From the sequence record NC_070872.1: a DNA stretch of 64,000 nucleotides; one strand, 5' to 3'. Of this stretch, positions 1 to 64,000 are shown one piece after another (within the stretch, counting starts at the first letter, position 1; every line of letters begins with the position of its first letter). The translations under genes were made by a program, and so were the position numbers. The notes beneath the pieces are model-generated. The model had not been told where the DNA came from and did no database searches. It worked only from the letters and a program-made list of their open reading frames with translations. The stretch comes from Escherichia phage U1G.

Positions 1-59
1 AAACGCCTGAAGCATTTAGGGGTGGATCTATCTGTACTACCTGAAGAAGAGGAAGAAGA

Positions 60-245
60 GTGAAATTAACCCAGTCCCAAATTATTTTCCTTCGCATGGT
101 TCAAGGTGGTTCTGCCACCAACAACCGTAATAACAAAACCGCACAGTCTCTTAAGAAACTGAGCTTAATACAGTTTAATGCTGGTCTTGGGTGGTCATTA
201 ACCCCTACCGGAGTACTTCAACTCAACGAGTTAAAAGGTAACTAA
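60..245 (+). CDS. hypothetical small protein
   Basis: ORF in track, 61 aa; no recognisable motif; weak. Confidence 0.2.
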   Translation: MKLTQSQIIFLRMVQGGSATNNRNNKTAQSLKKLSLIQFNAGLGWSLTPTGVLQLNELKGN

Positions 246-572
246 ATGAAAACTTTAATTGCTGTTGCTGTAGTAGCTTTATCAGTTCTGTCATTCAGTG
301 CTCAAGCATCAAGCCGTGAAACTCTGTTAGACGCTGCTGCCGACTACAAAGCCAATAATGCAAACTTTGTGAACCAGGGTTACTTCATGGGCATGGTTAC
401 TATGGGTGTAGAGTCAGGAAATAATTGTGTACCGGAGAATATGAAGTTAGGAGCCATATTTGACAGAGTAGCTTCTATTATCCTGTATGACCGAAAGGTT
501 AATGCAACGAAAAAACCGTCAGATATGATTCTGATGGCAATTGATACAGCATACCCATGTATTAAATCTTAA
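246..572 (+). CDS. hypothetical secreted/periplasmic protein
   Basis: N-terminal signal-peptide-like segment MKTLIAVAVVALSVLSFSAQA followed by polar mature region. Confidence 0.45.
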   Translation: MKTLIAVAVVALSVLSFSAQASSRETLLDAAADYKANNANFVNQGYFMGMVTMGVESGNNCVPENMKLGAIFDRVASIILYDRKVNATKKPSDMILMAIDTAYPCIKS

Positions 573-606
573 TTAGTAATTCCATTAACTTTAGGAGAGT
601 AAGTAA

Positions 607-927
607 ATGGCGAGCATTGACTCACTGACCGTATGTAATACACGTCAGGCCCGTAACTTTATTATCCGTGCCCTGCAAGCAGGTAACGTACCGTTCCTGA
701 CTTCATCACCAGGCATGGGTAAATCTGCAATTATTCGTTCTGTTGCAGAAGAATTTGGTATGAAGCTGATAGACCATCGTCTGTCTACTTCTGCCCCAGA
801 AGACTTGTCAGGCCTACCATTCCGTAATGGTGACCATGCAGAGTTTATTCCTTTCGCTGATTTATTCCCTATTGAAGGGGATGAAATACCAGAAGGGTAT
901 AATGGTTGGCTCTTGTTCCTTAACTAA
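607..927 (+). CDS. MoxR-like AAA+ ATPase, N-terminal part (exon 1)
   Basis: Walker A SSPGMGKSA; ORF ends GWLLFLN-stop exactly where Walker B hhhhDE is expected; the DEFNSA continuation is found at 1804 in the downstream ORF. Confidence 0.6.
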   Translation: MASIDSLTVCNTRQARNFIIRALQAGNVPFLTSSPGMGKSAIIRSVAEEFGMKLIDHRLSTSAPEDLSGLPFRNGDHAEFIPFADLFPIEGDEIPEGYNGWLLFLN

Positions 928-1802
928 CGGGGCTTCATGAGAGTAATCTCATGTCGAAAGTTACCTAAACAGGGAACCTCTTCTAATCTGGTTGGCTCAG
1001 GTGTATACTTGAGTTTTAATCAATTGGAGACAATCCTGTGCTAAATAATGAAATTTGGAAAGATGTGCCCGACTTACCGTATGAAGTTTCCAACTTTGGC
1101 GTAGTACGCCGAAAAGAAGGAAAGTATAAATACAAAAATAGGACACACATAAAACCGTATCTTAATAACAAAGGGTACTACTGCGTGAACCTGTACATGA
1201 ATAGTAAAGTGTACAAATACCAAGTTCACCGTCTAGTAGGGTTAGCCTTTGTACCAAACCCTAATAACTATCCTATCGTTAATCATATAGATGGAAACCC
1301 TCTTAATAACCACGAGAGTAACCTGGAATGGTGTACCCAGTCTCACAACATGAAACATGCTTGGGATACTGGACTGCAATCAAACAGGCACGCTAATGCT
1401 AGTAATAAGAATCGTGGAGGCTCATCCAAATACGTAGGTGTATCCTGGAGTGAGCAAAGACAAAGATGGTGTGCCCATATAAGGGTTAACAAGAAATCTA
1501 TTGGTTTGGGGCGTTACAAAACAGAGGAAGAAGCTGCCAAAGCCTATGACTCCTATGTAACTAATAACAATCTTATACAGATTGGATACAGTACCAATTT
1601 CATTTAAACGCCAAACGACTATCGAAAACACGCAGCAATGCGGAAGTGAGTAGAGTAGGGTGCAAGCCAATGGCACTCGAAACGGTAACAGCCCTAGTAA
1701 TAGGGCTTTGATATAGTCTCCTCTGCATGGTGACATGCAGCAGTCAGTATTCACTGAGTGTACTGACGGCATTAGTAGTTGCGAACTAATGTGAAGATAA
1801 TG
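922..1802 (+). mobile_element. putative group I intron carrying an HNH endonuclease ORF, interrupting the ATPase gene
   Basis: Walker B split across the insertion; T at last 5' exon position (920) and G at 1802 fit group I splice rules and restore LLFL-DEFN in frame; structured-looking flanks; boundaries approximate. Confidence 0.4.
1038..1607 (+). CDS. HNH homing endonuclease with AP2 DNA-binding domain
   Basis: HNH_3-like NHIDGNPLNNHESNLEWCTQSHN and AP2-like YVGVSWSEQRQRWCAHIRVNKKSIGLGRYKTEEEAAKAYD; GTG start after GGAG. Confidence 0.7.
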   Translation: MLNNEIWKDVPDLPYEVSNFGVVRRKEGKYKYKNRTHIKPYLNNKGYYCVNLYMNSKVYKYQVHRLVGLAFVPNPNNYPIVNHIDGNPLNNHESNLEWCTQSHNMKHAWDTGLQSNRHANASNKNRGGSSKYVGVSWSEQRQRWCAHIRVNKKSIGLGRYKTEEEAAKAYDSYVTNNNLIQIGYSTNFI

Positions 1803-2541
1803 CGATGAGTTCAACTCAGCCAGAAAAGAAGTAGTAGCTGCTGCATATAAACTCATACTAGACCGTATGACTGGTCAGAAAAAACTTCATCCTAATGTGA
1901 TGATTATATGTGCTGGTAACAAAGCTACTGACCGAGCCATTGTTAACCCACTGGGTACTGCAATGCAGTCTCGTGTTGTCCACTTTGAAATGGAACTTAA
2001 CTTCGACATCTTTGTTGAAGACGTGATGATTCCATTTGAATGGGATGAGCGTCTGGTTGCATTCTTACATGCTAACCCGGGTTATCTGCATGACTTCGAC
2101 CCAGCACATAAGAACAAAACGTTCTGTTGTCCCCGTACCTGGGACTTTGTTAACAAAGACCTCAAGAACCGTCCTGAAGGTGCTCTACCTGACGAAGATT
2201 CTATCTACTACGCAGGGCACGTTACTGCTGGTAAGGCTACAGAGTTTGTTCAGTTTACACAGGTGTACAATCGTATGATTACGATTGAGAAGGTAGTCAA
2301 AGACCCTCTGGGCTGTGCACTACCGGAAGATAACAACCTGTGCTGGGCTACCGTTAACCATTTGGCTAATAAAACTACTGAAGAAAACTTCTCTGATGTT
2401 CTTCAGTACATTGAACGATTTAAAACGTTCACTCATAAGATTCTGTACTTCCGTACAGTAGGCAGAGCATTGCCAGAACTTCAGGCTACCCCTGAATGGC
2501 GTAAGGCTGCTTCCAATATCTCTCGTTACATTCACGGATAA
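1803..2541 (+). CDS. MoxR-like AAA+ ATPase, C-terminal part (exon 2)
   Basis: Frame open from 1801 reads DEFNSARKEVVAAAYKLILDRMTGQ...VMIICAGN (Walker B and sensor region); ORF track starts it at 1867. Confidence 0.6.
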
Positions 2542-2548
2542 TCACAAC

Positions 2549-3052
2549 ATGAACCAGATACCTCAGCACACACTTAGTGATGAACAACTCATGCGTGAGT
2601 ATGACCGTATTCAGGCGCAGGCATTTCTCGGACGTAGTGCAGCATTTTTTGGTTCATTACTGTGTAGTCTTAAGTTCTCATGGAAACGTGAAGACTGCCC
2701 CACTGCATGTACTGATGGAATAGAACTCCATTTCAACCCAGACTTCTTTATCTGGATGTGTCCAGATGCAAGAGAAACAGTGCTAATGCACGAACTCTGG
2801 CATGTGGCATATCTGCATGGCATCCGTCGTGGAAGCCGTGACCCAGAGGTCTGGAACCAGGCATGTGACCACTTCATTAATCTTCAGTTAGAAGAAGATG
2901 GATATAAGTTCACTGGTATCGACAAAGGCATTTGCAAAGACCCTCAATACAAAGGGTGGGTCGAAGAAGACATCTACGATGACCTGATGAAGAACCCTCA
3001 GAAAAGGCAGAAGCCGTCAGGGGTGCTGGAGCAGGTCTTGCTGGTGACATGA
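2549..3052 (+). CDS. VWA-partner protein, N-terminal metallopeptidase-like domain (HExxH, DUF2201-like)
   Basis: HELWH motif; directly downstream of the MoxR ATPase; probably one gene with 3049..3723 (frame break). Confidence 0.5.
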   Translation: MNQIPQHTLSDEQLMREYDRIQAQAFLGRSAAFFGSLLCSLKFSWKREDCPTACTDGIELHFNPDFFIWMCPDARETVLMHELWHVAYLHGIRRGSRDPEVWNQACDHFINLQLEEDGYKFTGIDKGICKDPQYKGWVEEDIYDDLMKNPQKRQKPSGVLEQVLLVT

Positions 3053-3723
3053 AATCTCCCACTTCGGGGCAGTCCCAGGGTGCTGTCGTCAACAACGTAG
3101 TACGAGCAATGCAGAGCCAGAAAATGGCTGGTGGACAGATGCCCGGTAAGGGTGCTGGTCGTATGGAAGAGGTTATTACCCAATTCCTTAAACCAGTGGT
3201 TCCATGGCAGGAAGTCCTCATGAACTTCTTTACCGACATTGACGATACTCATTATACGTGGGCCAGACCTAACCGTCGTTTTACTGACATCTATCTACCT
3301 TCCATGGAAGATGATGAAGGACGCTTACGACACTTAGCCTACTTTGAAGATGTATCTGGTTCTATTAGTAGTGCAGATTCTCTGCGATTTAACTCAGAGG
3401 TTGCCTACGTTAAGAGCCAGTTCAATCCTAAGAAGATGTCCCTAATTACCTTCGACGATATTATTCAAGAAGAGATAGACATCACTGAAGAAGATACTTT
3501 TGAAGAGATTAAGATTACTGGTCGTGGTGGTACAAACCTGGAACCAGTACGTGATTGGATTATTAAGAATAAGCCAACCGCTGCAATCATATTCTCTGAT
3601 ATGTATGTTCGTCCTATGGAAGAATTACCATTTGATATTCCTATCATCTGGTGTGTTCTGAATAATCCCAATGCTACCGTACCTTTTGGGGAGGTAGTTC
3701 ATATCCCTAAAGGAATGAAATAA
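3049..3723 (+). CDS. von Willebrand factor A (VWA) domain protein, C-terminal part
   Basis: VWA-like fold signature; -1 frame is open back to 2983 through a Gly/Ala linker, suggesting fusion with 2549..3052. Confidence 0.5.
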   Translation: MKSPTSGQSQGAVVNNVVRAMQSQKMAGGQMPGKGAGRMEEVITQFLKPVVPWQEVLMNFFTDIDDTHYTWARPNRRFTDIYLPSMEDDEGRLRHLAYFEDVSGSISSADSLRFNSEVAYVKSQFNPKKMSLITFDDIIQEEIDITEEDTFEEIKITGRGGTNLEPVRDWIIKNKPTAAIIFSDMYVRPMEELPFDIPIIWCVLNNPNATVPFGEVVHIPKGMK

Positions 3724-4229
3724 TGGTTGTTAATGGTAATTCTCTATACTGTTCATCTCAGTTGCTGGATATCCCAGACCGCAAGATATCAGAGCACGGT
3801 GTAAGCTATGGATTGGGTGAAGCTGGTTACGATATTCGTATCAAACAAGATATTACCTTCTATCGCTTATTTGGGTTGATTCCAATGGTGAAGGTCGTTG
3901 ATGGAAACAAAGTATCACGCCATCTCGGTAAATTCACCTTGGCTTCAGCAATTGAGAAGTTCAACATGTCTCCGTCCTGCGTAGCCATCGTTCATGATAA
4001 GTCTACATGGGCAAGACGTGCATTATCAGTGTTCAATACCGTAATAGAACCAGGATGGAAAGGGTATCTTACCCTCGAACTGGTCTACCATGGTCGTAAG
4101 AAATTGCATATCCCGGCTGGTGCTGGGATAGCTCAAGTATTATTTCATCTGGTTCAGGAACCTGCTAATTACAATGGCAAGTATCAGAACCAGGAAGATA
4201 AACCAGTAGCTGCTAGAAGCAGTAAATAA
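3723..4229 (+). CDS. dCTP deaminase / dUTPase-fold protein
   Basis: Motifs GYDIR and IEPGWKGYLTLEL typical of the dCTP deaminase/dUTPase beta-barrel family. Confidence 0.5.
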   Translation: MVVNGNSLYCSSQLLDIPDRKISEHGVSYGLGEAGYDIRIKQDITFYRLFGLIPMVKVVDGNKVSRHLGKFTLASAIEKFNMSPSCVAIVHDKSTWARRALSVFNTVIEPGWKGYLTLELVYHGRKKLHIPAGAGIAQVLFHLVQEPANYNGKYQNQEDKPVAARSSK

Positions 4230-4238
4230 GGAAAACCC

Positions 4239-4448
4239 ATGTCAGTATTTCAAGTAACTCATGCAACCTCAGAAGTACGCTTAACTATTAATGCTGCAAA
4301 TGTAATTGCGGTGGAACAGATTCCACTGTCTGATTGTGCACGTATTGTATTTGTAAATGATAGTGCTATGGAAACCAAAGAAACCTATCGTTCAGTACGT
4401 AATTATCTGAAGAAAGCTCTTGCTCCTGCAAGTAAAGATGCTGAGTAA
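4239..4448 (+). CDS. hypothetical protein
   Basis: 69-aa ORF, tight spacing with neighbours. Confidence 0.35.
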   Translation: MSVFQVTHATSEVRLTINAANVIAVEQIPLSDCARIVFVNDSAMETKETYRSVRNYLKKALAPASKDAE

Positions 4449-4485
4449 GTAGCTGCCTAAATAGCCCAGCATAGTTGGGCTATTT

Positions 4486-4764
4486 GTGAAGAAACTAACT
4501 CAACCCCACATAGGAACCATCATGGAATCTTTAGCAGCAATCCTTGTTTTCTTATTCATATTAGCTGTATACCTCATCCCTACTATCATTGCTTTTGCAC
4601 GAGGCCATGCCTCCAAGTGGGGAATTGGTGTGCTCAATATTGTATTAGGCTGGTCTTTAGTCTTCTGGGTAGTAGCACTCATTTGGTCACTGTCCAACAA
4701 AGGTCAGAACCAAGTTACAAACGTAACTGTTGTTCAAACCAATGGTGGCAGTAAAGCGGAGTAA
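4486..4764 (+). CDS. Imm-like superinfection immunity membrane protein
   Basis: Two TM helices with motif IPTIIAFARGH...NIVLGWSLVFWVVALIWSL resembling the T4 Imm family. Confidence 0.5.
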   Translation: MKKLTQPHIGTIMESLAAILVFLFILAVYLIPTIIAFARGHASKWGIGVLNIVLGWSLVFWVVALIWSLSNKGQNQVTNVTVVQTNGGSKAE

Positions 4765-4872
4765 CTAACCTAAGCATCATTGCATAGTGGTGCTTGTGGA
4801 AGTTACTTCCAGCTCATTGCTTATCCATCTCCTAACCCAAGCCCACCTAACCCGTGGGCTTTTTTATTTACA

Positions 4873-5112
4873 GGTACTGTTATGTTTCAAAATAGACGAG
4901 GTAAATCAGTCCTACATGATATGGACTTTAGTAAGCTGGAAGAAAGGCTAATTGCACACGCAGGCATTCATGACTCAGTAGATGTTACTGTTTCTAAGGT
5001 TGAATTAAAGAATCTGGAGAATATGCTCTCCAAGATGAAACAAACATTAATTCATGGATGGTCAGGTAGGCAGGTATTTGTTGATACTTACATTCCCCGG
5101 AACCTCATCTGA
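4873..5112 (+). CDS. hypothetical protein (frame continues to 5279 after a single-base frame break)
   Basis: Likely start MFQNRRGK; -1 frame open from 5085 to 5279 reads as protein; C4 run at 5095..5098. Confidence 0.3.
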   Translation, partial: GTVMFQNRRGKSVLHDMDFSKLEERLIAHAGIHDSVDVTVSKVELKNLENMLSKMKQTLIHGWSGRQVFVDTYIPRNLI

Positions 5113-5278
5113 AATCTAAGGTAGACAGGATCATAGATAAGTTCTGGCTTAACCCATGCGGCGATGATACACAACTTTACCTGGCTCAAATACAAAAGAA
5201 TCCACGTACTAAGGATGTATTCAAAGGAAAGAGCACTACTCATCATTACCCCTGGTATAGAAGAGGTAGTAAATACTA

Positions 5279-5722
5279 ATGCGTATCCCATTCCTACGGA
5301 AAAGGGAACGAAATCCTATTCTTTATAATAAAGGCATAGAGGATGAGTATGAACTCAACCGTAAAGCTCGTTCCTACACAACAAAATTATTCATGGGGTC
5401 TAACAACCCTGATAGGTTATTGGACTTTGTTTTTGAGCAAGTCTTTATCATATACAGCTTAGCTATGTCTGCTGGTTCACAAGAAGTAAGTGATAAGGCA
5501 AGAGATGCTCTCTGTATGCTTCGTAGGGAGTATGAAGCCCTTATGTATGAAGACTTGTACTCCTTTAAAAAAGAAACCGCTGTAGCGTGCTCTGTGGCCC
5601 TTACCGAAGGTATAGCAGTATTACAGGAACTACCCCGTAGTGAGTTTAAGCTGGTATATGTTCAGGTTAAGAAGATTACAGAAAACCGTAGTGGTATCAC
5701 CAACTATCTAAGGTCATTCTAA
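5279..5722 (+). CDS. hypothetical protein
   Basis: 147-aa ORF; stop overlaps thyX start. Confidence 0.4.
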   Translation: MRIPFLRKRERNPILYNKGIEDEYELNRKARSYTTKLFMGSNNPDRLLDFVFEQVFIIYSLAMSAGSQEVSDKARDALCMLRREYEALMYEDLYSFKKETAVACSVALTEGIAVLQELPRSEFKLVYVQVKKITENRSGITNYLRSF

Positions 5723-6666
5723 TGATTAAGGCAACTGTCATTGCAGATTCCGTTCACCCAGAAACAGGAACTCGTATTACTACCTTTGAATTGGTTTATC
5801 CCCGATTCATTCACAGTGAGTTTATGACCCACCGAGTATTCAACCGTAATGCTTCAAGCAGTCGTGCTATTCCCACAGCTAAGTTCATCGAACAAGTTCG
5901 TAATGAACCAGTGATGCCAAGTCACTGGGGTAAGAACCAGAAAGGTATGCAAGCAGACGAAGAACTCACTCCCATGGAGATTGAGGATGCTAAGTTTATC
6001 TGGGATAACGCTGCATCTGCTGCTGCTGTGTATGCTGAACAGCTACGACGTGGGCAAGTACATAAGCAAATTGTTAACCGTATTCTGGAACCATTCACGC
6101 ATATTCGTGTGGTGGTAACTTCAACTAGCTGGGCTAACTTCTATGGCTTACGTGACCATGAGGATGCTCAACCGGAAATTCGTTTACTGGCTCAGGCCAT
6201 GAAGAAGGCTCATGAAGAATCTGTTCCGCAAAAGCTCAAGAAAGGTGACTGGCATCTGCCTTATATTCGCAGTGTTGATTGTGCTAATGCTTACAATCAT
6301 TGCAAATATCAACGAATTACTCGTGATGAGCCAAGTAATGAAGAAATTTTAGGCTTGCTGCTTAAAGTCTCTGCTGCTCGCTGTGCCCGTGCTTCTTATA
6401 ACAACTTCGAAGGTAAGCCATCTACTATCAGCGATGACCTTGACCTGTTTGCTAAGTTGGTAGAAAAACAACCAATTCATGCTTCACCTACTGAGCATCA
6501 GGCTACGCCTATGAACCTTGGTGAAAAGTACGTGAATAACATGAACCCAGTTACATGGGAACAAGGTGTTACATCCATGGATAAAGAAGGGAATCTGTAC
6601 TCAGGTAATCTGCTTCACTTTATTCAATTCCGTAAGTTAATCCCCGGTGAAACTATTACTGAATGA
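5722..6666 (+). CDS. thyX: flavin-dependent thymidylate synthase ThyX
   Basis: ThyX signature HRVFNRNASSSRA (RHR...S.R motif); length 314 aa. Confidence 0.7.
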   Translation: MIKATVIADSVHPETGTRITTFELVYPRFIHSEFMTHRVFNRNASSSRAIPTAKFIEQVRNEPVMPSHWGKNQKGMQADEELTPMEIEDAKFIWDNAASAAAVYAEQLRRGQVHKQIVNRILEPFTHIRVVVTSTSWANFYGLRDHEDAQPEIRLLAQAMKKAHEESVPQKLKKGDWHLPYIRSVDCANAYNHCKYQRITRDEPSNEEILGLLLKVSAARCARASYNNFEGKPSTISDDLDLFAKLVEKQPIHASPTEHQATPMNLGEKYVNNMNPVTWEQGVTSMDKEGNLYSGNLLHFIQFRKLIPGETITE

Positions 6667-6678
6667 TACAGTAAACCT

Positions 6679-6706
6679 AAGACCTCCTCCGGGAGGTCTT
6701 TTTTGG
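6679..6706 (+). terminator. rho-independent terminator after thyX
   Basis: 9-bp GC-rich stem aagacctcc / ggaggtctt, loop tccg, followed by a T-run. Confidence 0.55.
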
Positions 6707-6733
6707 TTTCAATTAACTCTTTTGGGAGGGCAT

Positions 6734-6946
6734 ATGCCTGCTAAATACCGTATCAAAGACACACCTGTAATGTGTGAGGGTGAGAAGGGTGACATTGTGT
6801 ATGCCTGTACCCAGGATGATTTCAATGCTGCTCTGATGTTAACCCAGATGACAAATACACTGCATGTATCAGTGACACTGGACCCTACCGGTGACTATCC
6901 ATGTTTCCCTATTCCTGCCCACAACCTGGAGCAAATTCATGATTAA
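6734..6946 (+). CDS. hypothetical protein
   Basis: ORF 6647..6946 in track; start moved to MPAKYRIK because the upstream part overlaps the terminator hairpin. Confidence 0.3.
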   Translation: MPAKYRIKDTPVMCEGEKGDIVYACTQDDFNAALMLTQMTNTLHVSVTLDPTGDYPCFPIPAHNLEQIHD

Positions 6947-7268
6947 TCCTGAAGTAATTCATAGTAAAACCGGTAAGGCTATTCCACTTAGTGAGATTGC
7001 AGTTACGGGTGATATTGCTGCTTGCCCTGCAAATATTGCTTCTCTATGTATGTGCATTGCTGCGCTGGCAGAGGAACGTAAGTTATGGCTGGAACCAAGT
7101 AAAGAAATGATCCAAGCCGGTTTGTCTGAAGTACAACGTATACTTGATGAATGGGATGATGAAGGTCACATTCAATTAGGGCACGGTAATGATCCAGTTA
7201 GTGATGACCAAGCAGCAGACCTGGCTGTATTCGTACTACAAGCAATGGCGGAGAAACGAAATGGCTAA
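6939..7268 (+). CDS. hypothetical protein
   Basis: ATGATTAA stop/start overlap with the previous ORF; MINPEVIH start. Confidence 0.35.
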   Translation: MINPEVIHSKTGKAIPLSEIAVTGDIAACPANIASLCMCIAALAEERKLWLEPSKEMIQAGLSEVQRILDEWDDEGHIQLGHGNDPVSDDQAADLAVFVLQAMAEKRNG

Positions 7269-7455
7269 CGCTACAGTAAAAAGCAAAAACCAATACTCCA
7301 TCACTATTGATGGTCTATCTAAAGAAGATTTACTAATTCTGGCTAGTTTTATGCAAAACAGTCCTTTTGGTTACAATCCTCATGAAGAACCAGAAAAAGA
7401 ACGGGAATTGCGTAAAGAAATCTTTGAAGCCTGTAAATCAGCATTAGATTCTTAA
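7261..7455 (+). CDS. hypothetical small protein
   Basis: MANATVKSK start overlapping the previous stop. Confidence 0.3.
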   Translation: MANATVKSKNQYSITIDGLSKEDLLILASFMQNSPFGYNPHEEPEKERELRKEIFEACKSALDS

Positions 7456-7498
7456 TAGTCATAACCAAGAAGCAACATTTAATCTGGAGAGTAAATAA

Positions 7499-10066
7499 AT
7501 GTTAGTTGCAGATACCAATGAAGTAGCTACCTCAGCGACACTGGGTGGCAAAGAAACAATTGCCTTTGGCATCTCTGATGACCCGGCATTCTTTCATGTA
7601 CTAAGTACTTCCTTGTATAACAATCCTACTTTAGCAGTAGTCCGTGAGACTATCTGTAACAGTTGGGATGCTCATATTGAAGCAGGTAAGACTGATACTC
7701 CTATTCGTATTACTATTGATACAGACAACTTTATTACCTTCCGTGACTTCGGTAACGGTATCCCTGATGAACTCATTGGCTCCATTTATGGTGTCTATGG
7801 TGCATCTACTAAGAAATCCAACAGTAGTGCTACTGGTGGTTTTGGTCTGGGATGTAAATCCCCATTCGCTTATACGGACAGCTTCCAGGTTACTTCATGG
7901 AACCTGGGAAAGATGTCGGTATATAACATAGCTAAAGCTGCGATTGAGAATGATGGTAAGCCTGGAATTGTTCCTATTGTTACTAATATTCCTACTGAGG
8001 AATCTGGGCTGGAAGTTAAATTCCAGTTAGGCAAGCATGATGTAAATACCTTTGTACATTACATCACATCAATAGTATTTAACGGTGAGATTAAAGCTGA
8101 ACTTAGTATCCCTAAACTCGTTAAAACGGAAGAAGGTAATAGTATTCAGCAAGGTGACTACACTCTACTGAATACACTGGGCATGTCATTTGAACCTGGT
8201 TCCTATGATATGTCCGATAGCTGGTATCAAGGCTATATGGGTAACAGTAATCTATTTGTTCGTTACGGTAACGTAATGTACCCAATAGTATCTAGCCCAG
8301 CTAGTGAAGAGGCTGTTGGTCTTATTCTCAACTTCATGAATATCATTGGTGCTGATAATTTAGTAGTTCAGGCTGCACCAGATACACTAGCTATTGCTCC
8401 TAGTCGAGAAACACTGTCTAACCAGAAGTTAACCGACGATGGTATTACTACTCTATGTGTAGATTTAGTAGACCGTATGGAGAAGGAAATTAAGGCTAAG
8501 ATTCCTGAAGCTATTAAGCAGGTTGAGGAATATGCTTCTAAATCCTCTACCCGCTTTTGGGAATATCCACCTTTCCTGCTTGCTGTTACAGACAGAATCG
8601 TTCAACGTTATATGTCCTCTAGTTTGTGGGCTAAGCAACGTAAGCATCACATCAAGCATTGGCGTAATCTATCCAATAAAGCATTATTAGCTCGTCCTGA
8701 ATATACAGGTCTTAAGAAGCTGTATGGTAAGGCTATGCGTGCTCTTAAGGATACTCGCGAAGAAAGTACATACTCCCCATTCCATGAATTAGTATATCGT
8801 CATCTACACTTACCTCAGCTTGCTGCTTTAAAAGCTACTGGTATTAAGTGGTCTGGTTACATAGTGAACCAGGGTAACAGTGTTGACTTGGAGAAGGGTA
8901 AACTCGCTGACTACTTTAGGATATTCCATAACTCTCATCAGAGTATTGGCATATTCACTACCAAGAACGTTGTAGTTACCCGACGTTTATCTGATTGTGC
9001 AGACTCTTTCTCATACTTCCCAGAATACAACCGAGGTGACCTGGAGCGTACAGCTTTTGTTCACTTAGTTGGTCCTAAGAAGGGTGCAGCAGAAGAAGCT
9101 TTAGCTAAGTTCACTGCTATGGGTTATCGGGTGATTGACCTTACTCAATATAATGAGTGGGACAAACCAACCAACTACCGCAGAGAGCAGGCTAAGATAG
9201 CTGCTGAGAAACGGGCTAAGACAATAGCTGCCAATAAAACCAAAGCAGGGGGTAAAACTAATGCTCTGATTTCATTGAATGCAGTTCTTGGTACTACTCC
9301 TGTACGTAATAAAAACGGTGATTGGGAATCTAAGCCGTATATTCAGAAGGAGTTTGCTGACCCAAGTCGTCATGAAAAGTATGGTTTCGTTGAAGTAGAG
9401 CATCCTAAGTACTATGTACTGGCTAATCAGGTTGGTTCTGGTAGTCCATTAACTGCCAGAATTGGAACCATGTGGAAATGGTATGAGCTATCTGATGAGA
9501 TGAAAGAAGATACTGTTGTCTGTCGCAATCAAATCGAAGCTAATAAGGCCAAACGACGAGGTGCTATCCACATTGATGATGTTCGCTTTAATGAGTTGAT
9601 GTCTGTTATTACCAGTAAGGACTTCAAGAAATATGTTACTGAACATCGCATCGGTATTCTGGAATACATAGGACTGGATGACAGAGAGTATTGGGAAATC
9701 CTTGGCATACTGGGTCTAACGTTCAAACCATTACAGAATCTGATTTTTAAACCAGAGTATGAATGGGCATACGACTTTCTACGGAATAGACCACATGACA
9801 ACAAAGAAAAACTTGTTGAAATGGGTTGCATTAAGTCAGTAGATGACCTAGAGCCATATATAGTGATGACTAATCCACGTAACCATAAGTACTTTGAAAT
9901 ACTTAATGGTTACAAAGAATTATTCAGCTATAGCTGGGATAAAAATGACATCTTACAGACGCTGGACTTGGGCAGTTTGGTCAAACACCTTAAGAAGAAT
10001 CCAGAGGATATTCCTGGGTTTAAGTCCCTCTACCGTAATCGTCTAAATAAACTGAAAGGTAACTAA
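7499..10066 (+). CDS. rIIA: rIIA-like protein (GHKL/HATPase-like N-terminal domain)
   Basis: 855 aa; GHKL-type motifs ETICNSWDA and FRDFGNGIP...GGFGLG; position and size match rIIA of N4-like and T4-like phages. Confidence 0.55.
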   Translation: MLVADTNEVATSATLGGKETIAFGISDDPAFFHVLSTSLYNNPTLAVVRETICNSWDAHIEAGKTDTPIRITIDTDNFITFRDFGNGIPDELIGSIYGVYGASTKKSNSSATGGFGLGCKSPFAYTDSFQVTSWNLGKMSVYNIAKAAIENDGKPGIVPIVTNIPTEESGLEVKFQLGKHDVNTFVHYITSIVFNGEIKAELSIPKLVKTEEGNSIQQGDYTLLNTLGMSFEPGSYDMSDSWYQGYMGNSNLFVRYGNVMYPIVSSPASEEAVGLILNFMNIIGADNLVVQAAPDTLAIAPSRETLSNQKLTDDGITTLCVDLVDRMEKEIKAKIPEAIKQVEEYASKSSTRFWEYPPFLLAVTDRIVQRYMSSSLWAKQRKHHIKHWRNLSNKALLARPEYTGLKKLYGKAMRALKDTREESTYSPFHELVYRHLHLPQLAALKATGIKWSGYIVNQGNSVDLEKGKLADYFRIFHNSHQSIGIFTTKNVVVTRRLSDCADSFSYFPEYNRGDLERTAFVHLVGPKKGAAEEALAKFTAMGYRVIDLTQYNEWDKPTNYRREQAKIAAEKRAKTIAANKTKAGGKTNALISLNAVLGTTPVRNKNGDWESKPYIQKEFADPSRHEKYGFVEVEHPKYYVLANQVGSGSPLTARIGTMWKWYELSDEMKEDTVVCRNQIEANKAKRRGAIHIDDVRFNELMSVITSKDFKKYVTEHRIGILEYIGLDDREYWEILGILGLTFKPLQNLIFKPEYEWAYDFLRNRPHDNKEKLVEMGCIKSVDDLEPYIVMTNPRNHKYFEILNGYKELFSYSWDKNDILQTLDLGSLVKHLKKNPEDIPGFKSLYRNRLNKLKGN

Positions 10067-10070
10067 TCTG

Positions 10071-12131
10071 ATGAAAATCGAACTGATTTCTATCATCGCA
10101 CTGGCAGTTGACAGTCGAAACCTAACGTTGTGGAAGCCAGATGGCTCCACAATTGTGTATCCTCAGAGCGACCCACGGGTTGCTCGTATTGTATCTGAAG
10201 CACAAACCAAAGGCTTGGGAATTACCAAAGACCTGATAGAAGTAAACATTGCACCAGAAGTATCACTACGTACTGAGTATCTGGAAGCAGAGAAGAGCAC
10301 TAATGGATTTGTCCGTTTCTTCAAGGTCGCTAAAGCTAAACTCAAAGAGTTCTTTCAGGATGGTACAGGTGTTCCACCAGCTCGTATCGTTTCTGATATT
10401 AAGCTGGGCAATCCTACTAAGACATTAGTATCTAAAGCTATGGATACCTTCCTGGCTATACAGGCTAATGAACCAGAAGTAACAGTAACAGACGGTTGTT
10501 ATGACAGGCGTGACAATCTGATGTGGGTTACTGGCTGGGACAAAGACCATAACCATCCTGCACTGGTTCGCTTTATTAACGACGTAATGGGTTGGGGGTA
10601 TGAACATACCAACACCATGCTCAGACAGGAATGGCCTGTTGCAGTTCGTGCAGTATCCGATGATGAAATGGGTGAGTTTGCTAAACAAGCCAAGCACATC
10701 AAAGGTGTACATATTGTATTTACCAGCCGTAAACATACCCCACCGCCTTATATTGAAGTAGCTAAACCTACTAACCAGGATAAGCTGACTGCTGCTTCTG
10801 AGAAGCTAGCTGCATTGGGGGCTATTAGTACTGATGACGCTAACTTCCACACTGATGTGAAAGAAGATGAAGTGGTTGTTGCTGTTACCAACGATGGGGT
10901 TATCCCTGGAGTTGAGAACCTGCAACGTCACTTACGTCAGTCTGCCAAGTTGAAAGACTACAAGGGCTTCACTAAGTTCCTTGAGCGTCTGGCTCCGGTT
11001 ATTAAAGACCGTCTGCACTCAGTAGAAGACCTGATGAAGTTCATGGAAACTGCTGAATTGCCTATCGCTGATGATGGTTCAATCCTGTTCCTTAAACGCC
11101 TTCAGTATAAAGGGAAAGAAGATGGTAAACGTGTATTCGTTGACTGTCACTCAGGTAACATCAAACAGTGGGTAGGCTGTAAAGTGCAGGTACGGGAAGA
11201 CCTGGTAGATCCTGACCGTCGTCAGGACTGTTCTAACGGTCTGCATGTAGCATCCATGAGCTACATTCGTAGCTTCGGTGGTAACGTAACTGTCCTTGGT
11301 AAAGTAGCACCAGAAGATGTGTTTGCTGTTCCTCAGTACAGCACTAATAAAATGCGTGTATCTGCGTATCACATTATTGCTGAACTGCCTGAAGAGGAAC
11401 GTTGCAACGTTAATAGTGGTATCTATTTGTCTAAGACAGAAGTAGGTAAGAAGCTACTTAATGATGCCATAGTTGGGAACCATAGTTCACCTACCACACT
11501 TGTTATGGTTGGTGGTCATTATGGTACTAACCTCAAATACACTAATCTCACATCTGGTTCTATAGAACAATTCCGTATAGCTGCTAGTAAGGAAGCACTG
11601 AACATGGAAGAGTCGCTGAATGAAGCTGTAGCTGCTGAACCAGTGAAAGCTACTGACCTTAAACCTGTTATTAAGAAGGCTCCTACTGTGAAAGAACAAA
11701 TCCAGGAACTGGTTAAAGAGTTCCTAAATGCAACAACCCCAGAAGATAAGTTAGCTGCTGCTGACCTTCTGGTAGAACTGCGTTCCAAAGCTCGTAAGCC
11801 TTGGGCTGCATTTGATGTAGGTAGTGACGTGGTAGCTAAGATTGCTGATGTACGTGCTACCTATACAACTAAGCCTATTGGTAAACCTAAAGCTGTTAAG
11901 CAGGATATGACAGTTAAACCTACCCGTTCTGCTGCTGCCACTAAAGTAGCTCCATCTGGTAAACACGCTGATAATCTGCGTAGCATCCTGAACGATACGT
12001 CATATTCTGACTATCAGAAAGGCCATGCTCTGCAAGATTATAAGCGTCATGCTAAGAAGTCATTCACTGCAATGGGTCTGACTGAAGAAGAAGCTAAATT
12101 AGCTACCAAGCTGGTTAAAGCAGTTAAGTAA
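10071..12131 (+). CDS. rIIB: rIIB-like protein
   Basis: 686-aa ORF immediately after the rIIA-like gene; assignment by synteny and size only. Confidence 0.4.
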   Translation: MKIELISIIALAVDSRNLTLWKPDGSTIVYPQSDPRVARIVSEAQTKGLGITKDLIEVNIAPEVSLRTEYLEAEKSTNGFVRFFKVAKAKLKEFFQDGTGVPPARIVSDIKLGNPTKTLVSKAMDTFLAIQANEPEVTVTDGCYDRRDNLMWVTGWDKDHNHPALVRFINDVMGWGYEHTNTMLRQEWPVAVRAVSDDEMGEFAKQAKHIKGVHIVFTSRKHTPPPYIEVAKPTNQDKLTAASEKLAALGAISTDDANFHTDVKEDEVVVAVTNDGVIPGVENLQRHLRQSAKLKDYKGFTKFLERLAPVIKDRLHSVEDLMKFMETAELPIADDGSILFLKRLQYKGKEDGKRVFVDCHSGNIKQWVGCKVQVREDLVDPDRRQDCSNGLHVASMSYIRSFGGNVTVLGKVAPEDVFAVPQYSTNKMRVSAYHIIAELPEEERCNVNSGIYLSKTEVGKKLLNDAIVGNHSSPTTLVMVGGHYGTNLKYTNLTSGSIEQFRIAASKEALNMEESLNEAVAAEPVKATDLKPVIKKAPTVKEQIQELVKEFLNATTPEDKLAAADLLVELRSKARKPWAAFDVGSDVVAKIADVRATYTTKPIGKPKAVKQDMTVKPTRSAAATKVAPSGKHADNLRSILNDTSYSDYQKGHALQDYKRHAKKSFTAMGLTEEEAKLATKLVKAVK

Positions 12132-12193
12132 TAGCCTGTTCAAATGCCCTCGCTTGTAATAAAGTGAGGGTAAATTTGAAGAGGAATTGTACT

Positions 12194-12589
12194 ATGAGTA
12201 AAGTATTCAGAAGTAATCGCAAAGCAACTGATGAAGACATCATTCGTATGAATGCTGTTGGGCTGTCCCTCGCAACTATCGCTAAGACGTTGGGGGTTCA
12301 CCCCACTACGGTTACTTTGCGATTGCGTTCTTTAAACATTGAACCAGCCGACACACGTCGGACGTTCATGGAAAACGTATTACGTCCTTTACCAACCCAT
12401 GTGGCTGATTGGCTATCAGAACAAGTTGGTCCTGCTTATGAAATTCGTTCATATGTAAGGGACTTGATTCTGGAGGCATATAATAATCGCCACCTTAACC
12501 AAGAGAGTGAGCATGACAAGTTCATCCGTTTGTACGCTGGCAAATACGGAAGCCTGGTTCCGGAAAGCAGTACCAAATCCGACGAGTAA
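12194..12589 (+). CDS. hypothetical helix-turn-helix protein
   Basis: HTH-like LSLATIAKTLGVHPTTV; ORF track gives 12164 start. Confidence 0.35.
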   Translation: MSKVFRSNRKATDEDIIRMNAVGLSLATIAKTLGVHPTTVTLRLRSLNIEPADTRRTFMENVLRPLPTHVADWLSEQVGPAYEIRSYVRDLILEAYNNRHLNQESEHDKFIRLYAGKYGSLVPESSTKSDE

Positions 12590-12770
12590 GAATATTAGTA
12601 CCCAGATTGGTTGTCATCTGGAAGAAGTAGTAGAGATGCTAGACGAGTTATACGCTAACTCAGAAGATGCTTACGATATTCTTCACAATGCCATTGCAGC
12701 ATTAACCGAATTGTCTGATTTAATGAAAAAGATGACAAAGAGGTATATGCACCGAACAGCCATCGTTTAG
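12507..12770 (+). CDS. hypothetical protein, possibly MazG-like NTP pyrophosphohydrolase (N-terminal part)
   Basis: EE..E-type motif HLEEVVEMLDEL; -1 frame stays open from 12719 to 12957 with no start codon, implying a frame break at the A5 run 12726..12730. Confidence 0.3.
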   Translation: MSMTSSSVCTLANTEAWFRKAVPNPTSKNISTQIGCHLEEVVEMLDELYANSEDAYDILHNAIAALTELSDLMKKMTKRYMHRTAIV

Positions 12771-12970
12771 CTATCCTTGATAGTCTTGCTGACCAGATTG
12801 TTACAGCAACCGGCGTCGGTACTTTCCTTGGGATGAATGTCCCTGGAGCATTGAATGAAGTCAATCGCTCTAACTATTCTAAATTTGAAGATGGAGAACC
12901 TGTCTTCAATGAGAACAAGAAAGTCATGAAGGGTAAAGACTACACTCCCCGGATTTAACCTCATTCGTAT

Positions 12971-12994
12971 AGCCCCAGTAGGGGCTTTTCTTCT
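12971..12994 (+). terminator. rho-independent terminator
   Basis: Stem agcccc / ggggct, loop agta, followed by ttttcttct. Confidence 0.55.
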
Positions 12995-13004
12995 ATGGAC
13001 TATT

Positions 13005-13502
13005 ATGAACTGGAACCAAATATTCGATTTCGTAGATGGCAAGCTCTACTGGAAAAACTGTACACAGCCTTTTAGAAATGGCACAGAAGCTGGTTGCTTA
13101 TCTGAGGATGGTTATCTAAGTGTAAGGCACAATAGAGTACTATATCTAAACCATCACATAATTTTCGAGATGCATAAAGGTAAGATTCCCCCAGGTATGG
13201 TGATTGACCATGATGACAGGAACAAACTTAATAATTACCCAAGCAATTTAATAGCCAAAACCCAACAAGATAACACCAAAAACCAAACCATGCGTAAAAG
13301 CAATATGGCAGGTTGCACAGGTGTTCGCTTTAGAAGTGAAAGGGGTAAATGGCAAGCCCGAATTACTGTAGATGGTAAGCAAAAACACCTAGGTTATTTT
13401 ACAACCAAAGAAGATGCTATATCAGCAAGAGAGGAAGCCAACATAAAGTATGGTTTCCATAAAAACCATGGAAAACCTACTGGAGGCTCCTTTGTTCGCT
13501 AA
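13005..13502 (+). CDS. HNH homing endonuclease with AP2 domain (free-standing)
   Basis: HNH_3-like VIDHDDRNKLNNYPSNL and AP2-like GVRFRSERGKWQARITVDGKQKHLGYFTTKEDA. Confidence 0.7.
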   Translation: MNWNQIFDFVDGKLYWKNCTQPFRNGTEAGCLSEDGYLSVRHNRVLYLNHHIIFEMHKGKIPPGMVIDHDDRNKLNNYPSNLIAKTQQDNTKNQTMRKSNMAGCTGVRFRSERGKWQARITVDGKQKHLGYFTTKEDAISAREEANIKYGFHKNHGKPTGGSFVR

Positions 13503-14802
13503 AAGTAATAAAAAACCCCTCAACTCTGGGCAAGAATTAGTAGCAAAAGCATTTTTTGATTTCTTATTAGACCCTAATTCAACTGAGTTTGGAATTTCAG
13601 GACCTGGGGGAACTGGTAAGACATTCCTGATGTCGCACCTCATTGATGACACTATGCCTGCATACATGGAAACTTGTTCTTTGATGGGAACCAAGCCCCT
13701 GTATAACGAAGTTGTCATGACTGCAACCACGAACAAAGCTGCTGAAGTACTGGCTCAAGCTACAGGACGTCCAACATCTACCTATCACTCCTTCCAGGGT
13801 CTGATTGTTAAGAATGACTTTAAGACTGGTGAGGCTAACGTAGTGCCATCTAAATCATTCAACATTAAGAAGAACAAGATTATCTTCGTAGACGAAGCAT
13901 CCATGATTGATCGTCAGTTACTTAAGTATGCTCGTGAAGGTACTCACCAGTGCAAACTGGTATTTGTAGGCGATGCTTCTCAGCTACTGCCTGTTAAAGA
14001 GAATAAGTCTCCGGTATATGCAGGTAATATCCCAACACACTATCTGACTGAACAGATGCGTACTGATGCACCGGAACTTAAAGCATTGCACCAGCAATTG
14101 CGTGATACGGTGGAAGGTAAGACAGGCTTCCTGCCAATTAAATGTATCCCTGGTATCATTGACTGGGTACAGGAGGAAGAGATGGAGAAATTGGTTCTCA
14201 GTCACTTCACTCAACCTACCAACAGCCGTATTGTTGCTTACACAAATGACCAGGTTATTAATTACAATAACTACATTCGTGAAGCTAACGGTTATGTAGG
14301 TGAGTACTCCATCGGCGAGCAGCTGGTATCTAACTCTGCTGTTCGCCTGGGTGTGGAAGACCGTTTGTCTATTGAGCAGGACGTAAAACTCATCGACCAG
14401 GATAGCAGTACTCGCATGATTAAAGTTACAGGTGACCTGGAACTGAAAGTTCGTGATAGTACTCTTGACCTCGGTTATGGTGGCATTGTAAGTGAAGTTC
14501 CAGTTCCTACTGACCCAGACTACTTTAACCGTTTGGTTAAGTGGTTAGGTAAAGAAAAGAACTGGGAACCTTACTTCCGTCTTAAAGAAACCATTCCAGA
14601 CCTACGTGCTACTCATGCATGTACTGTCCATAAATCTCAAGGCTCTACTTACGACACAATCTTCATTGACGCAAATGACCTCTCAAGCTGTCGCCAACCA
14701 GATATGGTTGCCCGTCTGCTTTACGTCGCTGTGTCTCGTGCTCGTAAGCGTGTAGTGTTCTATGGCAATCTTGCCAGTAAGTACGGTGGCCTAACTTTCT
14801 AA
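13450..14802 (+). CDS. SF1 DNA helicase (Dda/RecD-like)
   Basis: Walker A GPGGTGKT, Walker B IIFVDEASMI, C-terminal HACTVHKSQGSTYD; true start may be 13468 (MENLLE). Confidence 0.7.
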   Translation: MVSIKTMENLLEAPLFAKSNKKPLNSGQELVAKAFFDFLLDPNSTEFGISGPGGTGKTFLMSHLIDDTMPAYMETCSLMGTKPLYNEVVMTATTNKAAEVLAQATGRPTSTYHSFQGLIVKNDFKTGEANVVPSKSFNIKKNKIIFVDEASMIDRQLLKYAREGTHQCKLVFVGDASQLLPVKENKSPVYAGNIPTHYLTEQMRTDAPELKALHQQLRDTVEGKTGFLPIKCIPGIIDWVQEEEMEKLVLSHFTQPTNSRIVAYTNDQVINYNNYIREANGYVGEYSIGEQLVSNSAVRLGVEDRLSIEQDVKLIDQDSSTRMIKVTGDLELKVRDSTLDLGYGGIVSEVPVPTDPDYFNRLVKWLGKEKNWEPYFRLKETIPDLRATHACTVHKSQGSTYDTIFIDANDLSSCRQPDMVARLLYVAVSRARKRVVFYGNLASKYGGLTF

Positions 14803-14812
14803 GGGAGGATAT

Positions 14813-15343
14813 ATGCCTCAGATTGGTTCAGCGACTATTGGTCAAGTTGCCAATAGCAGCGAGATAGTCAAGCATCTGTTCTTAGCAGAACTGGTTCGTC
14901 TTGATGGTGTGTTAAACGGTATCATTGATAAGAATGATCGTATCAATGGTGTAGATGTATCAGCTGGATTCCTTTACCAGGGTGAGTTCTATCAGCGTTC
15001 TAACGCTACCAGACCTCCAACCTACGGTGAGCGATTAACGCTTAATCCAGAACTGTGGCCTGCAATGGACAAGTATCTGAAAGCCTCCAGTCGTTTGATT
15101 ATGGAAGTACACCTTGTGAACCAGACTGTATATCGTCTGGTTCGTGGCTGTATGTCCTATCAGGATGTACGTGATGCTCTGCCTGAGTGTCTGGTAGCAC
15201 AAGACCAGACGGGTCAGTACAAAGGTCTGCCTCGTACTCGTGAAGCAGCTTGGACACTTGCTGGTGATGCTATGGCAATCAAGCAGTATGAGAAGATTCT
15301 GCCCTCTATTGAGTATTATGCAGCTTCCCATCTGATTTTCTAA
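14813..15343 (+). CDS. hypothetical protein
   Basis: 176-aa ORF between helicase and polymerase. Confidence 0.4.
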   Translation: MPQIGSATIGQVANSSEIVKHLFLAELVRLDGVLNGIIDKNDRINGVDVSAGFLYQGEFYQRSNATRPPTYGERLTLNPELWPAMDKYLKASSRLIMEVHLVNQTVYRLVRGCMSYQDVRDALPECLVAQDQTGQYKGLPRTREAAWTLAGDAMAIKQYEKILPSIEYYAASHLIF

Positions 15344-15352
15344 GGTAAAGCT

Positions 15353-17167
15353 ATGCGTTACATCACCTCTCAGGATACTGGTAAGTATCCTATTGCTATC
15401 CTCGGTCATCAAATCCGAAGGGAGGAGATGATTAAAACCTATCTGCTGCCTTATGACCTAAGTATGGAAGACTTCATCTTTATTGAACTTCATTCTGCCC
15501 CCGGCAAGAAAACTCCTGCAAGAGAGATTAAGGAGTTCATACAGCAGGAACTGCAACAAGTACTGGATGATGCAGAGACTCAATACATTATCTGTACCGA
15601 TTCTGACTACTTCAAAATACTGACTAAAGAAGCTAAAGCAGAGGCTAACCTCGGCTATGTTTGTGACTCAGTATGGGGTAAGCAGAAGGTTATCTATGCA
15701 CCTAGCTACAGACAGGTCTTTTATGACCCTCCTGTAGTGAAATCCAAGATTGCTCAGGGTATGGATGCATTACTTAACCACATACGTGGGCAGTATGCTG
15801 AACCAGGTCAAGGAATCATTGAGTTTGAAGCCTATCCGGATACTCCCGAGAAGATTAAAGCCTGGCTAGACCAGTTGCTTGAGATGAATAAGCCATTGGC
15901 TATAGACATCGAAGCATTCGGTTTAAAGCACTATAACGCCGGTATAGGGACAATTACATTCTGTTGGAGTAAAACACAAGGCATAGCCTTTAACGTGGAC
16001 TACGAGCCGATTCCTGGAGCTACTGAAGCACCATACGGGCGTATCAACCGTAATGATATTGTTCGAAACCTTCTGCGTGAGTTCTTCATTAAGTACACCC
16101 AACGGCAGATGTATCACAACATTAGCTATGATGTGTACATACTTATCTATCAGTTATTCATGGATAATCTGATTGATACAGAGGGACTACTACATGGCAT
16201 GGACATCATGCTGCGTAATTGGGACTGTACTAAGTTAATCACCTATCTGGCTACTAACAGTTGTGCAGGCAATCATCTTAGTCTAAAAGAGCAGGCTCAG
16301 GAGTATGCTGGTAACTATGCTCAGGATGATATCAAAGACATACGTCTTATTCCTAATGAGCAACTGTTACGCTACAACCTCATTGATGGTTTGTGTACTT
16401 GGTACACATACGAGAAGCACTGGGATACTCTCATTGCCGATGACCAACTTGATGTTTACAACAGCATCTTTAAACCAGCCTGTGAAGACATTATTCAGAT
16501 GCAGTTAACCGGTATGCCCATGAATATGGAAACCGTTAACCAAGTAGCTGAAGAAATGGAAACTGACAGGAACCAGGCTCTGAAAACTATTCGTGAGTCT
16601 AACCTCATGAAGAACTTTACCCTGATGCTTCGTCAGGAATGGGTAGACGATAAGAATGCTAAGCTTAAGAAGAAGCAGGTAACACTAGCTGATTGTGACA
16701 TTGAGTTTAATCCTAACTCTGGCCCACAACTACAGAAGCTGTTATTTGACTATATCGGCTTACCGGTTCTTGGTCTTACTAAGAGCAAGCAACCTGCTAC
16801 TGACGGTGACACTATTAAAGCACTGCGTACACATACGCAGAGTGAAGATGTTAAGGAACTGCTCAATGCACTTATCGACTATAAGCTCGTGGATAAGATT
16901 ATCACTAGCTTTATACCAGCTTTCAGGAATGCCCAACCGGGACCAGATGGCTGGCACTACCTGTTCGGTAACCTCAATCTGGGAGGCACAGTCTCCGGTA
17001 GGTTATCGGCTTCAGAGCCAAATCTACAAACAATTCCATCCGGCTCTAAATATGCCAAGAAGATTAAGAAATGCTTCGAAGCTCCACCTAGTTGTTACTT
17101 GCCAAACAGGACCAAGCTGGATACATTAATCCAGTCCCTGAAAAATACAATTAGTGGTGCCAAATGA
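15353..17167 (+). CDS. family-A DNA polymerase, N-terminal part (3'-5' exonuclease and start of polymerase domain)
   Basis: Exo motif LAIDIEAFGL; polymerase segment GRLSASEPNLQTIP...KKCFEAPP stops just before motif A; functional exon probably ends near 17089. Confidence 0.7.
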   Translation: MRYITSQDTGKYPIAILGHQIRREEMIKTYLLPYDLSMEDFIFIELHSAPGKKTPAREIKEFIQQELQQVLDDAETQYIICTDSDYFKILTKEAKAEANLGYVCDSVWGKQKVIYAPSYRQVFYDPPVVKSKIAQGMDALLNHIRGQYAEPGQGIIEFEAYPDTPEKIKAWLDQLLEMNKPLAIDIEAFGLKHYNAGIGTITFCWSKTQGIAFNVDYEPIPGATEAPYGRINRNDIVRNLLREFFIKYTQRQMYHNISYDVYILIYQLFMDNLIDTEGLLHGMDIMLRNWDCTKLITYLATNSCAGNHLSLKEQAQEYAGNYAQDDIKDIRLIPNEQLLRYNLIDGLCTWYTYEKHWDTLIADDQLDVYNSIFKPACEDIIQMQLTGMPMNMETVNQVAEEMETDRNQALKTIRESNLMKNFTLMLRQEWVDDKNAKLKKKQVTLADCDIEFNPNSGPQLQKLLFDYIGLPVLGLTKSKQPATDGDTIKALRTHTQSEDVKELLNALIDYKLVDKIITSFIPAFRNAQPGPDGWHYLFGNLNLGGTVSGRLSASEPNLQTIPSGSKYAKKIKKCFEAPPSCYLPNRTKLDTLIQSLKNTISGAK

Positions 17168-17820
17168 TAGGAAAGAAATTTAATAGATTGACTGTAGTCA
17201 GGTTCAGTCACAAAGACAAATACTATGCAAAGCATTGGGAATGCCTTTGTGACTGTGGGAATACTACTATAGTCAACAATCAAAAATTAAAGAGTGGTCA
17301 TACAAGAAGTTGTGGATGTTTACACAAAGAATGCCTACGTAACTATAAAGATGGTCGTTCTAAGGAACTACTATATAAGGTTTACTACGGCATCCTTGAC
17401 CGCTGCCATAATGAAAAGTGTTCCACTTATTACAAATATGGGGCTAAGGGCATAAGTGTTTGCGATGAGTGGAAAAATTCATACGAAACTTTCCGAGATT
17501 GGGCATTATCTTCTGGTTATGCAGCAGGTCTTAGTATCGACAGGATTGATGCCTATAAAGGATATTCTCCAGACAACTGTAGATGGGCAAATAGAAGTAC
17601 CCAACAAACTAACAAAAGGGTTTGGAGTACAACTCCTTACGTTAGCTACAGTAAGTCAAAAAATAAATGGGTAGGTAGAATTACCCATTTGGGTAAGAGA
17701 ATAGAAATCCGGGTAGATAGAGATCTAGATACTGTTATGAATGCAGTTATTGCTTATGTATTAGCTAATAACTTGGTTGAACAGGAGAAGGTACTTCGTA
17801 ATGCAGGACTTATTAAATAA
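17164..17820 (+). CDS. putative homing endonuclease inserted in the DNA polymerase gene
   Basis: N-terminal GKKFNRLTVV and Cys/His cluster, AP2-like C-terminal segment; sits exactly between polymerase motif-A halves. Confidence 0.5.
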   Translation: MIGKKFNRLTVVRFSHKDKYYAKHWECLCDCGNTTIVNNQKLKSGHTRSCGCLHKECLRNYKDGRSKELLYKVYYGILDRCHNEKCSTYYKYGAKGISVCDEWKNSYETFRDWALSSGYAAGLSIDRIDAYKGYSPDNCRWANRSTQQTNKRVWSTTPYVSYSKSKNKWVGRITHLGKRIEIRVDRDLDTVMNAVIAYVLANNLVEQEKVLRNAGLIK

Positions 17821-18772
17821 ATTAGTTAGCATAAAGGATAGAGTAACCCTGGATGACTATGACGAGTTAATACAATTAGCTAGTAAATATGGCATGCAGG
17901 AACAAGTATCTGAATGCTTTGACTATGAGGGTGGATGGTTGTTTTGTGGGCTAGACTTTGCGTCCTTAGAGGATCGCATATCAGCCCTAACAACCAAAGA
18001 CCCTAATAAATTGCGTGTGTATACTGACGGGTTTGACGGTCATTCACTCAGAGCTAAATTTTATTTCGGTGAACAAATGCCGGATATTGATGACTCTGTA
18101 GAAAGCATCAACTCTATACAGAAAAAATATAAAGCCTTACGTAGCGAATCGAAAGCACCTACTTTCTTACTGACCTACGGCGGAACTTATATGGGCTTAA
18201 TGAAAAACTGTGGCTTCTCGGAAGAGAAGGCTAAATTAATTGAGTCCAGATACCACGAAATGTATACGGTTAGTGATGCCTGGGTTCAGGCTAAGCTAGA
18301 CGAAGCTGCTAAGACTGGTTATGTAACTGCTGCATTTGGTTTGAGAGTGCGTACTCCTTTACTGGCTCAGGTTTTACGTGGGACATGTAAGACCCCATAT
18401 GAAGCAGAAGCTGAAGGCAGGACTGCTGGTAATGCATTAGGTCAAAGCTGGTGTCTACTGAATAATCGTGCTGGCTCAGAGTTTATGCGTAAAGTCAGAA
18501 CCAGTGAGTTCAGATTAGATATACGTCCTTGTATTCACATTCATGATGCCCAATACTTCATGATTCGTGACAACATGGATACCTTGCAGTACACGAACAA
18601 GCACTTGGTTGAAGCCGTTAACTGGCAAGACCATCCTGATATTGCTCATCCAGAAGTTGGTTTGGGTGGGGAACTATCCTTGTTTTACCCAACGTGGGCT
18701 AACGAGATTGAAATTCCAAATCACGCTACCCCAGATGAAGTTCATCAAATAATTCAAAAGGCATTCGCATGA
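17777..18772 (+). CDS. family-A DNA polymerase, C-terminal part (motifs A, B, C)
   Basis: Motif A GGWLFCGLDFASLEDRI, motif B KAPTFLLTYGG, motif C HIHDAQ; real exon probably begins near 17900. Confidence 0.7.
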   Translation: MNRRRYFVMQDLLNKLVSIKDRVTLDDYDELIQLASKYGMQEQVSECFDYEGGWLFCGLDFASLEDRISALTTKDPNKLRVYTDGFDGHSLRAKFYFGEQMPDIDDSVESINSIQKKYKALRSESKAPTFLLTYGGTYMGLMKNCGFSEEKAKLIESRYHEMYTVSDAWVQAKLDEAAKTGYVTAAFGLRVRTPLLAQVLRGTCKTPYEAEAEGRTAGNALGQSWCLLNNRAGSEFMRKVRTSEFRLDIRPCIHIHDAQYFMIRDNMDTLQYTNKHLVEAVNWQDHPDIAHPEVGLGGELSLFYPTWANEIEIPNHATPDEVHQIIQKAFA

Positions 18773-19074
18773 CTAAAAGTACGAAAGAAACCGTTGTCAG
18801 AAAATATCATTGGATGGTAGCAGCACAGGTAATCTTCCAGCTTCCCAAAGCTGATGATGGCTCTCTGCTTACCATGAACACAATGCTGCTCACTGATGAA
18901 CCTTACGTGACTTATAAAGATTTGGCTCGTGCCAATCACTCTCTGAAGATTAGTCTGGACCAGCGTTTTGATACCTCGGTTGACTTGAAAGACATCGTTT
19001 ATTTGTCTCTTAGCAACCTGGGTCTGATGTCTGAATCAAAGTTCCAGGCAAACATGATTCCCAAGGGGGAATAA
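18769..19074 (+). CDS. hypothetical protein
   Basis: 101-aa ORF, start overlaps the polymerase stop. Confidence 0.35.
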   Translation: MTKSTKETVVRKYHWMVAAQVIFQLPKADDGSLLTMNTMLLTDEPYVTYKDLARANHSLKISLDQRFDTSVDLKDIVYLSLSNLGLMSESKFQANMIPKGE

Positions 19075-19547
19075 TGACTAAGCTCTCCGGTGGATTGAAT
19101 AACTGGTATGTAGTACCAGTTAAGAACCCTCAACGGAAAGAGCAAGAGCCATACCAAGCAGAGTGTGAGGATATTATCCAGGCACTGGGCATGACCTTCG
19201 ATGAAGGTTGTGCCTTTAAAGCTCTATGGCGAAATGCTGCTGCCCGTATGGGTAATGGTAAACCTGGAAATACTCCAGTGTATGATTGTGAGAAGCTTGT
19301 TCATTATGCTAATCGACTACTTGCTAAAGCTTACTTTGATTCTAAGGATAGCGGTGAAGTAGTTAAGTTGGAAGAATCCAATACGGATTGGGTTTACAGT
19401 AATGAAAGACCATCCTTCATGCGTAAGTGGAAAAAGCTTGAGTATGAGTACAAAAACCATTGTACAACCTACACATGCTTTCCAGGGGAACCACAGCTAC
19501 TATCTATTAACTGGGCAGATATTTATCGTTATAGGATTACCTACTAA
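19074..19547 (+). CDS. hypothetical protein
   Basis: 157-aa ORF with overlapping stop/start. Confidence 0.35.
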   Translation: MTKLSGGLNNWYVVPVKNPQRKEQEPYQAECEDIIQALGMTFDEGCAFKALWRNAAARMGNGKPGNTPVYDCEKLVHYANRLLAKAYFDSKDSGEVVKLEESNTDWVYSNERPSFMRKWKKLEYEYKNHCTTYTCFPGEPQLLSINWADIYRYRITY

Positions 19548-28050: not shown

Positions 28051-31000
28051 TTAGTTAGTAAGGTTGAGCCAAGGGTTCAGGTTATGGGCACGTAAGCCTT
28101 GACCGAAGCCCCAGGAGTAACCGAGATTGCCTTGTGCAGCAATACTGAATATGTTGTCCTGAATAGGTAAACCAACATTACCAAACATGGTAGGAGTTGG
28201 AGCCAATATAGCCATAGCTGCATGTACCGGGTTATTACGAATCATGGATACTGCAATTTTTGCAGAACGAATCTTAAAGTTATAGAACCACATTAAACCA
28301 ACACTTTCCATATATCCACGGAAGCGACCAGGTAAACGGTCGTAGTTAATGAACTCTTCCGTTACACGCCCCAGTGCTTCTTCACGAGTCTTACCTTTAC
28401 GCTGAGTCAAATCATCATAGATGATTGCTTTAGCAATAAAGTCAGAGTACTCAACCGTCTTCTGGATACCCTGGAAGAGAGCAGTATCCTTAGTGATAAG
28501 AGCATAACGTCCAGCGTTGCGTACAGACTTAGGTAACTTATCAGCCAGTTTATCCATGTATTCGTGAAGTTTACCTTCGGTAATCAGGATGTCATCACGT
28601 CCAATACCTGCATCTGCAATTGAAGAGAACTCACCCGCTTCTAACAGAGGCCAAATACTCATACGCTTATGGCTATCAGTGATGGACTGAATCTCAGCCT
28701 TAAGCTTACGAATCTGGTTCGGGTTAGTAGCTGCACGTAATTCTGCTTCTGCATCTACCTGACGCAGACGAGATTTCAGGTACTGATTAATCTCAGCAGT
28801 CTTCTGTGGAATGCTCTTAGCAATGTTCTTAACAGGTACACCACGAGCAACCATCTGGTAAAGGTTAGCCAGGAAGTTAACAGCAGGTACAACTACTGAC
28901 TTAACCACAATCAGAGTCTTAGCTTCTTTAACTAAGTTCTGAACCAAGTTCTCACCACCCATTACATACTTATAGGCACGGTTACCGAAGACACCCAGCA
29001 TAGCTTTCTTGAAGGTATCCAGTGTTTCTGGGGACCAACGAGAATTACCAGACCAGGCATCACCAACAGAAGCTGCACGATAACCTAGTGCATCGTTGAG
29101 CATGTCACGACGTACCCACAGCTCACCCGGGCCAAACAGACTTTCTGCTTTCTGACGAGTTTCACTGTTCATCAGCTTAAGTGCATCAGCAGTTACTGGG
29201 TCCAGTTTAGAACCAAGAAGGTTAACGTACTGAGACTTATTAGAGACAGACATCTTAATGTCGTTTTCATACATGCTATGCAGGTTCTCAATCAGCATAT
29301 CGTTGAAACGCTGGGCCTTAGCTTCCTCCACCTGACGTCCACGCCATACACCAATTGCACGAGCAAGATGGTTCTCACCTTCAATGTGCTTCAGCATATT
29401 AGGGTCAATGGATTGCTCGTAAGCAACCACATTACCATTGGCATCATATACAGGCAGCAGTGGTTCATTACCACGTTCACCACGAGCCAGTGCTTTAGTA
29501 ATACGGTCTACAGAAGGCTTGTCAGTAATACGACCTGCTACCATGGTTCCCATCGTAAAGCCTGTACCAAGGTCTACACCACCAGCAGTATTGCGAACGT
29601 TCTGTAGGATACCCTGTGAGAATGGAGCCTGTGCCTGTACAGGTGCGAAGTAGTAGCTACGTGCTGGACCACGGTTAGCAGAGCTACCCTGATAAGTACC
29701 CAGACGTACATAGGATTTTTCAATCAAATCAGCAAATTGGCTATCTTCAGCAACAATCAGGTTAACACCTTGTTTAGTCTCACCAGGAATATACCCTTTG
29801 TACTGGTTCAGGGTTGCACGAGTATCCGACTTGGCTTTAGCCATTTCATCTTTACGCTGACCAACCAGGTAAGAGGTAGCAAAGTCCATGCCTTCAGTTT
29901 CTGTTTGAGCCAGTGAAGATAACATCTCACGGTCAGTCTTACTCATTGCTTCCAGTGCATACAGAGTAATCAGTTTATCCAGTTGAGCTACGTCTACAGT
30001 AGAACGTGCAGACTGGCGTTCTCCCAGCATACGAGAGATTGCTGTAGCATTACGCAGCAGGTTATTACCAACTGTACCGTTAATCATGTACTGAGCCAGT
30101 TGCTTAGATTTACGGCTAATCAAAGGCCAGTTACGTCCTGCTTGTTTCTGCAAATCTGCTTCCAGTTTATTAACCTCACGGTCAACAATCTTCTGGTCAG
30201 TCAGCAAGTCACGGATTTCAGCCAGAGACATAGTGTCACGCAAAACAGCTAGGTCAGTTTTACCCATTCCAGTATGCATTGCTTTCCACTCATCATTAGT
30301 CAGCTTACGGCTGAACTTAGATGCGATAGTGGTAGGCAAATGTTCACGGAACTGTTGACGGTCAGCCTGTACCTGTGCACGTACTGCTTTAATCAAATCG
30401 TATACAGAAGCATTACTCTTAGTACGACCAGTTAGGTCATTAACCAGGTCATGGAAAGGTTGCCATACTTTACCCTGGTTCATTGCAGCCATAACACCTT
30501 CAGCTACGATTTCACCATTCTTCTCTGTAGCAATAGCAGCTATTAGTTGTGCAGCATGAGCAGCACCTTTGACCAGTGGGTTCTTGGTATTAGCTGCAAC
30601 TTCACGAGCACCTTCCAAAGCACGGGTAGACAGTACATCAATAGAATCCACCAGATACTGGTTAGCACGGTCAATAGCATTACCACTAGGAGTAGCAACG
30701 GAATCATAGAAGGATTGTGCATTAAGACTCGTCTGCATGATTGTCTGAGCCAGTGCATCCATACCTTCCTGTACGTTAGTGGCTTTAGTATCACCTGCTA
30801 CGCGAGCATTCAGACTAGCCATTGCAGCAGTACCAATGTTAGTCAGCATTGCATCAACTGTATTACCAGATTGCTTATCTGCTTTCATAACTGGAATGTC
30901 AGCCAGTACTTTGCGTACTTCTTCACTTACCATTGCCAGACCAACAAAGGTAGGTAGTAAGGAAGAACGACCCTGTGCATCAAACTCAATATTGTTAGCA

Positions 31001-34000
31001 CCCATGATGGTATCGAACTTCTGTTGAGCGTAGTAACGGTCAGCAGGGTTAGTACTATCTGGGTCAGCCATGAACGCTTCAACGGTCAGGTTCTTAGTAA
31101 CATGCGTGTAGTATTCCTGTGCACGAGCCAAAGCAGCTGGGTTAATAGCAGCCTCAGTAGCCAGAGCAGCAACAATGTTAGTGAAAAGACGTTGTTCCTG
31201 CATATTCATAGTGAAGCCATGAGCCTGAACATCACGAGTTACTTTAGTTGCATTCACTACTGCATCAGAGAACTTACCTTTACGAATTACTTGCTGTACT
31301 GGTTCAGAACCAATGTAGTCAGTAATCAGTTTATCGAAGGTTTTGCCCAACTCTTCCAGACGAGTATTGTCACCATATGCTTTGTTATGGAACAAAGTAG
31401 TATCTTTGGCTACAGCAGCAGTAGGAGCTTGTCCACGCATTACTACAGCAGAGTTAAACAATAAGCCGGAGAACATATCATCAGCATTAGCTGGTGCTTT
31501 CTTACGACCAAATACCAGACGCTTGATTGCTTCATATACAGCCTGAACCATTGTTTTCAGTGCAGTAGTTTTCTTCTGCTTACTAATCAGTTCACGGTTA
31601 GTTAAGCCCCATGCCATGTACTCATTAAGTGCAGCAGCTTTAGCCATTGCTGGTTCAATGAAGCCATTAGACAAGTGACCATTAATGGTATTAAGTGCAT
31701 CAGCATATGCCTCACGTACTGCCGGGGATTCATCCTTAACATCCAGAGCACGGAATTGATTCATCAGGTCTTCAATATTCTGTACTGCTTCATTAGGAGT
31801 ACCTTCGTAGTGAGCCAGTACAGATTCAAAAGTAGAAGCATGTACTAATTCATGAACCAGAGTCTCTAAGGAAGGAGTAACTAAGTAGATGGTCTTATCT
31901 TCGAAGTTAGTCCAGCCGTATGCATTACCAGCTTCAGCAGCTTCAATATCTTCCGGTGCTGGACGAGTAATGTTCTTCTCAATAGCATAGGCATCCAGTT
32001 GAGAAGGTGTACCGTAAACAACCTTGTAGTCTTTAGCAGCAAGGGATTTCTGTACTTCTTTCAGTACTGCTTGCTGTTCCGGAGACATCTCTTTAGCCAG
32101 CTTAGAGATAGCAGTATTAGACAACAGACGTACACCAGATTTCAGTACACGACCAACCTGTTCCATTGCTGGTACTTCTTTCACTGGTTCTGCTTTAGCA
32201 GCACGTACTGCATCACGACGCTTGTTTAATTCAGCATCAAACAGTTCGTTCAGCTTAGCTACTTGTTGGTCTACGGTCAGACCTTCCAGAGAGATTTTAC
32301 CGTTGTTCACATAAGGAGCACCAACAGCAGCCATCTGGTCAACAGTAGTCTGTACCTGGTTCATTACTTTGTGGCGAATATCCACACCCAGTGCAATGTT
32401 ACGCAGGTTACGTTCAATCTGTTCAGCACCAATACGTAACAAGTCATCAGTAGCACCCTCACGTTGGTCATATTCCAGAGCAGATTTAGCGATAGCCTGT
32501 TTGGTTTCATCAGACAGTTTGCTGAAGTCTACGTTCTTCATGAACTTAGAGAAGGAGTCATAAACATTCTTGATAGGGTTACCCTGCCAGGAAGTGTATA
32601 CAGCCTCGTTAGCTTTACGACTTGCATCAGTGATGTTATTGATACCAATGTTCATACCATCAAAGATTTTCAGAGTATTCTTCGGAGCACCCTTCATAGT
32701 AGAAAGGGTCTGCATCATCATGCCATCACCAGTACCAATGGTCATAAATGGAATACCTGCAACACCTGCCTGTGAAGGAGCATAGATGCTCATTGGCACA
32801 CGCATACGGTCATCTAAGTTGGTAGCCAGTACTTGGTTAGCAACATCAGTATTCTCACTACCAGCAATGTAGAAAGTCTGTGAGCCAGTCTCAATCATTG
32901 GAGCCAGTGGAGACAATGATTCCTGGATTTCATTCAGTTCTTTCTGTGTTAAGAAATCACCCTTCTTCCATGTTGGGTCTTTTTCTTTTTCTGCCAGCTT
33001 AGCCTGTACTGCTTGTTGGAACATGTCTTGCAGAACCAGAGACTGAATCTGGGTAGCCTTCTGCAAGTTCTCAGTAGAGTGCATCAGACCTTCGCCAACA
33101 GTATTACGAATACCAGTACGCATTGGTTCAACGAACAAGTGAAGCATGTTTTCTTGCAGGTTCTTCAGGGCATTCCCAGATACGGTAAACTTCTGAGGGT
33201 CTAACTTACCAGTCAGAGCACCTTCTACCTGTTGAATAGACAGTTGACCTTTACGCATAACTGGAACATTACCAGTCAGTGCTTCCATGGACGTAAGGAA
33301 AGTATCCAGCATAGCCTGAGCATCAGCCTCAGACGCAGCCTCCTTACCAAACATTGCCATAGCTGGGGAAATGCTAGGGTCAGCAGCGCGAGCTTGCAGA
33401 ACATCACTGAAGCGTTCATAGATGGTGTCAGTAATTGCACTAACCATCTTGCCAGCAATACCACGAGCACCGGAACCATAGATGGTAATAGTCAGTGGGT
33501 TTTTAGCGATACCACGTTTCAGGTCCAAAGTACCGTCTTCATTCAAGTTAAAGTCTTTAATGAACAGGTCCATTAACTTCTGAAGATGATTCATCTGGTT
33601 CATAACCGGAACGTTGTTACGGTAAGTAGTACGTAACTCATTCAGTGCTTGTTGCAGACCATTAGTAGATGCTTCATACAAGTCAACACTATCATCCTGT
33701 GAACGATGTTCGTTCATAGTCTTACCGGCTTTACCGAAGAACAGACCACCTTTAGCAGTATTCTTAATCCAGTCTGAAGTAAACCTACCACCAGTCATTA
33801 ATACCATTGCGTTGATTGGTCCGTTAGTTACACCATCGGCTTCAACGTACAGTGGGGTATTAAAGTTAGCACGGTCATCACTGTTCAGGTAACGGGCATA
33901 CTCCATCAGAGCCATGAGAGCTACGAAGGATTTATCGCCACCAAGAGACGTCTTCAGAATATCTACTGCATTGGCAGGTAAGTGACCAGACTTATCAAAC

Positions 34001-37000
34001 TCAACCATCATATCTACAGCAGGTTTCAGATTACCTTCCAGAGCTTTAGTCAGCTTTTCAGACATAGCTTCACGGGACATGTTATGTACCTTGATACCTA
34101 ATGCCTGAGCCAGACCTAACTGGAAGTCAGAGAATGTTTGGCTGTTTTCATTACTCAAGTCAATAGTAGAGAAGGTTGGCAGAATTGCTTCACGAACCAG
34201 TTTACTGGATTGTGGATTGTTCTTACCTAACATCTGCATACGACCTACACGGGTCATGTTGTAACCATAGTGAATAGGCGTATCCAGACCATTCTCCTGT
34301 TCCTGTAATTGATTGATTACACCAAACAAAGAGTCATATGCCATAGACACTGACAGGTTCTTACCTTCCAGTGATTTAGCAGTATTCACGTTCAGCAGTT
34401 CAGGATTAAGAGTACCAGCACCCATCAGTTCCAGAATGTTGTCACGACCTAATGCTTCATAGAAGTTAACCATCGGCATGTGTACACGGAACTCGGTAGC
34501 CTGTTCTGCTTTAAGAGCAGCTTTCTGCTCTGGGGTATTCTTAACAGCAGGGTTACGTAACTGAGTTTGAGCCACGGAAGGAATATCATCACCAAAGTAC
34601 ATTTTCTCTTCTGGTTCTACGAGAACAGCTTCCTCGATAGCAGTAGGGAACTTGTTAATGGCATCGTTATCGTCCAGCTTCTCAATAGTATATAGACCAA
34701 TAGTCTTATTGGAGTCTGGGTCAATCTCAGACACATCAAGCATAGATTCTTTAACTTCACCCATCTCAATGAGAGAAGACAGAATCTCTGTAGCCATTGC
34801 CATTGGAATACCTTTGGTATAACCCAGTGGTGCATTTGGATTACGGTCCAAACCCCAGTAAGATTCAATCTTTTGAGCCAGTGAGTTAGTAGCTTCAACC
34901 AGAGTCTGAGCATTCTCGAATTCAGCCAGAATACCTTCTGGTAACAGAGATGCTTCTACACCAGTAATAGCAGCTACGTCTTTCATATCTTTAACAGCAG
35001 CATTCTGTGTAGCAGTCAGTCGCCATTGCAGACCAGCAAGTACAGCAGTTTCTAACAACTGGTCATTAAACTTAAAGGTATCCCCATCTTTCTCTACGAT
35101 GTTAAGTAACTTACCACCTACCCAACGGTTAGCTTCAGTACCTTCTGCAAAACGTTTACCTACGTTCTTATTAGCAAGGAACTTAGCCAGACGGTCAGAC
35201 AAAGTAGTCTTCAGAGTTTCGCCAAAATCAAATAAGTCCTGATAACGCTTAATCACATCACTTGTGAGAGCGTTATTTTCTTTTTGAGTGAATGCTTCAA
35301 AGCGAGCAGCAGAAGACAGTGCTTTCTTAACATCAGTCAAAGGGGATTCAGAACCAATGGTTCGAGACTTAGATTCTTCCGGCAGAGTAAATGCCTTAAG
35401 GAACTGGTTCGGTGTCTTGTCATTGTTATAGACAGGGAACACTGTTTCCATTTGAGATAGGGGTTTACCACCAACGGTATAGTCTGCTTTCAGTTGAGCC
35501 AGAGATACCTCTATCTTCTCAACGTTATTGGTATTACGCCCAGACGTATCTACACCTATTTGAATCAGTGCATTGTTTGCTTCTACGAATGATTGAACAG
35601 TATTGAATTGTTCAGGAGTCAGCTTCTGATTATCAAACAGTTGCAATGATACAAACGGTTGTTCACTGCCTTTATAGAAGGTAGAGCGAATAGCACCAGT
35701 ATCTAATGACATATCACGATAACCATCATGACCAAATACGTCCGACAAGCTAATGTGGTCACCATTAGAGCCAACAACAGTACCGTCAGCAAAGAGCCAA
35801 GGACTCTCTTTACGATCACCATACTTATTAAGAGTATCTTGAGAAATAGTATTCTCTTTTACATAAGCATCTCTTTCAGATTCAGTAGACTGTACATCAG
35901 TATCCTGTTTTTCAGACTGGTTCTCAGGCTCTTTTACAGACTGTGGTTTAGACTCTTTAATAGTAGATTCTGTTTTAACAGCTTCACTAACAGAGGGTTT
36001 AGTCTGTACAGTAGAGGTAACTGGTTCCTGTTTCATAACAGGAGTTTCATCAACCTGATTCACTGGTTCATTGGTCTGTTGAGACTGAGTGGCATCAAGA
36101 CCACCTTGACGGAACTCTTTAACTACCTGGGCAGCAGGCTTGTCCAGACGTGAATCCAATGGGGTAACTTTCACATGAGAAACATTAAGCTCCGGGTAAG
36201 CCGTAGCAAGTGCATTAGCAATATCAGCTACGGTCTTGGCCTCCAGTCCTACTTGCTGGGCAAACTTAACAGACTTGGTATCATACGGATTGACACCGAG
36301 GCCAGTACGACTACGTACCCATTCACGGGAAGGAGTAAGAGCCTGATAATGGACAGACTTATTCTTATCCGCATTCCCAGAAATCAGATGCTCATTCAAC
36401 GCTCCGACCTTATTCTGCATGTGCTGGGCGAACTTCATAAAGTCGTCGAGATAAGCGGAAGCCAAATCGAAGTTACCAGAGTTGTACGCAGAACGAATGC
36501 GTTTAGCATGTTGCAACGCAGAGTACTGACCTTCATTAGAACGAGACTCGTCGGTTTTAATTTGTTTACTAACAATATCTTGAGGACGTAAGCCTAATTC
36601 TTCTGCTTTAGCGTCGAATTCACGTGCACCCTGTAACAAGGCAGCAGCCGATTGCAGGGCAGCACGTTGTCTATTCCCCAGTGTAATCTTACCTTCACTT
36701 GCATGTTTCAGAACCATGTTCACTGAATCTGCATCCAGTACTTCTGGAGACATATCAGCAGCCATAGCAATGTTGTTTGCTTGGGTTTGGTTAGCTTCTT
36801 CAGTAGCTTTCAGTTTACCCGCTTCAGCCTGCTCCTGAATCATGGAATGAATGGCACGGAATGCACGAAGTACCTTCGGTGTATTCTGAACGTTAGCCAT
36901 CAGGCCAGAGAACTGGTCAACAATATTAGCAGCATGAGAACCTTGTTCCAGGTTAGCCAGAGCACCTGGGTCACGGTTAATGAAGCTATCCATAGACATG

Positions 37001-38823
37001 ATATTGTCATACATCTGGATTGCAGCTTCCATTTGAACGTTAGGGTCTTCAGCAGTATTAACCAGGTCAGCCATCTTCTGAATAGCTTCAACACGGTTAG
37101 TGGAACCAGAAACAGCTTCACGGATTGCTGGGTTAGCTTGTTCCAGTTCTACTGGGTCAAACTTCATTGCCTGAGTTAAGTCAGCAGCATACTGGGTAGC
37201 AGCAGCTTTCTCTTCAGGGGAAATGTCCATTGCATCTACTGCTTCCTGTACAGTTTCTTGTGCTTGCTCTGCCTGAGCAGTAGCTTCTTGTGCAGCAGCA
37301 TTAACCGTAGCATCTGATACAGGAGATGCTTGTTCATTACGCTTAGCAACTTCTTCACCACGTTGAACCAGAATGTTAGTAATAGGAGAGGCTACTTTTG
37401 CTAGTGCCTTACCAGCCAGAGAAGCACCAGCCAGGGTAGTACGTACAGCAGGACCAACGGCAGCACCAGCAGCCTTAACAGTTGCACCAGGAGCTTGAGC
37501 AACTCCAGCAGAACCAAAGCCGTACAGTGCACCAAGACCTGCTTGTTCACCGACACCTTTAAGCAAATCACGCTTAGCATCTACATTACCTTGAATTGCT
37601 TTATTCTGTGCAAACTGACTAGTACCAGACTGAATACCTTCTTCTACGGTTTCACGGAGCATGTTAGAGCCAGCACCAGCCAGTGAACCTACCTTAAGTG
37701 GGTTAAGTTCAAATTTGGATACCAGTGGACCAGTAGCAGCAGCAACTGGAGCAGTTAATCCAGCAGCAATGATACCTGTTTCAGATGCAGTCTGACGACG
37801 TGCTTCTTCAGGAGATAAGCCATCTTTAATATGTTGTTGGTATACAGGAGATTTGGCAGCCAGTTCACTAAATGGCATTTCCATAATTTCATTAGCAGTC
37901 TGTTGGTATGCACCACCTGCTTCCATGCCACCAATTGCAATAGCAGGTGCAGCAACACGACCAGCAGACAATGCAACCTGTGCAGGACGAGAACCTAATT
38001 CAGCAGCTAAGGTAATACCTTTAACAGCTTTATCTCCACCTACCATTACTTTGCCAAGTGCAGATACACCACGGATAAGAGGACCACCAGTAAACAGAGA
38101 ACCAACACCTTCACTCAGCCCGTCAGAAGCAGCCATACCATTATCAAGTGTATTAGCAACAGAATCAAAAGCATCACGACCAATGCGAGACAGAGAGGCA
38201 ACCAAACTGCTCTCCCCATTTTTAATGTCTTCTTCATAGAGTTTCTGGTTCTTTTGTGCAGAAATCTGGTTCTGATTCTGAACAACCTTACGGGTAGCAT
38301 TCAGTGCATCAGACTGTAGGTTGTGTACACCTTTGTTCAACCAGTCAAGACCGGAAGCAATGGTTGCCCCGGCATTATCATTGACCAGACCTGTGCCAAG
38401 AGCAGCAATACCCCCAAGGGTATTAGCAACACCAAGACCAACACCAGAAAGAGTATCGCCAAATGCTTCTGCGTTAGTACGTTGTTTAGATAAGTCCTGA
38501 CGTACAGCATCAGCAGCATTAGCTCGGCTATTAAGAATCTGTAGACCTTGCTCATTACCATATTTATTAAGAATTTCTAATGGGGAGGCTTGAGTGAAAT
38601 CTGCCTGAAGTGAACCTGGTTCGAATGCACCGATTCCAAGATTACCTACACGACCAGTTTGGAGATTGTAAGCATTCTCTGGGGTTAATTGGAAAGGGCT
38701 TTGCCCTTGTGCAGCTTGCTTCTGAGAGGTTGCAGTAGAGACATCGACTTGCTTAGCATTAGTGATGCTGTCTGCGAAACCTGCCAGACGGTCAAATGTT
38801 GACATAGCATGTTTCCTGTTCAA
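28051..38823 (-). CDS. virion-encapsidated RNA polymerase (giant vRNAP, N4 gp50-like)
   Basis: Single uninterrupted 3590-aa ORF, a size class essentially restricted to N4-like phage vRNAP; located at the start of the late block as in N4; no catalytic motifs verified by eye. Confidence 0.8.
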   Translation of the reverse strand: MNRKHAMSTFDRLAGFADSITNAKQVDVSTATSQKQAAQGQSPFQLTPENAYNLQTGRVGNLGIGAFEPGSLQADFTQASPLEILNKYGNEQGLQILNSRANAADAVRQDLSKQRTNAEAFGDTLSGVGLGVANTLGGIAALGTGLVNDNAGATIASGLDWLNKGVHNLQSDALNATRKVVQNQNQISAQKNQKLYEEDIKNGESSLVASLSRIGRDAFDSVANTLDNGMAASDGLSEGVGSLFTGGPLIRGVSALGKVMVGGDKAVKGITLAAELGSRPAQVALSAGRVAAPAIAIGGMEAGGAYQQTANEIMEMPFSELAAKSPVYQQHIKDGLSPEEARRQTASETGIIAAGLTAPVAAATGPLVSKFELNPLKVGSLAGAGSNMLRETVEEGIQSGTSQFAQNKAIQGNVDAKRDLLKGVGEQAGLGALYGFGSAGVAQAPGATVKAAGAAVGPAVRTTLAGASLAGKALAKVASPITNILVQRGEEVAKRNEQASPVSDATVNAAAQEATAQAEQAQETVQEAVDAMDISPEEKAAATQYAADLTQAMKFDPVELEQANPAIREAVSGSTNRVEAIQKMADLVNTAEDPNVQMEAAIQMYDNIMSMDSFINRDPGALANLEQGSHAANIVDQFSGLMANVQNTPKVLRAFRAIHSMIQEQAEAGKLKATEEANQTQANNIAMAADMSPEVLDADSVNMVLKHASEGKITLGNRQRAALQSAAALLQGAREFDAKAEELGLRPQDIVSKQIKTDESRSNEGQYSALQHAKRIRSAYNSGNFDLASAYLDDFMKFAQHMQNKVGALNEHLISGNADKNKSVHYQALTPSREWVRSRTGLGVNPYDTKSVKFAQQVGLEAKTVADIANALATAYPELNVSHVKVTPLDSRLDKPAAQVVKEFRQGGLDATQSQQTNEPVNQVDETPVMKQEPVTSTVQTKPSVSEAVKTESTIKESKPQSVKEPENQSEKQDTDVQSTESERDAYVKENTISQDTLNKYGDRKESPWLFADGTVVGSNGDHISLSDVFGHDGYRDMSLDTGAIRSTFYKGSEQPFVSLQLFDNQKLTPEQFNTVQSFVEANNALIQIGVDTSGRNTNNVEKIEVSLAQLKADYTVGGKPLSQMETVFPVYNNDKTPNQFLKAFTLPEESKSRTIGSESPLTDVKKALSSAARFEAFTQKENNALTSDVIKRYQDLFDFGETLKTTLSDRLAKFLANKNVGKRFAEGTEANRWVGGKLLNIVEKDGDTFKFNDQLLETAVLAGLQWRLTATQNAAVKDMKDVAAITGVEASLLPEGILAEFENAQTLVEATNSLAQKIESYWGLDRNPNAPLGYTKGIPMAMATEILSSLIEMGEVKESMLDVSEIDPDSNKTIGLYTIEKLDDNDAINKFPTAIEEAVLVEPEEKMYFGDDIPSVAQTQLRNPAVKNTPEQKAALKAEQATEFRVHMPMVNFYEALGRDNILELMGAGTLNPELLNVNTAKSLEGKNLSVSMAYDSLFGVINQLQEQENGLDTPIHYGYNMTRVGRMQMLGKNNPQSSKLVREAILPTFSTIDLSNENSQTFSDFQLGLAQALGIKVHNMSREAMSEKLTKALEGNLKPAVDMMVEFDKSGHLPANAVDILKTSLGGDKSFVALMALMEYARYLNSDDRANFNTPLYVEADGVTNGPINAMVLMTGGRFTSDWIKNTAKGGLFFGKAGKTMNEHRSQDDSVDLYEASTNGLQQALNELRTTYRNNVPVMNQMNHLQKLMDLFIKDFNLNEDGTLDLKRGIAKNPLTITIYGSGARGIAGKMVSAITDTIYERFSDVLQARAADPSISPAMAMFGKEAASEADAQAMLDTFLTSMEALTGNVPVMRKGQLSIQQVEGALTGKLDPQKFTVSGNALKNLQENMLHLFVEPMRTGIRNTVGEGLMHSTENLQKATQIQSLVLQDMFQQAVQAKLAEKEKDPTWKKGDFLTQKELNEIQESLSPLAPMIETGSQTFYIAGSENTDVANQVLATNLDDRMRVPMSIYAPSQAGVAGIPFMTIGTGDGMMMQTLSTMKGAPKNTLKIFDGMNIGINNITDASRKANEAVYTSWQGNPIKNVYDSFSKFMKNVDFSKLSDETKQAIAKSALEYDQREGATDDLLRIGAEQIERNLRNIALGVDIRHKVMNQVQTTVDQMAAVGAPYVNNGKISLEGLTVDQQVAKLNELFDAELNKRRDAVRAAKAEPVKEVPAMEQVGRVLKSGVRLLSNTAISKLAKEMSPEQQAVLKEVQKSLAAKDYKVVYGTPSQLDAYAIEKNITRPAPEDIEAAEAGNAYGWTNFEDKTIYLVTPSLETLVHELVHASTFESVLAHYEGTPNEAVQNIEDLMNQFRALDVKDESPAVREAYADALNTINGHLSNGFIEPAMAKAAALNEYMAWGLTNRELISKQKKTTALKTMVQAVYEAIKRLVFGRKKAPANADDMFSGLLFNSAVVMRGQAPTAAVAKDTTLFHNKAYGDNTRLEELGKTFDKLITDYIGSEPVQQVIRKGKFSDAVVNATKVTRDVQAHGFTMNMQEQRLFTNIVAALATEAAINPAALARAQEYYTHVTKNLTVEAFMADPDSTNPADRYYAQQKFDTIMGANNIEFDAQGRSSLLPTFVGLAMVSEEVRKVLADIPVMKADKQSGNTVDAMLTNIGTAAMASLNARVAGDTKATNVQEGMDALAQTIMQTSLNAQSFYDSVATPSGNAIDRANQYLVDSIDVLSTRALEGAREVAANTKNPLVKGAAHAAQLIAAIATEKNGEIVAEGVMAAMNQGKVWQPFHDLVNDLTGRTKSNASVYDLIKAVRAQVQADRQQFREHLPTTIASKFSRKLTNDEWKAMHTGMGKTDLAVLRDTMSLAEIRDLLTDQKIVDREVNKLEADLQKQAGRNWPLISRKSKQLAQYMINGTVGNNLLRNATAISRMLGERQSARSTVDVAQLDKLITLYALEAMSKTDREMLSSLAQTETEGMDFATSYLVGQRKDEMAKAKSDTRATLNQYKGYIPGETKQGVNLIVAEDSQFADLIEKSYVRLGTYQGSSANRGPARSYYFAPVQAQAPFSQGILQNVRNTAGGVDLGTGFTMGTMVAGRITDKPSVDRITKALARGERGNEPLLPVYDANGNVVAYEQSIDPNMLKHIEGENHLARAIGVWRGRQVEEAKAQRFNDMLIENLHSMYENDIKMSVSNKSQYVNLLGSKLDPVTADALKLMNSETRQKAESLFGPGELWVRRDMLNDALGYRAASVGDAWSGNSRWSPETLDTFKKAMLGVFGNRAYKYVMGGENLVQNLVKEAKTLIVVKSVVVPAVNFLANLYQMVARGVPVKNIAKSIPQKTAEINQYLKSRLRQVDAEAELRAATNPNQIRKLKAEIQSITDSHKRMSIWPLLEAGEFSSIADAGIGRDDILITEGKLHEYMDKLADKLPKSVRNAGRYALITKDTALFQGIQKTVEYSDFIAKAIIYDDLTQRKGKTREEALGRVTEEFINYDRLPGRFRGYMESVGLMWFYNFKIRSAKIAVSMIRNNPVHAAMAILAPTPTMFGNVGLPIQDNIFSIAAQGNLGYSWGFGQGLRAHNLNPWLNLTN

Positions 38824-38870
38824 ACTTATATCGTATATAGGAAGCTTACTCTACAGTAAGCCTGTGTAAG

Positions 38871-38895
38871 AAAAAAGCCCCGAAGGGCTTTTATT
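38871..38895 (-). terminator. rho-independent terminator (bidirectional-looking) upstream of vRNAP
   Basis: Stem aagccc / gggctt, loop cgaa, flanked by A-run and T-run. Confidence 0.45.
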
Positions 38896-38899
38896 AGTA

Positions 38900-40615
38900 T
38901 TACCGATTTTGTCTTGGTTGCATATACTCAGGCAAACCTTGTGCCTGACGTAGGTAACGTGCAGCACGTTCTTCATCTTCCTTGGCTCGTGCTCTGTCCA
39001 CACTAGCCTGTGACCGAAAACCTCTTGGAGCCAGGTTATCTGGGTCTGCTTGTACTTGGGCTTGTGCAGCTTGTAGCATTGCAGCAGCTTTAGTAACAGC
39101 CTCCTGACGAGCAGGTAACAATGCAGTAAGACCTGTTTGTCCAGTGTTAATCTTGTTCTGGGTATTTGTCAGTGCAGCTACAGCAGCATCATAAGCAGTC
39201 TGTGCTGCCTGAATATTCTGCATAGCTTGAGCACGTCCGAGATTACGTACACTGCCTTCCAGTGGTTCGCCTCGTTGTACACCCTCAATTAACTGATCTA
39301 CCAGACGGTCATTAAGACGCATACCATTACCAGCTTCATTAGTAATGAATGGGTTAACTGCATCAATAGCACGGCTAATGTACCCTTCTGGTACACCGGT
39401 CTGTGCACGTTGCATAACAGCAGCAGCCATAGCTGGTGACATATTTCCACGTTGAGAAATATCAGTTAGTCGGTTAAGTACCCAGTTACGGTCAGCACCC
39501 TTAAAGTCACCATCCAGTAGACGATTAGCAATCTCACCTACTGGAGTATTATCGGTAACAGTACCCAGGAAATCGGTATTAAGACTACCAGTGTTATCCT
39601 GCATAGAACGAGTACCAATCATACCTTGAGCCAAGGTAGATACTGCCCGATTTCCCTGATTATTCTGAATCAGAGCGAATGGGTCAGCACCTACTTCAGC
39701 TTGAGCAATAACAGGTTTAATCTGTTCCCAAGTCATATCCTTATAAGCACCTGGGGTAGAATTAGGTAAAGCAGCCCAGGTATCTTTAAGGTTACCATTC
39801 TTACGAGCCTCAAAAATAGCCTTACCAATCTTCTCCTGGTTTTCAGGGGAAAGAGGCTGATTCTTCCAATCTGAGCCAAGAACTTTGGGAGCAAAGTCTT
39901 GCAGAGTAGCCTGGTTAATCTGGAATGCACCAACAGGGGAAGCACCTTGATTTGTCTTCATGACATCCTGGTGTTTAATTACATCACCTATACTCATTTG
40001 AGTAATAGGGGTAGATGTACCAGCAAACTGATAAGTAACATCATAAGGAGAACCCTGACGAGTACCAGCAGTACCAGGAGCAGATGTAGCACCAACATTA
40101 TTGCCGTAAACACCAGGGTATGCACGAGCAAGCATTTCCTGTAAACGTGCCTGAGCAACTGGAGACAGATTCTTACTATATGCTTCTGCTAACAAACGAG
40201 CATCATTAGGGTTCTCAGCACCACGGGTAATTTGAGACATCACACCCATAGCTGCCTGACTATCAGCATCATTACGTTGAGCCACACCCAAATCAAAACG
40301 GTTCTGTGCTTGGTTAATAGCCTGACCACCCTGCCCTTGTAGACGACTTAACATATCCAGTTGTTGGTCAGCAGGTAGTGCAGATAACGCTTCTCGCGTC
40401 TGACCCAATGCAGCATTAATACGATTCTGGTCACCAGACTGATAAGCCTCGGACAATAAACGAATAGCTGGGGATGCATTATCTAATGCAGAGTCAGTAT
40501 TCTGTAAGCGACCAAAACGATAAGCATTATAGTCATTGGTTCCCTGCTGACCTTGTTGAGTCAGAAGAGTACCTGCTCGTTCATCCAGATTCTGGAGAGT
40601 ACGCTGACTTACCAA
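38900..40615 (-). CDS. virion-associated hypothetical protein (main part)
   Basis: 571-aa ORF with TTG start; upstream frame joins ORF 40609..40863 if one C is added at the C4 run 40627..40630. Confidence 0.5.
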   Translation of the reverse strand: MVSQRTLQNLDERAGTLLTQQGQQGTNDYNAYRFGRLQNTDSALDNASPAIRLLSEAYQSGDQNRINAALGQTREALSALPADQQLDMLSRLQGQGGQAINQAQNRFDLGVAQRNDADSQAAMGVMSQITRGAENPNDARLLAEAYSKNLSPVAQARLQEMLARAYPGVYGNNVGATSAPGTAGTRQGSPYDVTYQFAGTSTPITQMSIGDVIKHQDVMKTNQGASPVGAFQINQATLQDFAPKVLGSDWKNQPLSPENQEKIGKAIFEARKNGNLKDTWAALPNSTPGAYKDMTWEQIKPVIAQAEVGADPFALIQNNQGNRAVSTLAQGMIGTRSMQDNTGSLNTDFLGTVTDNTPVGEIANRLLDGDFKGADRNWVLNRLTDISQRGNMSPAMAAAVMQRAQTGVPEGYISRAIDAVNPFITNEAGNGMRLNDRLVDQLIEGVQRGEPLEGSVRNLGRAQAMQNIQAAQTAYDAAVAALTNTQNKINTGQTGLTALLPARQEAVTKAAAMLQAAQAQVQADPDNLAPRGFRSQASVDRARAKEDEERAARYLRQAQGLPEYMQPRQNR

Positions 40616-40863
40616 TGAAGGGTCAACCCCTGAAACAATGCACCAGATGCCAAAGCATTACGATACTCAGTAGGGTCTTGATACTGCATAGCATTCATCA
40701 TGACGGCATTGCCAGCCTCCTGCTTGGCAGCGTTCTGGAAATTACCCAGTGCATCACTTAAGCCGGAGGTGGCATTACCAATCATGTTGCCAAATGTGCG
40801 AATGCTGTCACCAACTCCGGAGAAGTTAGGTGCATAAACATTACGCCATGTAATTTGAGCCAT
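40609..40863 (-). CDS. N-terminal part of the same virion protein
   Basis: 84-aa ORF; junction reads ...ALASGALFQG/VDPSLVSQRTLQ after a one-base correction. Confidence 0.4.
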   Translation of the reverse strand: MAQITWRNVYAPNFSGVGDSIRTFGNMIGNATSGLSDALGNFQNAAKQEAGNAVMMNAMQYQDPTEYRNALASGALFQGLTLHW

Positions 40864-40875
40864 GATGGTTTCCTA

Positions 40876-41340
40876 TTAACGGGTTAATTTATTAGCTGCA
40901 ATATAAGCATCAGCTGAGGACTGGTCACGGTTCTCTGCTGTAGCACGACTACGAGCACGGTCTTCCAATGCAGTGTTATAGGATTTAATCTGATTATTCA
41001 GGTTAGTGTTAGTAACACTCTTAGTAAAGTTCAACTGGTCTTTGGCTAACTTATTAGCCTGGAAACCACTATAGATATTCGCTAATGAACCAAGTGCACC
41101 CAGTCCTAACTGGAAGGTAGGTACATTCAAGCCCAACTGATTAGCTGAACCAGACATGAAAGAAGCAGGTGTAGATGTACCCAAATTCGTACCCATACCA
41201 ATAGTTGCACCTGGGTTATAGTTCATAGCCGGGGTATTAAAGTTCTGATTGTTATTAGGCATCCAAGACATAGCAGCTGGCTGTGGAGTTGGGTTGCCTG
41301 TTAAGAATGACAAATCCATGGGGATTCTCCTGTTAAACAA
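40876..41340 (-). CDS. hypothetical virion protein
   Basis: 154-aa ORF in the late block. Confidence 0.4.
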   Translation of the reverse strand: MFNRRIPMDLSFLTGNPTPQPAAMSWMPNNNQNFNTPAMNYNPGATIGMGTNLGTSTPASFMSGSANQLGLNVPTFQLGLGALGSLANIYSGFQANKLAKDQLNFTKSVTNTNLNNQIKSYNTALEDRARSRATAENRDQSSADAYIAANKLTR

Positions 41341-43987
41341 GGTCAGTATTAAGAGTCATATCAGAGTAGTTGCCAACCATGTCTAAGGACAAGTCAGCTA
41401 TATCTGAACCAGTCATGAGAGTACGTGATAGGAAAGAATCCAACGACTCCATTGACACGAATTGCATAGGGTCAATTACACCCTGTCCAGCAGTACCAAA
41501 CATTTCTTCATACTGCTTATTGATTGCCATCATATCAGTATTGTACTGCTGCATTACTTTCTCTGCTTTCTGAATAGTAGCAGCCGTGGATGCATTAATA
41601 TACTGACTAATACCATTACCAACTGAACTGGTAAGCTGCATGATGTTTTGGGCATTCATCATTTCACTTGCCAGAGTGGACAAAGATGTACCGGTAGACA
41701 GGGCAGTACCAACATTCATAGCTACCATTGAAGCAATAGCTGCAATGATAAAGCCTAATTTATCACCGAACAGTGCGGTAGATACTTTAGTAACAATAGA
41801 TATCAGAACCATTGCAGCAATAGCGTTCGCTACAGCACCAACAATAATGGCAGCTAATCCAACAAAACCAAGTGATGCACCAACTGCACCATATGCCCCC
41901 AGTATACCTGCACCACCAGCACCAGCTGTAAATACAGAGACAACCACAGCAACCACTACAACAACAATCTTAAATGCTCCTGTCTGATACCACTTCTGCT
42001 TAACCTTCTTATATGAGTTCATCACTAAGTAGGAACAGGCAGTAGATAGCTGAGTACTTCGAACCAGCGACATGGAACGGTAGATATTAGTGTGCAGTGG
42101 GATAATGAATCCACTCTCCTCTGCGTCACCCATTGCTTCAGCAACATCAATGTTCACTGATTTATTTTTATATACCCTGTTATTGTGGTTTAAGCCTAGT
42201 ACCCTGAGTTTACGATAGGTGTCATTACCATCCTGCCAAAGTAACTCGTACTCCTGCATAGAATAAAATGTAGTAGTAACCTCAAGCTTCTTAGTTGAGC
42301 CAGAGTTACTAGCAGTACGTATGTTCTTACGAGTAAGAGTTATATCTCCTGCATATCTGGCTCGGAGTTGTCCCTGCTTAGCACCAGACCATGCTTGTCC
42401 TGAGTGGGTAGTTTCAGATACGTAATTCCAACCAATGGTCATGTCATACTTGTAATGCTTATTACTATGTACCCTAAATTCCCTCTTAGGTATTACAGGG
42501 TATTCTGGCAGTGGTGAAGGAGTTCCAATAGTATGCCCTTCAGTCCTGTTCCACCATTCTACGTAAGCATCAACTGCATCGTTTGCTGCCTGATAACCTG
42601 CAATTACTGCTTCCAAAGTCGGGTAAGTTGGGTCAGGTGGGAATGCTTCAGTAGCCATCTGAAAGAAACGGTAGATGTATTCTTTAGCAGTATCCTCTGG
42701 AGTATTAAGGGATACACCAAATGTGCCATAAATGTACTGAATATCACCTATGTCCTTATTCTTCTTAAGCTCTGTGACTACTTTATCAATTTTTCCACCA
42801 GTAGCTTTATAAAGAGCTTTCTTACAGTGGGGGTAGATTGGGTCATTCTCTACCCATTGTTTATCATTCCTAATTGGAATGAATGGGTAGAATCGGTTAT
42901 CGGTAGCTTCAGTTTCAAACAGTGAATCCAGTGCAACATTACCGGAGTTCTGTTTATAGATAAGCATTTTGGGTGTACCAACAGCAGTCATCTCAGTGTC
43001 AGTACGAGTAGTTTGGGATGAGTACTTACGAACCTGTGTCTCTGTGGTTGTAGTGATTGTATCTGTACGTGTAACACCACCACCTATATCAACTACATTA
43101 GTAGTTACAGAAGTACTGGATTGAACCTCACCAAACTTTTTATGAGTCATTACCCTGTCAGATACAACTACAGTCACATCATCAGGTTTCTCAGTGAATC
43201 CTCTACGGTAAACTTTAACGTAGGAGTTCCAGTTATCCACACTTGGTTCAGTAACAGTACTGTCCTCATCCGGTCTGCCATCAGAGTAAACAGAATGAGT
43301 ATGTATAGTCTTAGTAAGATTGGTTGTGTTAGCAGTCGTATCACTTGAGATTGTAGTCCATAACAAAGTGGAAGGTAGGTCATCCTCCTTATCATAAACA
43401 GTAGTCGGTCCTACTACTGGTGGATTAGTAGAAGGGGACTTATAGAATGTGTAATCAGCATAGAGATATAAAGCACCTGGTTCAAAGTTAGCAGGTGTGA
43501 ATTTAATAGTAGAACCTCCATCTAAAGAGGTCATAGTAATTTCATTAGTATCTTCATCAATGTCTATGTCGAATCGTTCCATGATTCGACTTGGAGCATT
43601 CTCATAAAGATACTGGTCACACCATTGCTCAAAGTCAGCAAAGCCTATCTCTGCTGCCTGAACATAGACTGATTCTCCAGCAGGTGGTGTAATTTGCCCT
43701 TCTATAACAGTAGGGTCAATCTTAGCCAGTACACCTAATGAAGAACCAGCCATACCAACTTCTGAATCATAGTGGTTCTTACTCCAGCTGGAGAACAGTC
43801 GCATACGAATACCCGGCCCATTCAGATAACTATCAGAGATAGTGTCTGCCATAGTGAATCCAGTATTGGAAACAATGTTACCAATGACAACAGTCTTCAT
43901 ATAGTTTGGGCGTTTATGTATATCCCCTGCCATGTTATAGACAGAGGATGCTACGTATACTTTGGTCTTCCCACTGAATAAACCCAT
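41333..43987 (-). CDS. large virion protein with hydrophobic segments (possible internal/ejection protein)
   Basis: 884 aa; long Ala/Gly/Val-rich TM-like stretches (VVVVVAVVVSVFTAGAGGAGILGAYGAV...). Confidence 0.45.
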   Translation of the reverse strand: MGLFSGKTKVYVASSVYNMAGDIHKRPNYMKTVVIGNIVSNTGFTMADTISDSYLNGPGIRMRLFSSWSKNHYDSEVGMAGSSLGVLAKIDPTVIEGQITPPAGESVYVQAAEIGFADFEQWCDQYLYENAPSRIMERFDIDIDEDTNEITMTSLDGGSTIKFTPANFEPGALYLYADYTFYKSPSTNPPVVGPTTVYDKEDDLPSTLLWTTISSDTTANTTNLTKTIHTHSVYSDGRPDEDSTVTEPSVDNWNSYVKVYRRGFTEKPDDVTVVVSDRVMTHKKFGEVQSSTSVTTNVVDIGGGVTRTDTITTTTETQVRKYSSQTTRTDTEMTAVGTPKMLIYKQNSGNVALDSLFETEATDNRFYPFIPIRNDKQWVENDPIYPHCKKALYKATGGKIDKVVTELKKNKDIGDIQYIYGTFGVSLNTPEDTAKEYIYRFFQMATEAFPPDPTYPTLEAVIAGYQAANDAVDAYVEWWNRTEGHTIGTPSPLPEYPVIPKREFRVHSNKHYKYDMTIGWNYVSETTHSGQAWSGAKQGQLRARYAGDITLTRKNIRTASNSGSTKKLEVTTTFYSMQEYELLWQDGNDTYRKLRVLGLNHNNRVYKNKSVNIDVAEAMGDAEESGFIIPLHTNIYRSMSLVRSTQLSTACSYLVMNSYKKVKQKWYQTGAFKIVVVVVAVVVSVFTAGAGGAGILGAYGAVGASLGFVGLAAIIVGAVANAIAAMVLISIVTKVSTALFGDKLGFIIAAIASMVAMNVGTALSTGTSLSTLASEMMNAQNIMQLTSSVGNGISQYINASTAATIQKAEKVMQQYNTDMMAINKQYEEMFGTAGQGVIDPMQFVSMESLDSFLSRTLMTGSDIADLSLDMVGNYSDMTLNTDLV

Positions 43988-43988
43988 A

Positions 43989-44831
43989 TTAGTTCAGCCC
44001 GTTGTTAGATTTCAGCTTGGTCAGAATGGTATCAATACTTGCATTGGTGAAACCATTCGGTGGATTCAAGCCTTCATCAATAGTCTTCTGAGTAATCCAT
44101 GCATCAGTAAACAGTTTAGATGCCTTAACTTCTGCATCACGTTGATAAGAAGTAATCTGTTGTGAGTACAACTCTTTCTGTTTACCAACAGAACCAGTAA
44201 CAGTAGCCCCGTCACTACGGGTATCCAGTGTCTGTGCACGTTGTGCTTCGGTCTGTTCAGTAAGCAATTTAAGCTGTTGAGGTAACATCTGGTCAGCATT
44301 AAACAGTGCAGCACAGTACGTTTCAGACTCAGTAGCAATCTTCATCTTAGTAAGAGCATACTCACTCTTGGCAGATAGTGCCTGAATCTTAGCCAGTACA
44401 AACTGTGCTTTAGACGTTGCCAGTTGAACACGAGCAGTAACTGCCTGAATCTGTGCCATAGCAGCAGCCCAGTATGCCTGGTCACGACCAAGTAAGAACT
44501 GAACAGCATTGCTCATGCAAGATTCCATCATAGCAATATATGCTTTGGTATATTCACCACCAGTAATACGGTTAGCCTTAAATTCAGCTTTAAGGTGATT
44601 GTGTGCAGATTCCATTAATGCATCAAACGTACCACTACCACCTACTTCACGGGTAGTGAGAGATTCATTGGATATTTTATCAATAGCACCAAAGATAGGG
44701 GAAGCATCCCCACCTGGGATATCCCATTCAGGACCGGTCATATCAACATCAGGAAGGGTAAAGTCATCACCCTTAGTTAACTCTTCAAGGAGTCGGTTAG
44801 CTTCTACCTCAGCAGAACAAGACATAATCAT
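43989..44831 (-). CDS. hypothetical virion protein
   Basis: 280-aa ORF with coiled-coil-like Ala/Gln-rich centre. Confidence 0.45.
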
Positions 44832-44901
44832 TCCTCTTGGTTCAAAAAGAAACGGCCCACGGAGTTACCCCAGTGAGCCGTGTTGAACTGTAGCTTATAC
44901 G

Positions 44902-45540
44902 TTAATCGTTCAGGCTACCAGCAGCAATCTGTGCCTGAGCCAGTTGAGCTAATTCTGCTTCAGTCAACGGAGGCAGTACTTCAATGGAGAACTCTCGTGC
45001 TTCTGTTGCACGGATATCCGGTAAGCCATTCTTACCTTTACGAGTCGTAATATTGATGAACTTACGCTCTTTTAGGAACTCATAGATACAGTACGGAATG
45101 TGATAACCATTGTCGGTTACTTCACCGAATGGAACAAACTTACGTACAGTACCCATATATTCGTTAGCTACGGTGATAATCTCACCCGGCAGGTCTTTCT
45201 TCTTAGGGTCAAGGTTCTGGATACGTACACGAATCAATCGGGTCTGTTCTGCACGAATCTTCTGACCCAGGGTCATCTTCTTAACACCGGCTTCTTGATT
45301 AGCACCCAGCGGATTAACAGCAGCTTCTACTACTGGTTCATCTTTTACTTGTGCAGCTTCAATCTTCTCACGAAGCTTCTCAACGGAAATGTTGTTAGAG
45401 AACTTGATATTCATCAACGTTGCACGTTGCTTAAGAACTTCAAGTTCGCTAGGCATTGCAATATCGTTAACGGTATCTTCGTTGCCCTGTACGTTCACTT
45501 CTACGTCAGTGGTCGGTTTATCGTTAATGCTCATGTTCAT
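44902..45540 (-). CDS. hypothetical capsid-associated protein
   Basis: 212-aa ORF immediately downstream of the major capsid gene. Confidence 0.4.
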   Translation of the reverse strand: MNMSINDKPTTDVEVNVQGNEDTVNDIAMPSELEVLKQRATLMNIKFSNNISVEKLREKIEAAQVKDEPVVEAAVNPLGANQEAGVKKMTLGQKIRAEQTRLIRVRIQNLDPKKKDLPGEIITVANEYMGTVRKFVPFGEVTDNGYHIPYCIYEFLKERKFINITTRKGKNGLPDIRATEAREFSIEVLPPLTEAELAQLAQAQIAAGSLND

Positions 45541-45567
45541 ATTTCCTGTGGTTCATTTAGTTTTATT

Positions 45568-45598
45568 AAGAGGGGGACTAATGTCCCCCTTGTTTTAT
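45568..45598 (-). terminator. hairpin between major capsid gene and downstream gene (possible attenuator)
   Basis: 8-bp stem agggggac / gtccccct, loop taat; U-run is on the plus strand, so weak as a minus-strand terminator. Confidence 0.3.
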
Positions 45599-45607
45599 TT
45601 CGGACTA

Positions 45608-46810
45608 TTACAGAGGAGCAACAGTCTTAATCATAGCCAGACGTTCTGGGCGTTTAACCAGGATACCGTAGTACCACTTGATAGAACTGAAGCCAGTTTC
45701 ACCATACGGGTCATTACGGTCAGCAGTTTCTTTACCAGGCATCTTAGTCATGATGGTGAACTTAACAGACTTACCATCAGTCTGGAAGCCAATGGTAGAG
45801 AAGGAGTCATCACCAACTACCAGCATCGGGAATACATCATAGTGTTCCTGACCAGATACCATAGAAGTACGATAACCCGGGTTAGAAGAAACTTGAGCAC
45901 CAGCACCTGCCCAATGCAGCATCTCAGGAACCTGGATAATACGGAACTTATCAATGCAACCGATTTCACCATTCATCAGAGTACCGGCATCAGCATAGTG
46001 CTGAACTTCGATGAATGCTTTATTACCGAACAGGTCTTTCATCGCTTTCAGTTCTGGAACCAGTTCAGAACCAACGTACATTACACGAGTACCACCGAGT
46101 ACTTTGGTATCGGTAAGTTTAGAACCAGTGATGATAGTAGTCTGGGTCGGGGTACGGTTCTCAGTAAGAATCTGGTCAAGACGCATCAGGTTCTTATAAG
46201 AAACTACAGACGGGGTAGAACCTTCACCAGTGATGGTAGCATCAGAGGTAGCAGCACCTGCATACAGTACAGTACCAGCAGCAGCCAGCAGGTCTTTCTG
46301 GAGAACAGCTTCGGTCAACTGTACAGCACCGTTCATCAGTTCACGAGACAGGTGTTCTTTCAGTTGGTCATCAGAATCAAAGTCCAGAGACTCTTGGGTA
46401 AATTCGTAGAAGAAGCCGAACTTATGGATAGAACCTTCACGAGCCAGACGAGTGAAACCTACACGGTTAACACGACCACCATTCTCTGTCAGCAGAGGCA
46501 GTTTAGAAGTGATGTTACCGACGTCTTTGGAAGAACCGTACAGGTTACCGTTAACGATGGTAGCACCATTAGCATCAATACCCTGGTCGTTAATGTTCTT
46601 ATCATCGAGCAGAGGAACGTACTCATACACCTTAACAGTCTTACCGTAGTTCTTCGGCATGTTAACGGTGTTAGCCAGAGGCATAAAATACTGGTCTTTA
46701 CGGGACTGAATAATAGCCTTCTTCAGCCAGTAATAGGTATTCATCTGGTCGGAACCAGCACCATCAATGCTAGATTTCTGACCGTCAATTGGAGCGTTAT
46801 AGTTTAACAT
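45608..46810 (-). CDS. major capsid protein
   Basis: 400 aa, position between scaffold-like and portal genes; identity by size and synteny only. Confidence 0.55.
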
Positions 46811-46826
46811 ATCATCTCATTCCTGT

Positions 46827-48047
46827 TTAAAGACTACCCGGTACTGGGAGTTTAGCGAAATCTTCGTCACTCATAGCGAGTGGGTTTACAATAGGCGTTG
46901 CTTTACGTGTAGCAGCCCGATTAAGGGAAGCTGCTTTAGCTTGCTCGTTGTTAGCCAGAGTCTGCTTAGGTTGTGCTACACGCACTACCGGCTGAACCGC
47001 TGGTTTAACTGCTTGTACTGGTTCAGGCTTAGCTACTTGGTTAAATGCTCCCTGTTGTGCAAGGAGATTGCCAACGTAGTTATAAGCCTGAATAAACGGA
47101 GTACCTACCGGAATCTGACCTAACATTTGAAGACGATTCACTTCGTTAGCAATGGTGTCATAAATACCATTCTCACGCTGTTCGTGAATCGTATGGAGTA
47201 AGCCACGATTCTGATAAAGAGCATCTTTACTGGCAGCATCCCATGTCGAGCCAATAACACCTAATGTAGCTTGTCCTTCTTGAGTAGACTTTAAGTCGTC
47301 AATTTCGGTTGCAAAATCTGCTTCGGTGTCGGTAACACGGTGATTGCCACCCTGGTAGTTAATTTCCTCATCTGGGTTAAAGTCCAGAGGGTCTGTACCA
47401 GAGTCTTTGAGCAACTTCTTAATGGCCTCAGGATTCTTCTTATCCAGGTCAATCAGGAAAGAAAGTTTGTCCTCATCCATTAAACCGTTGTTCTGTAACA
47501 TCAGCATTACCTTACGGTATGGCTGTAGTTCTTGCATTTTGCGAGTATAGTTAGCACCCATCTGCATTAGGCTAATGGCCTCCTCCGGTGAACGGGGAGT
47601 AATCATTTTGCCGTTAGCTTTAAAAGGAGCCATCAACTTCTCGTAACCTTCCTTATAGTTGAAGTCAGCAGGCAGACCTTCAGACTGTTTGCCTTCTTCT
47701 TTCTGTTCCTGGCCTGGTTCAGCAGTAGAAGGTTCAGCTTTAGTAATCGGCTTACCGTTACTATCAACTTCTGTGTCAACAACTTTATCATCAACTTTAT
47801 CAGAAGTTAAAGAATTTGCTTCATCTTCTTCAACTGGTTCGGTTTCAGGGGAGGTTTCTTCGGTTGGTAGGTCTTCAACAGCAGAGGTGTCAACTTCTTC
47901 ATCAGGAGTCTGTACGCCGTTGGTTTCAGGGTTGTTCTGAGTGGAAGTATCTTCCTCAGCGATAACTGCTGGGGCTTCCATATTCAGAATCTCATCATCC
48001 GACATTGCGAGAATGTCGGAAGCTGTGGTTGCAGCTTCCGTAGTCAT
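46827..48047 (-). CDS. putative scaffolding protein
   Basis: Highly acidic, low-complexity N-terminal third; located between portal and capsid genes. Confidence 0.4.
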   Translation of the reverse strand: MTTEAATTASDILAMSDDEILNMEAPAVIAEEDTSTQNNPETNGVQTPDEEVDTSAVEDLPTEETSPETEPVEEDEANSLTSDKVDDKVVDTEVDSNGKPITKAEPSTAEPGQEQKEEGKQSEGLPADFNYKEGYEKLMAPFKANGKMITPRSPEEAISLMQMGANYTRKMQELQPYRKVMLMLQNNGLMDEDKLSFLIDLDKKNPEAIKKLLKDSGTDPLDFNPDEEINYQGGNHRVTDTEADFATEIDDLKSTQEGQATLGVIGSTWDAASKDALYQNRGLLHTIHEQRENGIYDTIANEVNRLQMLGQIPVGTPFIQAYNYVGNLLAQQGAFNQVAKPEPVQAVKPAVQPVVRVAQPKQTLANNEQAKAASLNRAATRKATPIVNPLAMSDEDFAKLPVPGSL

Positions 48048-48066
48048 AGGAAATATCTCCGGTTAA

Positions 48067-48411
48067 TTATTCGTCTTCAGGTTCAGCACGAACTGCGTCG
48101 AGTTCTTCTTCTACCTGAAGAATAACGTCAGCTTCGTTTTCACCCATACGAATGGCGAGGTCGAGCCAACGACGTAAGTGACCAGCAGCTTGAGCCATGT
48201 TAAGTGCATCTGCACGGTTATTTGGTTCAAGCAGTGGGTCACCAGACTCCTGCACGTAACGTGCACAATCTTCTACACAGAACTGGCGAAGAATTACTTT
48301 ACGGAACAGTGGATTCTCCAGAAGTTTACGTACATCTTCTGCGTGTGCAACTGCACCTTTAGCAGCTTCCAGTCGATGTTCCAGTCCAGCGATTGTTGAT
48401 TCTTTACTCAT
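48067..48411 (-). CDS. hypothetical protein
   Basis: 114-aa ORF between portal and scaffold-like gene. Confidence 0.4.
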   Translation of the reverse strand: MSKESTIAGLEHRLEAAKGAVAHAEDVRKLLENPLFRKVILRQFCVEDCARYVQESGDPLLEPNNRADALNMAQAAGHLRRWLDLAIRMGENEADVILQVEEELDAVRAEPEDE

Positions 48412-48424
48412 GTGAAGGTCTGCC

Positions 48425-50695
48425 TTACAAGTTCATGCCAAGAGCCGATGCTGGGTCTTGGCTAGGGTCATAGAATTGGGAACTAAGTGAATAAGCTGGG
48501 TCTTGTTGTGCAGCTAAGTCACGTTCTGGTATAGAGTTCCCGTTAGTCAAAGCGTTATATCCAACAGCAGCAGATATGTTGGGGGTAGTTTCACCTTCTT
48601 TAGTAGGTGTTGTCAACGCCTTAGTTATCTGAAGGTTTTGGTTTCCTTGGGATTGTGCTTTTTGTTTTTCCATATCACGAGCATGTTTAGTACCAGATTC
48701 CTGTTCCAGATAATCCAGGTCTTTAAGGTCACCACTAGAAGCAGCTTCTTTAGCTTTAGCATTATTGAGTGCAATCTTACTTTGTAACTCTTCATTCTCA
48801 AGCTGTGCTTTCTGAATTGCCAATTGCTTAAGCTGTTCTTCCATAGGGTCTGGTTGTGGTTGCCAAGTACGTAACTCATGAGCAAGGTCTGGCATACGTT
48901 TAAGTTCTGCAATCTTAGCTACAAGAGATAACGTAATAGACTGGTCAACTGTGTTGCCTAGTGTTTGAACCATGAAGCCCAAATCCTGGGACTTCTGGTT
49001 ATCAATTTCAGCAGTGTTAATATCAACCTCAATATCGAAGTTACCTTTAAGGTCTTCACGGTTAATTTCTACATACTGTTCATTAGTAATACGTACCACT
49101 TCCTTCTCAGATAAAAACACAGCATTCATTGCACAAATTTTAGTACCAATGTCTGCCATACCCTTAGCTAATCGACGAAGGATTGCCATCTCACGTTTGG
49201 ATGCTGCATCTAGTACACCACGAATACCAGCAGCTACATCACCGTAAGCTTCCCCAGTTACACCACCTGAGAATGCTTTAACACCAGTTAGTGCTTCTGC
49301 TTCCTGGTTTTGCATCTGAGTCATTACTATTGCCGATTGAGGTAACTCAGGGAACTTATGTTCCATGATGGCCTGACTAGGATTACCCTGCATTGGGTTG
49401 TATTCATAGTCTTGCCCATCATCATATCGACGACGGTTCAGGGTATCTAACATCCCTTTAGGGTAACCACGTTGACCATTTGCACTTCGACCCAACAGGT
49501 CAATCATCCCACGCATGGTTGCACCAAGAATTGCCTGGTTATCCCCCAACAGTTCAGCATCAGCTTCACCGTAGAGTTCACGTTTACGGGGCATATAAGG
49601 AACAACTACCAATGGTAACTTGCCGTCAGGAAATGGGTTCTTCTCCATACGAATAAGAGTAGAACCAATCCAGGTAGCAACAATTGGTTCCAGTGAACCA
49701 TCATCGTTAATGTCGTAGAATCCCCAATACTCATAAGCAATTACTTTCTTGCGAAGTGCATCCTTAAACTGGAAGTCACCAGGAGTTTTACTTTCATGGT
49801 CTGGGTCAGTCATAGGACTGGAACTTTCCCAGTCAATCTTATCCAGGTTGTGATAACGGTCTTTGTTCTTCATGAGGTCTGCTTTACATGTCTCAAACGA
49901 AATGACTGCATACAAAGCCTTATCCAAATCACCATTACAGCTTGGATCAATAACTACGTTATTGGGGTTAAGCATTTCAACGGTAGGTCTGTTAACCAGT
50001 GCTTTCTCTACTTCTACTTCAGTAACCCCCGTCTGGATTGCGTAAGTAGCTTCCCCGGTTTCATTGAAGTAGTTAACAGCTTCTTTAATATCTTCCGGCA
50101 TCGTCTCGTCATACTCACGAGGATTCTCTGCCTGAAGCTGCAAAGCCTGTTGAAGAACATCTGCTTGTTCCTGGTTCTCAATTGGATACAACTGGAAAAC
50201 TGGAGTTTCTGTTTTAATCTTAACAGTCTTACGCTCCCAGCCAATACGAGCAATACCAGTACCATCATCTACGACACTATGTACGTAATCGTCTACCAGT
50301 TTTACTTTATTAAGCTGAGTACGGAATTGGTAGTTAAGAACTAATTCATTCTGACGTGCAGCTAATTCATCTTCAAAAGTAACAGGAGTTACTTTAAAGA
50401 GTTTATTAGACGAGAGGAATGGTTCAGACAATGGTGCATAACGCCACTCTGCCTGACGGCGAACCAGTCTAGGTTGAACTTGCGAACGTCCTTTAACTTT
50501 GGGTGGTTTAGCCTTACCCTTAACTTCCATCAAGTCATTCCACTCACGAATCTGAGCCATGATTGCATCGTGAGCAGGTTTAGCTGATTCCAAATCACCT
50601 TTCAGTAATTGGATACTTGGTTCTTTCTTCCAGTCCGTTAACTTCTCTGATTGAGCCGGGTCTGGTAAAGGCTTAAAAGTGTCTTGGTGTTCCAT
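48425..50695 (-). CDS. portal protein
   Basis: 756 aa, upstream of scaffold and capsid in the morphogenesis block; by size and synteny. Confidence 0.55.
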
Positions 50696-50697
50696 AG

Positions 50698-51225
50698 TTA
50701 TTCCTGTTCAAAAAGTTTACGGTCAGCCTGAATCTGTTTACCCAACTCAATTAGTTGGCTGTCACGGAGTCTAACAGTTGCCCGGAGTTCTTCAACCAAA
50801 CGTCTGCCTTCTTCAAGACTGCTGTCGAGTTTGGCTGCATGGCTTGCAAGACTTCTGCACTCAAGGGTTCCGGCTTCGGCTTGACGTTTATATACCGATG
50901 CTCGTCTTTCAGACTGTTGCATCCGGCTGTCATAATCACTGCTAACGCGAGCAAGCTCGCTTGCGTAATTACTCTCAGCCGTCTGCAACCGAGAAGTGAG
51001 TAACCCGACTTCATAACTATGGTTTCTTTGGAGAGCATCGTATTTGTCCTGTAATTTTTGTATTGCCTTTTGGTCTTCAACCTTTTGGTTATCCCACTTC
51101 TTTTGAACAGTAGACTGCCCATTGGAATTACCCCAAAAGTAAATGGTGGCCCCAAGGACCACCACCAGAAGATAAGGCCAACCTTTAGAGATTAGCATCT
51201 TCATTACATGCCTCCAGTGGCACAT
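50698..51225 (-). CDS. i-spanin (Rz-like)
   Basis: N-terminal TM helix [16 protein letters not shown] followed by coiled-coil-like periplasmic domain; adjacent to the endolysin. Confidence 0.55.
50751..51014 (-). CDS. o-spanin (Rz1-like lipoprotein) embedded in the i-spanin gene
   Basis: Alternate frame inside the i-spanin: [32 protein letters not shown] with lipobox Cys, Pro-rich mature part. Confidence 0.45.
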   Translation of the reverse strand: MKSGYSLLGCRRLRVITQASLLALAVIMTAGCNSLKDEHRYINVKPKPEPLSAEVLQAMQPNSTAVLKKADVWLKNSGQLLDSVTAN

Positions 51226-51819
51226 TGCCTATTCGGTTAGCTACCCAACCATACGTAAAGTCTGGCATGTTTAATGAGGTATAGTGGTTTAGTTGTTTAG
51301 CATCAAGCAGCTTAATCATTACCTGACATGCTGCAACTTTGCCTCGTTTTTTCTGTAATGCTTTATAAGCATTAACAGTACTTGCACCGACTTTACCATC
51401 AACCTGTATTTTAGGGTAGTCTTTGCCATCACGGGACATTTCATTAAGGGATAACTGCAACCACTTAGCCGGACGGGTTACACCAGTATTAACACCAGCA
51501 TCTACCAGCTTATGCGTTACAGCAGGAGATATATCAGCGAAGGCTACGAAGTTAGGCTTAAGTACGTAGTCATCAATGTATATCTCAGCAGCCATCTCCT
51601 TAGATAAACCTTTCATAGAACCACCCCAACCATATTCAGTAGCCAGAACCTCCTTATGAGACTTAGCTACCGATTGGGTAATACCATGATTAGTTTCCCC
51701 ACCTGGGTCACGAGGATTGTTTACATAACCCCTTCCATATAGAACACTGCCCCCAGGATAGCAGCGACAACCCCTCCCACTGCACCACCTTTTGCAGCAA
51801 GTTTCTGTTTAGCTTTCAT
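51185..51819 (-). CDS. endolysin, glycoside hydrolase family 108-like N-acetylmuramidase with Gly/Ala-rich N-terminal hydrophobic (SAR-like) segment
   Basis: Short ORF from ATG 51819 reads MKAKQKLAAKGGAVGGVVAAILGAVFYMEG; one extra base at run 51729..51732 gives GGYVNNPRDPGGETNHGIT (GH108 signature) continuing into ORF 51185..51616. Confidence 0.55.
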
Positions 51820-52052
51820 GAGAATTTTCCTTTGGACGGAACCGTATTAATCTGCCTATGATGTTTAAGGCAAACAGTGCGATTGCAATATTGGAACCAT
51901 GGGGAATATCTTCCAGGATGTGACGAGGTAATCCTGTCACCATTGGTTGGATGATATCTACAGCAGAAAATAGAATTAAACCAAACGTACTAATTTGAAC
52001 GGATGCCCACTTCCAGGACTTCTTCCAGTTAGGTACTAACTCAAACTTTCTT

Positions 52053-52382
52053 TTAGCCTGCGAACCATGCGAATATCTCCCGTCTTGCAGCAGCCAATAC
52101 ACCAATAATTGCACCTGCTCCAGCCCATACCCACTTACCGAAAATTCCAGCACCAACAACTTTATGCTTAATGGTGATGAACTCTTCAATAGTAGGCTCA
52201 TTTTTAGCTAAACTATCCTCCACATTTTTCAGTCTATTACCTATGTCATTGATTGAATCCCGCAGTTCTCCTAGAGTTTCCTCCAGTTTCTCACGGTCCT
52301 GTCTGTCTCTTGTCTGGTTCTCAAACAGAGTCTTCAATCGTTCCTCCAGTCTGACTAGAAGCAGTTCACCCGATTCATTCAT
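52053..52382 (-). CDS. putative membrane protein (holin candidate): coiled-coil N-terminus and C-terminal TM helix
   Basis: C-terminal VVGAGIFGKWVWAGAGAIIGVLAAA; first gene of the lysis cluster; the +1 frame downstream (to 51809) encodes two more TM helices but has no start codon. Confidence 0.35.
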   Translation of the reverse strand: MNESGELLLVRLEERLKTLFENQTRDRQDREKLEETLGELRDSINDIGNRLKNVEDSLAKNEPTIEEFITIKHKVVGAGIFGKWVWAGAGAIIGVLAAARREIFAWFAG

Positions 52383-52640
52383 AATATTACCGTAGTTGTA
52401 AAGTTAAGAACCCCTATGGGGTCGTATCATAAGATGACTCTTAGATAATACTTAGTATGCTGAAATACATCCAGACAAAGAGACGAGCAAAACCTGTGCT
52501 TTGTAGAAAGGGCATCATTGGATATATTCAATACCCTATGGGGGAGAGTTACCCTAACCATTTTTACAGTTAGAGCAATGGAATCAGCAAACACTAATGG
52601 GTTTGGTAGTGGGGTACTAAATTTACCCCACTACCTAAAT

Positions 52641-53174
52641 TTACTGCTTCAAGCCATATACAATAATATCTGCACCTAATGTAGTCCACGCTTCGTCACC
52701 ACGAGAACTTGCGCAGTTAACCGTAAACCCAGAAGGGGTTTGGTTAGTAACGCTAAATACAGGGGCAATACTCTGCAATGCACCAATACCCCCATTAAAG
52801 GTTACGGCTACACGATAATCCAGTAAGTTAATAGGTAGTGTTACTTCAGTACTACCAGCGGAACCAGTAGAGCGGGTGATAGATATACCCTTACGATAGA
52901 TGAATTGCCCATTACGCAAACCAGATAAAGTGGTGTTATCGGAGAGTGAGTCCACAATATCCCCAGCAACAATACCAATACCAGTTAAATCAGTATTAGT
53001 AATGATTCGTACACCACCTTCCTTGGTTCTTTCTAGTACCCTGGTTCCAGAAGCCAGACTGTATTTACCAGTTAATGTACTACGACAGGTAACGTTAGTA
53101 AGGTCAAAATAGTTATTAGAGCTGCTGGCATCATTAATAAGGTAAGAGAAGTTAACACATCGCACATTACTCAT
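52641..53174 (-). CDS. tail spike A, C-terminal part
   Basis: 177-aa ORF; frame is open upstream across the 53210 stop and joins ORF 53210..54010 after a one-base correction at 53220..53223. Confidence 0.5.
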   Translation of the reverse strand: MSNVRCVNFSYLINDASSSNNYFDLTNVTCRSTLTGKYSLASGTRVLERTKEGGVRIITNTDLTGIGIVAGDIVDSLSDNTTLSGLRNGQFIYRKGISITRSTGSAGSTEVTLPINLLDYRVAVTFNGGIGALQSIAPVFSVTNQTPSGFTVNCASSRGDEAWTTLGADIIVYGLKQ

Positions 53175-53209
53175 AGTAATTTGAGAATCTGAACCCTTAC
53201 TTGAAACAT

Positions 53210-54010
53210 CTACAAGATAGGGGTATTGGCTGTTTGGTATGGAGGGTAATTACCCGCATGATAATTAGAAATACCTAATGCAACCCTACCATCTATGTAG
53301 ATAGCAGAACCCGTTCCTGTATTTTCAGAACCACAATTATGCATACTAATGCTTCGGGTATCTGTAGTAGCGTTATCACCGGAACCACCGCCAAATACAT
53401 AACTCCAGCGGGTAGTATGGTCGCATGCACAATCAATAATTGAACTATAGCCACTAGCTAAGTAGTAACCACGATTAGCATAATCAACATAGCATTCTTT
53501 TATGTAGGTACTAGTACCGTCTTGGATATAGAACCCGGTATCCGTACAGTTACGAGCAATACACCGGGATATACGTTGAATCCATGAACCTTTATCAAAT
53601 ATACCAAACTTATAACCTTCAAAGAGGCAATCTGATACGTAACTGTTCTCCGTTATACTAAAATAGATACCGTAGTCAGCATTGACTGTAGTTGTAAAGC
53701 GAATACCTGAAATACGAGCATACTTACTCTGATTAGTATCTGTTAGTACAACAATAGCAGCATTTACGTTAACATCCACCCCGTAAGCATCTGGCTCAGT
53801 TATACCTGTCTTAGCTAAGGTAGTTAATTCAATAATTGCATTACCACCTTGTCCTTCAATTTCATAGTTATAAAAGCCTAAATTGCGATACAACAAGGGT
53901 TTAGTAATAATGTACTTCTTGGATGGAATCACCAACTTAGTTCGATTCAGTTGACAGTAATCCATTGCTGCTTGAATGGCTTCAGTATCATCAGTAACAC
54001 CATCCCCCAT
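53210..54010 (-). CDS. tail spike A, right-handed beta-helix (pectate-lyase-like) domain
   Basis: MGDGVTDDTEAIQAAMDYC motif typical of beta-helix tailspikes/depolymerases, repeated Gly/Asn-rich rungs. Confidence 0.6.
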   Translation of the reverse strand: MGDGVTDDTEAIQAAMDYCQLNRTKLVIPSKKYIITKPLLYRNLGFYNYEIEGQGGNAIIELTTLAKTGITEPDAYGVDVNVNAAIVVLTDTNQSKYARISGIRFTTTVNADYGIYFSITENSYVSDCLFEGYKFGIFDKGSWIQRISRCIARNCTDTGFYIQDGTSTYIKECYVDYANRGYYLASGYSSIIDCACDHTTRWSYVFGGGSGDNATTDTRSISMHNCGSENTGTGSAIYIDGRVALGISNYHAGNYPPYQTANTPIL

Positions 54011-54201
54011 AGCACCAAATACTTGCGGGGTAACATAGTGTATATACTTATTAAGTAGTTCCTCTTTCAGGTATGCGTCGGATATAGCAACCCAATTAGC
54101 ATCCCCAACAGGGGATGATCCAGGAGCTACAGTAACGGGTAGTGCACCCTGGTAGGTGTATCCAGTACCATTGTAAACGAGTATGTCATTCTTAGTATTT
54201 A

Positions 54202-54525
54202 CTATGGAACCGGTGGAGAACGTGCCAGGTAGGGTAGTATACTCCCCCTGCTTTTCCCAAGTTCCCCCAAATCAACAGTACCTGCTGAATGAACCAGGAT
54301 TGCTTGTTCATTCAGGCTTACAGCAGTGGTTCCTACCGGGAGTACGGGCAAAGAGTAAGCACGCTGAGTAGTCTTATCATAAATGACCTTGTATTCCCCT
54401 AAGTCTACACCTACAGCAAAGTAAACAACCTCATTCTGCTTAACTCCAAAGTGACGGGCTACTGCTTGTTTGTTGGTTAAGATTCCAGTGGAACCTTTAC
54501 CACCTTGTGAGAACATTTCGTTCAT
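54202..54525 (-). CDS. tail spike A, N-terminal part
   Basis: 107-aa ORF; one extra base at C5 run 54264..54268 joins it in frame with the beta-helix ORF (junction ...GTVDLGG TWEKQGEYTTLPG...AMGDGVTDD). Confidence 0.5.
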   Translation of the reverse strand: MNEMFSQGGKGSTGILTNKQAVARHFGVKQNEVVYFAVGVDLGEYKVIYDKTTQRAYSLPVLPVGTTAVSLNEQAILVHSAGTVDLGELGKSRGSILPYLARSPPVP

Positions 54526-54774
54526 ATAAACCTCTTTGTTTTTCTAAGTAAGCCCCTATTTGGAGGGGCTTGCAGTGGTAGTGACAACACTTTGAGTTAG
54601 TACGATAGTAACTAAAGACAAGATTAACCCTGCTACGATGTGTTTTCATCATTTTATCCCATGGCGATGACATGCACTTGCAGGACATAGTTTGTGTGAA
54701 TCGTAATGAAGTCCATGATGTCACATTTATAATTTCCCCGCCGAAGCGGGGTCTAGAAATACTGGTTTAGGATT

Positions 54775-56217
54775 TCACTTCCACCGCCCCTCCGCATGGT
54801 AGGCAGCAAACACCACAGTATCTGTTGCAGCCGCCGAGAGAGAGTGCCCTCTAACCCCGCCAATAGCCGTGTTGCTAATGCTGTCGATAGCAATCACACC
54901 ACGGCGGATATCAGTTGCCACGCCAGGAGTAACCTTGTATTGCAATGTGACAGTAGGTGGGGCAATAAACGTTGCCCCAAAAGTGATGGCTGGCCCAAGC
55001 GTTGTGTATGGGTCTGCAAATGTCCCCGCTCCAGATGCGATTCTACTGCCAAGGTTTTTGTCCCCATACGCCCGCATTGCCCCGGATGGTTCCTTAACCA
55101 CATACCCATCTCCTGCTGGGCCGCTGTATTCTGTCCCGCTAATGAGTGGCACGCCATCCGATGTATATGCCTTGGCCTTATTAGCAAATGTGCCAAAATC
55201 AATCGACGCATCAGAAACCTCGATCTCTGCACTCGGGGTGGTGAGGATACGGCTGGCGCCCTGGTTATTCAAAACCACACCAGCTGGCGCTCCCACGGAC
55301 AACTTACCATCGAGGTGAAACTCTCCGCCATTCCCAATAATCATGACCGGTCCTGGTAGCGATGAGAACTGCCTGAGGTCAAAGTCTAACTGCGCTGTTC
55401 TCTCCACCTCCAGTCTTACCTGTGATCCCAGTAGTGGTCGTGTGGAATCATAAACCGAGATGGAAATTGGCGCTGAAGCGGTAGGGGTGACGATCGGATA
55501 CGCACCATTTGAATTCTCGGTGATGAACTTCACCGTACCCTGGATCTTCACGTTGGCACTACCAATTATTAGTTGCCGCAGAGTGTTAGATCTGAAAACT
55601 GAATCCCGAAGTTTAACCCGAGCCCACCTGGCGTTTACGACCTCAAATGTACTGTGCAAGTCAGAATCAACAACGGTGATTGATGGCGTGTAGCGATCCA
55701 GCATCCCGGCAATACCGACGTTCTCGGTCAATACCAGCAATCCTGATCCCCCTATGCCGAAAGACTTGCACCCAATAACCCAGGAATCTATTCCGCGACC
55801 GCCGAATCCTGCTCCTGTTCCACCTTCAGCCTCACAGTCTAAAAATCGGATGTCGTATGCCGCATGGTGGGTGTCAAAATGGTCCGCCGTCGCACCATGC
55901 GATTTGCACCCGATAACCCGGCCACCCACTGTGTTTCCGCCAGAAAATGCCAACAGAGTATTCTCTGCGAGCGATACCCGCAGGGTGGTGTAGCTATGCC
56001 GGCATTTCCCGAACGTGCAGTTCTCTACGCGAGAGAAATAGCCGCCGTCACAAATTCCATAACCATTCTGCACCCCGGCTTCATTGTCAGAAAATTCCTG
56101 CATATTGCATTGGTTAATGTAAGCGTAGAGAGTTCCGTCCAGATAAATGCCAGAGCCGTAAGCGCGCGTCATATTCACACCCCGCACTACAGGCTTATGA
56201 TATGCCCTAATTGACAT
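54775..56217 (-). CDS. tail spike B, C-terminal module (GC-rich)
   Basis: 480-aa ORF of much higher GC than the rest of the window; upstream frame continues into ORF 56217..58373 after a one-base correction at T6 run 56278..56283. Confidence 0.55.
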   Translation of the reverse strand: MSIRAYHKPVVRGVNMTRAYGSGIYLDGTLYAYINQCNMQEFSDNEAGVQNGYGICDGGYFSRVENCTFGKCRHSYTTLRVSLAENTLLAFSGGNTVGGRVIGCKSHGATADHFDTHHAAYDIRFLDCEAEGGTGAGFGGRGIDSWVIGCKSFGIGGSGLLVLTENVGIAGMLDRYTPSITVVDSDLHSTFEVVNARWARVKLRDSVFRSNTLRQLIIGSANVKIQGTVKFITENSNGAYPIVTPTASAPISISVYDSTRPLLGSQVRLEVERTAQLDFDLRQFSSLPGPVMIIGNGGEFHLDGKLSVGAPAGVVLNNQGASRILTTPSAEIEVSDASIDFGTFANKAKAYTSDGVPLISGTEYSGPAGDGYVVKEPSGAMRAYGDKNLGSRIASGAGTFADPYTTLGPAITFGATFIAPPTVTLQYKVTPGVATDIRRGVIAIDSISNTAIGGVRGHSLSAAATDTVVFAAYHAEGRWK

Positions 56218-58373
56218 TACCGTTGGGCCATAAGTCTTCCCTTCCGGGTACTCGATGTTGCCGCCAACAAAACGGAATTTTTTGAAGTATCAACGAGCGC
56301 AACTCTGGCACCCCATGCAAGGCTGTACGGATTGACCACCGCAGTTTCTGCGTAATCCATCCCCTCAACGAACTGAAGCGGCTTATCCAATACCAGATTG
56401 GTAGTGGTGCTTCCAGCGCCGACGCGGGCATATTCCTGGATGCGGTATTTGTTGGAATTCCCAATCCTGGTGCGGTCTGCCGGATTCACTGCATTAGAAA
56501 TGATACGCACCCAATCACCGCGTTTCGGTGCGTTCGGCAGGTTGACTGCCAGATTTTTCGATCCAGCAACATAATCCGCAGTGAGCGGGTAGAGGGATGG
56601 GTTTGCATTACCTTCAGCAAAAAGCCAGGTATCGCCAGTATCAATAATATAATGCGCATTCCCGGCATCCCAATTCATATGCCCTGTAGTGGAAATCTGA
56701 GTTGTGAATTTGCGCGTAATTACATTTGGCTCATGGATTTTATTTTCCGGGCTTAAAGCCATCCAGTTCGCAGCCAACTGGGCGAACGGGGTTGTGTCAC
56801 TTGTACCATCTATCGGCGCACCCCAGTGGTCGAGGGTCGCCACGTGTGGAGGCTTAAAACCAAGAAGATCTGGAATGCTTGTCGCAGTGCTATCACGGAT
56901 GTATTCCAGTCCGCCTGCGATAACACTCATCCCATCGGCAATATTATTCCCTGGTGCGTAGCTGACTAATTCCGCCCGAGAGCCAAACCGAGCCAGTACA
57001 CCAACGCTCAACCAAGCTCCTACTCCAATACCACCAGTAGATGTAGGGGTTGATTTCTGTGAAACGGTATTCGCCAGCGCGCCATCCCAAATATAGCACT
57101 GCCCACCAGCGATATGCCAAACAGCATCAGTTGCACTGTTCACTGTGGCACCTTCTTCAAAGCTACCATCTACAAGTGTTAATCCCGCTTCCGCAAGACT
57201 ACGACGCCATAGTTCTCTGGTATTCTGCTGTTGGTAGGTATCTAGCAGAGTAACAGTAATATTCCCAGGAGAATAAGTTAATTGCCCATTTGAGACAGTG
57301 TTAATGTAAACATTGGCAGGTAGAGTAGGTAACCCATGTATACGTTGGGTAACTACATCGTAAAGTACCTTTTTACCATTAAGTACCTGAGTAGTGTCCG
57401 TGCTAAGAATTACCTCAGAATCTTTAACGTTAGTTGCACGAGCCACTACCTGAATAGTATGGTCTGCTATCTCAAGTACCTTAGCTTCCCCACCCAATTG
57501 AACAATTAAACGGTCATTCGTAGCCAAGGGTTCAGTAAGAATGATTCGATTGTTGTCTGAGTCAATCGTATAGGAGTTATTAGTTAACCCTTTATAGAAA
57601 CGTAAGCCATTCTTGTATACAGCAGGCACAGATCGGAAGGTATAAGGAATATCAATTACCTGTTCCCCACCTACAGCAGCACCCTGGTTGTACAACCAGT
57701 TAATAGTTACCCAATCAGAAACATTAGGATTATCAGGAGTTGCAGGAACACCTGTACGCATAACTACAACAAAGTCCCCTTGCTCCAAGGGAGTAGTAAA
57801 CTTAATCTCAAAGGTTAACGGGTCATACTCAAAATCGTAACCCTCAGTCTGCCAGTCACCATTAACAATCATGAATGGTACACCAGCCGTTTCATCCGGG
57901 ATACGAATGGTAGTCTCGCCACCAATGGCTGAACCAGAGTTATAAATCCACGGGATGTATCCACCATCACTAGAAGACTCACCACCACCGGATGAACCGG
58001 AAGTAGCTACTTTAATCCATGAACCCGTTGCAGTAGCATCATCTGGTAGGATGCCGGTACGGTCGCCCTCTACGTACAAGTAGTCAGTGACCTGACGGTC
58101 ACCAGCAGGGGTCTTGCCATAGATACGAGCAAAGGAAGCCTTAGTAGTTAACGCCTTAAGTTCTGCTTCTGATTGTACACCAAGTACCATTCCATACTGA
58201 TTCAGGAAGTCATAGATAAGTTTCAGGTTACCAAGGTTACAGTAAACAGTACGAACCACATGATAAGCATTACCTAGTAGTGCATCTACCATTGGGTCAT
58301 TGGAACTGTTTTGACAGTAAGGATTGGTCCAATCCTGATTTGCATCAAAGGGGGTATGTGCGTTCATCGCCAT
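56217..58373 (-). CDS. tail spike / tail fibre B, N-terminal anchor and central part
   Basis: 718-aa ORF; AT-rich N-terminal ~380 codons, GC-rich C-terminal ~340 codons. Confidence 0.6.
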   Translation of the reverse strand: MAMNAHTPFDANQDWTNPYCQNSSNDPMVDALLGNAYHVVRTVYCNLGNLKLIYDFLNQYGMVLGVQSEAELKALTTKASFARIYGKTPAGDRQVTDYLYVEGDRTGILPDDATATGSWIKVATSGSSGGGESSSDGGYIPWIYNSGSAIGGETTIRIPDETAGVPFMIVNGDWQTEGYDFEYDPLTFEIKFTTPLEQGDFVVVMRTGVPATPDNPNVSDWVTINWLYNQGAAVGGEQVIDIPYTFRSVPAVYKNGLRFYKGLTNNSYTIDSDNNRIILTEPLATNDRLIVQLGGEAKVLEIADHTIQVVARATNVKDSEVILSTDTTQVLNGKKVLYDVVTQRIHGLPTLPANVYINTVSNGQLTYSPGNITVTLLDTYQQQNTRELWRRSLAEAGLTLVDGSFEEGATVNSATDAVWHIAGGQCYIWDGALANTVSQKSTPTSTGGIGVGAWLSVGVLARFGSRAELVSYAPGNNIADGMSVIAGGLEYIRDSTATSIPDLLGFKPPHVATLDHWGAPIDGTSDTTPFAQLAANWMALSPENKIHEPNVITRKFTTQISTTGHMNWDAGNAHYIIDTGDTWLFAEGNANPSLYPLTADYVAGSKNLAVNLPNAPKRGDWVRIISNAVNPADRTRIGNSNKYRIQEYARVGAGSTTTNLVLDKPLQFVEGMDYAETAVVNPYSLAWGARVALVDTSKNSVLLAATSSTRKGRLMAQR

Positions 58374-59074
58374 CCTCGTTGTTCAAATTTAGTTTCGGTA
58401 ATTGAAATACTTCCATTAGCCAGGTCATAATCAACAACCTCACCACAGATGCTTTCATACGTTTGCAGATACTCTGCTGCTTTAGCGTTAGCTTCAGGAG
58501 TATTCAAACCAGTGTGGTAACGATAACCCACCCAGTTATGAAGTGCCGTCATTAGCGTATCAGCTAAATCAACTTCCTGTTCTTCATCACCCGTAAGAAC
58601 TGGGTGCTTAGCTTGATACGTTACGTTAAGTGCCTCGAAGTGTCGAGGTCGCATACACTGAATAGTATCAGGCCGTGGGGTGAAAATAGCACGAGGGTCT
58701 GAATCGTCGTTCAGTCTACGTCGGTTCCCTGAGTTATCAAACACATTTAAGATTTTAATAACATCATCCTGGAAAGGTTTCATGAACCCATCCATGATGT
58801 ACGGATACTGAACCTCTAGAGTAGGCTTAGTAAATCTGGAGTAAGCATATTTGGATTGAAGTGGATAATCGGTACGTCCTTCCTTCATCTCCACAATGCA
58901 GCTATTAGTCCTGAGAGGGAAACGACTATGCAGTCGAACCAATCCTTCATTAATAGCTGCCAGTATCTCAGGCTTACTATCCGGCTCAATACCTAATCTG
59001 TCATCCGTGACTGCACCAGTACCCTTCAAGGTACTTAGTGCCAAGCCACGGTATACTTCCGATAATTTTTGCAT
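58364..59074 (-). CDS. hypothetical virion/tail-associated protein
   Basis: 236-aa ORF between terminase and tail spike genes. Confidence 0.45.
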   Translation of the reverse strand: MQKLSEVYRGLALSTLKGTGAVTDDRLGIEPDSKPEILAAINEGLVRLHSRFPLRTNSCIVEMKEGRTDYPLQSKYAYSRFTKPTLEVQYPYIMDGFMKPFQDDVIKILNVFDNSGNRRRLNDDSDPRAIFTPRPDTIQCMRPRHFEALNVTYQAKHPVLTGDEEQEVDLADTLMTALHNWVGYRYHTGLNTPEANAKAAEYLQTYESICGEVVDYDLANGSISITETKFEQRGWR

Positions 59075-59080
59075 GGTTCC

Positions 59081-64000: not shown

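Follow-up and report, generated by a model that had tools for sequence, protein, structure and literature searches.

The 882 nt at positions 921..1802 of the window (the whole 64,000-nt stretch of Escherichia phage U1G analysed here, NC_070872.1) are very probably a mobile group I intron, assigned to subgroup IA2 and structurally close to that of T4 td, in the Walker B motif of the Gamaleyavirus gene gp24. U1G, the source of the window, is a G7C/N4-like E. coli phage affiliated with Gamaleyavirus. Direct results are the exact insertion, the homology to T4 td, a fold that is complete and covaries, an ORF both intact and conserved, and variation among relatives in whether the insert is present.

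Host gene and insertion site

The insert comprises exactly 882 nt and interrupts gp24 between Leu and Asp-Glu of the Walker B motif (LLFL|DEFN). The upstream ORF, 607..927, ends with ...GWLLFLN-stop, and its exon part carries the Walker A motif SSPGMGKS and terminates in ...LLF-CU. The downstream frame, (C)DEFNSARKEVVAAAYKLIL, is open from 1801 and preceded by a TAA at 1798..1800. The first base of exon 2, a C, completes Leu105 and the next codons are the Asp-Glu of Walker B. Joining T920 to C1803 gave an in-frame protein of 350 aa, which matched the uninterrupted gp24 of PhAPEC7 over its whole length and PHROG family 1297 in a single stretch (residues 4-349). U920 and G1802 were the sole U...G splice pair that restored the frame. 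As modelled, the spliced RNA would read ...UUGUUCCU|CGAUGAGUUC at the junction (CUC-GAU) and would fall 882 nt short of the genomic length; the peptide spanning the junction of joined gp24 would be ...NGWLLFLDEFNSAR, covering ...LLFLDEFN....

In BLAST comparisons with PhAPEC7 and G7C, whose gp24 is free of the insert, the insertion fell at 922..1803 or, equivalently, at 921..1802, an ambiguity of one base that stems from CTT|GAT in those alleles versus CT|T...G|C GAT in the window. The PhAPEC7 and G7C flanks joined without a gap at ...TTCCTT|GATGAG.... Around the site, insert-free gp24 has the sequence ...CTGTTCCTTGATGAGTTC... and the G7C/PhAPEC7 allele ...GGCTGGCTCCTGTTCCTTGATGAGTTCAACTC.... 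Insert-free and intron-carrying alleles differ synonymously at -9 and +1. The flanks aligned in 57 related phage records; one of them, NAN33P5, held the same insert and it was cleanly absent from the others. None of eight IMG/VR gp24 loci contained it. Further copies, all at the identical site, came from two metagenome contigs and one Logan contig whose sequence was read; another Logan contig was reported. The insertion pattern is no chance pattern. Presence/absence polymorphism of this kind, seen here among close relatives across the records, IMG/VR loci and contigs, is a sign of mobility.

These results bear out the earlier note, which had been made from the letters alone. It had described the upstream ORF end, the downstream frame opening at 1801, the join of T920 and C1803 as restoring the frame, an 882-nt insert within Walker B with U at the 5' splice site and a terminal intron G, and a complete HNH-AP2 ORF with its own GGAG and GTG; the endonuclease passed the Pfam cut-offs and proved to hold a NUMOD4 domain as well. 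The comparison with intron-less homologs that it had suggested showed that the ATPase is a single polypeptide as a rule.

In profile searches and alignments, Walker A SSPGMGKS and Walker B LLFLDE of joined gp24 were located in an AAA+ fold. The Pfam AAA cut-off was passed (28.7 bits; cut-off 21.2), AAA_5 scored below its cut-off (17.4 bits; cut-off 22) and the MoxR model (AAA_3) was absent among the Pfam models listed for gp24. The best solved relatives were midasin AAA domains (E = 6.6e-5), and in this alignment the insertion site fell at VLDELN. A VWA/DUF2201 partner gene is located downstream of gp24; such a gene is typical of MoxR systems. The designation 'MoxR-like' given in the earlier note was only loosely right, with Pfam AAA passed and midasin as the nearest solved structure, and AAA_5 remaining below its cut-off. 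The neighbouring gp25 has a 1-nt deletion and a frameshift in the window, and the gp25 genes beside two other intron copies, L138 and L140, are free of such a break.

Ribozyme fold and covariation

The helices were assigned as listed in Table 1. The intron starts with UAACUAAC and ends with GAUAAUG, G1802 being the terminal guanosine. All 14 modelled helices, P1 to P9.2, consisted of standard pairs only in the hand model. P1 is short, with four pairs, two of them G.U, and two possible registers. All of its pairs are standard and loop length and layout are as in T4 td; the 8-nt loop UAACUAAC contains an in-frame UAA stop codon (925..927). In the other register, U920.G930, a 2-bp P10 with C1803-G1804 would be gained.

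Table 1. Features assigned to the gp24 region of the window, with positions, strand and basis.
Feature	Position	Strand	Basis
Exon 1, gp24 AAA+ ATPase	607..920	+	ORF list; alignment to insert-free gp24 (PhAPEC7, G7C)
Group I intron (very probable), IA2 (T4-td-like), 882 nt	921..1802	+	td homology, helix model, insert-free alleles, weak Rfam match
P1: U917-C-C-U920 with internal guide G929-G932, U920.G929 wobble	917..932	+	Hand model
P2 hairpin CAUGAGA-GUAA-UCUCAUG, 7 bp, GNRA loop	936..953	+	Minimum-energy fold; RNAalifold
P3 5' strand GUUACC, pairs with 1684..1689	960..965	+	Hand model; matched-versus-permuted test
P4 5' strand ACAGGG (P element), pairs with UCCUGU 1034..1039 (Q element)	969..974	+	Model, RNAalifold
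P5, 979..983 with 1026..1030, and extended P5a/b arm 984..1025	979..1030	+	Model, RNAalifold
NUMOD4 + HNH_3 + AP2 endonuclease ORF, 189 aa	1038..1607	+	Pfam, PHROGs
P6 5' strand G1040-C1041 (with 1610..1611); P6a 5' strand 1047..1058 (with 1594..1604)	1040..1058	+	Model, four-intron comparison
P6a 3' strand 1594..1604 (last ORF codons); P6 3' strand 1610..1611	1594..1611	+	Model, four-intron comparison
P7 5' strand GACUAU in R element AACGACUAUC, pairs with AUAGUC 1713..1718	1617..1622	+	td identity; RNAalifold
P7.1, CAC/GUG and GCA/UGC, GCAA loop	1629..1648	+	Model; compensatory change in other copies
P7.2 hairpin GGGUGC-AAGCCAAUG-GCACUC	1658..1678	+	Multi-locus comparison, RNAalifold, model
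P3 3' strand GGUAAC; P3 and P7 form a pseudoknot	1684..1689	+	Permutation test, model
P8 hairpin AGCCCUA-GUAA-UAGGGCU	1690..1707	+	RNAalifold, model
P7 3' strand AUAGUC in S element GAUAUAGUC, after J8/7 UUGAU	1713..1718	+	td identity, RNAalifold, model
P9 1724..1739 (identical to td), P9.1 1743..1767, P9.2 1770..1791	1724..1791	+	Minimum-energy fold
Exon 2, gp24	1803..2541	+	Start C-GAU-GAG; alignment to insert-free gp24 (PhAPEC7, G7C) and midasin

The P6a pairing loops out the endonuclease ORF. P6a closed the ORF loop at one place in four introns of differing sequence, and the pSb-1 intron, NAN33P5 intron 2 and T4 td have this long-range helix in the corresponding position. In P4, A971-U1037 stands in place of a G-C pair of td, which is a compensatory change. 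P7.1 and P7.2 between P7 and P3' are a mark of subgroup IA. Both hairpins were recovered with covariation across 120 matching stretches in viral contigs, and G1632-C1641 of P7.1 was changed to A-U in three other copies of the intron, a double compensatory change. An earlier candidate for P7, 'GCACU' at about 1673, was rejected, as the many-locus comparison and RNAalifold put the P7 5' strand in AACGACUAUC.

Covariation among related phage introns backs P2, P3, P4, P5, P7.2, P8 and P9. Unaided, RNAalifold predicted P7, P7.2, P8 and P9 with 12 of 22 pairs compensatory, and likewise P2, P4 and P5 (13 of 17 pairs). Compensatory changes affected 7/7 pairs of P2 in 16 related introns. P7 was invariant in the comparison set, which had been chosen by the P7 motif and is uninformative on P7 covariation. 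For P3, a strict fixed-register search before 'TAAA' yielded partners in 16 of 120 loci and was replaced by an anchored search with a permutation control. Then 78% of 23 related loci paired with their own partner over 6 bp or more, compared with 14.5% after permutation (maximum 35% in 200 permutations). The unconstrained minimum-energy fold of the intron contained P2, P6a, P8, P9, P9.1 and P9.2. The long-range helices P3, P4, P5 and P7 were missing from it, as expected for a pseudoknotted ribozyme, so this fold was left unused as a test.

The four other copies (NAN33P5, the Logan contig and the two metagenome contigs) differed by 5-8 substitutions each in the ribozyme part. The tetraloop changes in P2, P7.1 and P8 retained the GNRA pattern. 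Compared with NAN33P5, the ribozyme part was 97.8% identical and the flanking exons 92.3%.

The Rfam scan suggested in the earlier note gave a match to Intron_gpI (RF00028) at 1430..1740, scoring 23.7 bits (1-kb search, E = 0.0012) and staying below the gathering threshold of 50, and its alignment misplaced P1 and P2 inside the ORF. At the gathering threshold, the whole window gave no Rfam match. The low score most likely results from the 570-nt ORF in P6a. In the same search, the ORF-carrying introns T4 td, T4 nrdB, pSb-1 and both of NAN33P5 were without a gathering-level match, and three ORF-less intron relatives (L100, L107 and L129) passed with 87, 67 and 54 bits. Since the T4 td control behaved alike, the low score was not counted against an intron. 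The group I assignment proposed in that note gained support from td homology, formable core helices and covariation, and the secondary-structure modelling it had named led to a drawing from P1 to P9.2.

Further R/S motifs in the window were present as chance-level matches only. One minus-strand R/S pair at 16.7 to 17.4 kb was rejected, being too far apart and antisense to the polymerase gene. An apparently non-splicing endonuclease insertion (17090..17932) seems to split the window's DNA polymerase gene. A tRNA search at 26 to 29 kb of the window was negative, and the intron contains no sigma-70-like promoter or terminator.

Endonuclease, alternative readings and proposed mechanism

The endonuclease scored above the Pfam cut-offs with NUMOD4 (37.3 bits), HNH_3 (34.6 bits) and AP2 (40.1 bits) and matched the HNH endonucleases of PHROG 59 with E = 2.6e-44. 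Three further copies were read over their full length, each with an intact ORF; compared with NAN33P5, the ORF showed 34 differences, 24 of them synonymous. Its GTG start at 1038 overlaps the P4 3' strand and P6, and its GGAG ribosome-binding site at 1026..1029 is the 3' strand of P5. Because both signals are built into P5, P4 and P6, ribozyme folding and endonuclease translation are probably mutually exclusive.

An insertion of this kind might also leave gp24 as two separately translated polypeptides, or 'genes in pieces', without splicing. There is a precedent in this phage group: the insertion in the g39 DNA polymerase gene of the G7C-like phage 10Gb was found experimentally not to splice, and therefore an endonuclease insertion does not imply splicing (bioRxiv 10.1101/542787). 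The window's own DNA polymerase gene appears split likewise, and the gp24 insert scored under the Rfam threshold. However, the insert has about 312 nt beyond its ORF, and these form a complete td-like core that covaries and is conserved over five copies. At 1803, exon 2 lacks both a start codon and a ribosome-binding site, and its first in-frame ATG, 1867, is located downstream of Walker B. The split would part Walker A from the Asp-Glu of Walker B and break the motif itself. Two separate polypeptides are thus considered very improbable.

A decayed intron that no longer splices, with gp24 as a pseudogene in this phage, is less probable still. The weak P1 would fit such decay, and the gp25 frameshift might indicate that the gp24-gp25 module is dispensable or decaying, but the gp25 genes beside L138 and L140 are without it. 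All junctions of the catalytic core match td (J3/4 UAAAC, J4/5 AA, J6/7, J8/7 GAUAU), as do P7 and the terminal G. No helix-breaking substitution occurred in any of the five copies, and both gp24 exons are open and 92% conserved. An intein or other in-frame insertion at the protein level, a thought suggested by the frequent location of inteins in ATPases at the P-loop or Walker motifs, is refuted by the sequence: the exon-1 frame stops at the TAA that lies two codons inside the insert, translation of the endonuclease ORF has a start codon of its own, and every frame is closed somewhere within the 882 nt.

For the preferred reading as a mobile intron, we infer splicing, the activity and target of the endonuclease and any regulation from the sequence. 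A ribosome on the gp24 transcript would stop at the UAA at 925..927. The RNA would fold into the P1-P10 core with the P3/P7 pseudoknot and a guanosine-binding site in P7. An external guanosine would attack after U920, held in the U.G wobble of P1, and the freed exon would then attack after the terminal G1802, joining CU to C-GAU-GAG. The ligated mRNA would encode the intact 350-aa ATPase. The NUMOD4-HNH-AP2 enzyme would cut or nick the insert-free gp24 of co-infecting phages, and repair would copy the intron in (homing).

A wider reading is possible and rather doubtful: gp24 of N4-like phages could be a recurrent landing pad with three sites for one radiating IA2 lineage, whose members share ribozyme modules as a mosaic and carry diverged endonucleases, and in which the ribosome-binding site and start in P5, P4 and P6 could act as an either/or switch between endonuclease translation and ribozyme folding. 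If true, endonuclease retargeting and recombination between introns would create new insertion sites within one gene.

Comparison with known introns

The element type is well known and leaves the current understanding of group I introns unchanged; the Walker B site is undescribed in the literature searched, where queries on a gp24 intron in Gamaleyavirus, Schitoviridae and pSb-1 returned no description. Walker B of an AAA+ ATPase adds an unreported catalytic-site target of phage introns. The gp24 of U1G and NAN33P5 would be better annotated as one joined CDS (607..920 + 1803..2541), instead of being listed as an HNH gene plus two hypothetical proteins. Pieces of interrupted gp24 genes already form families of their own, for example PHROG 21479, which matches only the first 67 gp24 residues, upstream of the pSb-1-type insertion site. 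The related introns at three positions of one N4-like gene offer material for how homing endonucleases gain targets, and the gp24 intron and the apparent DNA polymerase split would allow the two results of endonuclease invasion to be set side by side in a single genome.

Introns and endonuclease-split genes were already reported in the N4-like phage group, including gp24 of Vibrio N4-like phages (PMC3670811; bioRxiv 10.1101/542787). On gp24 of the Vibrio phages JA-1 and VchO139-I, which is split by an HNH gene, Fouts et al. 2013 (PMC3670811) went no further than 'may be carried on an intron'. In the G7C-like phages Sz33 and N4G2, the intron in g16, which encodes an RNA polymerase II subunit, splices according to RT-PCR and at the protein level; it comprises about 800 nt, holds a homing endonuclease ORF and was undetected by Rfam (bioRxiv 10.1101/542787). 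These phages belong to the same genus as the window phage and the intron to a different gene, the likeness resting on its description. PhAPEC7 (NC_024790, Gamaleyavirus) has its DNA polymerase and gp44 annotated as joined around an endonuclease ORF, indicating putative introns; in contrast to the window, its gp24 is uninterrupted, and the window is without the gp44 insert.

Other gp24 introns were present in Shigella pSb-1, E. coli PW8 and Vibrio phi 1 after about codon 67, and NAN33P5 intron 2 is located at the equivalent of 2137|2138 (about codon 216). They share the IA2 class and the U|...G rule with the window intron, which is located at codon 105/106. Their endonucleases belong to the same HNH family with a NUMOD4 N-terminus (and AP2 where checked). 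The P7-P7.1-P7.2 block of the pSb-1 intron is nearly identical to that of the window, and P9 of NAN33P5 intron 2 is identical. Differences from the window comprise the site, P3, P8 and the P9 extensions, and the endonucleases are only about 37% identical.

Introns with HNH endonucleases are known from T4 nrdB (I-TevIII), the SPO1 DNA polymerase (I-HmuI), Twort and T7-like DNA polymerase genes. They are group I introns at catalytically conserved sites of essential or conserved phage genes. I-TevIII has a zinc finger, I-HmuI is without an AP2 domain and the host genes differ from gp24.

The T4 td intron (IA2, I-TevI), established by experiment, has a homologous core, with the helix order P1-P2-P3-P4-P5-P6/P6a[ORF]-P7-P7.1-P7.2-P3'-P8-P7'-P9-P9.1-P9.2 in both. 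Common to td and the window are CUAAAC-GGGAACCUCU (J3/4-P4), GACAAUCC-GUGCUAAAU (Q-P6), AACGACUAUC (R), GAGUAGGG, CUCGAAAC and GAUAUAGUCU (S), together with an identical P9 and the 3' end AUAAUG|C. The R and S elements are identical, and both introns have an 8-nt P1 loop, a stop codon at the intron start and the ORF in P6a. The hosts differ, being thymidylate synthase in Straboviridae for td and the AAA+ ATPase gp24 in Schitoviridae for the window, and so do the endonucleases, GIY-YIG in td and NUMOD4-HNH-AP2 in the window. The endonuclease starts inside P4/P6 in the window and far into the loop in td. P5 is extended and P7.1 longer than in td. The sequences of P2, P3 and P8 are entirely unlike those of td, with all changes compensatory.

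Boundaries of the gp24 insertion

The gp24 region (500..2700) matched 57 phage records at ~90-94% identity, every one of them a Gamaleyavirus, that is, a G7C-like N4-like podophage infecting E. coli, Shigella or Klebsiella. The comparison with intron-less homologs proposed in the earlier note showed gp24 as one polypeptide of 350 aa in PhAPEC7 and G7C, where it is annotated as 'ATPase' and followed by gp25 (VWA-like protein) and dCTP deaminase. The gp24 product passed the Pfam cut-off for AAA but remained below that for AAA_5, and no MoxR model was listed in the Pfam search; the earlier label 'MoxR-like' is therefore approximate. Alignment to midasin AAA domains (nGwllfLDEfN vs VLDELN) placed the insertion site inside the Walker B box.

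The upstream ORF ended with ...GWLLFLN-stop and the frame with DEFNSARKEVV... was open from 1801. In BLAST against the uninterrupted PhAPEC7 and G7C genes, 54..921 and 1804..3000 aligned to adjoining positions, which makes the window longer by exactly 882 bases. With junctions marked by a slash, insert-free alleles read ...CTGTTCCTT/GATGAGTTC and the window ...TTGTTCCT/T AAC...AATG/C GATGAGTTC. Joining 920 to 1803 yielded CTC GAT GAG at the junction; the resulting protein of 350 aa was collinear with PhAPEC7 gp24 and matched PHROG 1297 over residues 4-349 in a single stretch. U920 and G1802 were the sole U...G pair restoring the frame. The observation in the earlier note, comprising the end of the upstream ORF, the opening of the downstream frame, the insert size, the joining of T920 to C1803 and a complete HNH-AP2 ORF with its own GGAG and GTG, is confirmed in every detail.

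Base 1803 was C in all five intron-carrying alleles and T in insert-free alleles, which fits an exon boundary CU/C. P1 was short, with UCCU paired to GGGG, U920.G929 included. An alternative register shifted by one base is possible in the model and would permit a 2-bp P10 with C1803-G1804. As in the T4 td intron, the exon frame stopped inside the P1 loop (UAA 925..927).

Downstream, gp25 (DUF2201 / VWA-like) was split into two ORFs where a G run had lost 1 nt, with four G in the window and five in PhAPEC7 and NAN33P5. Either a homopolymer sequencing or assembly error or a real frameshift may account for this.

Coordinates of features in the window and of introns in related phages (the latter in their own records)
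Feature	Coordinates	Length or product
gp24 upstream ORF	607..927	
Insert in gp24	921..1802	882 nt
GGAG of endonuclease ORF	1026..1029	
GTG start	1038..1040	
Endonuclease ORF in gp24 insert	1038..1607	189 aa
gp25 ORFs	2549..3052; 3049..3723	
gp25 deletion	~3019..3023	1 nt
Free-standing putative endonuclease ORF, upstream of helicase	13005..13502	165 aa
DNA polymerase (PolA-type, N4 gp39 homolog)	15353..18772	
Insert in DNA polymerase	17090..17932	843 nt
HNH ORF in polymerase insert	17164..17820	218 aa
Free-standing putative endonuclease ORF, between exonuclease gp42 and primase gp43	20521..20958	145 aa
Intergenic segment	27419..28065	
Virion RNA polymerase ORF, minus strand	28051..38823	3590 aa
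Variable segment in virion RNA polymerase	35454..36038	585 nt
gp24 intron, Shigella phage pSb-1 (L005)	1837..2707	
gp24 intron, second site, NAN33P5 (L003)	2630..3493	
gp24 intron, Vibrio phage phi 1 (L137)	~1873..2803	
gp44 'putative intron' with endonuclease, PhAPEC7 (L141)	30410..31204	795 nt

Ribozyme fold and covariation

Outside its ORF, the insert was plainly homologous to the T4 td intron (sequence from NC_000866). On the 5' side, UAACUAAC...CCUAAACAGGGAACCUCU...GACAAUCCUGUGCUAAAU in the window corresponded to UAAUUGAG...UCUAAACGGGGAACCUCU...GACAAUCCCGUGCUAAAU in td. On the 3' side, AACGACUAUC, GAGUAGGG, CUCGAAAC and GAUAUAGUCU were common to both, P9 was identical (CUGCAUGGUGACAUGCAG) and both introns ended in AUAAUG followed by C. 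The helices P1, P2, P3, P4, P5, P6, P6a, P7, P7.1, P7.2, P8, P9, P9.1 and P9.2 were drawn with td as guide, and all modelled pairs were standard. P2, P6a, P8, P9, P9.1 and P9.2 were also obtained in an unconstrained fold of an ORF-deleted construct. The sequences of P2, P3 and P8 were entirely different from td yet complementary, and one P4 pair was G-C in td but A-U in the window.

At least 120 matching stretches were found in IMG/VR viral contigs with a pattern of R element, CUCGAAA and S element; in these, P7.1 and P7.2 varied freely in sequence and the hairpins were kept. P3 was compared across 23 distinct loci whose 5' half could be recognised: in 78% of them it paired with the 3' partner from its own locus over 6 bp or more, compared to 14.5% with permuted partners (maximum over 200 permutations, 35%). 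RNAalifold predicted P7, P7.2, P8 and P9 unaided from 23 3' halves, with compensatory changes at 12 of 22 pairs, and P2, P4 and P5 from 16 5' halves (13 of 17 pairs). P6a, which closes off the loop containing the ORF, held an equivalent position in all four introns compared (window, pSb-1, NAN33P5 intron 2, T4 td), with differing sequences and 10-12 pairs each. The window sequence agreed with the P3 permutation, both RNAalifold predictions and the P6a comparison.

The Rfam scan suggested earlier returned no match of any kind at the gathering threshold, but a weak one to Intron_gpI (23.7 bits, 1430..1740) at the E-value threshold, with sensible placement only for the J8/7-P7-P9 part. As a control, three ORF-less relatives (L100, L107 and L129) scored 87, 67 and 54 bits, whereas no hit at the gathering level was obtained for T4 td, T4 nrdB and the other introns with an ORF. 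The low score is thus no evidence against membership; its most likely cause is the 570-nt ORF in P6a. Homology to td, a complete standard-pair fold and covariation in related introns bear out the group I reading. Judged from its sequence, the insert is a true group I intron of the td type that is well preserved, carries an HNH-AP2 homing endonuclease and almost certainly can splice.

Further copies and the endonuclease

Four further copies were found, all at the same gp24 site: in Gamaleyavirus NAN33P5 (95.4% identical), in a Logan assembly contig from SRR25011182 (encoded endonuclease identical) and in the metagenome contigs SKEL01004972 and SKEF01000206. The intron was absent from the 56 other phage records of the 57 and from all eight IMG/VR gp24 loci. 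Each other copy carried 5-8 substitutions in the ribozyme part, none breaking a modelled helix. P7.1 G1632-C1641 was replaced by A-U in three copies, U982.G1027 by C-G and C1633-G1640 by U.G; tetraloop changes in P2, P7.1 and P8 retained the GNRA pattern. Between window and NAN33P5, identity was 97.8% in the ribozyme part and 92.3% in the exons. All three copies read over their whole length had an intact endonuclease ORF; of the 34 differences between the window and NAN33P5 in this ORF, 24 were synonymous. Unbroken helices, the intact ORF and the share of synonymous differences argue that RNA structure and endonuclease are both under purifying selection.

The ORF passed Pfam NUMOD4, HNH_3 and AP2. 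Its GGAG formed the P5 3' strand and its GTG spanned P4 3' and P6, so ribozyme folding and endonuclease translation probably compete. At the equivalent position pSb-1 had an ATG start codon, and its P4 5' was changed to compensate. Within the intron, neither a sigma-70-like promoter nor a terminator was found.

Other insertions in the window and in related phages

The DNA polymerase gene was also interrupted, between ...KKCFEAPP and GWLFCGLDFASLEDR, immediately upstream of motif A. The HNH ORF of this insert overlapped both flanking ORFs, the N-terminal one where it ends (ATGA) and the C-terminal one where it begins (ATG 17801). The insert had <190 nt outside the HNH ORF and showed neither an Rfam match nor an R/S motif. 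It was also present in PGN829.1, phi G17 and ST4; most relatives were without it. Two free-standing ORFs, HNH/AP2-like by eye, would bring the endonuclease insertions of the window to four; PhAPEC7 lacks such a gene at either position. The virion RNA polymerase ORF was continuous and contained an in-frame variable or inserted segment, since PhAPEC7 has unrelated 183 nt there. The intergenic segment differed from its PhAPEC7 counterpart, which has an annotated tRNA; ARAGORN found none here. The segment's weak sub-threshold Rfam matches to the unrelated bacterial sRNA families BSnc120, STnc100 and Ysr49 probably represent structured terminator or intergenic sequence.

The PhAPEC7 record has putative introns annotated in DNA polymerase and gp44 (AAA family ATPase). 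The former is unlike the window's insert in sequence, at about the equivalent place; the latter is absent from the window (position 23539).

Related IA2 introns with HNH endonucleases occupied two further gp24 sites, one after ~codon 67 (pSb-1, PW8 and Vibrio phage phi 1) and one equivalent to 2137/2138 (NAN33P5). NAN33P5 gp24 therefore has two introns, this one and the window-type copy. The pSb-1 and NAN33P5 introns obeyed the U/...G rule; their loci appear as separate small ORFs, annotated or left unannotated. PHROG 21479 (68 aa, 'unknown function') matched only gp24 residues 1-67, upstream of the pSb-1-type site. Ribozymes of the three sites had modules in common in a mosaic pattern, and the endonucleases were ~37% identical.

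No description of the gp24 Walker B intron was found in the literature searched; as an insertion site it is undescribed in these papers, and gp24 is, judging by its relatives, a repeated intron target. The intron is useful for annotation and comparative work and will not surprise a specialist. HNH genes split gp24, DNA polymerase and gp43 of Vibrio N4-like phages, with introns suggested (Fouts et al. 2013, PMC3670811), and the N4-like Vibrio phage pVa5 is reported to carry a td intron (PMC5746245). The g16 intron of G7C-like phages splices, and the g39 insertion of phage 10Gb is unspliced, resulting in two polymerase polypeptides (bioRxiv 10.1101/542787). The window's polymerase insert resembles the latter, and its DNA polymerase is probably a 'gene in pieces', in contrast to the gp24 intron.

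What the first reader, a model, noticed from the sequence alone, without database searches (positions are those of the whole stretch)
2983..56283. At least ten genes broken by single-base frame shifts at homopolymer runs, all consistent with one missing base
Adding one base to a homopolymer gives a continuous, protein-like reading frame at each of these sites: VWA protein (A4 3002..3005 or G4 3020..3023); hypothetical gene (C4 5095..5098); MazG-like gene (A5 12726..12730); Sak4-like ATPase (G5 23542..23546); SSB-like gene (A5 24032..24036); small ORF (A6 26095..26100); virion protein (C4 40627..40630); GH108 endolysin (51729..51732); tail spike A (53220..53223 and C5 54264..54268); tail spike B (T6 56278..56283). 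Every case has the same direction (downstream frame = upstream frame minus 1 in the gene's orientation). The uniformity points to systematic homopolymer under-calling rather than programmed frameshifting or pseudogenisation, so automated annotation will over-split genes. I cannot exclude that a subset is biologically real.
Basis: seen in the sequence. Interest (0 to 1): 0.5.

Follow-up and report, generated by a model that had tools for sequence, protein, structure and literature searches.

The report
Nanopore homopolymer errors break phage genes
The many "broken" genes in this phage genome (Escherichia phage U1G) are almost certainly not biology: they come from one missing base at each of about 16 short single-letter runs in an unpolished nanopore assembly, and they matter only because the faulty fragments are now in GenBank, RefSeq and a published analysis.

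Summary
The window is Escherichia phage U1G (MZ394712), a G7C-like Gamaleyavirus: seven exact gene fragments from the window are deposited as U1G proteins. The U1G paper says it was sequenced only on ONT MinION and assembled with Canu at 39x; it describes no polishing. Three of its coordinates are a neighbouring run (true sites: G4 3020-3023, A5 24025-24029, C5 54244-54248). It missed three coding sites (gp36 3' end 12947-12950, HNH ORF 20940, holin 52051-52054) and two non-coding ones (6699-6704, 26292-26296). Adding one base at 14 sites restores ORFs of exactly the relatives' lengths, 92-100% identical end to end to a relative where one spans the gene; tail spike B's distal part rests on three database homologs instead. 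Every alignable relative has one more base at each coding site that has a DNA-level relative. Against the closest relative, runs of 3-4 are never shortened (0/1649), runs of 5 in 7/61, of 6 in 3/11, of 7 in 1/1, and never lengthened. Isolated 1-bp indels are 14:0, against 1:1 to 5:2 between relatives. Programmed frameshifting fails (no slippery heptamer at 10/12 sites; no relative frameshifted). This is an artefact with low biological interest and practical curation value.

The parts
3020..3023 (+). G4 run, true length most likely G5. It splits gp25 (metallopeptidase + VWA-like, 2549-3723) into 167 + 224 aa.
   Evidence: Relatives have G5 or one extra base in 11/11 loci. Repair gives 391 aa, 98.5% identical end to end to PGN829.1. 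Pfam DUF2201_N + DUF2201. Both fragments are deposited as U1G proteins.
5095..5098 (+). C4 run, true C5. It breaks a 132-aa hypothetical gene (4882-5279).
   Evidence: PGN829.1 has C5; 2/2 relatives have one more base. The repaired ORF is 132 aa and 100% identical to the PGN829.1 ORF.
6699..6704 (+). T6 run in the thyX/gp31 intergenic spacer; all relatives have T7. Probable under-call with no coding effect.
   Evidence: All 13 alignable loci show T7. It is the only orthologous 7-run compared, and it is shortened.
12726..12730 (+). A5 run, true A6. First break in gp36 (NTP pyrophosphohydrolase-like, 12513-12972).
   Evidence: UE-S5a has A6. tblastn shows the frame switch at 12725-12767. Repair of both gp36 sites gives 153 aa, 98% identical to UE-S5a.
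12947..12950 (+). C4 run, true C5. Second break, near the 3' end of gp36.
   Evidence: 19/19 alignable loci have one more base; all three reference relatives have C5.
20939..20940 (+). Single missing G: the window reads CCTGAAAC where PGN829.1 reads CCTGGAAAC. It truncates an HNH_3+AP2 endonuclease ORF (20521-21008).
   Evidence: 4/4 alignable loci have one more base. The repaired ORF is 162 aa, 99.4% identical to the PGN829.1 ORF. Pfam HNH_3 + AP2. That the CCTGG motif is a Dcm site prone to ONT miscalls is my own knowledge.
23542..23546 (+). G5 run. Relatives read GGGGAG/GGGGTG/GGGGGG, so the true run is probably G6. It splits gp44 (AAA_24 ATPase, 23208-23959) into 133 + 139 aa.
   Evidence: 19/19 loci have one more base, and one relative has GGGGGG. 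The variable base is a third codon position (GGA/GGT/GGG = Gly). The repaired protein is 250 aa and 100% identical to PGN829.1.
24025..24029 (+). A5 run, true A6. It breaks gp45 SSB (24000-24796) after codon 9.
   Evidence: 13/13 loci have one more base, as A6 or AAAAGA. The repaired ORF is 265 aa, 97% identical to UE-S5a.
26095..26100 (+). A6 run. Relatives read AAACAAA/AAAGAAA/AAAAAAA, so the true run is probably A7. It breaks a 56-aa ORF (26024-26193; same 56-aa length as the G7C and PGN829.1 ORFs annotated at this position).
   Evidence: 10/10 loci have one more base, and one has A7. Repair gives a 56-aa ORF.
26292..26296 (+). C5 run in a non-coding region. Most relatives have C6. Probable under-call with no coding effect.
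   Evidence: 9/11 loci have one more base; the other two are divergent in sequence.
40627..40630 (-). C4 on + (G4 in the gene), true length 5. It splits virion protein gp51 (38900-40863) into 84 + 571 aa.
   Evidence: 12/12 loci have one more base. The repaired protein is 654 aa, 98% identical to PGN829.1.
51729..51732 (-). C4 on +, true length 5. It breaks endolysin gp61 (51185-51819) after about 29 codons; the deposited protein is a 143-aa internal-start fragment.
   Evidence: 12/12 loci have one more base. The repaired protein is 211 aa, 99.5% identical to PGN829.1. Pfam Glyco_hydro_108 + PG_binding_3. The 143-aa fragment clusters with 211-aa proteins (604-member cluster; 14 of the 15 listed members are 211 aa).
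52051..52054 (-). T4 on +, true T5. It breaks holin gp62 (51809-52068) after codon 5.
   Evidence: 12/12 loci have one more base. tblastn shows holin residues 6-86 in one frame and the start codon in another. Pfam DUF7940 on the repaired 86-aa protein.
53220..53223 (-). G4 on +, true G5. The 3'-proximal break in tail spike A (52641-54525).
   Evidence: PGN829.1 has G5. tblastn shows three frames for one 628-aa protein.
54244..54248 (-). C5 on +, true C6.
   Evidence: PGN829.1 has C6. Repair of both sites gives 628 aa, 99% identical end to end. The three fragments (107, 266, 177 aa) are deposited as separate U1G proteins.
56278..56283 (-). T6 on + (A6 in the gene), true length 7. It splits tail spike B (54775-58373) into 718 + 480 aa.
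   Evidence: Adding one base gives an uninterrupted 1199-aa ORF. Three homologs (96%, 73% and 46% identical) read ...DTSKKFRFVGGNIEYPEGKTYGP... across the junction, while the deposited U1G protein diverges after DTSK and stops 20 residues later. No DNA-level relative covers this site.

Best explanation
The window is the deposited genome of Escherichia phage U1G, a G7C-like N4 relative. It was assembled from Oxford Nanopore R9-era reads with no short-read correction and no polishing step described. The consensus dropped one base at about 16 places (about 1 per 4 kb), nearly all in single-letter runs whose true length is 5-7, and mostly G/C runs. Fourteen of these lie in 12 genes, so each gene reads as two or three fragments. 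The real phage almost certainly carries intact genes. Shown: the missing bases relative to all relatives, the length, base and direction dependence, the restoration of full-length proteins, and the sequencing method. Inferred: that the reads themselves are ambiguous at these runs.
For: Identity and method: seven exact fragment proteins from the window are deposited as U1G proteins on a 73,275-bp contig, and the 716-aa U1G tail spike is 100% identical. PMC10754912 states MinION SQK-LSK109, Guppy, Porechop, Canu 1.8, 39.12x and RAST, and mentions polishing only for the other two phages. Error signature against PGN829.1 at orthologous runs: run 3 0/1431, run 4 0/218, run 5 7/61, run 6 3/11, run 7 1/1 shortened by one, and none lengthened. 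G/C 5-runs 6/19 and G/C 6-runs 2/2, against A/T 5-runs 1/43. The window has no run of 7 or more; the relatives have 3-5 each. Asymmetry: isolated 1-bp indels are 14:0, 10:0 and 14:1 (window missing: relative missing), against 1:1, 5:2 and 3:2 between relatives. Population: at each of the 13 coding sites with a DNA-level relative, every alignable relative locus has one more base (11/11, 2/2, 1/1, 19/19, 4/4, 19/19, 13/13, 10/10, 12/12, 12/12, 12/12, 1/1, 1/1). Repair: one base at each of 14 sites gives ORFs of 391, 132, 153, 162, 250, 265, 56, 654, 211, 106 (86 annotated), 628 and 1199 aa, equal to the relatives' lengths where a relative spans the gene. Ten of them align end to end at 92-100% identity. 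Tail spike B's junction is bridged by three homologs. Biology: the paper reports plaques and a burst size of 124, which is implausible for a phage with broken holin, endolysin, SSB, gp51 and both tail spikes (inference). Precedent: long-read-only phage assemblies with homopolymer frameshifts that split one gene into three annotations (PMC10438801).
Against: No raw reads or independent high-accuracy sequence of U1G itself were available, so the true run lengths are inferred from relatives that are 91-97% identical. Four coding sites rest on a single DNA-level comparator (12726, 53220, 54244) or on protein homologs only (56278). Two sites (23542, 26095) need an extra assumption: a substitution creating a longer run that was then under-called. 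One site (20940) is not a long homopolymer. The residual error density (about 1 per 4 kb) looks lower to me than I would expect from a completely unpolished Canu consensus (my own expectation, not tested), so the processing may not be exactly as described. Some 224-aa gp25 fragments starting at the same internal ATG exist in other assemblies, and I could not inspect their contigs.
Confidence: 0.97

Rival explanations
1. Some or all of the breaks are real and are decoded by programmed -1 ribosomal frameshifting, or by transcriptional slippage at the runs, giving full-length proteins from frameshifted genes.
For: The required shift is -1 at every site. Two sites happen to form a 0-frame X XXY YYZ heptamer: A AAA AAG in the 56-aa ORF (by my own knowledge the classic E. 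coli dnaX-type slippery sequence) and A AAA AAT in tail spike B.
Against: Ten of the 12 coding sites tested have no slippery heptamer at the run; the G/C-run sites have none. No relative is frameshifted at any site: all carry the extra base in frame. Runs are only 4-6 long, and by my own knowledge transcriptional slippage needs about 8-9 or more A/T. The two heptamers are simply what a 6-A run looks like in that phase. A dozen independent recoding sites arising in one phage, none shared with relatives 94-97% identical, is not credible.
Confidence: 0.01
2. The breaks are real mutations: pseudogenisation, or a mutator or hypermutable-homopolymer phenotype in this isolate.
For: Homopolymers are also natural hotspots for polymerase slippage. 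A few gp25 fragments of the same length exist in other assemblies.
Against: Holin, endolysin, SSB, gp44, virion protein gp51 and both tail spikes would be inactivated, yet the phage plaques with a burst size of 124. Natural slippage gives both gains and losses, and here there are 14 losses and 0 gains. The sharp threshold at run length 5 or more and the G/C bias fit a base-calling signature. Substitution divergence around the sites is ordinary: repaired proteins are 92-100% identical.
Confidence: 0.015
3. Tail spike B is really two genes (718 aa + 480 aa) coupled by an overlapping TAATG stop/start, not one broken gene.
For: The two ORFs meet in a textbook TAATG overlap at 56215-56219.
Against: Homologs at 96%, 73% and 46% identity are continuous across the junction. 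The 20 residues before the stop in the 718-aa ORF match nothing, while the -1 frame matches perfectly from the A-run onward. The Met at the putative start is not conserved: P0002 reads PTILNIKAY.
Confidence: 0.01

Closest known systems
Homopolymer indel errors in long-read-only (ONT) phage assemblies, as described for przondoviruses in the HYPPA workflow paper (PMC10438801)
   Same: Single-base errors at homopolymers cause frameshifts that show up in coding regions. One gene (Toyotomi DNA polymerase) was split by two errors into three annotations, exactly as in tail spike A here. Short-read polishing corrects them.
   Different: Here the errors were never corrected and were deposited. They are all deletions, concentrated in G/C runs of true length 5-6, and they affect 12 genes in one record that also became a RefSeq entry.
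Intact orthologues in Gamaleyavirus genomes (G7C NC_015933.1, PGN829.1 NC_070871.1, UE-S5a PP175015.1)
   Same: Same gene order and 91-97% nucleotide identity. Every gene broken here is a single ORF there, with a length equal to the repaired U1G ORF.
   Different: They carry one more base at each site. Tail spike B's distal domain is not shared with them.
Programmed frameshifts in phage genes (lambda G/GT tail chaperone, T7 10A/10B), as listed in the Phage Annotation Guide (PMC8785237)
   Same: A -1 change of frame within a phage structural gene region. The guide names the three alternatives to consider: sequencing error, programmed frameshift and intron.
   Different: Those sites are conserved among relatives, use slippery heptamers and yield two functional products. 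Here no site is conserved and most lack a heptamer.
Genes genuinely split by homing-endonuclease inserts (DNA polymerase of PGN829.1; gp24 ATPase here)
   Same: They also make one gene look like two ORFs in automated annotation.
   Different: The two halves are in the same frame, separated by about 0.8-0.9 kb carrying an HNH ORF. The polymerase insert is 100% identical in PGN829.1. These are real features, not base-calling errors.

Membership tests
Sequencing artefact: ONT homopolymer under-calling in an unpolished assembly | The sequence was produced from nanopore reads without short-read correction | tested here: met
   The window is identified as U1G by seven exact deposited fragments. The paper states MinION + Guppy + Canu 1.8 at 39x, with no polishing described for U1G.
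Sequencing artefact: ONT homopolymer under-calling in an unpolished assembly | Errors are one-directional (deletions), unlike natural indel variation | tested here: met
   14:0, 10:0 and 14:1 against three relatives; controls between relatives give 1:1, 5:2 and 3:2.
Sequencing artefact: ONT homopolymer under-calling in an unpolished assembly | Error probability rises with run length | tested here: met
   0/1431 (3), 0/218 (4), 7/61 (5), 3/11 (6), 1/1 (7). The window has no run of 7 or more.
Sequencing artefact: ONT homopolymer under-calling in an unpolished assembly | Correcting the run restores a full-length conserved product | tested here: met
   All 12 genes regain an open reading frame; 11 regain exactly a relative's ORF length, and 10 of those align end to end at 92-100% identity. 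Tail spike B has no full-length relative and is supported by homologs bridging the junction.
Sequencing artefact: ONT homopolymer under-calling in an unpolished assembly | Raw reads show mixed or ambiguous run lengths at the sites, and accurate reads give n+1 | not testable with these tools
   No reads are available. The paper names only the GenBank accession for the phage.
Programmed -1 ribosomal frameshifting | Slippery heptamer X XXY YYZ in the upstream frame at the shift site | tested here: not met
   Present at 2 of 12 coding sites tested (A AAA AAG, A AAA AAT), both trivially due to a 6-A run, and absent at the other 10 (the SSB row was recomputed by hand after a start-coordinate error).
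Programmed -1 ribosomal frameshifting | The frameshift is conserved in related genomes | tested here: not met
   All alignable relatives are in frame at every site.
Programmed -1 ribosomal frameshifting | Downstream stimulatory structure or upstream SD-like element | not tested
   Not pursued once the two features above failed.
Transcriptional slippage recoding | A long A or T run (about 8-9 or more, by my own knowledge) | tested here: not met
   The longest run in the window is 6, and 9 of the 16 sites are G or C positions (8 in G/C runs of 4-5).
Real pseudogenes / natural frameshift mutations | Indels of both signs, not confined to long runs, tolerated because the genes are dispensable | tested here: not met
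   Only losses were seen. Eleven of 14 lie in runs that make up 1% of bases (P about 4e-20). The affected genes include holin, endolysin, SSB and both tail spikes of a phage that plaques normally.

The most novel reading that the evidence does not exclude
One or two of the A-run sites are real in the phage and are read through by -1 ribosomal slippage. The candidates are A AAA AAG in the 56-aa ORF at 26095-26100 and A AAA AAT in tail spike B at 56278-56283. In tail spike B this would give a short and a long product from one gene.
Probability: 0.01. Interest if true: 0.4.

Novelty: not a real feature. Interest (0 to 1): 0.1.

Why it matters
There is nothing new biologically. The practical value is curation. 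The U1G record carries at least 12 genes as fragments, and these fragments have GenBank, RefSeq (YP_) and, for five of the seven, UniRef accessions under misleading names: the two halves of the VWA protein are both called "HNH endonuclease", and the endolysin is a 143-aa "hypothetical protein". The U1G paper took the 107-aa piece as the phage's receptor-binding protein for machine-learning receptor prediction and noted that its homolog is 628 aa. That piece is only the first ~100 residues of the 628-aa tail spike. The second, 1199-aa tail spike, with a distal domain that has no homolog among 50,697 phage records, appears in two pieces in this sequence (only the 716-aa piece was found as a deposited protein). 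Anyone using this record for host-range, depolymerase or pangenome work will inherit these errors. The 14 one-base repairs listed here give a usable corrected gene set pending resequencing.

Tried and rejected
(1) tRNA loss as independent evidence of errors: ARAGORN and Rfam found no tRNA in the window, but also none in the PGN829.1 or G7C loci, so this is uninformative. (2) DNA-level relatives for the distal part of tail spike B: none by blastn or tblastn in the phage collection. The site was resolved with the large protein database instead. (3) Fetching the U1G contig through the look-up of encoding contigs: not on record. The intact 391-aa form dominates the listed members of its 799-member cluster. 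(6) DNA polymerase and gp24 ATPase splits as further frameshifts: rejected, because both halves are in the same frame and are separated by HNH inserts. (7) The absence of errors in the 10.7-kb vRNAP gene as an anomaly: it holds only 1 of the 27 G/C runs of 5 or more and 8 of the 83 A/T runs of 5 or more, so zero hits is unremarkable (P about 0.05 even under uniformity). (8) Fisher's test of 14:0 against pooled controls is only P = 0.04 because control counts are small. The stronger evidence is the run-length dependence and the enrichment.
Full report
WHAT THE WINDOW IS. The ORF map shows a 3590-aa ORF and an N4-like layout. Megablast places the window in Gamaleyavirus (G7C-like Schitoviridae); the closest records, PGN829.1, UE-S5a and others, are 91-97% identical. 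Seven exact protein fragments encoded in the window (107, 167, 224, 133, 143, 266 and 177 aa) are present in public databases as proteins of "Escherichia phage U1G" on a 73,275-bp contig, with GenBank QXV and RefSeq YP_ accessions. The 716-aa U1G "tail spike protein" is 100% identical to the window ORF at 56217-58373. The U1G paper (PMC10754912) gives accession MZ394712 and 73,275 bp at 43% GC. It states Oxford Nanopore MinION with SQK-LSK109, Guppy base-calling, Porechop, Canu 1.8, 39.12x coverage and RAST annotation. Polishing is described only for the two other phages in that paper.

CHECK OF THE OBSERVATION. I aligned the window to three complete relatives and listed every indel. Most non-multiple-of-3 indels are compensated pairs in divergent stretches. 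The uncompensated ones shared across relatives are single bases missing from the window. tblastn of the relatives' ORFs against the window shows one protein hitting two or three frames for gp25 VWA, a 132-aa hypothetical, gp36, an HNH ORF, gp44, gp51, the holin and tail spike A. It shows N-terminal truncation for SSB and endolysin. Tail spike B's distal domain has no relative in the phage collection. Adding one base to the run at 56278-56283 gives an uninterrupted 1199-aa ORF. Three database homologs (96%, 73% and 46% identity) read "...ALVDTSKKFRFVGGNIEYPEGKTYGP..." across the junction, whereas the deposited U1G protein diverges right after "DTSK" and stops 20 residues later. So all ten genes in the finding are confirmed.

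- In VWA the G4 at 3020-3023 is the site, not the A4.
- In SSB the site is 24025-24029, not 24032-24036.
- In tail spike A the second site is 54244-54248, not 54264-54268.
Five sites were missed: 12947-12950 (gp36 3' end), 20940 (HNH ORF), 52051-52054 (holin), and non-coding 6699-6704 and 26292-26296.

IS IT AN ARTEFACT? Six independent lines point the same way.
- Direction. Isolated 1-bp indels are 14:0 (missing in window: missing in relative) against PGN829.1, 10:0 against UE-S5a and 14:1 against G7C. The three relative-versus-relative pairs give 1:1, 5:2 and 3:2. The sign test for 14:0 gives 6e-5.
- Run-length dependence at orthologous runs against PGN829.1. Length 3: 0/1431 shortened. Length 4: 0/218. 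Length 5: 7/61. Length 6: 3/11. Length 7: 1/1. None is lengthened. The window has no run of 7 or more, whereas each relative has 3-5. Eleven of the 14 deletions fall in runs of 5 or more, which occupy 1.0% of bases (P about 4e-20).
- Base dependence. G/C 5-runs are shortened in 6/19 and G/C 6-runs in 2/2, against 1/43 for A/T 5-runs.
- Population. I fetched 122 related IMG/VR loci. At each of the 13 coding sites with a DNA-level relative, every alignable locus has exactly one more base than the window: 11/11, 2/2, 1/1, 19/19, 4/4, 19/19, 13/13, 10/10, 12/12, 12/12, 12/12, 1/1 and 1/1. Some loci come from the same genome, but the local sequence variants are diverse.
- Repair. One base at each of 14 sites yields ORFs of 391, 132, 153, 162, 250, 265, 56, 654, 211, 106 (86 as annotated), 628 and 1199 aa. 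Where a relative spans the gene these equal the relatives' lengths, and ten of them align end to end at 92-100% identity.
- Biology. The phage plaques with a burst size of 124. That is implausible if holin, endolysin, SSB, gp51 and both tail spikes were truly broken (inference).

TWO REFINEMENTS. At 23542-23546 most relatives read GGGGAG or GGGGTG, and at 26095-26100 they read AAACAAA or AAAGAAA, so these look like loss of a non-run base. One relative has GGGGGG and one has AAAAAAA. In gp44 the variable base is a third position of a Gly codon. The simplest reading is that U1G really has G6 and A7 and that both were under-called. The 20940 site is a lost G where the closest relative reads CCTGG. 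By my own knowledge that is the Dcm motif at which R9-era base-callers make systematic errors; I did not test this.

RIVALS. A -1 programmed frameshift would need a slippery heptamer. Only 2 of 12 coding sites have one in the 0 frame, and both are 6-A runs. No relative shares any frameshift. Transcriptional slippage is excluded by run lengths of 6 or less and by the G/C composition. Real mutation is contradicted by the one-sided direction, the sharp length threshold and the phage's viability. The neat TAATG overlap between the two tail spike B ORFs is coincidental, because homologs are continuous and the Met is not conserved.

GENUINE SPLITS TO KEEP APART. gp24 ATPase matches relatives at 607-924 and at 1804-2538, in the same frame. 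The 879-bp gap carries a NUMOD4 + HNH_3 + AP2 ORF and a full-length but sub-threshold group I intron match (RF00028, 23.7 bits, E = 0.0012). DNA polymerase is interrupted by a 909-bp HNH-containing insert that is 100% identical to the one in PGN829.1, with both halves in the same frame and no intron signal.

COMPARISON WITH WHAT IS KNOWN. This error mode is documented for long-read-only phage assemblies, including one gene split into three annotations by two homopolymer errors (PMC10438801). The Phage Annotation Guide lists sequencing error, programmed frameshift and intron as the three alternatives to test (PMC8785237). The present case is a plain example of the first.

VERDICT. It is not a biological feature, and scientific interest is low. 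The practical consequence is real. The broken fragments are in GenBank, RefSeq and (for most) UniRef. The U1G paper used the 107-aa N-terminal fragment of a 628-aa tail spike as the receptor-binding protein for its receptor prediction.

LIMITS. No reads of U1G itself were available. Four coding sites rest on one DNA comparator or on protein homologs only. I could not inspect a few other assemblies that hold same-length gp25 fragments.

Noticed in passing
window 607-2541 (insert 925-1803; ORF 1038-1607; RF00028 hit 1430-1740): gp24 ATPase is interrupted, in the same frame, by an 879-bp insert. The insert carries a NUMOD4 + HNH_3 + AP2 homing-endonuclease ORF and a full-length but sub-threshold group I intron match (23.7 bits, E = 0.0012). 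Among all fetched relatives only a 149-bp stretch of pSb-1 resembles the insert. It is probably a mobile group I intron, and the annotation will show two ATPase fragments for a real reason.
   Followed up: partly
window 15353-18772 (insert about 17093-17863; HNH ORF 17164-17820): DNA polymerase is split by an HNH-containing insert that is 100% identical over 909 bp to the one in PGN829.1. Both polymerase halves are in the same frame, and Rfam gives no intron signal even at E <= 1. This is a genuine split or intron-less endonuclease insertion, not a frameshift.
   Followed up: partly
window 54775-58373 (-): The repaired tail spike B (1199 aa) is a chimera. Residues 1-455 are gp66-like (88% identical to G7C). 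The distal ~736 residues have no tblastn match in 50,697 phage records, but they are 96% identical to an 889-aa protein on an unnamed 3.3-kb Logan contig that has a different N-terminus. This is evidence of receptor-binding module exchange.
   Followed up: partly
window 54202-54525 (-): This 107-aa ORF is the "tail spike protein (107 aa)" that the U1G paper used as the receptor-binding protein for machine-learning receptor prediction (OmpC / LPS O antigen). It is only the first ~100 residues of the 628-aa tail spike (91% identical to PGN829.1 gp51 residues 1-100).
   Followed up: yes
window 37867-37876 (vRNAP gene, - strand): There is a compensated pair against all three relatives: 2 extra bases (AC) at 37867 and 2 missing bases (GA) at 37876, which shifts about three codons inside the virion RNA polymerase. 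It could be real variation or a local consensus error; I did not resolve it.
   Followed up: no
clusters 2 and 7 (other Gamaleyavirus records): Other deposited relatives also carry fragmentary gp25 proteins: Bp4 and vB_EcoS_Uz-1 at 172 aa and pSb-1 at 204 aa, against 391 aa. Similar uncorrected frameshifts may exist in other public genomes of this genus. gp25 is also widely mislabelled as "HNH endonuclease".
   Followed up: no
window 28051-38823 (-): The 10.7-kb vRNAP gene has no frame break although it makes up 17% of the window. It contains only 1 of the 27 G/C runs of 5 or more and 8 of the 83 A/T runs of 5 or more, so it was simply a small target.
   Followed up: yes
window 28020-28045: In the bidirectional terminator hairpin downstream of vRNAP, one stem arm is C4 in the window (the opposite arm reads GGGG) where PGN829.1 and UE-S5a have C3, alongside other 1-bp differences in the same hairpin. 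This looks like real variation and shows that not every run-length difference in the window is an error.
   Followed up: no

Follow-up and report, generated by a model that had tools for sequence, protein, structure and literature searches.

How a phage obtains a working DNA polymerase from a gene that is interrupted, immediately ahead of a catalytic motif, by an endonuclease gene is the question raised by a locus of Escherichia phage U1G. Within the 64,000-nt stretch of DNA analysed here (NC_070872.1; hereafter the window), a family-A DNA polymerase gene is broken by an insertion of 843 nt (17090..17932, with an uncertainty of one Gly codon). The limits were set by alignment to the uninterrupted ECBP1 and UE-S5a polymerases, which read EAPPGWIFCGLDFA, and they place the break between ...KKCFEAPP and GWLFCGLDFA (motif A), one residue ahead of the motif A strand. 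A preliminary description made from the sequence alone had placed the interruption at 17090-17920 and had proposed an alignment with uninterrupted N4-like polymerases; in that alignment the ECBP1 and UE-S5a genes are collinear with the window up to ...EAPP, the position just ahead of motif A stands, and the 3' limit moves to 17932. The features discussed below are the following:

15353..17089, + strand: native N-terminal polymerase part, 579 codons, with the 3'-5' exonuclease, the thumb, and the RLSxxxPNLQ and KKCFEAPP segments
17081..17160, + strand: possible RNA stem, in which the A-P-P codons (17081-17095) pair with 17147-17160, just 5' of the endonuclease start
17090..17932, + strand: whole cassette (tail, endonuclease and extension), 843 nt, lacking in ECBP1, UE-S5a and about 70 further records
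17090..17167, + strand: C-terminal tail of the N-fragment, SCYLPNRTKLDTLIQSLKNTISGAK plus TGA, 25 codons, net charge +3, pI 9.6
17164..17820, + strand: endonuclease gene of the free-standing homing-endonuclease type, 218 aa, out of frame with the polymerase
17783..17791, + strand: Shine-Dalgarno-like AGGAGAAGG for the C-fragment, 9 nt 5' of the ATG at 17801, within the endonuclease coding sequence
17801..17932, + strand: N-terminal extension of the C-fragment, MQDLLNKLVSIKDRVTLDDYDELIQLASKYGMQEQVSECFDYEG, 44 aa, net charge -6, pI 4.1
17933..18772, + strand: native C-terminal polymerase part, with motif A GWLFCGLDFASLEDR (17933-17977), motif B RSESKAPTFLLTYGG, motif C (HIHDAQ) and the stop codon

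The two fragments together have the features of a family-A polymerase of the N4 gp39 type, since DIEA, DFASLEDR, RSESKAPTFLLTYGG and HIHDAQ are all present and the DNA_pol_A profile ranges of the fragments are complementary. As previously noticed, the upstream reading frame (15353..17167, 604 aa) runs through ...KKIKKCFEAPP to 17089 and then into unrelated sequence that ends at a TGA (17165-17167). This N-fragment matches Pfam DNA_pol_A (E 3.7e-18, profile positions 11-150) and phrog_17 (E 6.9e-117). The C-fragment, 323 aa long in a frame open from 17777 to 18772, matches DNA_pol_A at profile positions 137-340 (E 1.6e-15) and phrog_2573 (E 3.2e-75), and Foldseek matched its AF2 model to structures of Pol I, Klentaq, Bst and Pol theta (E ~1e-10). 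All catalytic motifs are thus retained across the two fragments, and the carriers are viable lytic isolates. The 657-nt endonuclease-like ORF reported earlier at 17164..17820 lies between them and matches phrog_374 'HNH endonuclease' (E 2.9e-63). It is read in frame 1 and the polymerase in frame 2, and polymerase-frame stops occur inside it. The locus consists of three overlapping cistrons in the order N-fragment, endonuclease, C-fragment: the N-fragment stop overlaps the endonuclease ATG (ATGA), and the first 20 nt of the C-extension overlap the 3' end of the endonuclease gene. An AAGGT equally spaced from ATGCAGGA is kept in the divergent relatives L008 and L009. Outside the endonuclease ORF the insert comprises only 74 + 112 nt (about 186 nt), all of it coding, and both flanks of the ORF are in-frame extensions of the polymerase fragments, not spacer. 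The GC content of the cassette is 0.34-0.40, compared to 0.42-0.48 in its flanks, and no + strand terminator was found in the insert. In database records, the arrangement is annotated as two 'DNA polymerase I' CDSs, some of them with wrong starts.

No Pfam family was found for the endonuclease protein, but three domains can be distinguished in it: an N-terminal Cys-rich beta domain, a PacI-like beta-beta-alpha-Me (HNH) core that carries ..LSIDRID..YSPDNCRW.., and a C-terminal AP2 DNA-binding domain. The N-terminal domain is additional compared to the PacI restriction endonuclease and phage HNH-AP2 endonucleases. The protein thus has the beta-beta-alpha-Me nuclease fold of HNH-type homing endonucleases in addition to the AP2 fold, and it is free-standing in that it has its own frame and ATG, is not fused to a host protein and lies outside any ribozyme. 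A member of the same family in phage phiA41 is located between intact genes. For the protein of the window, nuclease activity and a target site are presumed from fold and distribution. The possible RNA stem at the endonuclease start gave a minimum free energy fold with z -2.07 (5 of 200 shuffles folded equally well). One compensatory change from U-A to C-G (17089/17153) occurs in phi G17 and ST4, and two further changes in ST4 break pairs; such a stem could conceivably restrict independent translation of the endonuclease.

Among 76 related phage records, the insertion was found at the same site only in PGN829.1, where the insert is identical, phi G17 and ST4; its recurrence there shows that it did not arise as a chance pattern. 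It is missing in about 70 of the 76, Gamaleyavirus records in which the polymerase gene is intact. The window and ST4 share 96-98% identity over the cassette but just 73% over the downstream flank, which is ECBP1-like in the window and UE-S5a-like in ST4. The distribution is therefore mosaic, with presence/absence polymorphism at one fixed site and signs of lateral transfer. Two more distant derivatives are of particular relevance. In L042, nrdA and nrdB (3 kb) lie between the polymerase halves in place of any endonuclease gene, and both tails are retained; in L009, the endonuclease gene is interrupted by an in-frame TAG, and the tails and the start of the C-fragment are intact. A second, unrelated tail-bearing cassette (PD205 type) was observed in the polymerase gene between KVY and TDGYDGH.

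The flanking extensions of the polymerase fragments, here called tails, are absent from the continuous homologues ECBP1 and UE-S5a. The N-tail is in frame and conserved in four Gamaleyaviruses, and the tail frames are unbroken in PGN829.1, phi G17, ST4 and L048. Homologous tails at the same site were found in eight further genomes whose polymerases are 55-67% identical (L008, L009, L010, L011, L041, L042, L046 and P0149), and the C-extension is also conserved in P0014, P0016, P0044, P0062, P0074, P0081, P0089 and L046. Overall, protein-level conservation of both tails extends to at least 9 divergent N4-like phages that are split at this site. Pairwise z-scores of the N-tail reach 9 against shuffles, and pN/pS values over the short tails are 0.42-0.78, which is weakly below 1. 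The tails are complementary in charge: all 9 pairs combine a basic N-tail (pI 7.9-12) with an acidic C-extension (pI 4.1-5.6). The native NLQTIPSGSKYAKKIKKCFEAPP recurs in diverged form as the last ~23 residues of the C-extension. This duplication has a z-score of 4.2 in the window and of 6.0 in L042, and extension residues 22-71 aligned with the intact ECBP1 polymerase in a tblastn search.

The preliminary description preferred to see an intron with a homing endonuclease ORF. A self-splicing group I intron would restore a continuous mRNA and an ~860-aa polymerase, with a ligated exon junction of CCACCU joined to GGUGGAUGG or similar. Homing introns typically insert at conserved catalytic motifs, and our analysis bears out a homing-type ORF just before motif A. 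HNH-encoding group I introns are also known to interrupt the DNA polymerase genes of SPO1-type and T7-like phages. In related polymerases, true group I introns with HNH genes lie only 22 codons upstream (PhAPEC5, L008, L041), Vibrio phage JA-1 has one within motif A, and introns were assumed by the GenBank annotators of PhAPEC5 and by Fouts et al. 2013 for JA-1. The introns of PhAPEC5/PhAPEC7 and JA-1 share with the window element the host gene, a position within ~60 codons of motif A, an HNH-type endonuclease ORF and a patchy spread among close relatives; they possess, however, a ribozyme core (Rfam 30-43 bits, with the GATATAGTC P7 element) and non-coding flanks, and the window element has neither. 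The covariance-model search that had been suggested as a check gave no Intron_gpI match (RF00028, Rfam E<=10) in 16800-18200 or in the homologous cassettes of L008-L011, L041 and L042, whereas it did score three positive controls at other sites (PhAPEC5, 38 bits; L041, 42.9 bits; JA-1, 29.6 bits). The folds of the cassette flanks are slightly more stable than those of shuffled sequences (z -2.1 and -1.8), as an intron would allow, but instead of structural RNA the ~186 nt outside the endonuclease ORF are conserved coding sequence, in the polymerase frame in all carriers and with protein-level homology across divergent phages. A splice from U(17089) to G(17929) would be in keeping with the U...G rule if one extra Gly were tolerated, since it would yield PPGGW; exact restoration of PPGW is incompatible with an exon-terminal U and an intron-terminal G together. 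Moreover, the conserved Shine-Dalgarno sequence and ATG of the downstream fragment would be pointless inside an intron, and in L042 the gap is filled by two ribonucleotide reductase genes. Homologues that end at the same point without an intron, named beforehand as evidence against splicing, thus exist in L042, which is split without an endonuclease, and in L009, which is split with a nonsense-mutated one. Splicing therefore seems very unlikely, and the insertion is probably not an intron as known to Rfam. The genuinely split polymerase that the preliminary description had listed as its alternative is favoured by the conservation of the tails as protein and by the L042 and L009 splits.

A split polymerase could also assemble by itself, with tails that are neutral leftovers of the insertion, arising from read-through on one side and from an arbitrary upstream start on the other. 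Split enzymes can indeed reassemble without tags, a hydrophobic-moment test gave no significant sign of an amphipathic helix in the N-tail (p 0.06-0.6), and the tail lengths vary (17-27 aa for the N-tail and 39-52 aa for the C-extension). Nevertheless, sequence, frame, start position and charge polarity are kept across polymerases with just 55-67% identity, and since synonymous sites are saturated (pS up to 1.0), neutral sequence would have gained stops or drifted past recognition. The tails also persist after loss (L042) and inactivation (L009) of the endonuclease, and AF2 modelled the C-extension as three helices with block-mean pLDDT values of 71-85, so that we consider neutral tails an unlikely explanation. 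Atypically split inteins are superficially similar, with a short N-terminal piece (25 aa here) ahead of an endonuclease gene, and a degenerate or atypical split intein would link the halves by protein trans-splicing. An origin of this kind was suggested for the tails of the Aeh1 NrdA protein by Crona et al. (PMC3045599), and naturally split inteins with endonuclease genes have been reported in 'fractured genes' of phage-like metagenomic DNA (PMC2677866). This reading is hardly tenable for the present locus, because the tail begins with S, A, Q, G or V, no Cys/Ser/Thr being conserved there, the extension ends in ..YEG, ..YEE, ..YDA or ..QDP and not in His-Asn, the +1 residue is Gly, and the 44-aa C-side piece is too short for a Hint fold. 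No Hint/intein domain was found, as Pfam gives only DNA_pol_A in either polymerase fragment; the C-terminal half of the extension is a polymerase copy and not intein sequence, and the endonuclease is out of frame. Lastly, the polymerase might be a pseudogene, inactivated by the insertion, with replication by another polymerase. The break adjoins the catalytic Asp of motif A, where disruption is normally lethal to activity, but long intact ORFs with the exonuclease and motifs A, B and C occur in at least 4 independently isolated lytic phages and many metagenomic genomes, and the identity of the polymerase parts among carriers is as high as that among non-carriers. N4-type phages rely on their own DNA polymerase, and no second polA was found in the loci examined. 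We therefore regard inactivation as extremely improbable.

The reading that we consider likely is that a free-standing HNH/AP2 homing endonuclease cassette has made a two-subunit polymerase, the fragments of which would remain unspliced. The cassette would occupy the turn that links the ...KKCFEAPP strand to that of motif A (GWLFCGLDFA), in what appears to be the sole family-A polymerase gene. From the sequence, we infer that the gene is restored neither at the RNA nor at the protein level, and that the three overlapping cistrons are expressed separately. The predicted products are an N-fragment of 604 aa that holds the exonuclease, the thumb and part of the fingers/palm and ends in a 25-aa basic tail; the endonuclease, whose start ATG overlaps the N-fragment stop; and a C-fragment of 323 aa that holds motifs A, B and C and has an ATG and a Shine-Dalgarno sequence of its own. 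The 44-aa acidic extension of the latter includes a degenerate copy of the helix-strand element that precedes motif A. The fragments would then join non-covalently to form an active polymerase. The endonuclease presumably cleaves uninterrupted alleles close to the sequence that encodes motif A, upon which recombinational repair would copy the entire cassette, tails included, into the cut allele; this would account for the patchy distribution. More tentatively, the endonuclease gene may travel together with the two tails as a single 'split-and-tag' cassette. Besides introns and inteins, this may be a third route to a harmless homing insertion in an essential gene, namely via reassembly peptides, and the copy of host sequence in the tails would let the C-fragment fold by itself. 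The two-subunit polymerase would be stable enough to outlast the endonuclease and to accept nrdA/nrdB between its halves, and the second, unrelated cassette at KVY/TDGYDGH suggests more than one origin of the strategy within this gene.

The closest precedent is the split nrdA gene of Aeromonas phage Aeh1 (Friedrich et al. 2007; Crona et al. 2011). In the Aeh1 arrangement nrdA-a / mobE / nrdA-b, the tails of the mobE-split NrdA protein are essential (Crona et al. 2011, PMC3045599); with pI values of 10.4 (upstream) and 3.8 (downstream), they are not needed for heterodimer formation but for higher-order assembly and activity (PMC3045599). The rescue of a fragmented essential enzyme by homing-endonuclease-borne tails was proposed to be a general mechanism of which other cases would escape notice (Crona et al., PMC3045599), and the window locus is a candidate second system of this kind, with another enzyme and another endonuclease family. 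In both, relatives have the gene in one piece, and an endonuclease gene at a functionally critical site divides it into two ORFs. In both, too, the endonuclease gene overlaps the downstream fragment, the GC content of the insert is below that of its surroundings, and the endonuclease start may carry an RNA structure. Likewise, a unique basic tail ends the upstream fragment and a unique acidic tail begins the downstream one. The systems differ in that the window encodes a monomeric family-A DNA polymerase and a PacI-like HNH + AP2 endonuclease, as opposed to the large subunit of a dimeric class Ia ribonucleotide reductase and MobE in Aeh1, and in that only the C-side tail of the window holds a duplicate of host sequence. 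Tail function is proven for Aeh1. By analogy, the cassette-borne tails of the present locus most likely aid fragment assembly, although the Aeh1 tails act in higher-order assembly, a step that a monomeric polymerase does not have. While the Aeh1 case is unique among 1200 nrdA genes, the tails of the window are conserved in many divergent N4-like phages and outlive the endonuclease. What the locus adds to Aeh1 is many divergent natural versions of the tail pair, including endonuclease-dead and endonuclease-free ones, so that the idea can be tested by comparison and simple co-expression. It also corrects an annotation practice, as similar arrangements are routinely labelled introns, and polymerase engineers may take an interest in a Pol I-type enzyme that would naturally consist of two subunits, split beside motif A.

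The split family-B polymerase gp43 (43A/43B) of Aeromonas phages 25 and 44RR, the fragments of which co-purify and are active (Petrov et al.; reviewed in PMC2988022), resembles the present case in another respect. It too is a replicative polymerase in two cistrons, with a homing endonuclease gene (phage 25) or an endonuclease-free spacer (44RR) in between. It differs from the family-A polymerase and HNH/AP2 endonuclease of the window in its polymerase family, its seg-type (GIY-YIG) endonuclease and its split position, and the relevant passages of PMC2988022 describe no conserved tail pair. In the presence of the endonuclease gene in one member and its absence in the other, the pair of phages 25 and 44RR parallels that of the window and L042.

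The window derives from a G7C/N4-like coliphage of the genus Gamaleyavirus (Schitoviridae), and its polymerase region is 98.7% identical to that of Escherichia phage PGN829.1. The preliminary description had reported an endonuclease ORF immediately before motif A, and this observation was correct, because alignment with the uninterrupted genes of phages ECBP1 and UE-S5a, which read EAPPGWIFCGLDFA across the insertion site, defines an insertion of 843 nt (17090..17932). The N-terminal half indeed continues from KKCFEAPP into unrelated sequence and stops 25 codons later, and the 657-nt frame between the halves is a 218-aa ORF. The interruption lies before motif A as described; its limits had been set slightly off. 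The Pfam DNA_pol_A profile is divided between the two fragments (positions 11-150 in the N-fragment and 137-340 in the C-fragment), and the GC content of the insert is 0.34-0.40 compared to 0.42-0.48 in the flanks.

Features of the split polymerase locus in the window
15353..17167, + strand: N-fragment ORF, family-A DNA polymerase; native sequence (...KKIKKCFEAPP) ends at 17089
After 17089 to the TGA at 17165-17167, + strand: N-tail SCYLPNRTKLDTLIQSLKNTISGAK, 25 codons in the N-fragment frame
17164..17820, + strand: endonuclease ORF, 218 aa, in a frame other than that of the polymerase; its ATG overlaps the preceding stop as ATGA
From 17777, + strand: polymerase frame reopens; AGGAGAAGG at 17783-17791 upstream of the C-fragment start
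17801, + strand: C-fragment ATG, 20 nt ahead of the end of the 218-aa ORF
After the ATG at 17801, + strand: C-extension MQDLLNKLVSIKDRVTLDDYDELIQLASKYGMQEQVSECFDYEG, then motif A GWLFCGLDFASLEDR from 17933
To the stop at 18772, + strand: motifs B and C of the C-fragment

It should be noted here that the annotated C-fragment starts of PGN829.1 (locus L004, 3228..3923) and ST4 (locus L007, 3045..3923) are placed too far downstream. The PGN829.1 CDS begins 276 nt past the conserved ATG (locus position 2952) and 144 nt past the beginning of motif A, which is thus omitted; among PGN829.1, ST4 and phi G17, only the public annotation of phi G17 uses the conserved ATG. Near 15508, the window has one codon fewer in the N-terminal region of the polymerase than these three phages.

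Searches with the C-fragment returned many proteins of 314-335 aa with a similar extension at their start, encoded by N4-like contigs that reach 77 kb in length. We compared eight further loci (L008, L009, L010, L011, L041, L042, L046 and L048, the last from a close Gamaleyavirus relative), the C-fragments of which are 55-67% identical to that of the window. The split point is identical in all eight, with ..CF[EVQ]APx before the break and GW[LIV]..G.DF after it, and at every locus the N-fragment ends in a tail and the C-fragment carries an ATG-initiated C-extension of 39-52 aa. A protein search with the end of the N-fragment gave 55 matches and a single new tail (protein P0149).

N-tails on the N-fragments of other loci
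L008: ARMLLNLEKLRNFIQTLKQTLEGAA
L009: AYWKINQNMLQTFILELKQSLKGA
L042: QRFIVNKTKLDNFISTLKSHRRRTNGP
L041: GNTKIDTQALLGIIQTLKQSKIGATL
L046: ARYIINKKHLQDIINTL
L010, L011 and P0149: shorter forms

The homology of the N-tails is clear at the protein level (pairwise z-scores reach 9 when set against shuffles), while their nucleotide identity is about 50%, with synonymous sites saturated. Over the tails, pN/pS was 0.42-0.78 and below 1 in the true frame only, in sequences too short to convince and with two of five comparisons left out as misaligned. The window, L008 and L009 share the C-fragment start ATGCAGGA, which is nested within the C-terminal codons of the endonuclease and preceded at a distance of 8-9 nt by AAGGT.

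Two of these loci keep the split without a working endonuclease. L042 (435..3487) has nrdA (698 aa) and nrdB (319 aa) between the polymerase halves and no endonuclease there, and both tails are kept. In L009, a TGG-to-TAG change interrupts the NCRW motif of the endonuclease, with the tails and the C-fragment start intact. In L042, which is an N4-like metagenomic phage, the N-fragment tail also overlaps the start of nrdA.

The preliminary description had favoured a self-splicing intron homing to a catalytic motif, with a genuinely split polymerase as the alternative, and the evidence reverses this order. An Rfam covariance-model scan (E<=10) found no group I intron in 16800-18200, and the homologous cassettes at six further loci were negative in a similar scan, whereas introns elsewhere in the same gene were recovered as positive controls (PhAPEC5, 38 bits; L041, 42.9 bits; Vibrio phage JA-1, 29.6 bits), all three with the P7 element GATATAGTC. 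Outside the endonuclease ORF the insert comprises only 74 + 112 nt, not enough to hold a ribozyme core, and this sequence is wholly in frame with the polymerase fragments. Exact restoration of PPGW conflicts with the presence of both a 5' splice-site U and an intron-terminal G; a U at 17089 combined with a G at 17929 would yield PPGGW, one Gly longer. As for RNA structure, the two flanks fold slightly more stably than shuffled sequences (z −2.1 and −1.8), and the flank stem shows one compensatory and two disruptive changes among carriers; at most, this stem may be a hairpin that regulates endonuclease translation. An intron would also have no reason to possess in-frame flanks conserved as protein, or to provide the exon after it with a ribosome-binding site, which counts against it. 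Homologs that lack a functional endonuclease are split at the same point, and the preliminary description had named homologs of this kind as grounds for refuting an intron. The intron reading of the cassette is thus rejected, an intein is rejected on motifs and frame, and the split polymerase is upheld by its conserved coding tails and by the splits without a working endonuclease. The feature itself is real.

The polymerase gene is interrupted at other sites as well.

Other interruptions of the polymerase gene
L003 (PhAPEC5) 2193..2862, also L008, L039, L040 and L041: true group I intron with HNH_3 endonuclease, between PN and LQ; Rfam 38-43 bits, P7 GATATAGTC
L005 (PD205) 2341..2982: interruption between KVY and TDGYDGH; unannotated HNH_3-like ORF overlapping both fragments
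L049 (JA-1) 12712..13507: group I intron inside motif A, after DFNSL; Rfam 29.6 bits; fourth site in the gene

PhAPEC5 and PhAPEC7 carry a different insertion, at the PN-LQ site 22 codons upstream of the window's site. In L008 and L041, this group I intron and the tail cassette (between PP and GW) occur in the same gene, and they are therefore two distinct kinds of element that are able to coexist. Proteins P0043 and P0051 (start MGLDF...), considered as products of introns at the window's site, were rejected as exon 2 of the PN-LQ intron with a miscalled start. The third insertion, in PD205, lies 22 codons downstream of motif A; its ORF overlaps both fragments, at the end of the first (tail MGVIVYSVTIDGVDHHIRDDDTIVYDGKTFTGEEFYNAYTNSLL) and at the start of the second (MSQFDNLPKSTHDFTGKKIQSVKKVGSS...), it has no Rfam match, and tails of this type recur in P0161, P0136 and P0133 and also in P0012, P0023, P0054, P0077 and P0118. 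Judging by its sequence, it is apparently a second split cassette with tails, unrelated to that of the window. The HNH-split polymerase of JA-1 was rejected as a case of the same type, because its insertion is a genuine intron and lies elsewhere in the gene. In L011 (1236..3330), the N-terminal polymerase part is itself divided into three ORFs (534, 45 and 110 aa), and P0086 and P0117 (365 aa, 72-73 kb contigs) begin at its upstream break point, which suggests that a further split recurs in the thumb/fingers region. The marine N4-like contig L010 has, downstream of its split polymerase (4990..6626), genes for Thy1, Sequestin (PF21825) and an Acb2/Tad1-hairpin protein (PF24729); the second and third of these are candidates for anti-defence genes.

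All nine pairs combine a basic N-tail (pI 7.9-12) with an acidic C-extension (pI 4.1-5.6). An amphipathic helix in the N-tail was dropped, the hydrophobic-moment test not being significant. In an AF2 model of the C-fragment alone (30 sequences, mean pLDDT 80.7), the body matches Pol I structures and the C-extension forms three helices (block-mean pLDDT 71-85) that run into the motif A strand. Its last ~23 residues, ELIQLASKYGMQEQVSECFDYEG, duplicate in diverged form the native NLQTIPSGSKYAKKIKKCFEAPP at the N-fragment end (z 4.2 in the window, 6.0 in L042; residual nucleotide similarity, p about 0.05), and tblastn aligned C-extension residues 22-71 to intact polymerases. From this similarity, the C-fragment brings along a second copy of the helix-strand element normally found ahead of motif A. 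The duplicated stretch (17864..17932, compared to 17021..17089) is exactly the interval from the PN-LQ intron site to the PP-GW site, which in L008 and L041 forms the 'middle exon'; the match may be a trace of the cassette's origin or a coincidence.

Among 76 related phage records, the cassette was found in PGN829.1, phi G17 and ST4 only (five records with RefSeq copies), and the polymerase gene is continuous in about 70. The window and ST4 share 96-98% identity over the cassette but only 73% over the polymerase flank downstream of it, which resembles that of ECBP1 in the window and that of UE-S5a in ST4; one cassette therefore resides in different polymerase backbones. Both backbone types also have cassette-free members, and judged from these alignments the mosaic distribution is what a homing element would be expected to show. 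The endonuclease family is large (770 phage records, 707 database clusters) and mostly sits outside polymerase-split contexts: in the N4-like phage phiA41 a member is located between intact genes, and a profile scan of IMG/VR gave 26 loci, one of them, from the same phage as L010, in such a context. Fold, family and distribution support the predicted identity as a homing endonuclease. A second free-standing HNH endonuclease ORF is present at 20521..20958 (+ strand, 145 aa; phrog_99, E 5.4e-45), overlapping the upstream exonuclease gene (19547..20524) by ATGA and followed by the primase gene. It occurs in just 4 of 57 related records (PGN829.1, EC1-UPM), and some relatives have a different HNH gene at its place.

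No + strand terminator was found in the region, from which we infer transcription through it. The N-fragment, endonuclease and C-fragment would then be translated separately. Translation of the C-fragment would begin at its own ATG, behind a Shine-Dalgarno sequence of its own, and that of the endonuclease would depend on termination-reinitiation at ATGA, which a stem (17081-17095 / 17147-17160) may limit. Helped by the tails, the two polymerase fragments (~69 kDa and ~37 kDa) would assemble into an active enzyme. The endonuclease would cut cassette-free alleles near AAGCTCCTCCAGGCTGGATATTTTG, and repair would copy the whole cassette. On sequence grounds, a split polymerase with a free-standing homing endonuclease and no splicing is probable; a functional requirement for the tails is only slightly favoured. 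An unusual asset of the locus is its deep natural series of variants.

In the literature, we found no mention of the insertion in PGN829.1, phi G17 and ST4, Gamaleyavirus papers included; for N4-like phages, we found just the remark that in Vibrio phages JA-1 and VchO139-I the DNAP is interrupted by HNH genes, with introns as a guess (PMC3670811). The family-B polymerase gp43 is split in Aeromonas phages 25 and 44RR, with jointly active fragments, and its endonuclease-containing and endonuclease-free forms parallel the present case (PMC2988022). The closest precedent is phage Aeh1, in which nrdA is broken between two active-site beta-strands by mobE, an HNH endonuclease gene that overlaps nrdA-b and whose translation is held down by RNA structure (PMC3045599). 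The insertion-derived tails of NrdA-a (basic, pI 10.4) and NrdA-b (acidic, pI 3.8) are essential for activity, and its authors predicted that similar tails had been overlooked on other fragmented genes (PMC3045599). The locus in the window joins this known, sparsely documented class of endonuclease-fragmented essential genes with cassette-derived tails.

Follow-up and report, generated by a model that had tools for sequence, protein, structure and literature searches.

A five-gene lysis cassette upstream of the portal gene

The 64,000-nt stretch of DNA analyzed here (referred to as the window) belongs to an N4-like phage of the genus Gamaleyavirus (Schitoviridae, Enquatrovirinae), with Escherichia phage PGN829.1 as its best match at about 96-98% identity. 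On the minus strand, from 52382 to 50698, it carries five genes with short overlaps, flanked by a tail-spike gene (stop at 52641) and a portal gene. The genes are listed below in the order in which they would be transcribed, with gene products named after their homologs in phage N4.

52053..52382, minus strand: gp63-like gene for a predicted pinholin, 109 aa, intact in the window
51809..52068, minus strand: gp62-like predicted holin gene, 86 aa after one A is restored, with two transmembrane (TM) segments and a DUF7940 match
51185..51819, minus strand: gp61-like gene for a predicted SAR endolysin, 211 aa after one G is restored, GH108 N-acetylmuramidase plus PG_binding_3
50698..51204, minus strand: gp60-like gene for a predicted i-spanin (Rz-like), 168 aa, with GGAGG 6 nt before the ATG
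50751..51014, minus strand: gp60a-like predicted o-spanin, 87-aa precursor, fully nested within the i-spanin gene, which is read in a different frame
48425..50695, minus strand: portal gene, N4 gp59 homolog (SU10_portal/P22_portal), directly downstream of the cassette, which fixes the synteny

An earlier sequence-only reading of the window had described a compact lysis cassette at this place, and we agree, as the five products are homologous to N4 gp63, gp62, gp61, gp60, and gp60a. The gene order, the use of a single strand, and the position immediately upstream of the portal gene are those of the N4 family of cassettes. Neighboring genes overlap by 16 nt (pinholin/holin), 11 nt (holin/endolysin), and 20 nt (endolysin/i-spanin), and the same three overlaps recur in phages Bp4, UE-M6, and St11Ph5. 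As given, the window does not hold intact frames for all five genes, the holin and endolysin genes each being one base short; these broken frames are attributed to the sequence record and leave the family assignment unaffected.

A 1.9-kb query covering the cassette (50600..52500, minus strand) matched 93 phage records, with PGN829.1 at the top (97.8% identity over the full length) and UE-M6, Bp4, St11Ph5, and others ranking next at 94-96%. For most of its length, the remainder of the window can also be aligned to PGN829.1, at ~87-97% identity. The four named Gamaleyavirus relatives (G7C-like) are 94.5-97.8% identical to the window across the cassette at the nucleotide level and share an identical architecture of 109, 86, 211, and 168 aa with an embedded o-spanin, but differ from it in having five bases at both sites where the window frames break, so that their genes are intact. 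A sigma-70 promoter scan of the cassette returned four sites, compared with 4.5 +/- 1.9 in shuffled sequence, i.e., no excess; all four lie on the non-coding strand, and no promoter was assigned.

The pinholin gene

The first gene of the cassette is complete and encodes a 109-aa protein, in which a cytoplasmic coiled-coil region at the N-terminus is followed by a single TM segment near the C-terminus (residues ~80-98); a coiled coil and one TM helix had already been described for this open reading frame (ORF, 52053..52382). The protein matches phrog_5211 (E 3e-50) and is 69% identical to N4 gp63 over 107 aa (BLASTP, E 7e-54), with which it shares the C-terminal TM anchor and a conserved region beside the TM domain (TMD). 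N4 gp63, a 110-aa protein with a C-terminal anchor and a cytoplasmic coiled coil, is a pinholin: it can stand in for a defective S21 but fails to do so for a defective lambda S (Awuah et al., bioRxiv 10.1101/2025.11.12.688109). By homology to gp63, the 109-aa protein probably has pinholin activity.

The N4 rapid-lysis positions T65, I70, T71, and I72 are kept in the window pinholin, while S62 is replaced by Asn, and a Leu (TTG) stands where N4 has the internal start Met17. G7C, a member of Gamaleyavirus, was reported to be without lysis inhibition (bioRxiv 10.1101/2025.11.12.688109). Gamaleyavirus pinholins, that of the window among them, depart from N4 gp63 at one rapid-lysis position and are without the Met17 start, and this could conceivably relate to the reported lack in G7C-like phages, which we consider unlikely; the link to the G7C phenotype is speculation and is separate from the frame breaks discussed below. 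If it were true, the Gamaleyavirus pinholin would offer a small natural-variant handle on the lysis-inhibition mechanism of N4.

The holin gene and the apparent +1 frame change

Directly after the pinholin ORF, two further TM helices are encoded in the +1 frame. The sequence-only reading had noticed these helices, found no start codon for them, concluded that a base would have to be removed to join them to the 109-aa ORF, and suggested a real overlap or a programmed +1 event. Its frame arithmetic and its pair of TM helices are correct, but the helices belong to a gene of their own, and a +1 change is seen only by treating them as a continuation of the pinholin ORF. This gene starts in the third frame with an ATG at 52068..52066, which GGGAG precedes at a spacing of 8 nt. 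As given, this gene reads MVRRLKESLS followed by a stop, its frame being broken five codons past the ATG at the following site:

52051..52054, minus strand: AAAA in the window, site of the proposed one-base deletion in the holin gene

Adding one A here, rather than removing a base, joins the ATG to the two-TM frame, in the same manner as the other breaks in the window are mended. The gene then reads MVRRLKRKFELVPNWKKSWKW... and continues across the two TM segments until it ends at 51809. The corrected product matches Pfam DUF7940 (E 3e-13) and phrog_1356 “holin” (E 5e-29), and is 61% identical to N4 gp62 (BLASTP, E 8e-40) and 88-97% identical to the annotated holins of the relatives.

The first two A's of the AAAA (52054..52051) are shared with the TAA stop of the pinholin gene. 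Among 12 relatives, the site is AAAAA in eight, while the other four have AAAGA, AAATA, GAAAA, and, in N4, a divergent sequence; all 12, N4 included, are one base longer than the window. At the corresponding site in the endolysin gene described below, most of the relatives have GGGGG and the others GGAGG or, in N4, GGTGG. Because non-homopolymeric versions occur at each site, the five bases are required by the frame. Bp4, UE-M6, and St11Ph5 each have an annotated holin gene of 86 aa that starts 16 nt before the 109-aa gene stops. As an independent set, we examined eight assemblies in which the 109-aa protein is identical to that of the window, namely one GenBank genome plus seven metagenome/Logan contigs. 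A separate 86-aa gene with the 16-nt overlap is called in seven of the eight, and the eighth contig stops just past the 109-aa gene. Wherever these contigs extend far enough, the complete set of 109, 86, 211, and 168 aa is found, except in one metagenomic contig (L014), in which the endolysin is split into 175 and 46 aa.

A programmed +1 frameshift, or a functional overlap, would fuse the 109-aa protein with the two TM helices into a three-TM holin. In favor of this, the two-TM frame indeed lies +1 from that of the 109-aa protein and, in the window sequence as it stands, lacks an ATG near its start. In all relatives, however, the two-TM frame is continuous with an ATG that lies 16 nt before the end of the pinholin gene and is preceded by GGGAG, and a shift from the pinholin to the holin frame would have to be -1, so that the +1 geometry exists in this window only. 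When the site was tested as a recoding site, the +1 configuration was conserved in none of the 12 relatives, in which the downstream frame has its own ATG and Shine-Dalgarno sequence, and the A4 state itself was likewise found in 0/12. As the site is non-homopolymeric in some of them, it is not a conserved slippery sequence. In N4, gp63 and gp62 act as separate proteins, each of which can be deleted alone, and gp62, which has two TMDs as predicted for the window holin, is a canonical holin, non-essential and late in triggering (bioRxiv 10.1101/2025.11.12.688109). For N4 gp63 and gp62, pinholin and holin activity has been demonstrated, the criteria being lethal triggering upon depolarization and complementation of S21 or S105 defects. 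We therefore rejected the fusion of the 109-aa ORF to the two-TM frame, because the relatives carry a pair of genes and the holin begins at a start codon of its own, and we regard the probability of such a recoding event as close to nil. The gp63-like pinholin and the gp62-like holin are two separate overlapping genes and not a single holin, and the second is interrupted in the window alone, through the loss of one base from a homopolymer.

The holin could also be made in a longer form, with GTG 52134 or ATG 52128 as its start. For N4 gp62, a longer form of 109 aa has been proposed (bioRxiv 10.1101/2025.11.12.688109). We considered a dual-start motif, i.e., an in-frame extension of 22 codons with GTG 52134 and ATG 52128 in the window vs. 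ATG and ATG in N4, and did not accept its conservation as independent evidence, since these codons are largely forced by the overlapping pinholin residues Lys-Trp-Val-Trp.

The endolysin gene

Two features of the third gene need to be distinguished, namely its frame break and the N-terminal segment that the break separates from the rest of the protein:

51729..51732, minus strand: GGGG in the window, where the endolysin gene is proposed to have lost one base, within the codons for Glu-Gly-Gly of the EGGY motif
51739..51801, minus strand: putative SAR-type segment, residues ~7-27, LAAKGGAVGGVVAAILGAVFY, Gly/Ala-rich, abutting the EGGY of the catalytic domain

As given, the endolysin is split into a 32-aa ORF (51721..51819) and a 143-aa ORF (51185..51616). 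All 10 relatives that cover the G run are one base longer than the window. With one G restored, the protein matches both PF05838 (Glyco_hydro_108; E 7e-20, 71.9 bits vs. a Pfam gathering cutoff of 21.2) and PF09374 (PG_binding_3; E 1e-7, 32 bits vs. a cutoff of 24.6), and it is 69% identical to N4 gp61 (BLASTP, E 1e-108) and 97-99.5% identical to its counterparts in the relatives. The nucleotide differences from the relatives fall mostly on third codon positions (e.g., 0/2/23 and 2/1/25 at positions 1/2/3), a bias that shows purifying selection on both sides of the break.

The corrected protein begins with MKAKQKLAAKGGAVGGVVAAILGAVFYMEGGY. Its SAR-type segment contains no acidic residue, the first one in the protein being E29, and is preceded by the lysines K2, K4, K6, and K10. 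Over residues 7-25, the 19-residue Kyte-Doolittle mean is 1.78 and the G+A+S+T fraction is 0.58, compared with 2.17 and 0.47 by the same measures in N4 gp61. The segment is thus weakly hydrophobic and rich in G/A/S/T, with a basic flank and no acid inside, which are the sequence traits expected of a SAR segment. PGN829.1, Bp4, and St11Ph5 have the same first 48 residues. Position-independent Hessa-scale insertion energies gave similar positive sums for all segments over stretches of 19 residues, and so did not set the SAR segment apart from ordinary TM segments.

The solved GH108 muramidases of Salmonella type 10 secretion systems (PDB 6v3z and 6v40; E 7e-27 and 5e-20) have the same GH108 and PG_binding_3 domains but lack the N-terminal Gly/Ala-rich membrane segment of the window endolysin. 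They align with it from residue ~19-23 onward, and its EGGYVN is aligned to the same motif in both. The Glu of the EGGY motif is catalytic in GH108 enzymes. Because the solved enzymes align only from residue ~19-23, the N-terminal segment is an addition to the catalytic fold. The earlier description of a GH108 endolysin with a SAR-like N-terminus is thus borne out, both Pfam domains and the Gly/Ala-rich segment being found after frame correction.

The same N-terminus might instead be an ordinary cleavable Sec signal peptide. It has a positively charged n-region followed by a hydrophobic stretch, and L-G-A before V at residues 22-24 loosely fits the -3/-1 rule, which makes cleavage formally permissible. 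The stretch is, however, ~18-20 residues long and rich in Gly/Ala/Val rather than in Leu, and it adjoins EGGY directly, with the residues from ~19-23 aligning with the first helix of the solved GH108 enzymes. Further, N4 gp61, which has a similar Gly/Ala-rich segment followed by EGGY, is a SAR endolysin that is membrane-associated, works with a pinholin, and complements R21 (bioRxiv 10.1101/2025.11.12.688109). Charge insertions in its N-terminal segment, such as the negative charge of G12E, lead to rapid lysis (bioRxiv 10.1101/2025.11.12.688109), and the equivalent Gly is kept in the window endolysin. The muramidase itself was first described by Stojkovic and Rothman-Denes in 2007, as cited by Awuah et al. 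(bioRxiv 10.1101/2025.11.12.688109). We thus consider a cleavable signal peptide very unlikely, and by homology to gp61 the window endolysin would behave as a SAR protein.

The spanin pair

The longest ORF of the i-spanin gene comprises 175 aa (50698..51225), and its likely start gives a protein of 168 aa with an N-terminal TM segment (hydrophobic residues 3-21) and a periplasmic helical domain. This protein matches phrog_6197 “Rz-like spanin” (E 2e-77) and is 58% identical to N4 gp60 (BLASTP, E 6e-61), and the relatives carry the same 168-aa gene.

The presence of a lipoprotein o-spanin inside the i-spanin gene in another frame, likewise proposed earlier, is confirmed, with 50751..51014 lying entirely within 50698..51204. 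The o-spanin is part of a 134-aa ORF (50751..51155) and has a lipobox (IMTAG before Cys) from which a mature lipoprotein of 56 aa would result, starting with CNSLKD and having Asn rather than Asp at position +2. A search of Pfam and PHROGs with the o-spanin returned no match, and its identity was set by comparison with the gp60a frame of N4, to which it is 71% identical (BLASTP, E 9e-32). The ORF, the lipobox, and the mature length of 56 aa are kept in nine related phage sequences and in N4. The start codon of the o-spanin has no clear Shine-Dalgarno sequence, and the start Met of its signal peptide lies farther upstream than in N4; in St11Ph5, the o-spanin is annotated as gp60.1 from an upstream Met. 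In N4, gp60 and the embedded gp60a form a functional two-component spanin that complements lambda Rz/Rz1 (bioRxiv 10.1101/2025.11.12.688109), and the gp60-like and gp60a-like pair of the window probably has the same function.

Frame breaks as probable under-called homopolymers

In an alignment of the 1.9-kb cassette region to PGN829.1, Bp4, and UE-M6, the only indels are the two described above, A5 to A4 in the holin gene and G5 to G4 in the endolysin gene. We took a census of homopolymers, comparing every run in the well-aligned stretches of the window with PGN829.1, which served as the reference for run length:

Runs of 3-4 bases in PGN829.1: 1,734 compared, 0 shorter and 0 longer in the window
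Runs of 5 or more bases in PGN829.1: 74 compared, 11 one base shorter and 0 longer in the window

The 11 short runs are located in an HNH gene, two hypothetical genes, the single-stranded DNA-binding protein (SSB) gene, a virion structural gene, the endolysin gene, the holin gene, the tail-spike gene (twice), and two stretches without PGN829.1 annotation; the nine besides the A and G runs of the cassette lie near 3020, 5095, 6699, 12946, 24024, 26291, 40626, 53219, and 54243. As the deletions depend on run length, go in one direction, and affect many essential genes of a virulent phage, they point strongly to under-calling of homopolymers in sequencing or assembly as the cause of the holin and endolysin breaks.

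Alternatively, both one-base deletions could be real, in a defective or decaying phage copy with an inactivated holin and endolysin. The breaks do stand in the sequence as given, and the metagenomic relative with the endolysin of 175 and 46 aa shows a split of this gene too. Against this, the window has at least 11 deletions, all of them of one base and all in runs of 5 or more, with none in the 1,734 shorter runs, a pattern too length-specific and too one-directional for random mutation. SSB, virion proteins, and the tail spike would be broken as well, the codons flanking each break are under purifying selection on either side, and N4-like phages are virulent, without a prophage stage in which such decay could proceed. 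We hold genuine inactivation to be extremely improbable, and are highly confident that the window contains a standard N4-like five-gene lysis cassette in which the two frame breaks are one-base homopolymer artifacts.

Comparison with N4 and phage 21

The lysis cassette of N4, gp63-gp62-gp61-gp60/gp60a, has been dissected experimentally by Awuah et al. (bioRxiv 10.1101/2025.11.12.688109). It resembles that of the window in gene order, in orientation upstream of the portal gene, and in its short overlaps, with all five proteins 58-71% identical; the N4 o-spanin also has a mature length of 56 aa. N4 belongs to Enquatrovirus whereas the window phage belongs to Gamaleyavirus, and the one-base homopolymer deletions in the holin and endolysin genes are found in the window only.

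The lysis mechanism of the window cassette is carried over by homology from N4, where it has been demonstrated. After export, the endolysin would stay in the inner membrane in an inactive form, tethered there by its N-terminal segment, which is Gly/Ala-rich and weakly hydrophobic. At a programmed time, the pinholin would depolarize the membrane and the endolysin would be released into the periplasm, with the second holin possibly serving as a late back-up route. The spanin pair would then disrupt the outer membrane.

The S21/R21 system of phage 21 follows the same logic, in which a membrane-tethered endolysin is freed by a small-hole holin that depolarizes the membrane. No sequence relationship between the two would be expected: in the window cassette, a GH108 muramidase serves as the enzyme, and a single C-terminal TMD and a long cytoplasmic coiled coil make up the pinholin. 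The S21 pinholin has two TMDs.

Implications for annotation

There is no new biology in the cassette; it was already known, as were its SAR-like endolysin and its embedded o-spanin. The main value of this analysis is the correction of a “+1 frame change” to two overlapping genes and a missing base. With at least 11 one-base deletions in 64 kb, all in homopolymers of 5 or more, the assembly needs polishing before it is annotated, without which genes such as those for the holin, the endolysin, SSB, and the tail spike would be miscalled.

The public annotation of this cassette is also poor in the relatives, in which the holin frequently goes unannotated and part of the i-spanin is annotated instead of the o-spanin. 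The gp63 homolog is often labeled “tail length tape-measure protein”, and the PGN829.1 annotation is without a holin gene. In PGN829.1 and Bp4, a 74-aa “Rz-like spanin” is annotated that is in fact the C-terminal portion of the i-spanin and is read in the same frame as that protein; its identity is based on phrog_20026, which matches i-spanin residues 95-168.

Shortened Homopolymers and Broken Genes

Compared with the relative PGN829.1, the window contains 11 homopolymers of 5–7 bases that are each one base short (at about 3020, 5095, 6699, 12946, 24024, 26291, 40626, 51729, 52051, 53219, and 54243); no lengthened homopolymers were found in this comparison, and runs of 3–4 bases showed no length difference. 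The genes broken by the shortened runs are an HNH gene, two hypothetical genes, and those encoding the SSB, a virion structural protein, the endolysin, the holin, and the tail spike (broken twice), and homopolymer polishing of the window assembly is needed.

A split endolysin is also present in a metagenomic relative, L014, which has six gap positions relative to the window:

ENA ERZ28634608 scaffold_17480, 1689..2320: endolysin called as 175-aa and 46-aa products

L014 seems to be another assembly with an endolysin frame error, located elsewhere in the gene than that of the window.

Tail-Spike and Intergenic Regions

BLASTN against PGN829.1 gave no alignment for window positions 54545..57394, 921..1804, and 35453..36039, the largest of which falls within the tail-spike region. 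This suggests that U1G carries a receptor-binding module different from that of PGN829.1, and therefore also differs from it in host serotype specificity.

A 263-nt intergenic region (52383..52645) separates the tail spike from the pinholin gene; as a whole it folds far more strongly than its shuffles (z = -5.2), and it contains two hairpins:

52605..52635, minus strand: perfect 12-bp hairpin with a 7-nt loop (arms GGTAGTGGGGTA and TACCCCACTACC), directly downstream of the tail-spike stop codon
52423..52409: second terminator-like hairpin

These structures probably act as transcription terminators or RNA-stabilizing elements. In many relatives, an opposite-strand gene of 208–217 aa and unknown function occupies this place, as in:

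Bp4 (L002), 848..1501
UE-M6 (L003), 848..1474
L009–L012, 2250..2876

The window and PGN829.1 lack this gene and have only the intergenic region of about 260 nt there.

Annotation and Pinholin Residues

Public annotations of the lysis cassette in PGN829.1, Bp4, and UE-M6 are unreliable. The gp63-like pinholin is labeled “tail length tape-measure protein”, and the PGN829.1 record lacks a holin CDS even though the gene is present in its DNA. What PGN829.1 and Bp4 list as a 74-aa “Rz-like spanin” is in fact the C-terminal portion of the i-spanin; both records lack an annotation for the complete i-spanin and for the o-spanin embedded in it.

Relative to its characterized homolog N4 gp63, the window pinholin has Leu (TTG, residue 16) in place of Met17, the internal alternative start, and Asn (residue 61) at the rapid-lysis position S62, whereas the remaining four rapid-lysis positions are kept. 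Both substitutions are common to four Gamaleyavirus genomes, namely U1G, PGN829.1, Bp4, and St11Ph5.

Follow-up and report, generated by a model that had tools for sequence, protein, structure and literature searches.

An acquired, putative polysaccharide lyase module in the gp66-type tailspike of Escherichia phage U1G, probably obscured by a homopolymer under-call

Why does the base composition of a phage tailspike gene change abruptly part-way along, and does the gene, deposited in two reading frames, encode one protein or two? The window analysed here is the whole 64,000-nt stretch of Escherichia phage U1G (NC_070872.1), a G7C-like, N4-like podovirus, and the gene under study is its gp66-type tailspike. 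The gene order (terminase gp68, gp67, gp66, hairpin, second spike) places it at the gp66 locus; the upstream 236-aa ORF matches the SU10_adaptor family and a 536-aa ORF aligns to the G7C terminase gp68. Its N-terminal anchor and XD2/XD3 domains are homologous to those of G7C gp66, and a PHROG scan matched aa 3-440 to phrog_12242 "tail protein" (E 3.7e-291). The roles of the XD2/XD3 domains, which in G7C hold the second spike gp63.1, have been described (PMC8825819). An adaptor follows, in which PF18668 Tail_spike_N matches at 58.6 bits against a gathering threshold of 25 and which shares 76-77% aa identity with Phapecoctavirus and nithesis spikes; this conserved element frames the cassette on its upstream side and does not belong to the imported cargo. 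The second spike of U1G is of the 628-aa PGN829.1 type and is disrupted twice, by G5 to G4 and C6 to C5 changes, the sites concerned being 53224 and 54244.

57243..58373, minus strand: aa 1-377 of the gp66-type spike, with the virion anchor and the XD2/XD3 branching domains; native G7C-like sequence
57000..57242, minus strand: linker and Tail_spike_N domain PF18668 (aa 378-458; Pfam match to aa 402-458, 57000-57170)

As sequenced, the locus holds no single continuous ORF of about 1,000-1,200 codons. The first-pass annotation had read one gene of ~1,180 codons here and overlooked a break at an A-run, which divides the sequence into two minus-strand ORFs in different frames.

56217..58373, minus strand: ORF1, 718 aa as sequenced
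54775..56217, minus strand: ORF2, 480 aa, in the other frame, overlapping ORF1 at TAATG
56278..56283, minus strand: A6 homopolymer (T6 on the plus strand), one A fewer than in the homologs, the cause of the ORF1/ORF2 split
56217..56219, minus strand: early TAA stop of ORF1, reached after 19 codons out of frame, overlapping the spurious ORF2 ATG (56215-56217)
54775..54777, minus strand: stop codon that closes the repaired gene, where the segment aligned with metagenomic contig L001 has its 3' end

The homologs cross this point in one frame. L001 carries TCAAAAAAATTCC (A7) where the window has A6, the sole gap in a 2,229-nt alignment, and the homologous proteins P0001, P0002 and P0004 read through the junction as DTSKK-FRFVGG (DGSKK-FRIVGG in P0004). 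Adding one A at 56278-56283 yields a frame of 1,199 codons whose only stop is the terminal one, and P0001 (96% identity) and P0002 (73%) cover 99% of this fused query. ORF2 as an independent gene coupled through TAATG was considered and rejected: its frame is open upstream as far as the A-run, with beta-helix-like sequence, and its Met aligns inside the homologs at a non-conserved position (M in P0001, L in P0002, I in P0004). The U1G genome was assembled from MinION reads with Canu at 39x, and no short-read polishing is described (PMC10754912). Fourteen of the 15 isolated 1-nt indels that separate the window from G7C are deletions in the window, falling in gp44, gp45 (SSB), gp51, gp61 (endolysin) and gp62 (holin). 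Because similar deletions strike other genes, several of them essential, the frame break is best read as a sequencing error, and the pattern as technical, since a plaque-purified, high-titre phage would not tolerate losses of SSB, endolysin, holin and gp51. The split most likely arose through the under-calling of a homopolymer in a Nanopore assembly, with A7 read as A6, and is not biology. We propose, with a probability of about 0.8, that ORF1 and ORF2 form one gp66-type tailspike consisting of a native anchor, an adaptor and an acquired putative lyase module.

It is unlikely that the one-base deletion is genuine. In that case the gp66 product would be cut short at 718 aa, keeping the anchor, the adaptor and the beta-helix's first third but lacking the catalytic centre; the other 480 aa would either not be expressed or not be attached, and the depolymerase would be a decaying pseudogene in a phage that uses other receptors. 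The break does stand in the deposited record, where protein P0003 has the same aberrant tail, ending ...DTSKNSVLLAATSSTRKGRLMAQR, and the second spike, too, is disrupted, at two sites. The three breaks in ~5.9 kb of spike genes amount to about twice the background of ~0.26 per kb, an excess that is not significant by a rough Poisson estimate. For U1G, OmpC has been reported as the receptor on which the phage depends, and the host range as very narrow (PMC10754912), but an OmpC receptor needs no depolymerase, nor does its use rule one out. Against a real mutation stand the like deletions in SSB, endolysin, holin and the virion protein gp51, the Nanopore-only assembly at 39x, and a module that is otherwise intact, with 96% aa identity to P0001, no further stops and all catalytic residues kept.

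It is very improbable that the break is genuine and that programmed -1 frameshifting of the ribosome, or slippage during transcription, bridges it at A_AAA_AAT to yield both 718-aa and 1,199-aa spikes. The run forms a canonical X_XXY_YYZ heptamer in the ORF1 frame and a -1 shift leads exactly into the ORF2 frame, but the homologs are in frame without any shift, so that the two-frame arrangement is not conserved, and neither is the run itself (L002 has TCGAAGAAG and L004 TCGAAAAAG). The 88 nt downstream contain no stable structure, their MFE of -20.6 kcal/mol being indistinguishable from that of shuffled sequence (z = -0.02), and genome-wide homopolymer deletions are a simpler cause; a programmed -1 site is unsupported, the site being unconserved and without a stimulatory structure downstream. 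We likewise give little credence to a genuine A6 at which -1 slippage gives two products, one of 718 aa that has only the anchor and still docks the second spike, and a less abundant full-length one that bears the lyase. Were the break real and decoded by slippage, the homopolymer would be a tunable switch for depolymerase display; in a milder variant, the homopolymer tracts of both spike genes would be contingency loci that switch spikes off during propagation.

Read as one repaired gene, the sequence shows a compositional step where the first-pass annotation had described one. Positions 54775-57240 have 51.7% GC against 43.0% in the rest of the window, the highest value among all 2,466-nt windows (mean 43.5%, sd 1.9%), and a two-change-point likelihood fit places the island at 54740-57209. 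The N-terminal ~380 codons had been described as phage-like, and indeed the first ~377 have the native composition (GC 43.3%, GC3 0.355). The module limits, drawn earlier at 57240 and 54775, hold at the stop codon and need moving at the other end: residues 378-458 (57242-57000) have 49% GC with a native-like GC3 of 0.346, and from aa 459 to the end GC3 is 0.516, compared with 0.38 +/- 0.04 in 13 other genes, more than 3 sd higher. Since GC3 within the gene is foreign only from aa 459 onward, the true foreign boundary lies near 57002, ~240 nt further inside.

Homology tells the same limits. G7C-like relatives match the window at ~84-91% nt identity as far as 56999-57394; the stretch beyond is unmatched in them, and the match returns below 54556. 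Homology stops at 57094 for G7C (whose gp66 is ~91% identical from there upward), at 56999 for nithesis and at 57394 for PGN829.1, and resumes at or below 54556. Contig L001, with flanks of 60% GC and an unrelated gene context, matches from 57002 to 54775 at 94.8% nt identity, its alignment ending exactly at the stop codon. In alignment A2 the window tracks nithesis and UP17 through ...GTTGGTG and then L001 from GGTGT..., and the blastn end-points coincide there (56999 for nithesis, UP17 and ukendt; 57002 for L001).

56999..57002, minus strand: 5' crossover at a GGTG microhomology in the Gly458 codon, from alignment A2 and the blastn end-points

That the GC-rich stretch is native, its composition reflecting Gly/Ala/Arg-rich beta-helix content evolved in place, is scarcely credible: the reading holds for aa 378-458, where GC1 (0.58) and GC2 (0.56) are high and GC3 is native, but for 57002-54775 it is refuted by the GC3 shift, by the sharp end of nucleotide homology to all Gamaleyavirus relatives and by the near-identical segment in an unrelated context.

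The module keeps a GC of ~50-52% in three contexts whose surroundings have 43% (rest of the window), 60% (L001) and 55% (L002). It is 68% nt identical to a metagenomic tailspike gene behind a siphovirus tape-measure/GpJ block; P0002 follows tape-measure, DUF1833 and GpJ genes, a GpJ-like central fibre gene preceding it, and its neighbouring tail genes resemble those of temperate Klebsiella siphophages at ~67% nt identity. The donor lineage is represented by three or four metagenomic contigs only. A tblastn search with ORF2 gave no match in ~50,700 isolated phage genomes, among which, as among the gp66 alleles, the module has no relatives; blastn with the island gave no match in complete E. coli genomes, and ORF2 peptide scans of GTDB species representatives and IMG/VR gave no confirmed relative. 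We infer the direction and recency of the transfer: residues 459-1199 would have been recombined in from a different phage lineage, drawing on a siphovirus or prophage-type tailspike pool, by a crossover at the GGTG microhomology directly behind the adaptor, and the incoming segment would end at the stop codon. The earlier suggestion of a horizontally acquired, swapped receptor-binding or depolymerase module is supported by the homology gap, by the 94.8% match to L001 and by the K1-lyase-like beta-helix fold described below.

Just beyond the stop codon stands a hairpin that the first-pass annotation had assigned to the module.

54736-54751, minus strand: 16-nt hairpin CCCCGC-UUCG-GCGGGG (mRNA sense), CCCCGCCGAAGCGGGG, part of the conserved frame of the locus
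54498..54752, minus strand: inter-spike spacer with a second hairpin at ~54551-54572, from the UP17 match and the fold

The hairpin exists, at exactly these positions and as a single copy in the window, but it is not the module's own: the identical 16-mer occurs in G7C at 63844-63859 and 61218-61233, after gp66 and gp63.1, and after the tailspike of the Phapecoctavirus (myovirus) UP17, and it lies outside the segment shared with L001, the module's closest relative. On the U1G mRNA strand it is followed by AAAUUAUAAA, without the U-tract of a Rho-independent terminator, and it is not among the calls of a terminator scan; the G7C copies run on into UUUCUU or UUAUUUUU. At least 120 diverse viral contigs contain the exact 16-mer, and of the 70 viral-contig copies captured by a count in one orientation, 54 have a T-tail in the UUCG-loop orientation. 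It is a generic terminator-type stem-loop belonging to the phage frame, not module cargo. A dedicated recombination signal for spike cassettes was considered and rejected, given its presence in at least 120 contigs, mostly as T-tailed terminators, with 2 of 120 near a Tail_spike_N domain; it may bound exchanges passively, a role suggested in a preprint that describes the stem-loop as the boundary of gp66 swaps (10.1101/542787). C-terminal gp66 swapping within this boundary is already published and the principle is established. The U1G spacer is nearly identical to that behind the tailspike in rV5-like myoviruses, with a gapless match to UP17 at 94.5% nt identity that ends exactly at the hairpin edge.

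What the module encodes was approached through its family and its predicted fold.

55135..56999, minus strand: acquired catalytic domain with a right-handed beta-helix, repaired aa 459-1080, predicted to be a polysaccharide lyase and spanning the end of ORF1 and most of ORF2
55795..56061, minus strand: predicted catalytic block, entirely in ORF2
56059-56061, minus strand: Y772 (repaired numbering, as for the residues below)
55996-56001, minus strand: R792/H793
55867-55869, minus strand: H836
55795-55797, minus strand: R860
54778..55134, minus strand: last ~119 aa of the module, repaired aa 1081-1199, delimited by pLDDT, phrog_2712 and homologs

Pfam and PHROG scans of the catalytic module found nothing above threshold, and the family profile and fold search alone were informative. 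Structure prediction, which had been proposed as a check for a beta-helix or enzymatic domain, returned a right-handed beta-helix, as a monomer model, most similar in the fold search to K1 capsule lyases, with 7W1C/9K4A as the nearest structures; the family profile matches 9k4a at E 1.6e-13 and 7w1c at E 2.4e-8. The U1G block aligns to K1 lyase residues Tyr311 (a correspondence from the 9k4a alignment only), Arg333/His334, His373 and Arg397; mutagenesis data on the K1 lyase come from PMC8822698. Across the 33 sequences of the family alignment A1, Y772, R792, H836 and R860 do not vary, and conservation of H793 reaches at least 90%. The C-terminal ~119 aa show a weak phrog_2712 tail-fibre match (E 0.0013) and are common to P0001, P0002 and P0007 (the matched stretch of P0007 reaching residue 889) and absent from P0004; residues 770-889 of P0001, its C-terminal part, have pLDDT below 50. 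The module is probably a polysaccharide lyase, a class suggested by the conserved fold and residues. The predicted beta-helix, presumably trimeric, would probably act on a surface polysaccharide that contains uronic acid, either capsule or O-antigen, cleaving it by beta-elimination with Tyr as base, His as acid and Arg as neutraliser, as in the Klebsiella K1 lyase, and would thereby decide which surface glycan of E. coli lets the phage through.

U1G is a candidate therapeutic phage against carbapenem-resistant E. coli, and its published description took a 107-aa fragment as the receptor-binding protein and predicted receptors from that fragment. Under the under-call reading, the genome encodes two full-length enzymatic tailspikes, a gp66-type putative lyase of ~1,199 aa and a PGN829.1-type spike of 628 aa, both hidden by homopolymer errors; a polished genome and the repaired lyase would correct the host-range model and could yield a depolymerase of a sequence family without isolated-phage relatives. 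The locus is also another clean case of cassette exchange at the frame formed by Tail_spike_N and the terminator hairpin. A podovirus family has this frame in common with rV5-like myoviruses, the identity reaching 96% nt in the downstream spacer, the cargo being drawn from siphovirus or prophage spikes.

Allelic C-terminal module swapping is known from the G7C gp66/gp63.1 system (Prokhorov et al. 2017, as cited in PMC8825819; 10.1101/542787), whose branched tailspikes (Gamaleyavirus, Schitoviridae) share locus and gene order with U1G. G7C gp66 has ~91% nt identity to U1G in the anchor and XD domains, an unrelated C-terminal moiety on a near-identical backbone, and the same 16-nt stem-loop downstream. 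In G7C this stem-loop stands directly before the ribosome-binding site of the second spike, whereas in U1G a Phapecoctavirus-like spacer of ~250 nt follows it, and the U1G gene is, unlike G7C gp66, frame-broken in the deposited sequence. The K1 capsule lyase of Klebsiella phage NTUH-K2044-K1-1 (PDB 7W1C) and the K64-1 depolymerase S2-4 (PDB 9K4A) share the fold, and the experimentally validated Tyr311, His373 and Arg397 of the K1 lyase, with nearby Arg333/His334, are matched by W/G-Y-G ... C-R-H ... F-D-T-H ... G-F-x-x-R; overall identity is only 13-14%, the N-terminal anchors and C-terminal region are different, and the U1G substrate certainly differs (host E. coli U1007, not Klebsiella K1). 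P0001 (Logan SRR25169926) and P0002 (ENA ERZ28535886) are 96% and 73% identical in amino acids over the whole module and end at the same stop codon, but lie in flanks of 55-60% GC, and their N-terminal ~150 residues form a siphovirus-type anchor, unlike that of U1G, which is common to Klebsiella siphophage tail fibres and PDB 9occ gp13. CBA120 TSP1 and the Phapecoctavirus (rV5-like) tailspikes sit on myovirus baseplates; their N-terminus is short and of another kind and their catalytic domains are unrelated, yet the adaptor directly ahead of the swap point is 76-77% aa identical to that of U1G and their downstream non-coding spacer is 94-96% nt identical.

The first-pass annotation had reported an abrupt change in base composition within the tailspike gene, and quantitative analysis bears this out. 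The sliding GC profile of the window displays a plateau of 0.49-0.55 at ~54650-57200, with ~0.38-0.45 on both sides. The GC content of 54775-57240 is 51.7% versus 43.0% in the remaining window; no 2,466-nt window is higher (mean of all such windows 43.5%, sd 1.9%), and a two-change-point likelihood fit places the island limits at 54740-57209. The compositional step is therefore genuine and far larger than chance would give. Above 48% GC there are just two other 500-nt windows, 2751-3250 (0.498) and 25501-26000 (0.490), both of them short local peaks. The island had been drawn up to 57240, which is only partly correct: composition is foreign from aa 459 of the repaired gene onward (GC3 of 0.516 versus 0.38 +/- 0.04 in 13 other genes), but 57242-57000 is GC-rich at codon positions 1 and 2 only (0.58 and 0.56) and its GC3 of 0.346 resembles that of the remaining U1G sequence. 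The foreign DNA is therefore 57002->54775.

The tailspike had been treated as one intact gene, an assumption that fails for the sequence as deposited, in which two minus-strand ORFs lie in different frames. The features discussed here are as follows.

56217..58373, minus strand: ORF1, 718 aa, in a frame different from that of ORF2
54775..56217, minus strand: ORF2, 480 aa, overlapping ORF1 at TAATG
aa 402-458 of the repaired protein, minus strand: Tail_spike_N domain (PF18668), Pfam match
56061-55795, minus strand: predicted catalytic residues Y772, R792/H793, H836 and R860 (repaired U1G numbering), all in ORF2
52501-54545, minus strand: second tailspike, ORFs 54202..54525, 53210..54010 and 52641..53174

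The U1G 'tail spike protein' in the database is 100% identical to ORF1 with a start two codons later (716 aa), and includes its odd C-terminal tail, which identifies the window as phage U1G (MZ394712). The ORF2 frame is open upstream of the ORF2 ATG, with a beta-helix-like reading (...KKFRFVGGNIEYPEGKTYGPTV-MSIRAY...), and joins the ORF1 frame at an A6 run. A search with the fused protein retrieved two metagenomic tailspikes, P0001 (Logan SRR25169926; 889 aa, 96% identity) and P0002 (ENA ERZ28535886; 885 aa, 73%), each matching 99% of the fused module, as well as P0004 (46%). The junction is uninterrupted in these homologs (...LVDTSKKFRFVGG... in P0001 and P0002, ...LFDGSKKFRIVGG... in P0004), and the position of the ORF2 'start' Met is an internal M, L or I. 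The closest DNA relative, L001, reads TCAAAAAAATTCC (A7) against A6 in the window, the sole gap in a 2,229-nt, 94.8%-identical alignment; adding one A opens a reading frame of 1,199 codons whose only stop is the terminal one. Judged from these alignments, ORF1 and ORF2 are predicted to be one gene, not two.

The U1G genome was obtained by MinION only and assembled with Canu v1.8 at 39x, short-read polishing not being described (PMC10754912). Of the 15 isolated one-base indels versus G7C, 14 are losses in the window. Eight of these losses sit in runs of at least 3, and the genes hit are gp25, gp36, gp44, gp45 (SSB), gp51 (virion protein), gp61 (endolysin) and gp62 (holin). The 14 deletions fit an unpolished Nanopore assembly, which means that gene annotation is affected genome-wide. 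U1G was triple-plaque-purified and grows to 10^13 PFU/mL (PMC10754912); frameshifted SSB, endolysin and holin would be impossible in such a phage, and the indel pattern is therefore attributed to classic homopolymer under-calling. We accordingly regard the tailspike frame break as an artefact of this kind in unpolished R9 Nanopore data, with a probability of roughly 85%. A genuine mutation inactivating the tailspike is improbable; the spike-gene breaks, 3 in ~5.9 kb, are not clearly above the background of ~0.26 per kb. Decoding by programmed slippage is very unlikely since, although A_AAA_AAT formally constitutes a slippery heptamer, the A run is not conserved (TCGAAGAAG and TCGAAAAAG in the homologous DNAs L002 and L004), the homologs are read without any shift, and shuffled sequences fold as well as the downstream RNA (z = -0.02). 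Example sites of one-base deletions are 3025, 12947, 23546, 24029, 40631, 51731 and 52051; gp51, for instance, is reduced to a 571-aa ORF that starts with TTG.

The adjacent second spike shares 98.5% nucleotide identity with the spike of PGN829.1, which is a single 628-aa gene there, but in U1G it is split into three ORFs by one-base homopolymer losses (G5->G4 at 53224, C6->C5 at 54244). The receptor-binding protein used in the U1G paper for machine-learning receptor prediction, a '107-aa tail spike' (PMC10754912), is merely the N-terminal fragment of this gene.

The region matches G7C-like N4-like podoviruses (Gamaleyavirus, Schitoviridae) at ~90% nucleotide identity, with the gene order gp69, terminase gp68, gp67, gp66 and second spike. 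On the 5' side, homology ends at 57094 for G7C, 56999 for nithesis and 57394 for PGN829.1; the Phapecoctavirus spikes of UP17 and ukendt align no further than 56999, and L001 homology begins at 57002. Multiple alignment places the switch point inside GGTG, at the Gly codon closing the Tail_spike_N domain. On the 3' side, the stop codon is the exact end of L001 homology, and homology to G7C-like phages returns only at or below 54556. Between them, 54498-54752 aligns gap-free at 94.5% identity with the spacer that follows the UP17 (rV5-like myovirus) tailspike, and this homology runs precisely to the hairpin's outer edge. This non-coding spacer between the two spike genes, with hairpins at 54736-54751 and ~54551-54572, is 94-96% identical to the post-tailspike spacer of the rV5-like myoviruses UP17, TSP7_1, ukendt and ZCKP1; a near-identical non-coding spacer is thus common to different phage families.

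The hairpin had been described as the module's own, which is not supported. CCCCGCCGAAGCGGGG (54736-54751) occurs once in the window, and the identical 16-mer is annotated in G7C as a 'repeat_region' after both gp66 and gp63.1 and also follows the UP17 spike. In IMG/VR the exact 16-mer is present in at least 120 diverse contigs; 54 of 70 copies carry a T-tail in the UUCG-loop orientation (a count that took in one motif orientation only), and only 2 of 120 loci lie near a Tail_spike_N domain. The 16-mer is thus no signal specific to spikes but a generic terminator hairpin. Terminator activity of the U1G copy itself seems doubtful, because a U-tract is absent after the mRNA-sense hairpin. Some viral contigs have two or three exact copies of CCCCGCCGAAGCGGGG within ~1 kb, which suggests that a terminator or intergenic element is repeated there; such close copies occur at L056 10360-11384 (IMGVR_UViG_3300036770_003780) and L077 2125-2526.

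P0002 is encoded directly after tape-measure, DUF1833 and GpJ-like genes, which resemble those of temperate Klebsiella siphophages at ~67% nucleotide identity, and P0001 and P0002 both begin with ~150 residues of a siphovirus-type anchor that is common among Klebsiella siphophages. In each of the three contexts the module has ~50-52% GC, against 43% in the rest of the U1G window, 60% in the L001 flanks and 55% in the L002 flanks; it is therefore a travelling cassette, not native to any of the three. In the siphovirus-type carriers L001 and L002 the spike gene (~50% GC) lies below its flanks (55-60%), the mirror image of U1G, so that wherever it was seen the cassette has a foreign-looking composition. 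Its 94.8% identity to L001, together with a GC3 not yet ameliorated, suggests that it reached the U1G lineage recently.

The catalytic part of the module has no match in Pfam or PHROGs, and module relatives were found neither in ~50,700 isolated phage genomes nor in complete E. coli genomes, GTDB species representatives or IMG/VR. An exhaustive HMMER search with P0001 retrieved catalytic-region relatives at 28-43% identity. In a 33-sequence alignment Y462, R482, H526 and R550 (P0001 numbering) are invariant, and H483, D524 and T525 nearly so. The family profile matches the K1-specific depolymerase S2-4 of phage K64-1 (9k4a, E 1.6e-13) and the capsule lyase of Klebsiella phage NTUH-K2044-K1-1 (7w1c, E 2.4e-8; chain index offset by +20 from the residue numbers in the paper), both matches falling exactly on this conserved block. 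Mutagenesis of the latter enzyme assigned the role of base to Tyr311, of acid to His373 and of carboxylate neutraliser to Arg397; Arg333/His334 lie adjacent (PMC8822698). In the alignments to these enzymes, the GYG Tyr of the window corresponds to the WYG Tyr, CRH to Arg333/His334, the first His of FDTHH to His373, and the GFGGR Arg to Arg397. pLDDT is below 50 in the last ~120 module residues.

Two insertions relative to G7C were observed. One of ~880 nt (921-1804) splits the gp24 ATPase gene into 607..927 and 1867..2541 and contains a plus-strand ORF (1038..1607) for a NUMOD4/HNH_3/AP2 homing endonuclease (Pfam), which may represent an intron-like or split-gene arrangement. The other, of ~840 nt (17089-17932), lies inside the DNA polymerase gene gp39, with remnants at 15353..17167 and 17777..18772; its 218-aa ORF (17164..17820, plus strand) has no Pfam match, and phage 10Gb has a comparable gp39 split (10.1101/542787).

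According to the summary of Prokhorov et al. 2017 in PMC8825819, G7C gp66 is anchored to the virion by its N-terminal part, and its XD3 domain serves as the docking site for the second spike. It is proposed that U1G gp66 would attach and hold the second spike likewise, and that the acquired beta-helix would bind a host capsule or O-antigen containing uronic acid and cleave it, opening the way to the outer membrane for the virion. Module exchange at Tail_spike_N and at the stop-codon/terminator frame would retarget the phage with the assembly interfaces untouched. The core reading of the first-pass annotation, an acquired, swapped C-terminal module on the tailspike, is right both as a finding and in its interpretation. 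New are the particular, rare module of predicted lyase type, the exact crossover point, and the distortion of the deposited genome, and hence of the published '107-aa RBP', by homopolymer errors. The swap itself is a textbook case of an already published phenomenon: G7C-like phages have four unrelated gp66 C-terminal alleles, whose exchanges are bounded on the hairpin side by a conserved terminator-like stem-loop, speculated in the same preprint to aid recombination (10.1101/542787). At the spacer position G7C has the 16-nt hairpin only, whereas U1G has the whole rV5-like spacer.
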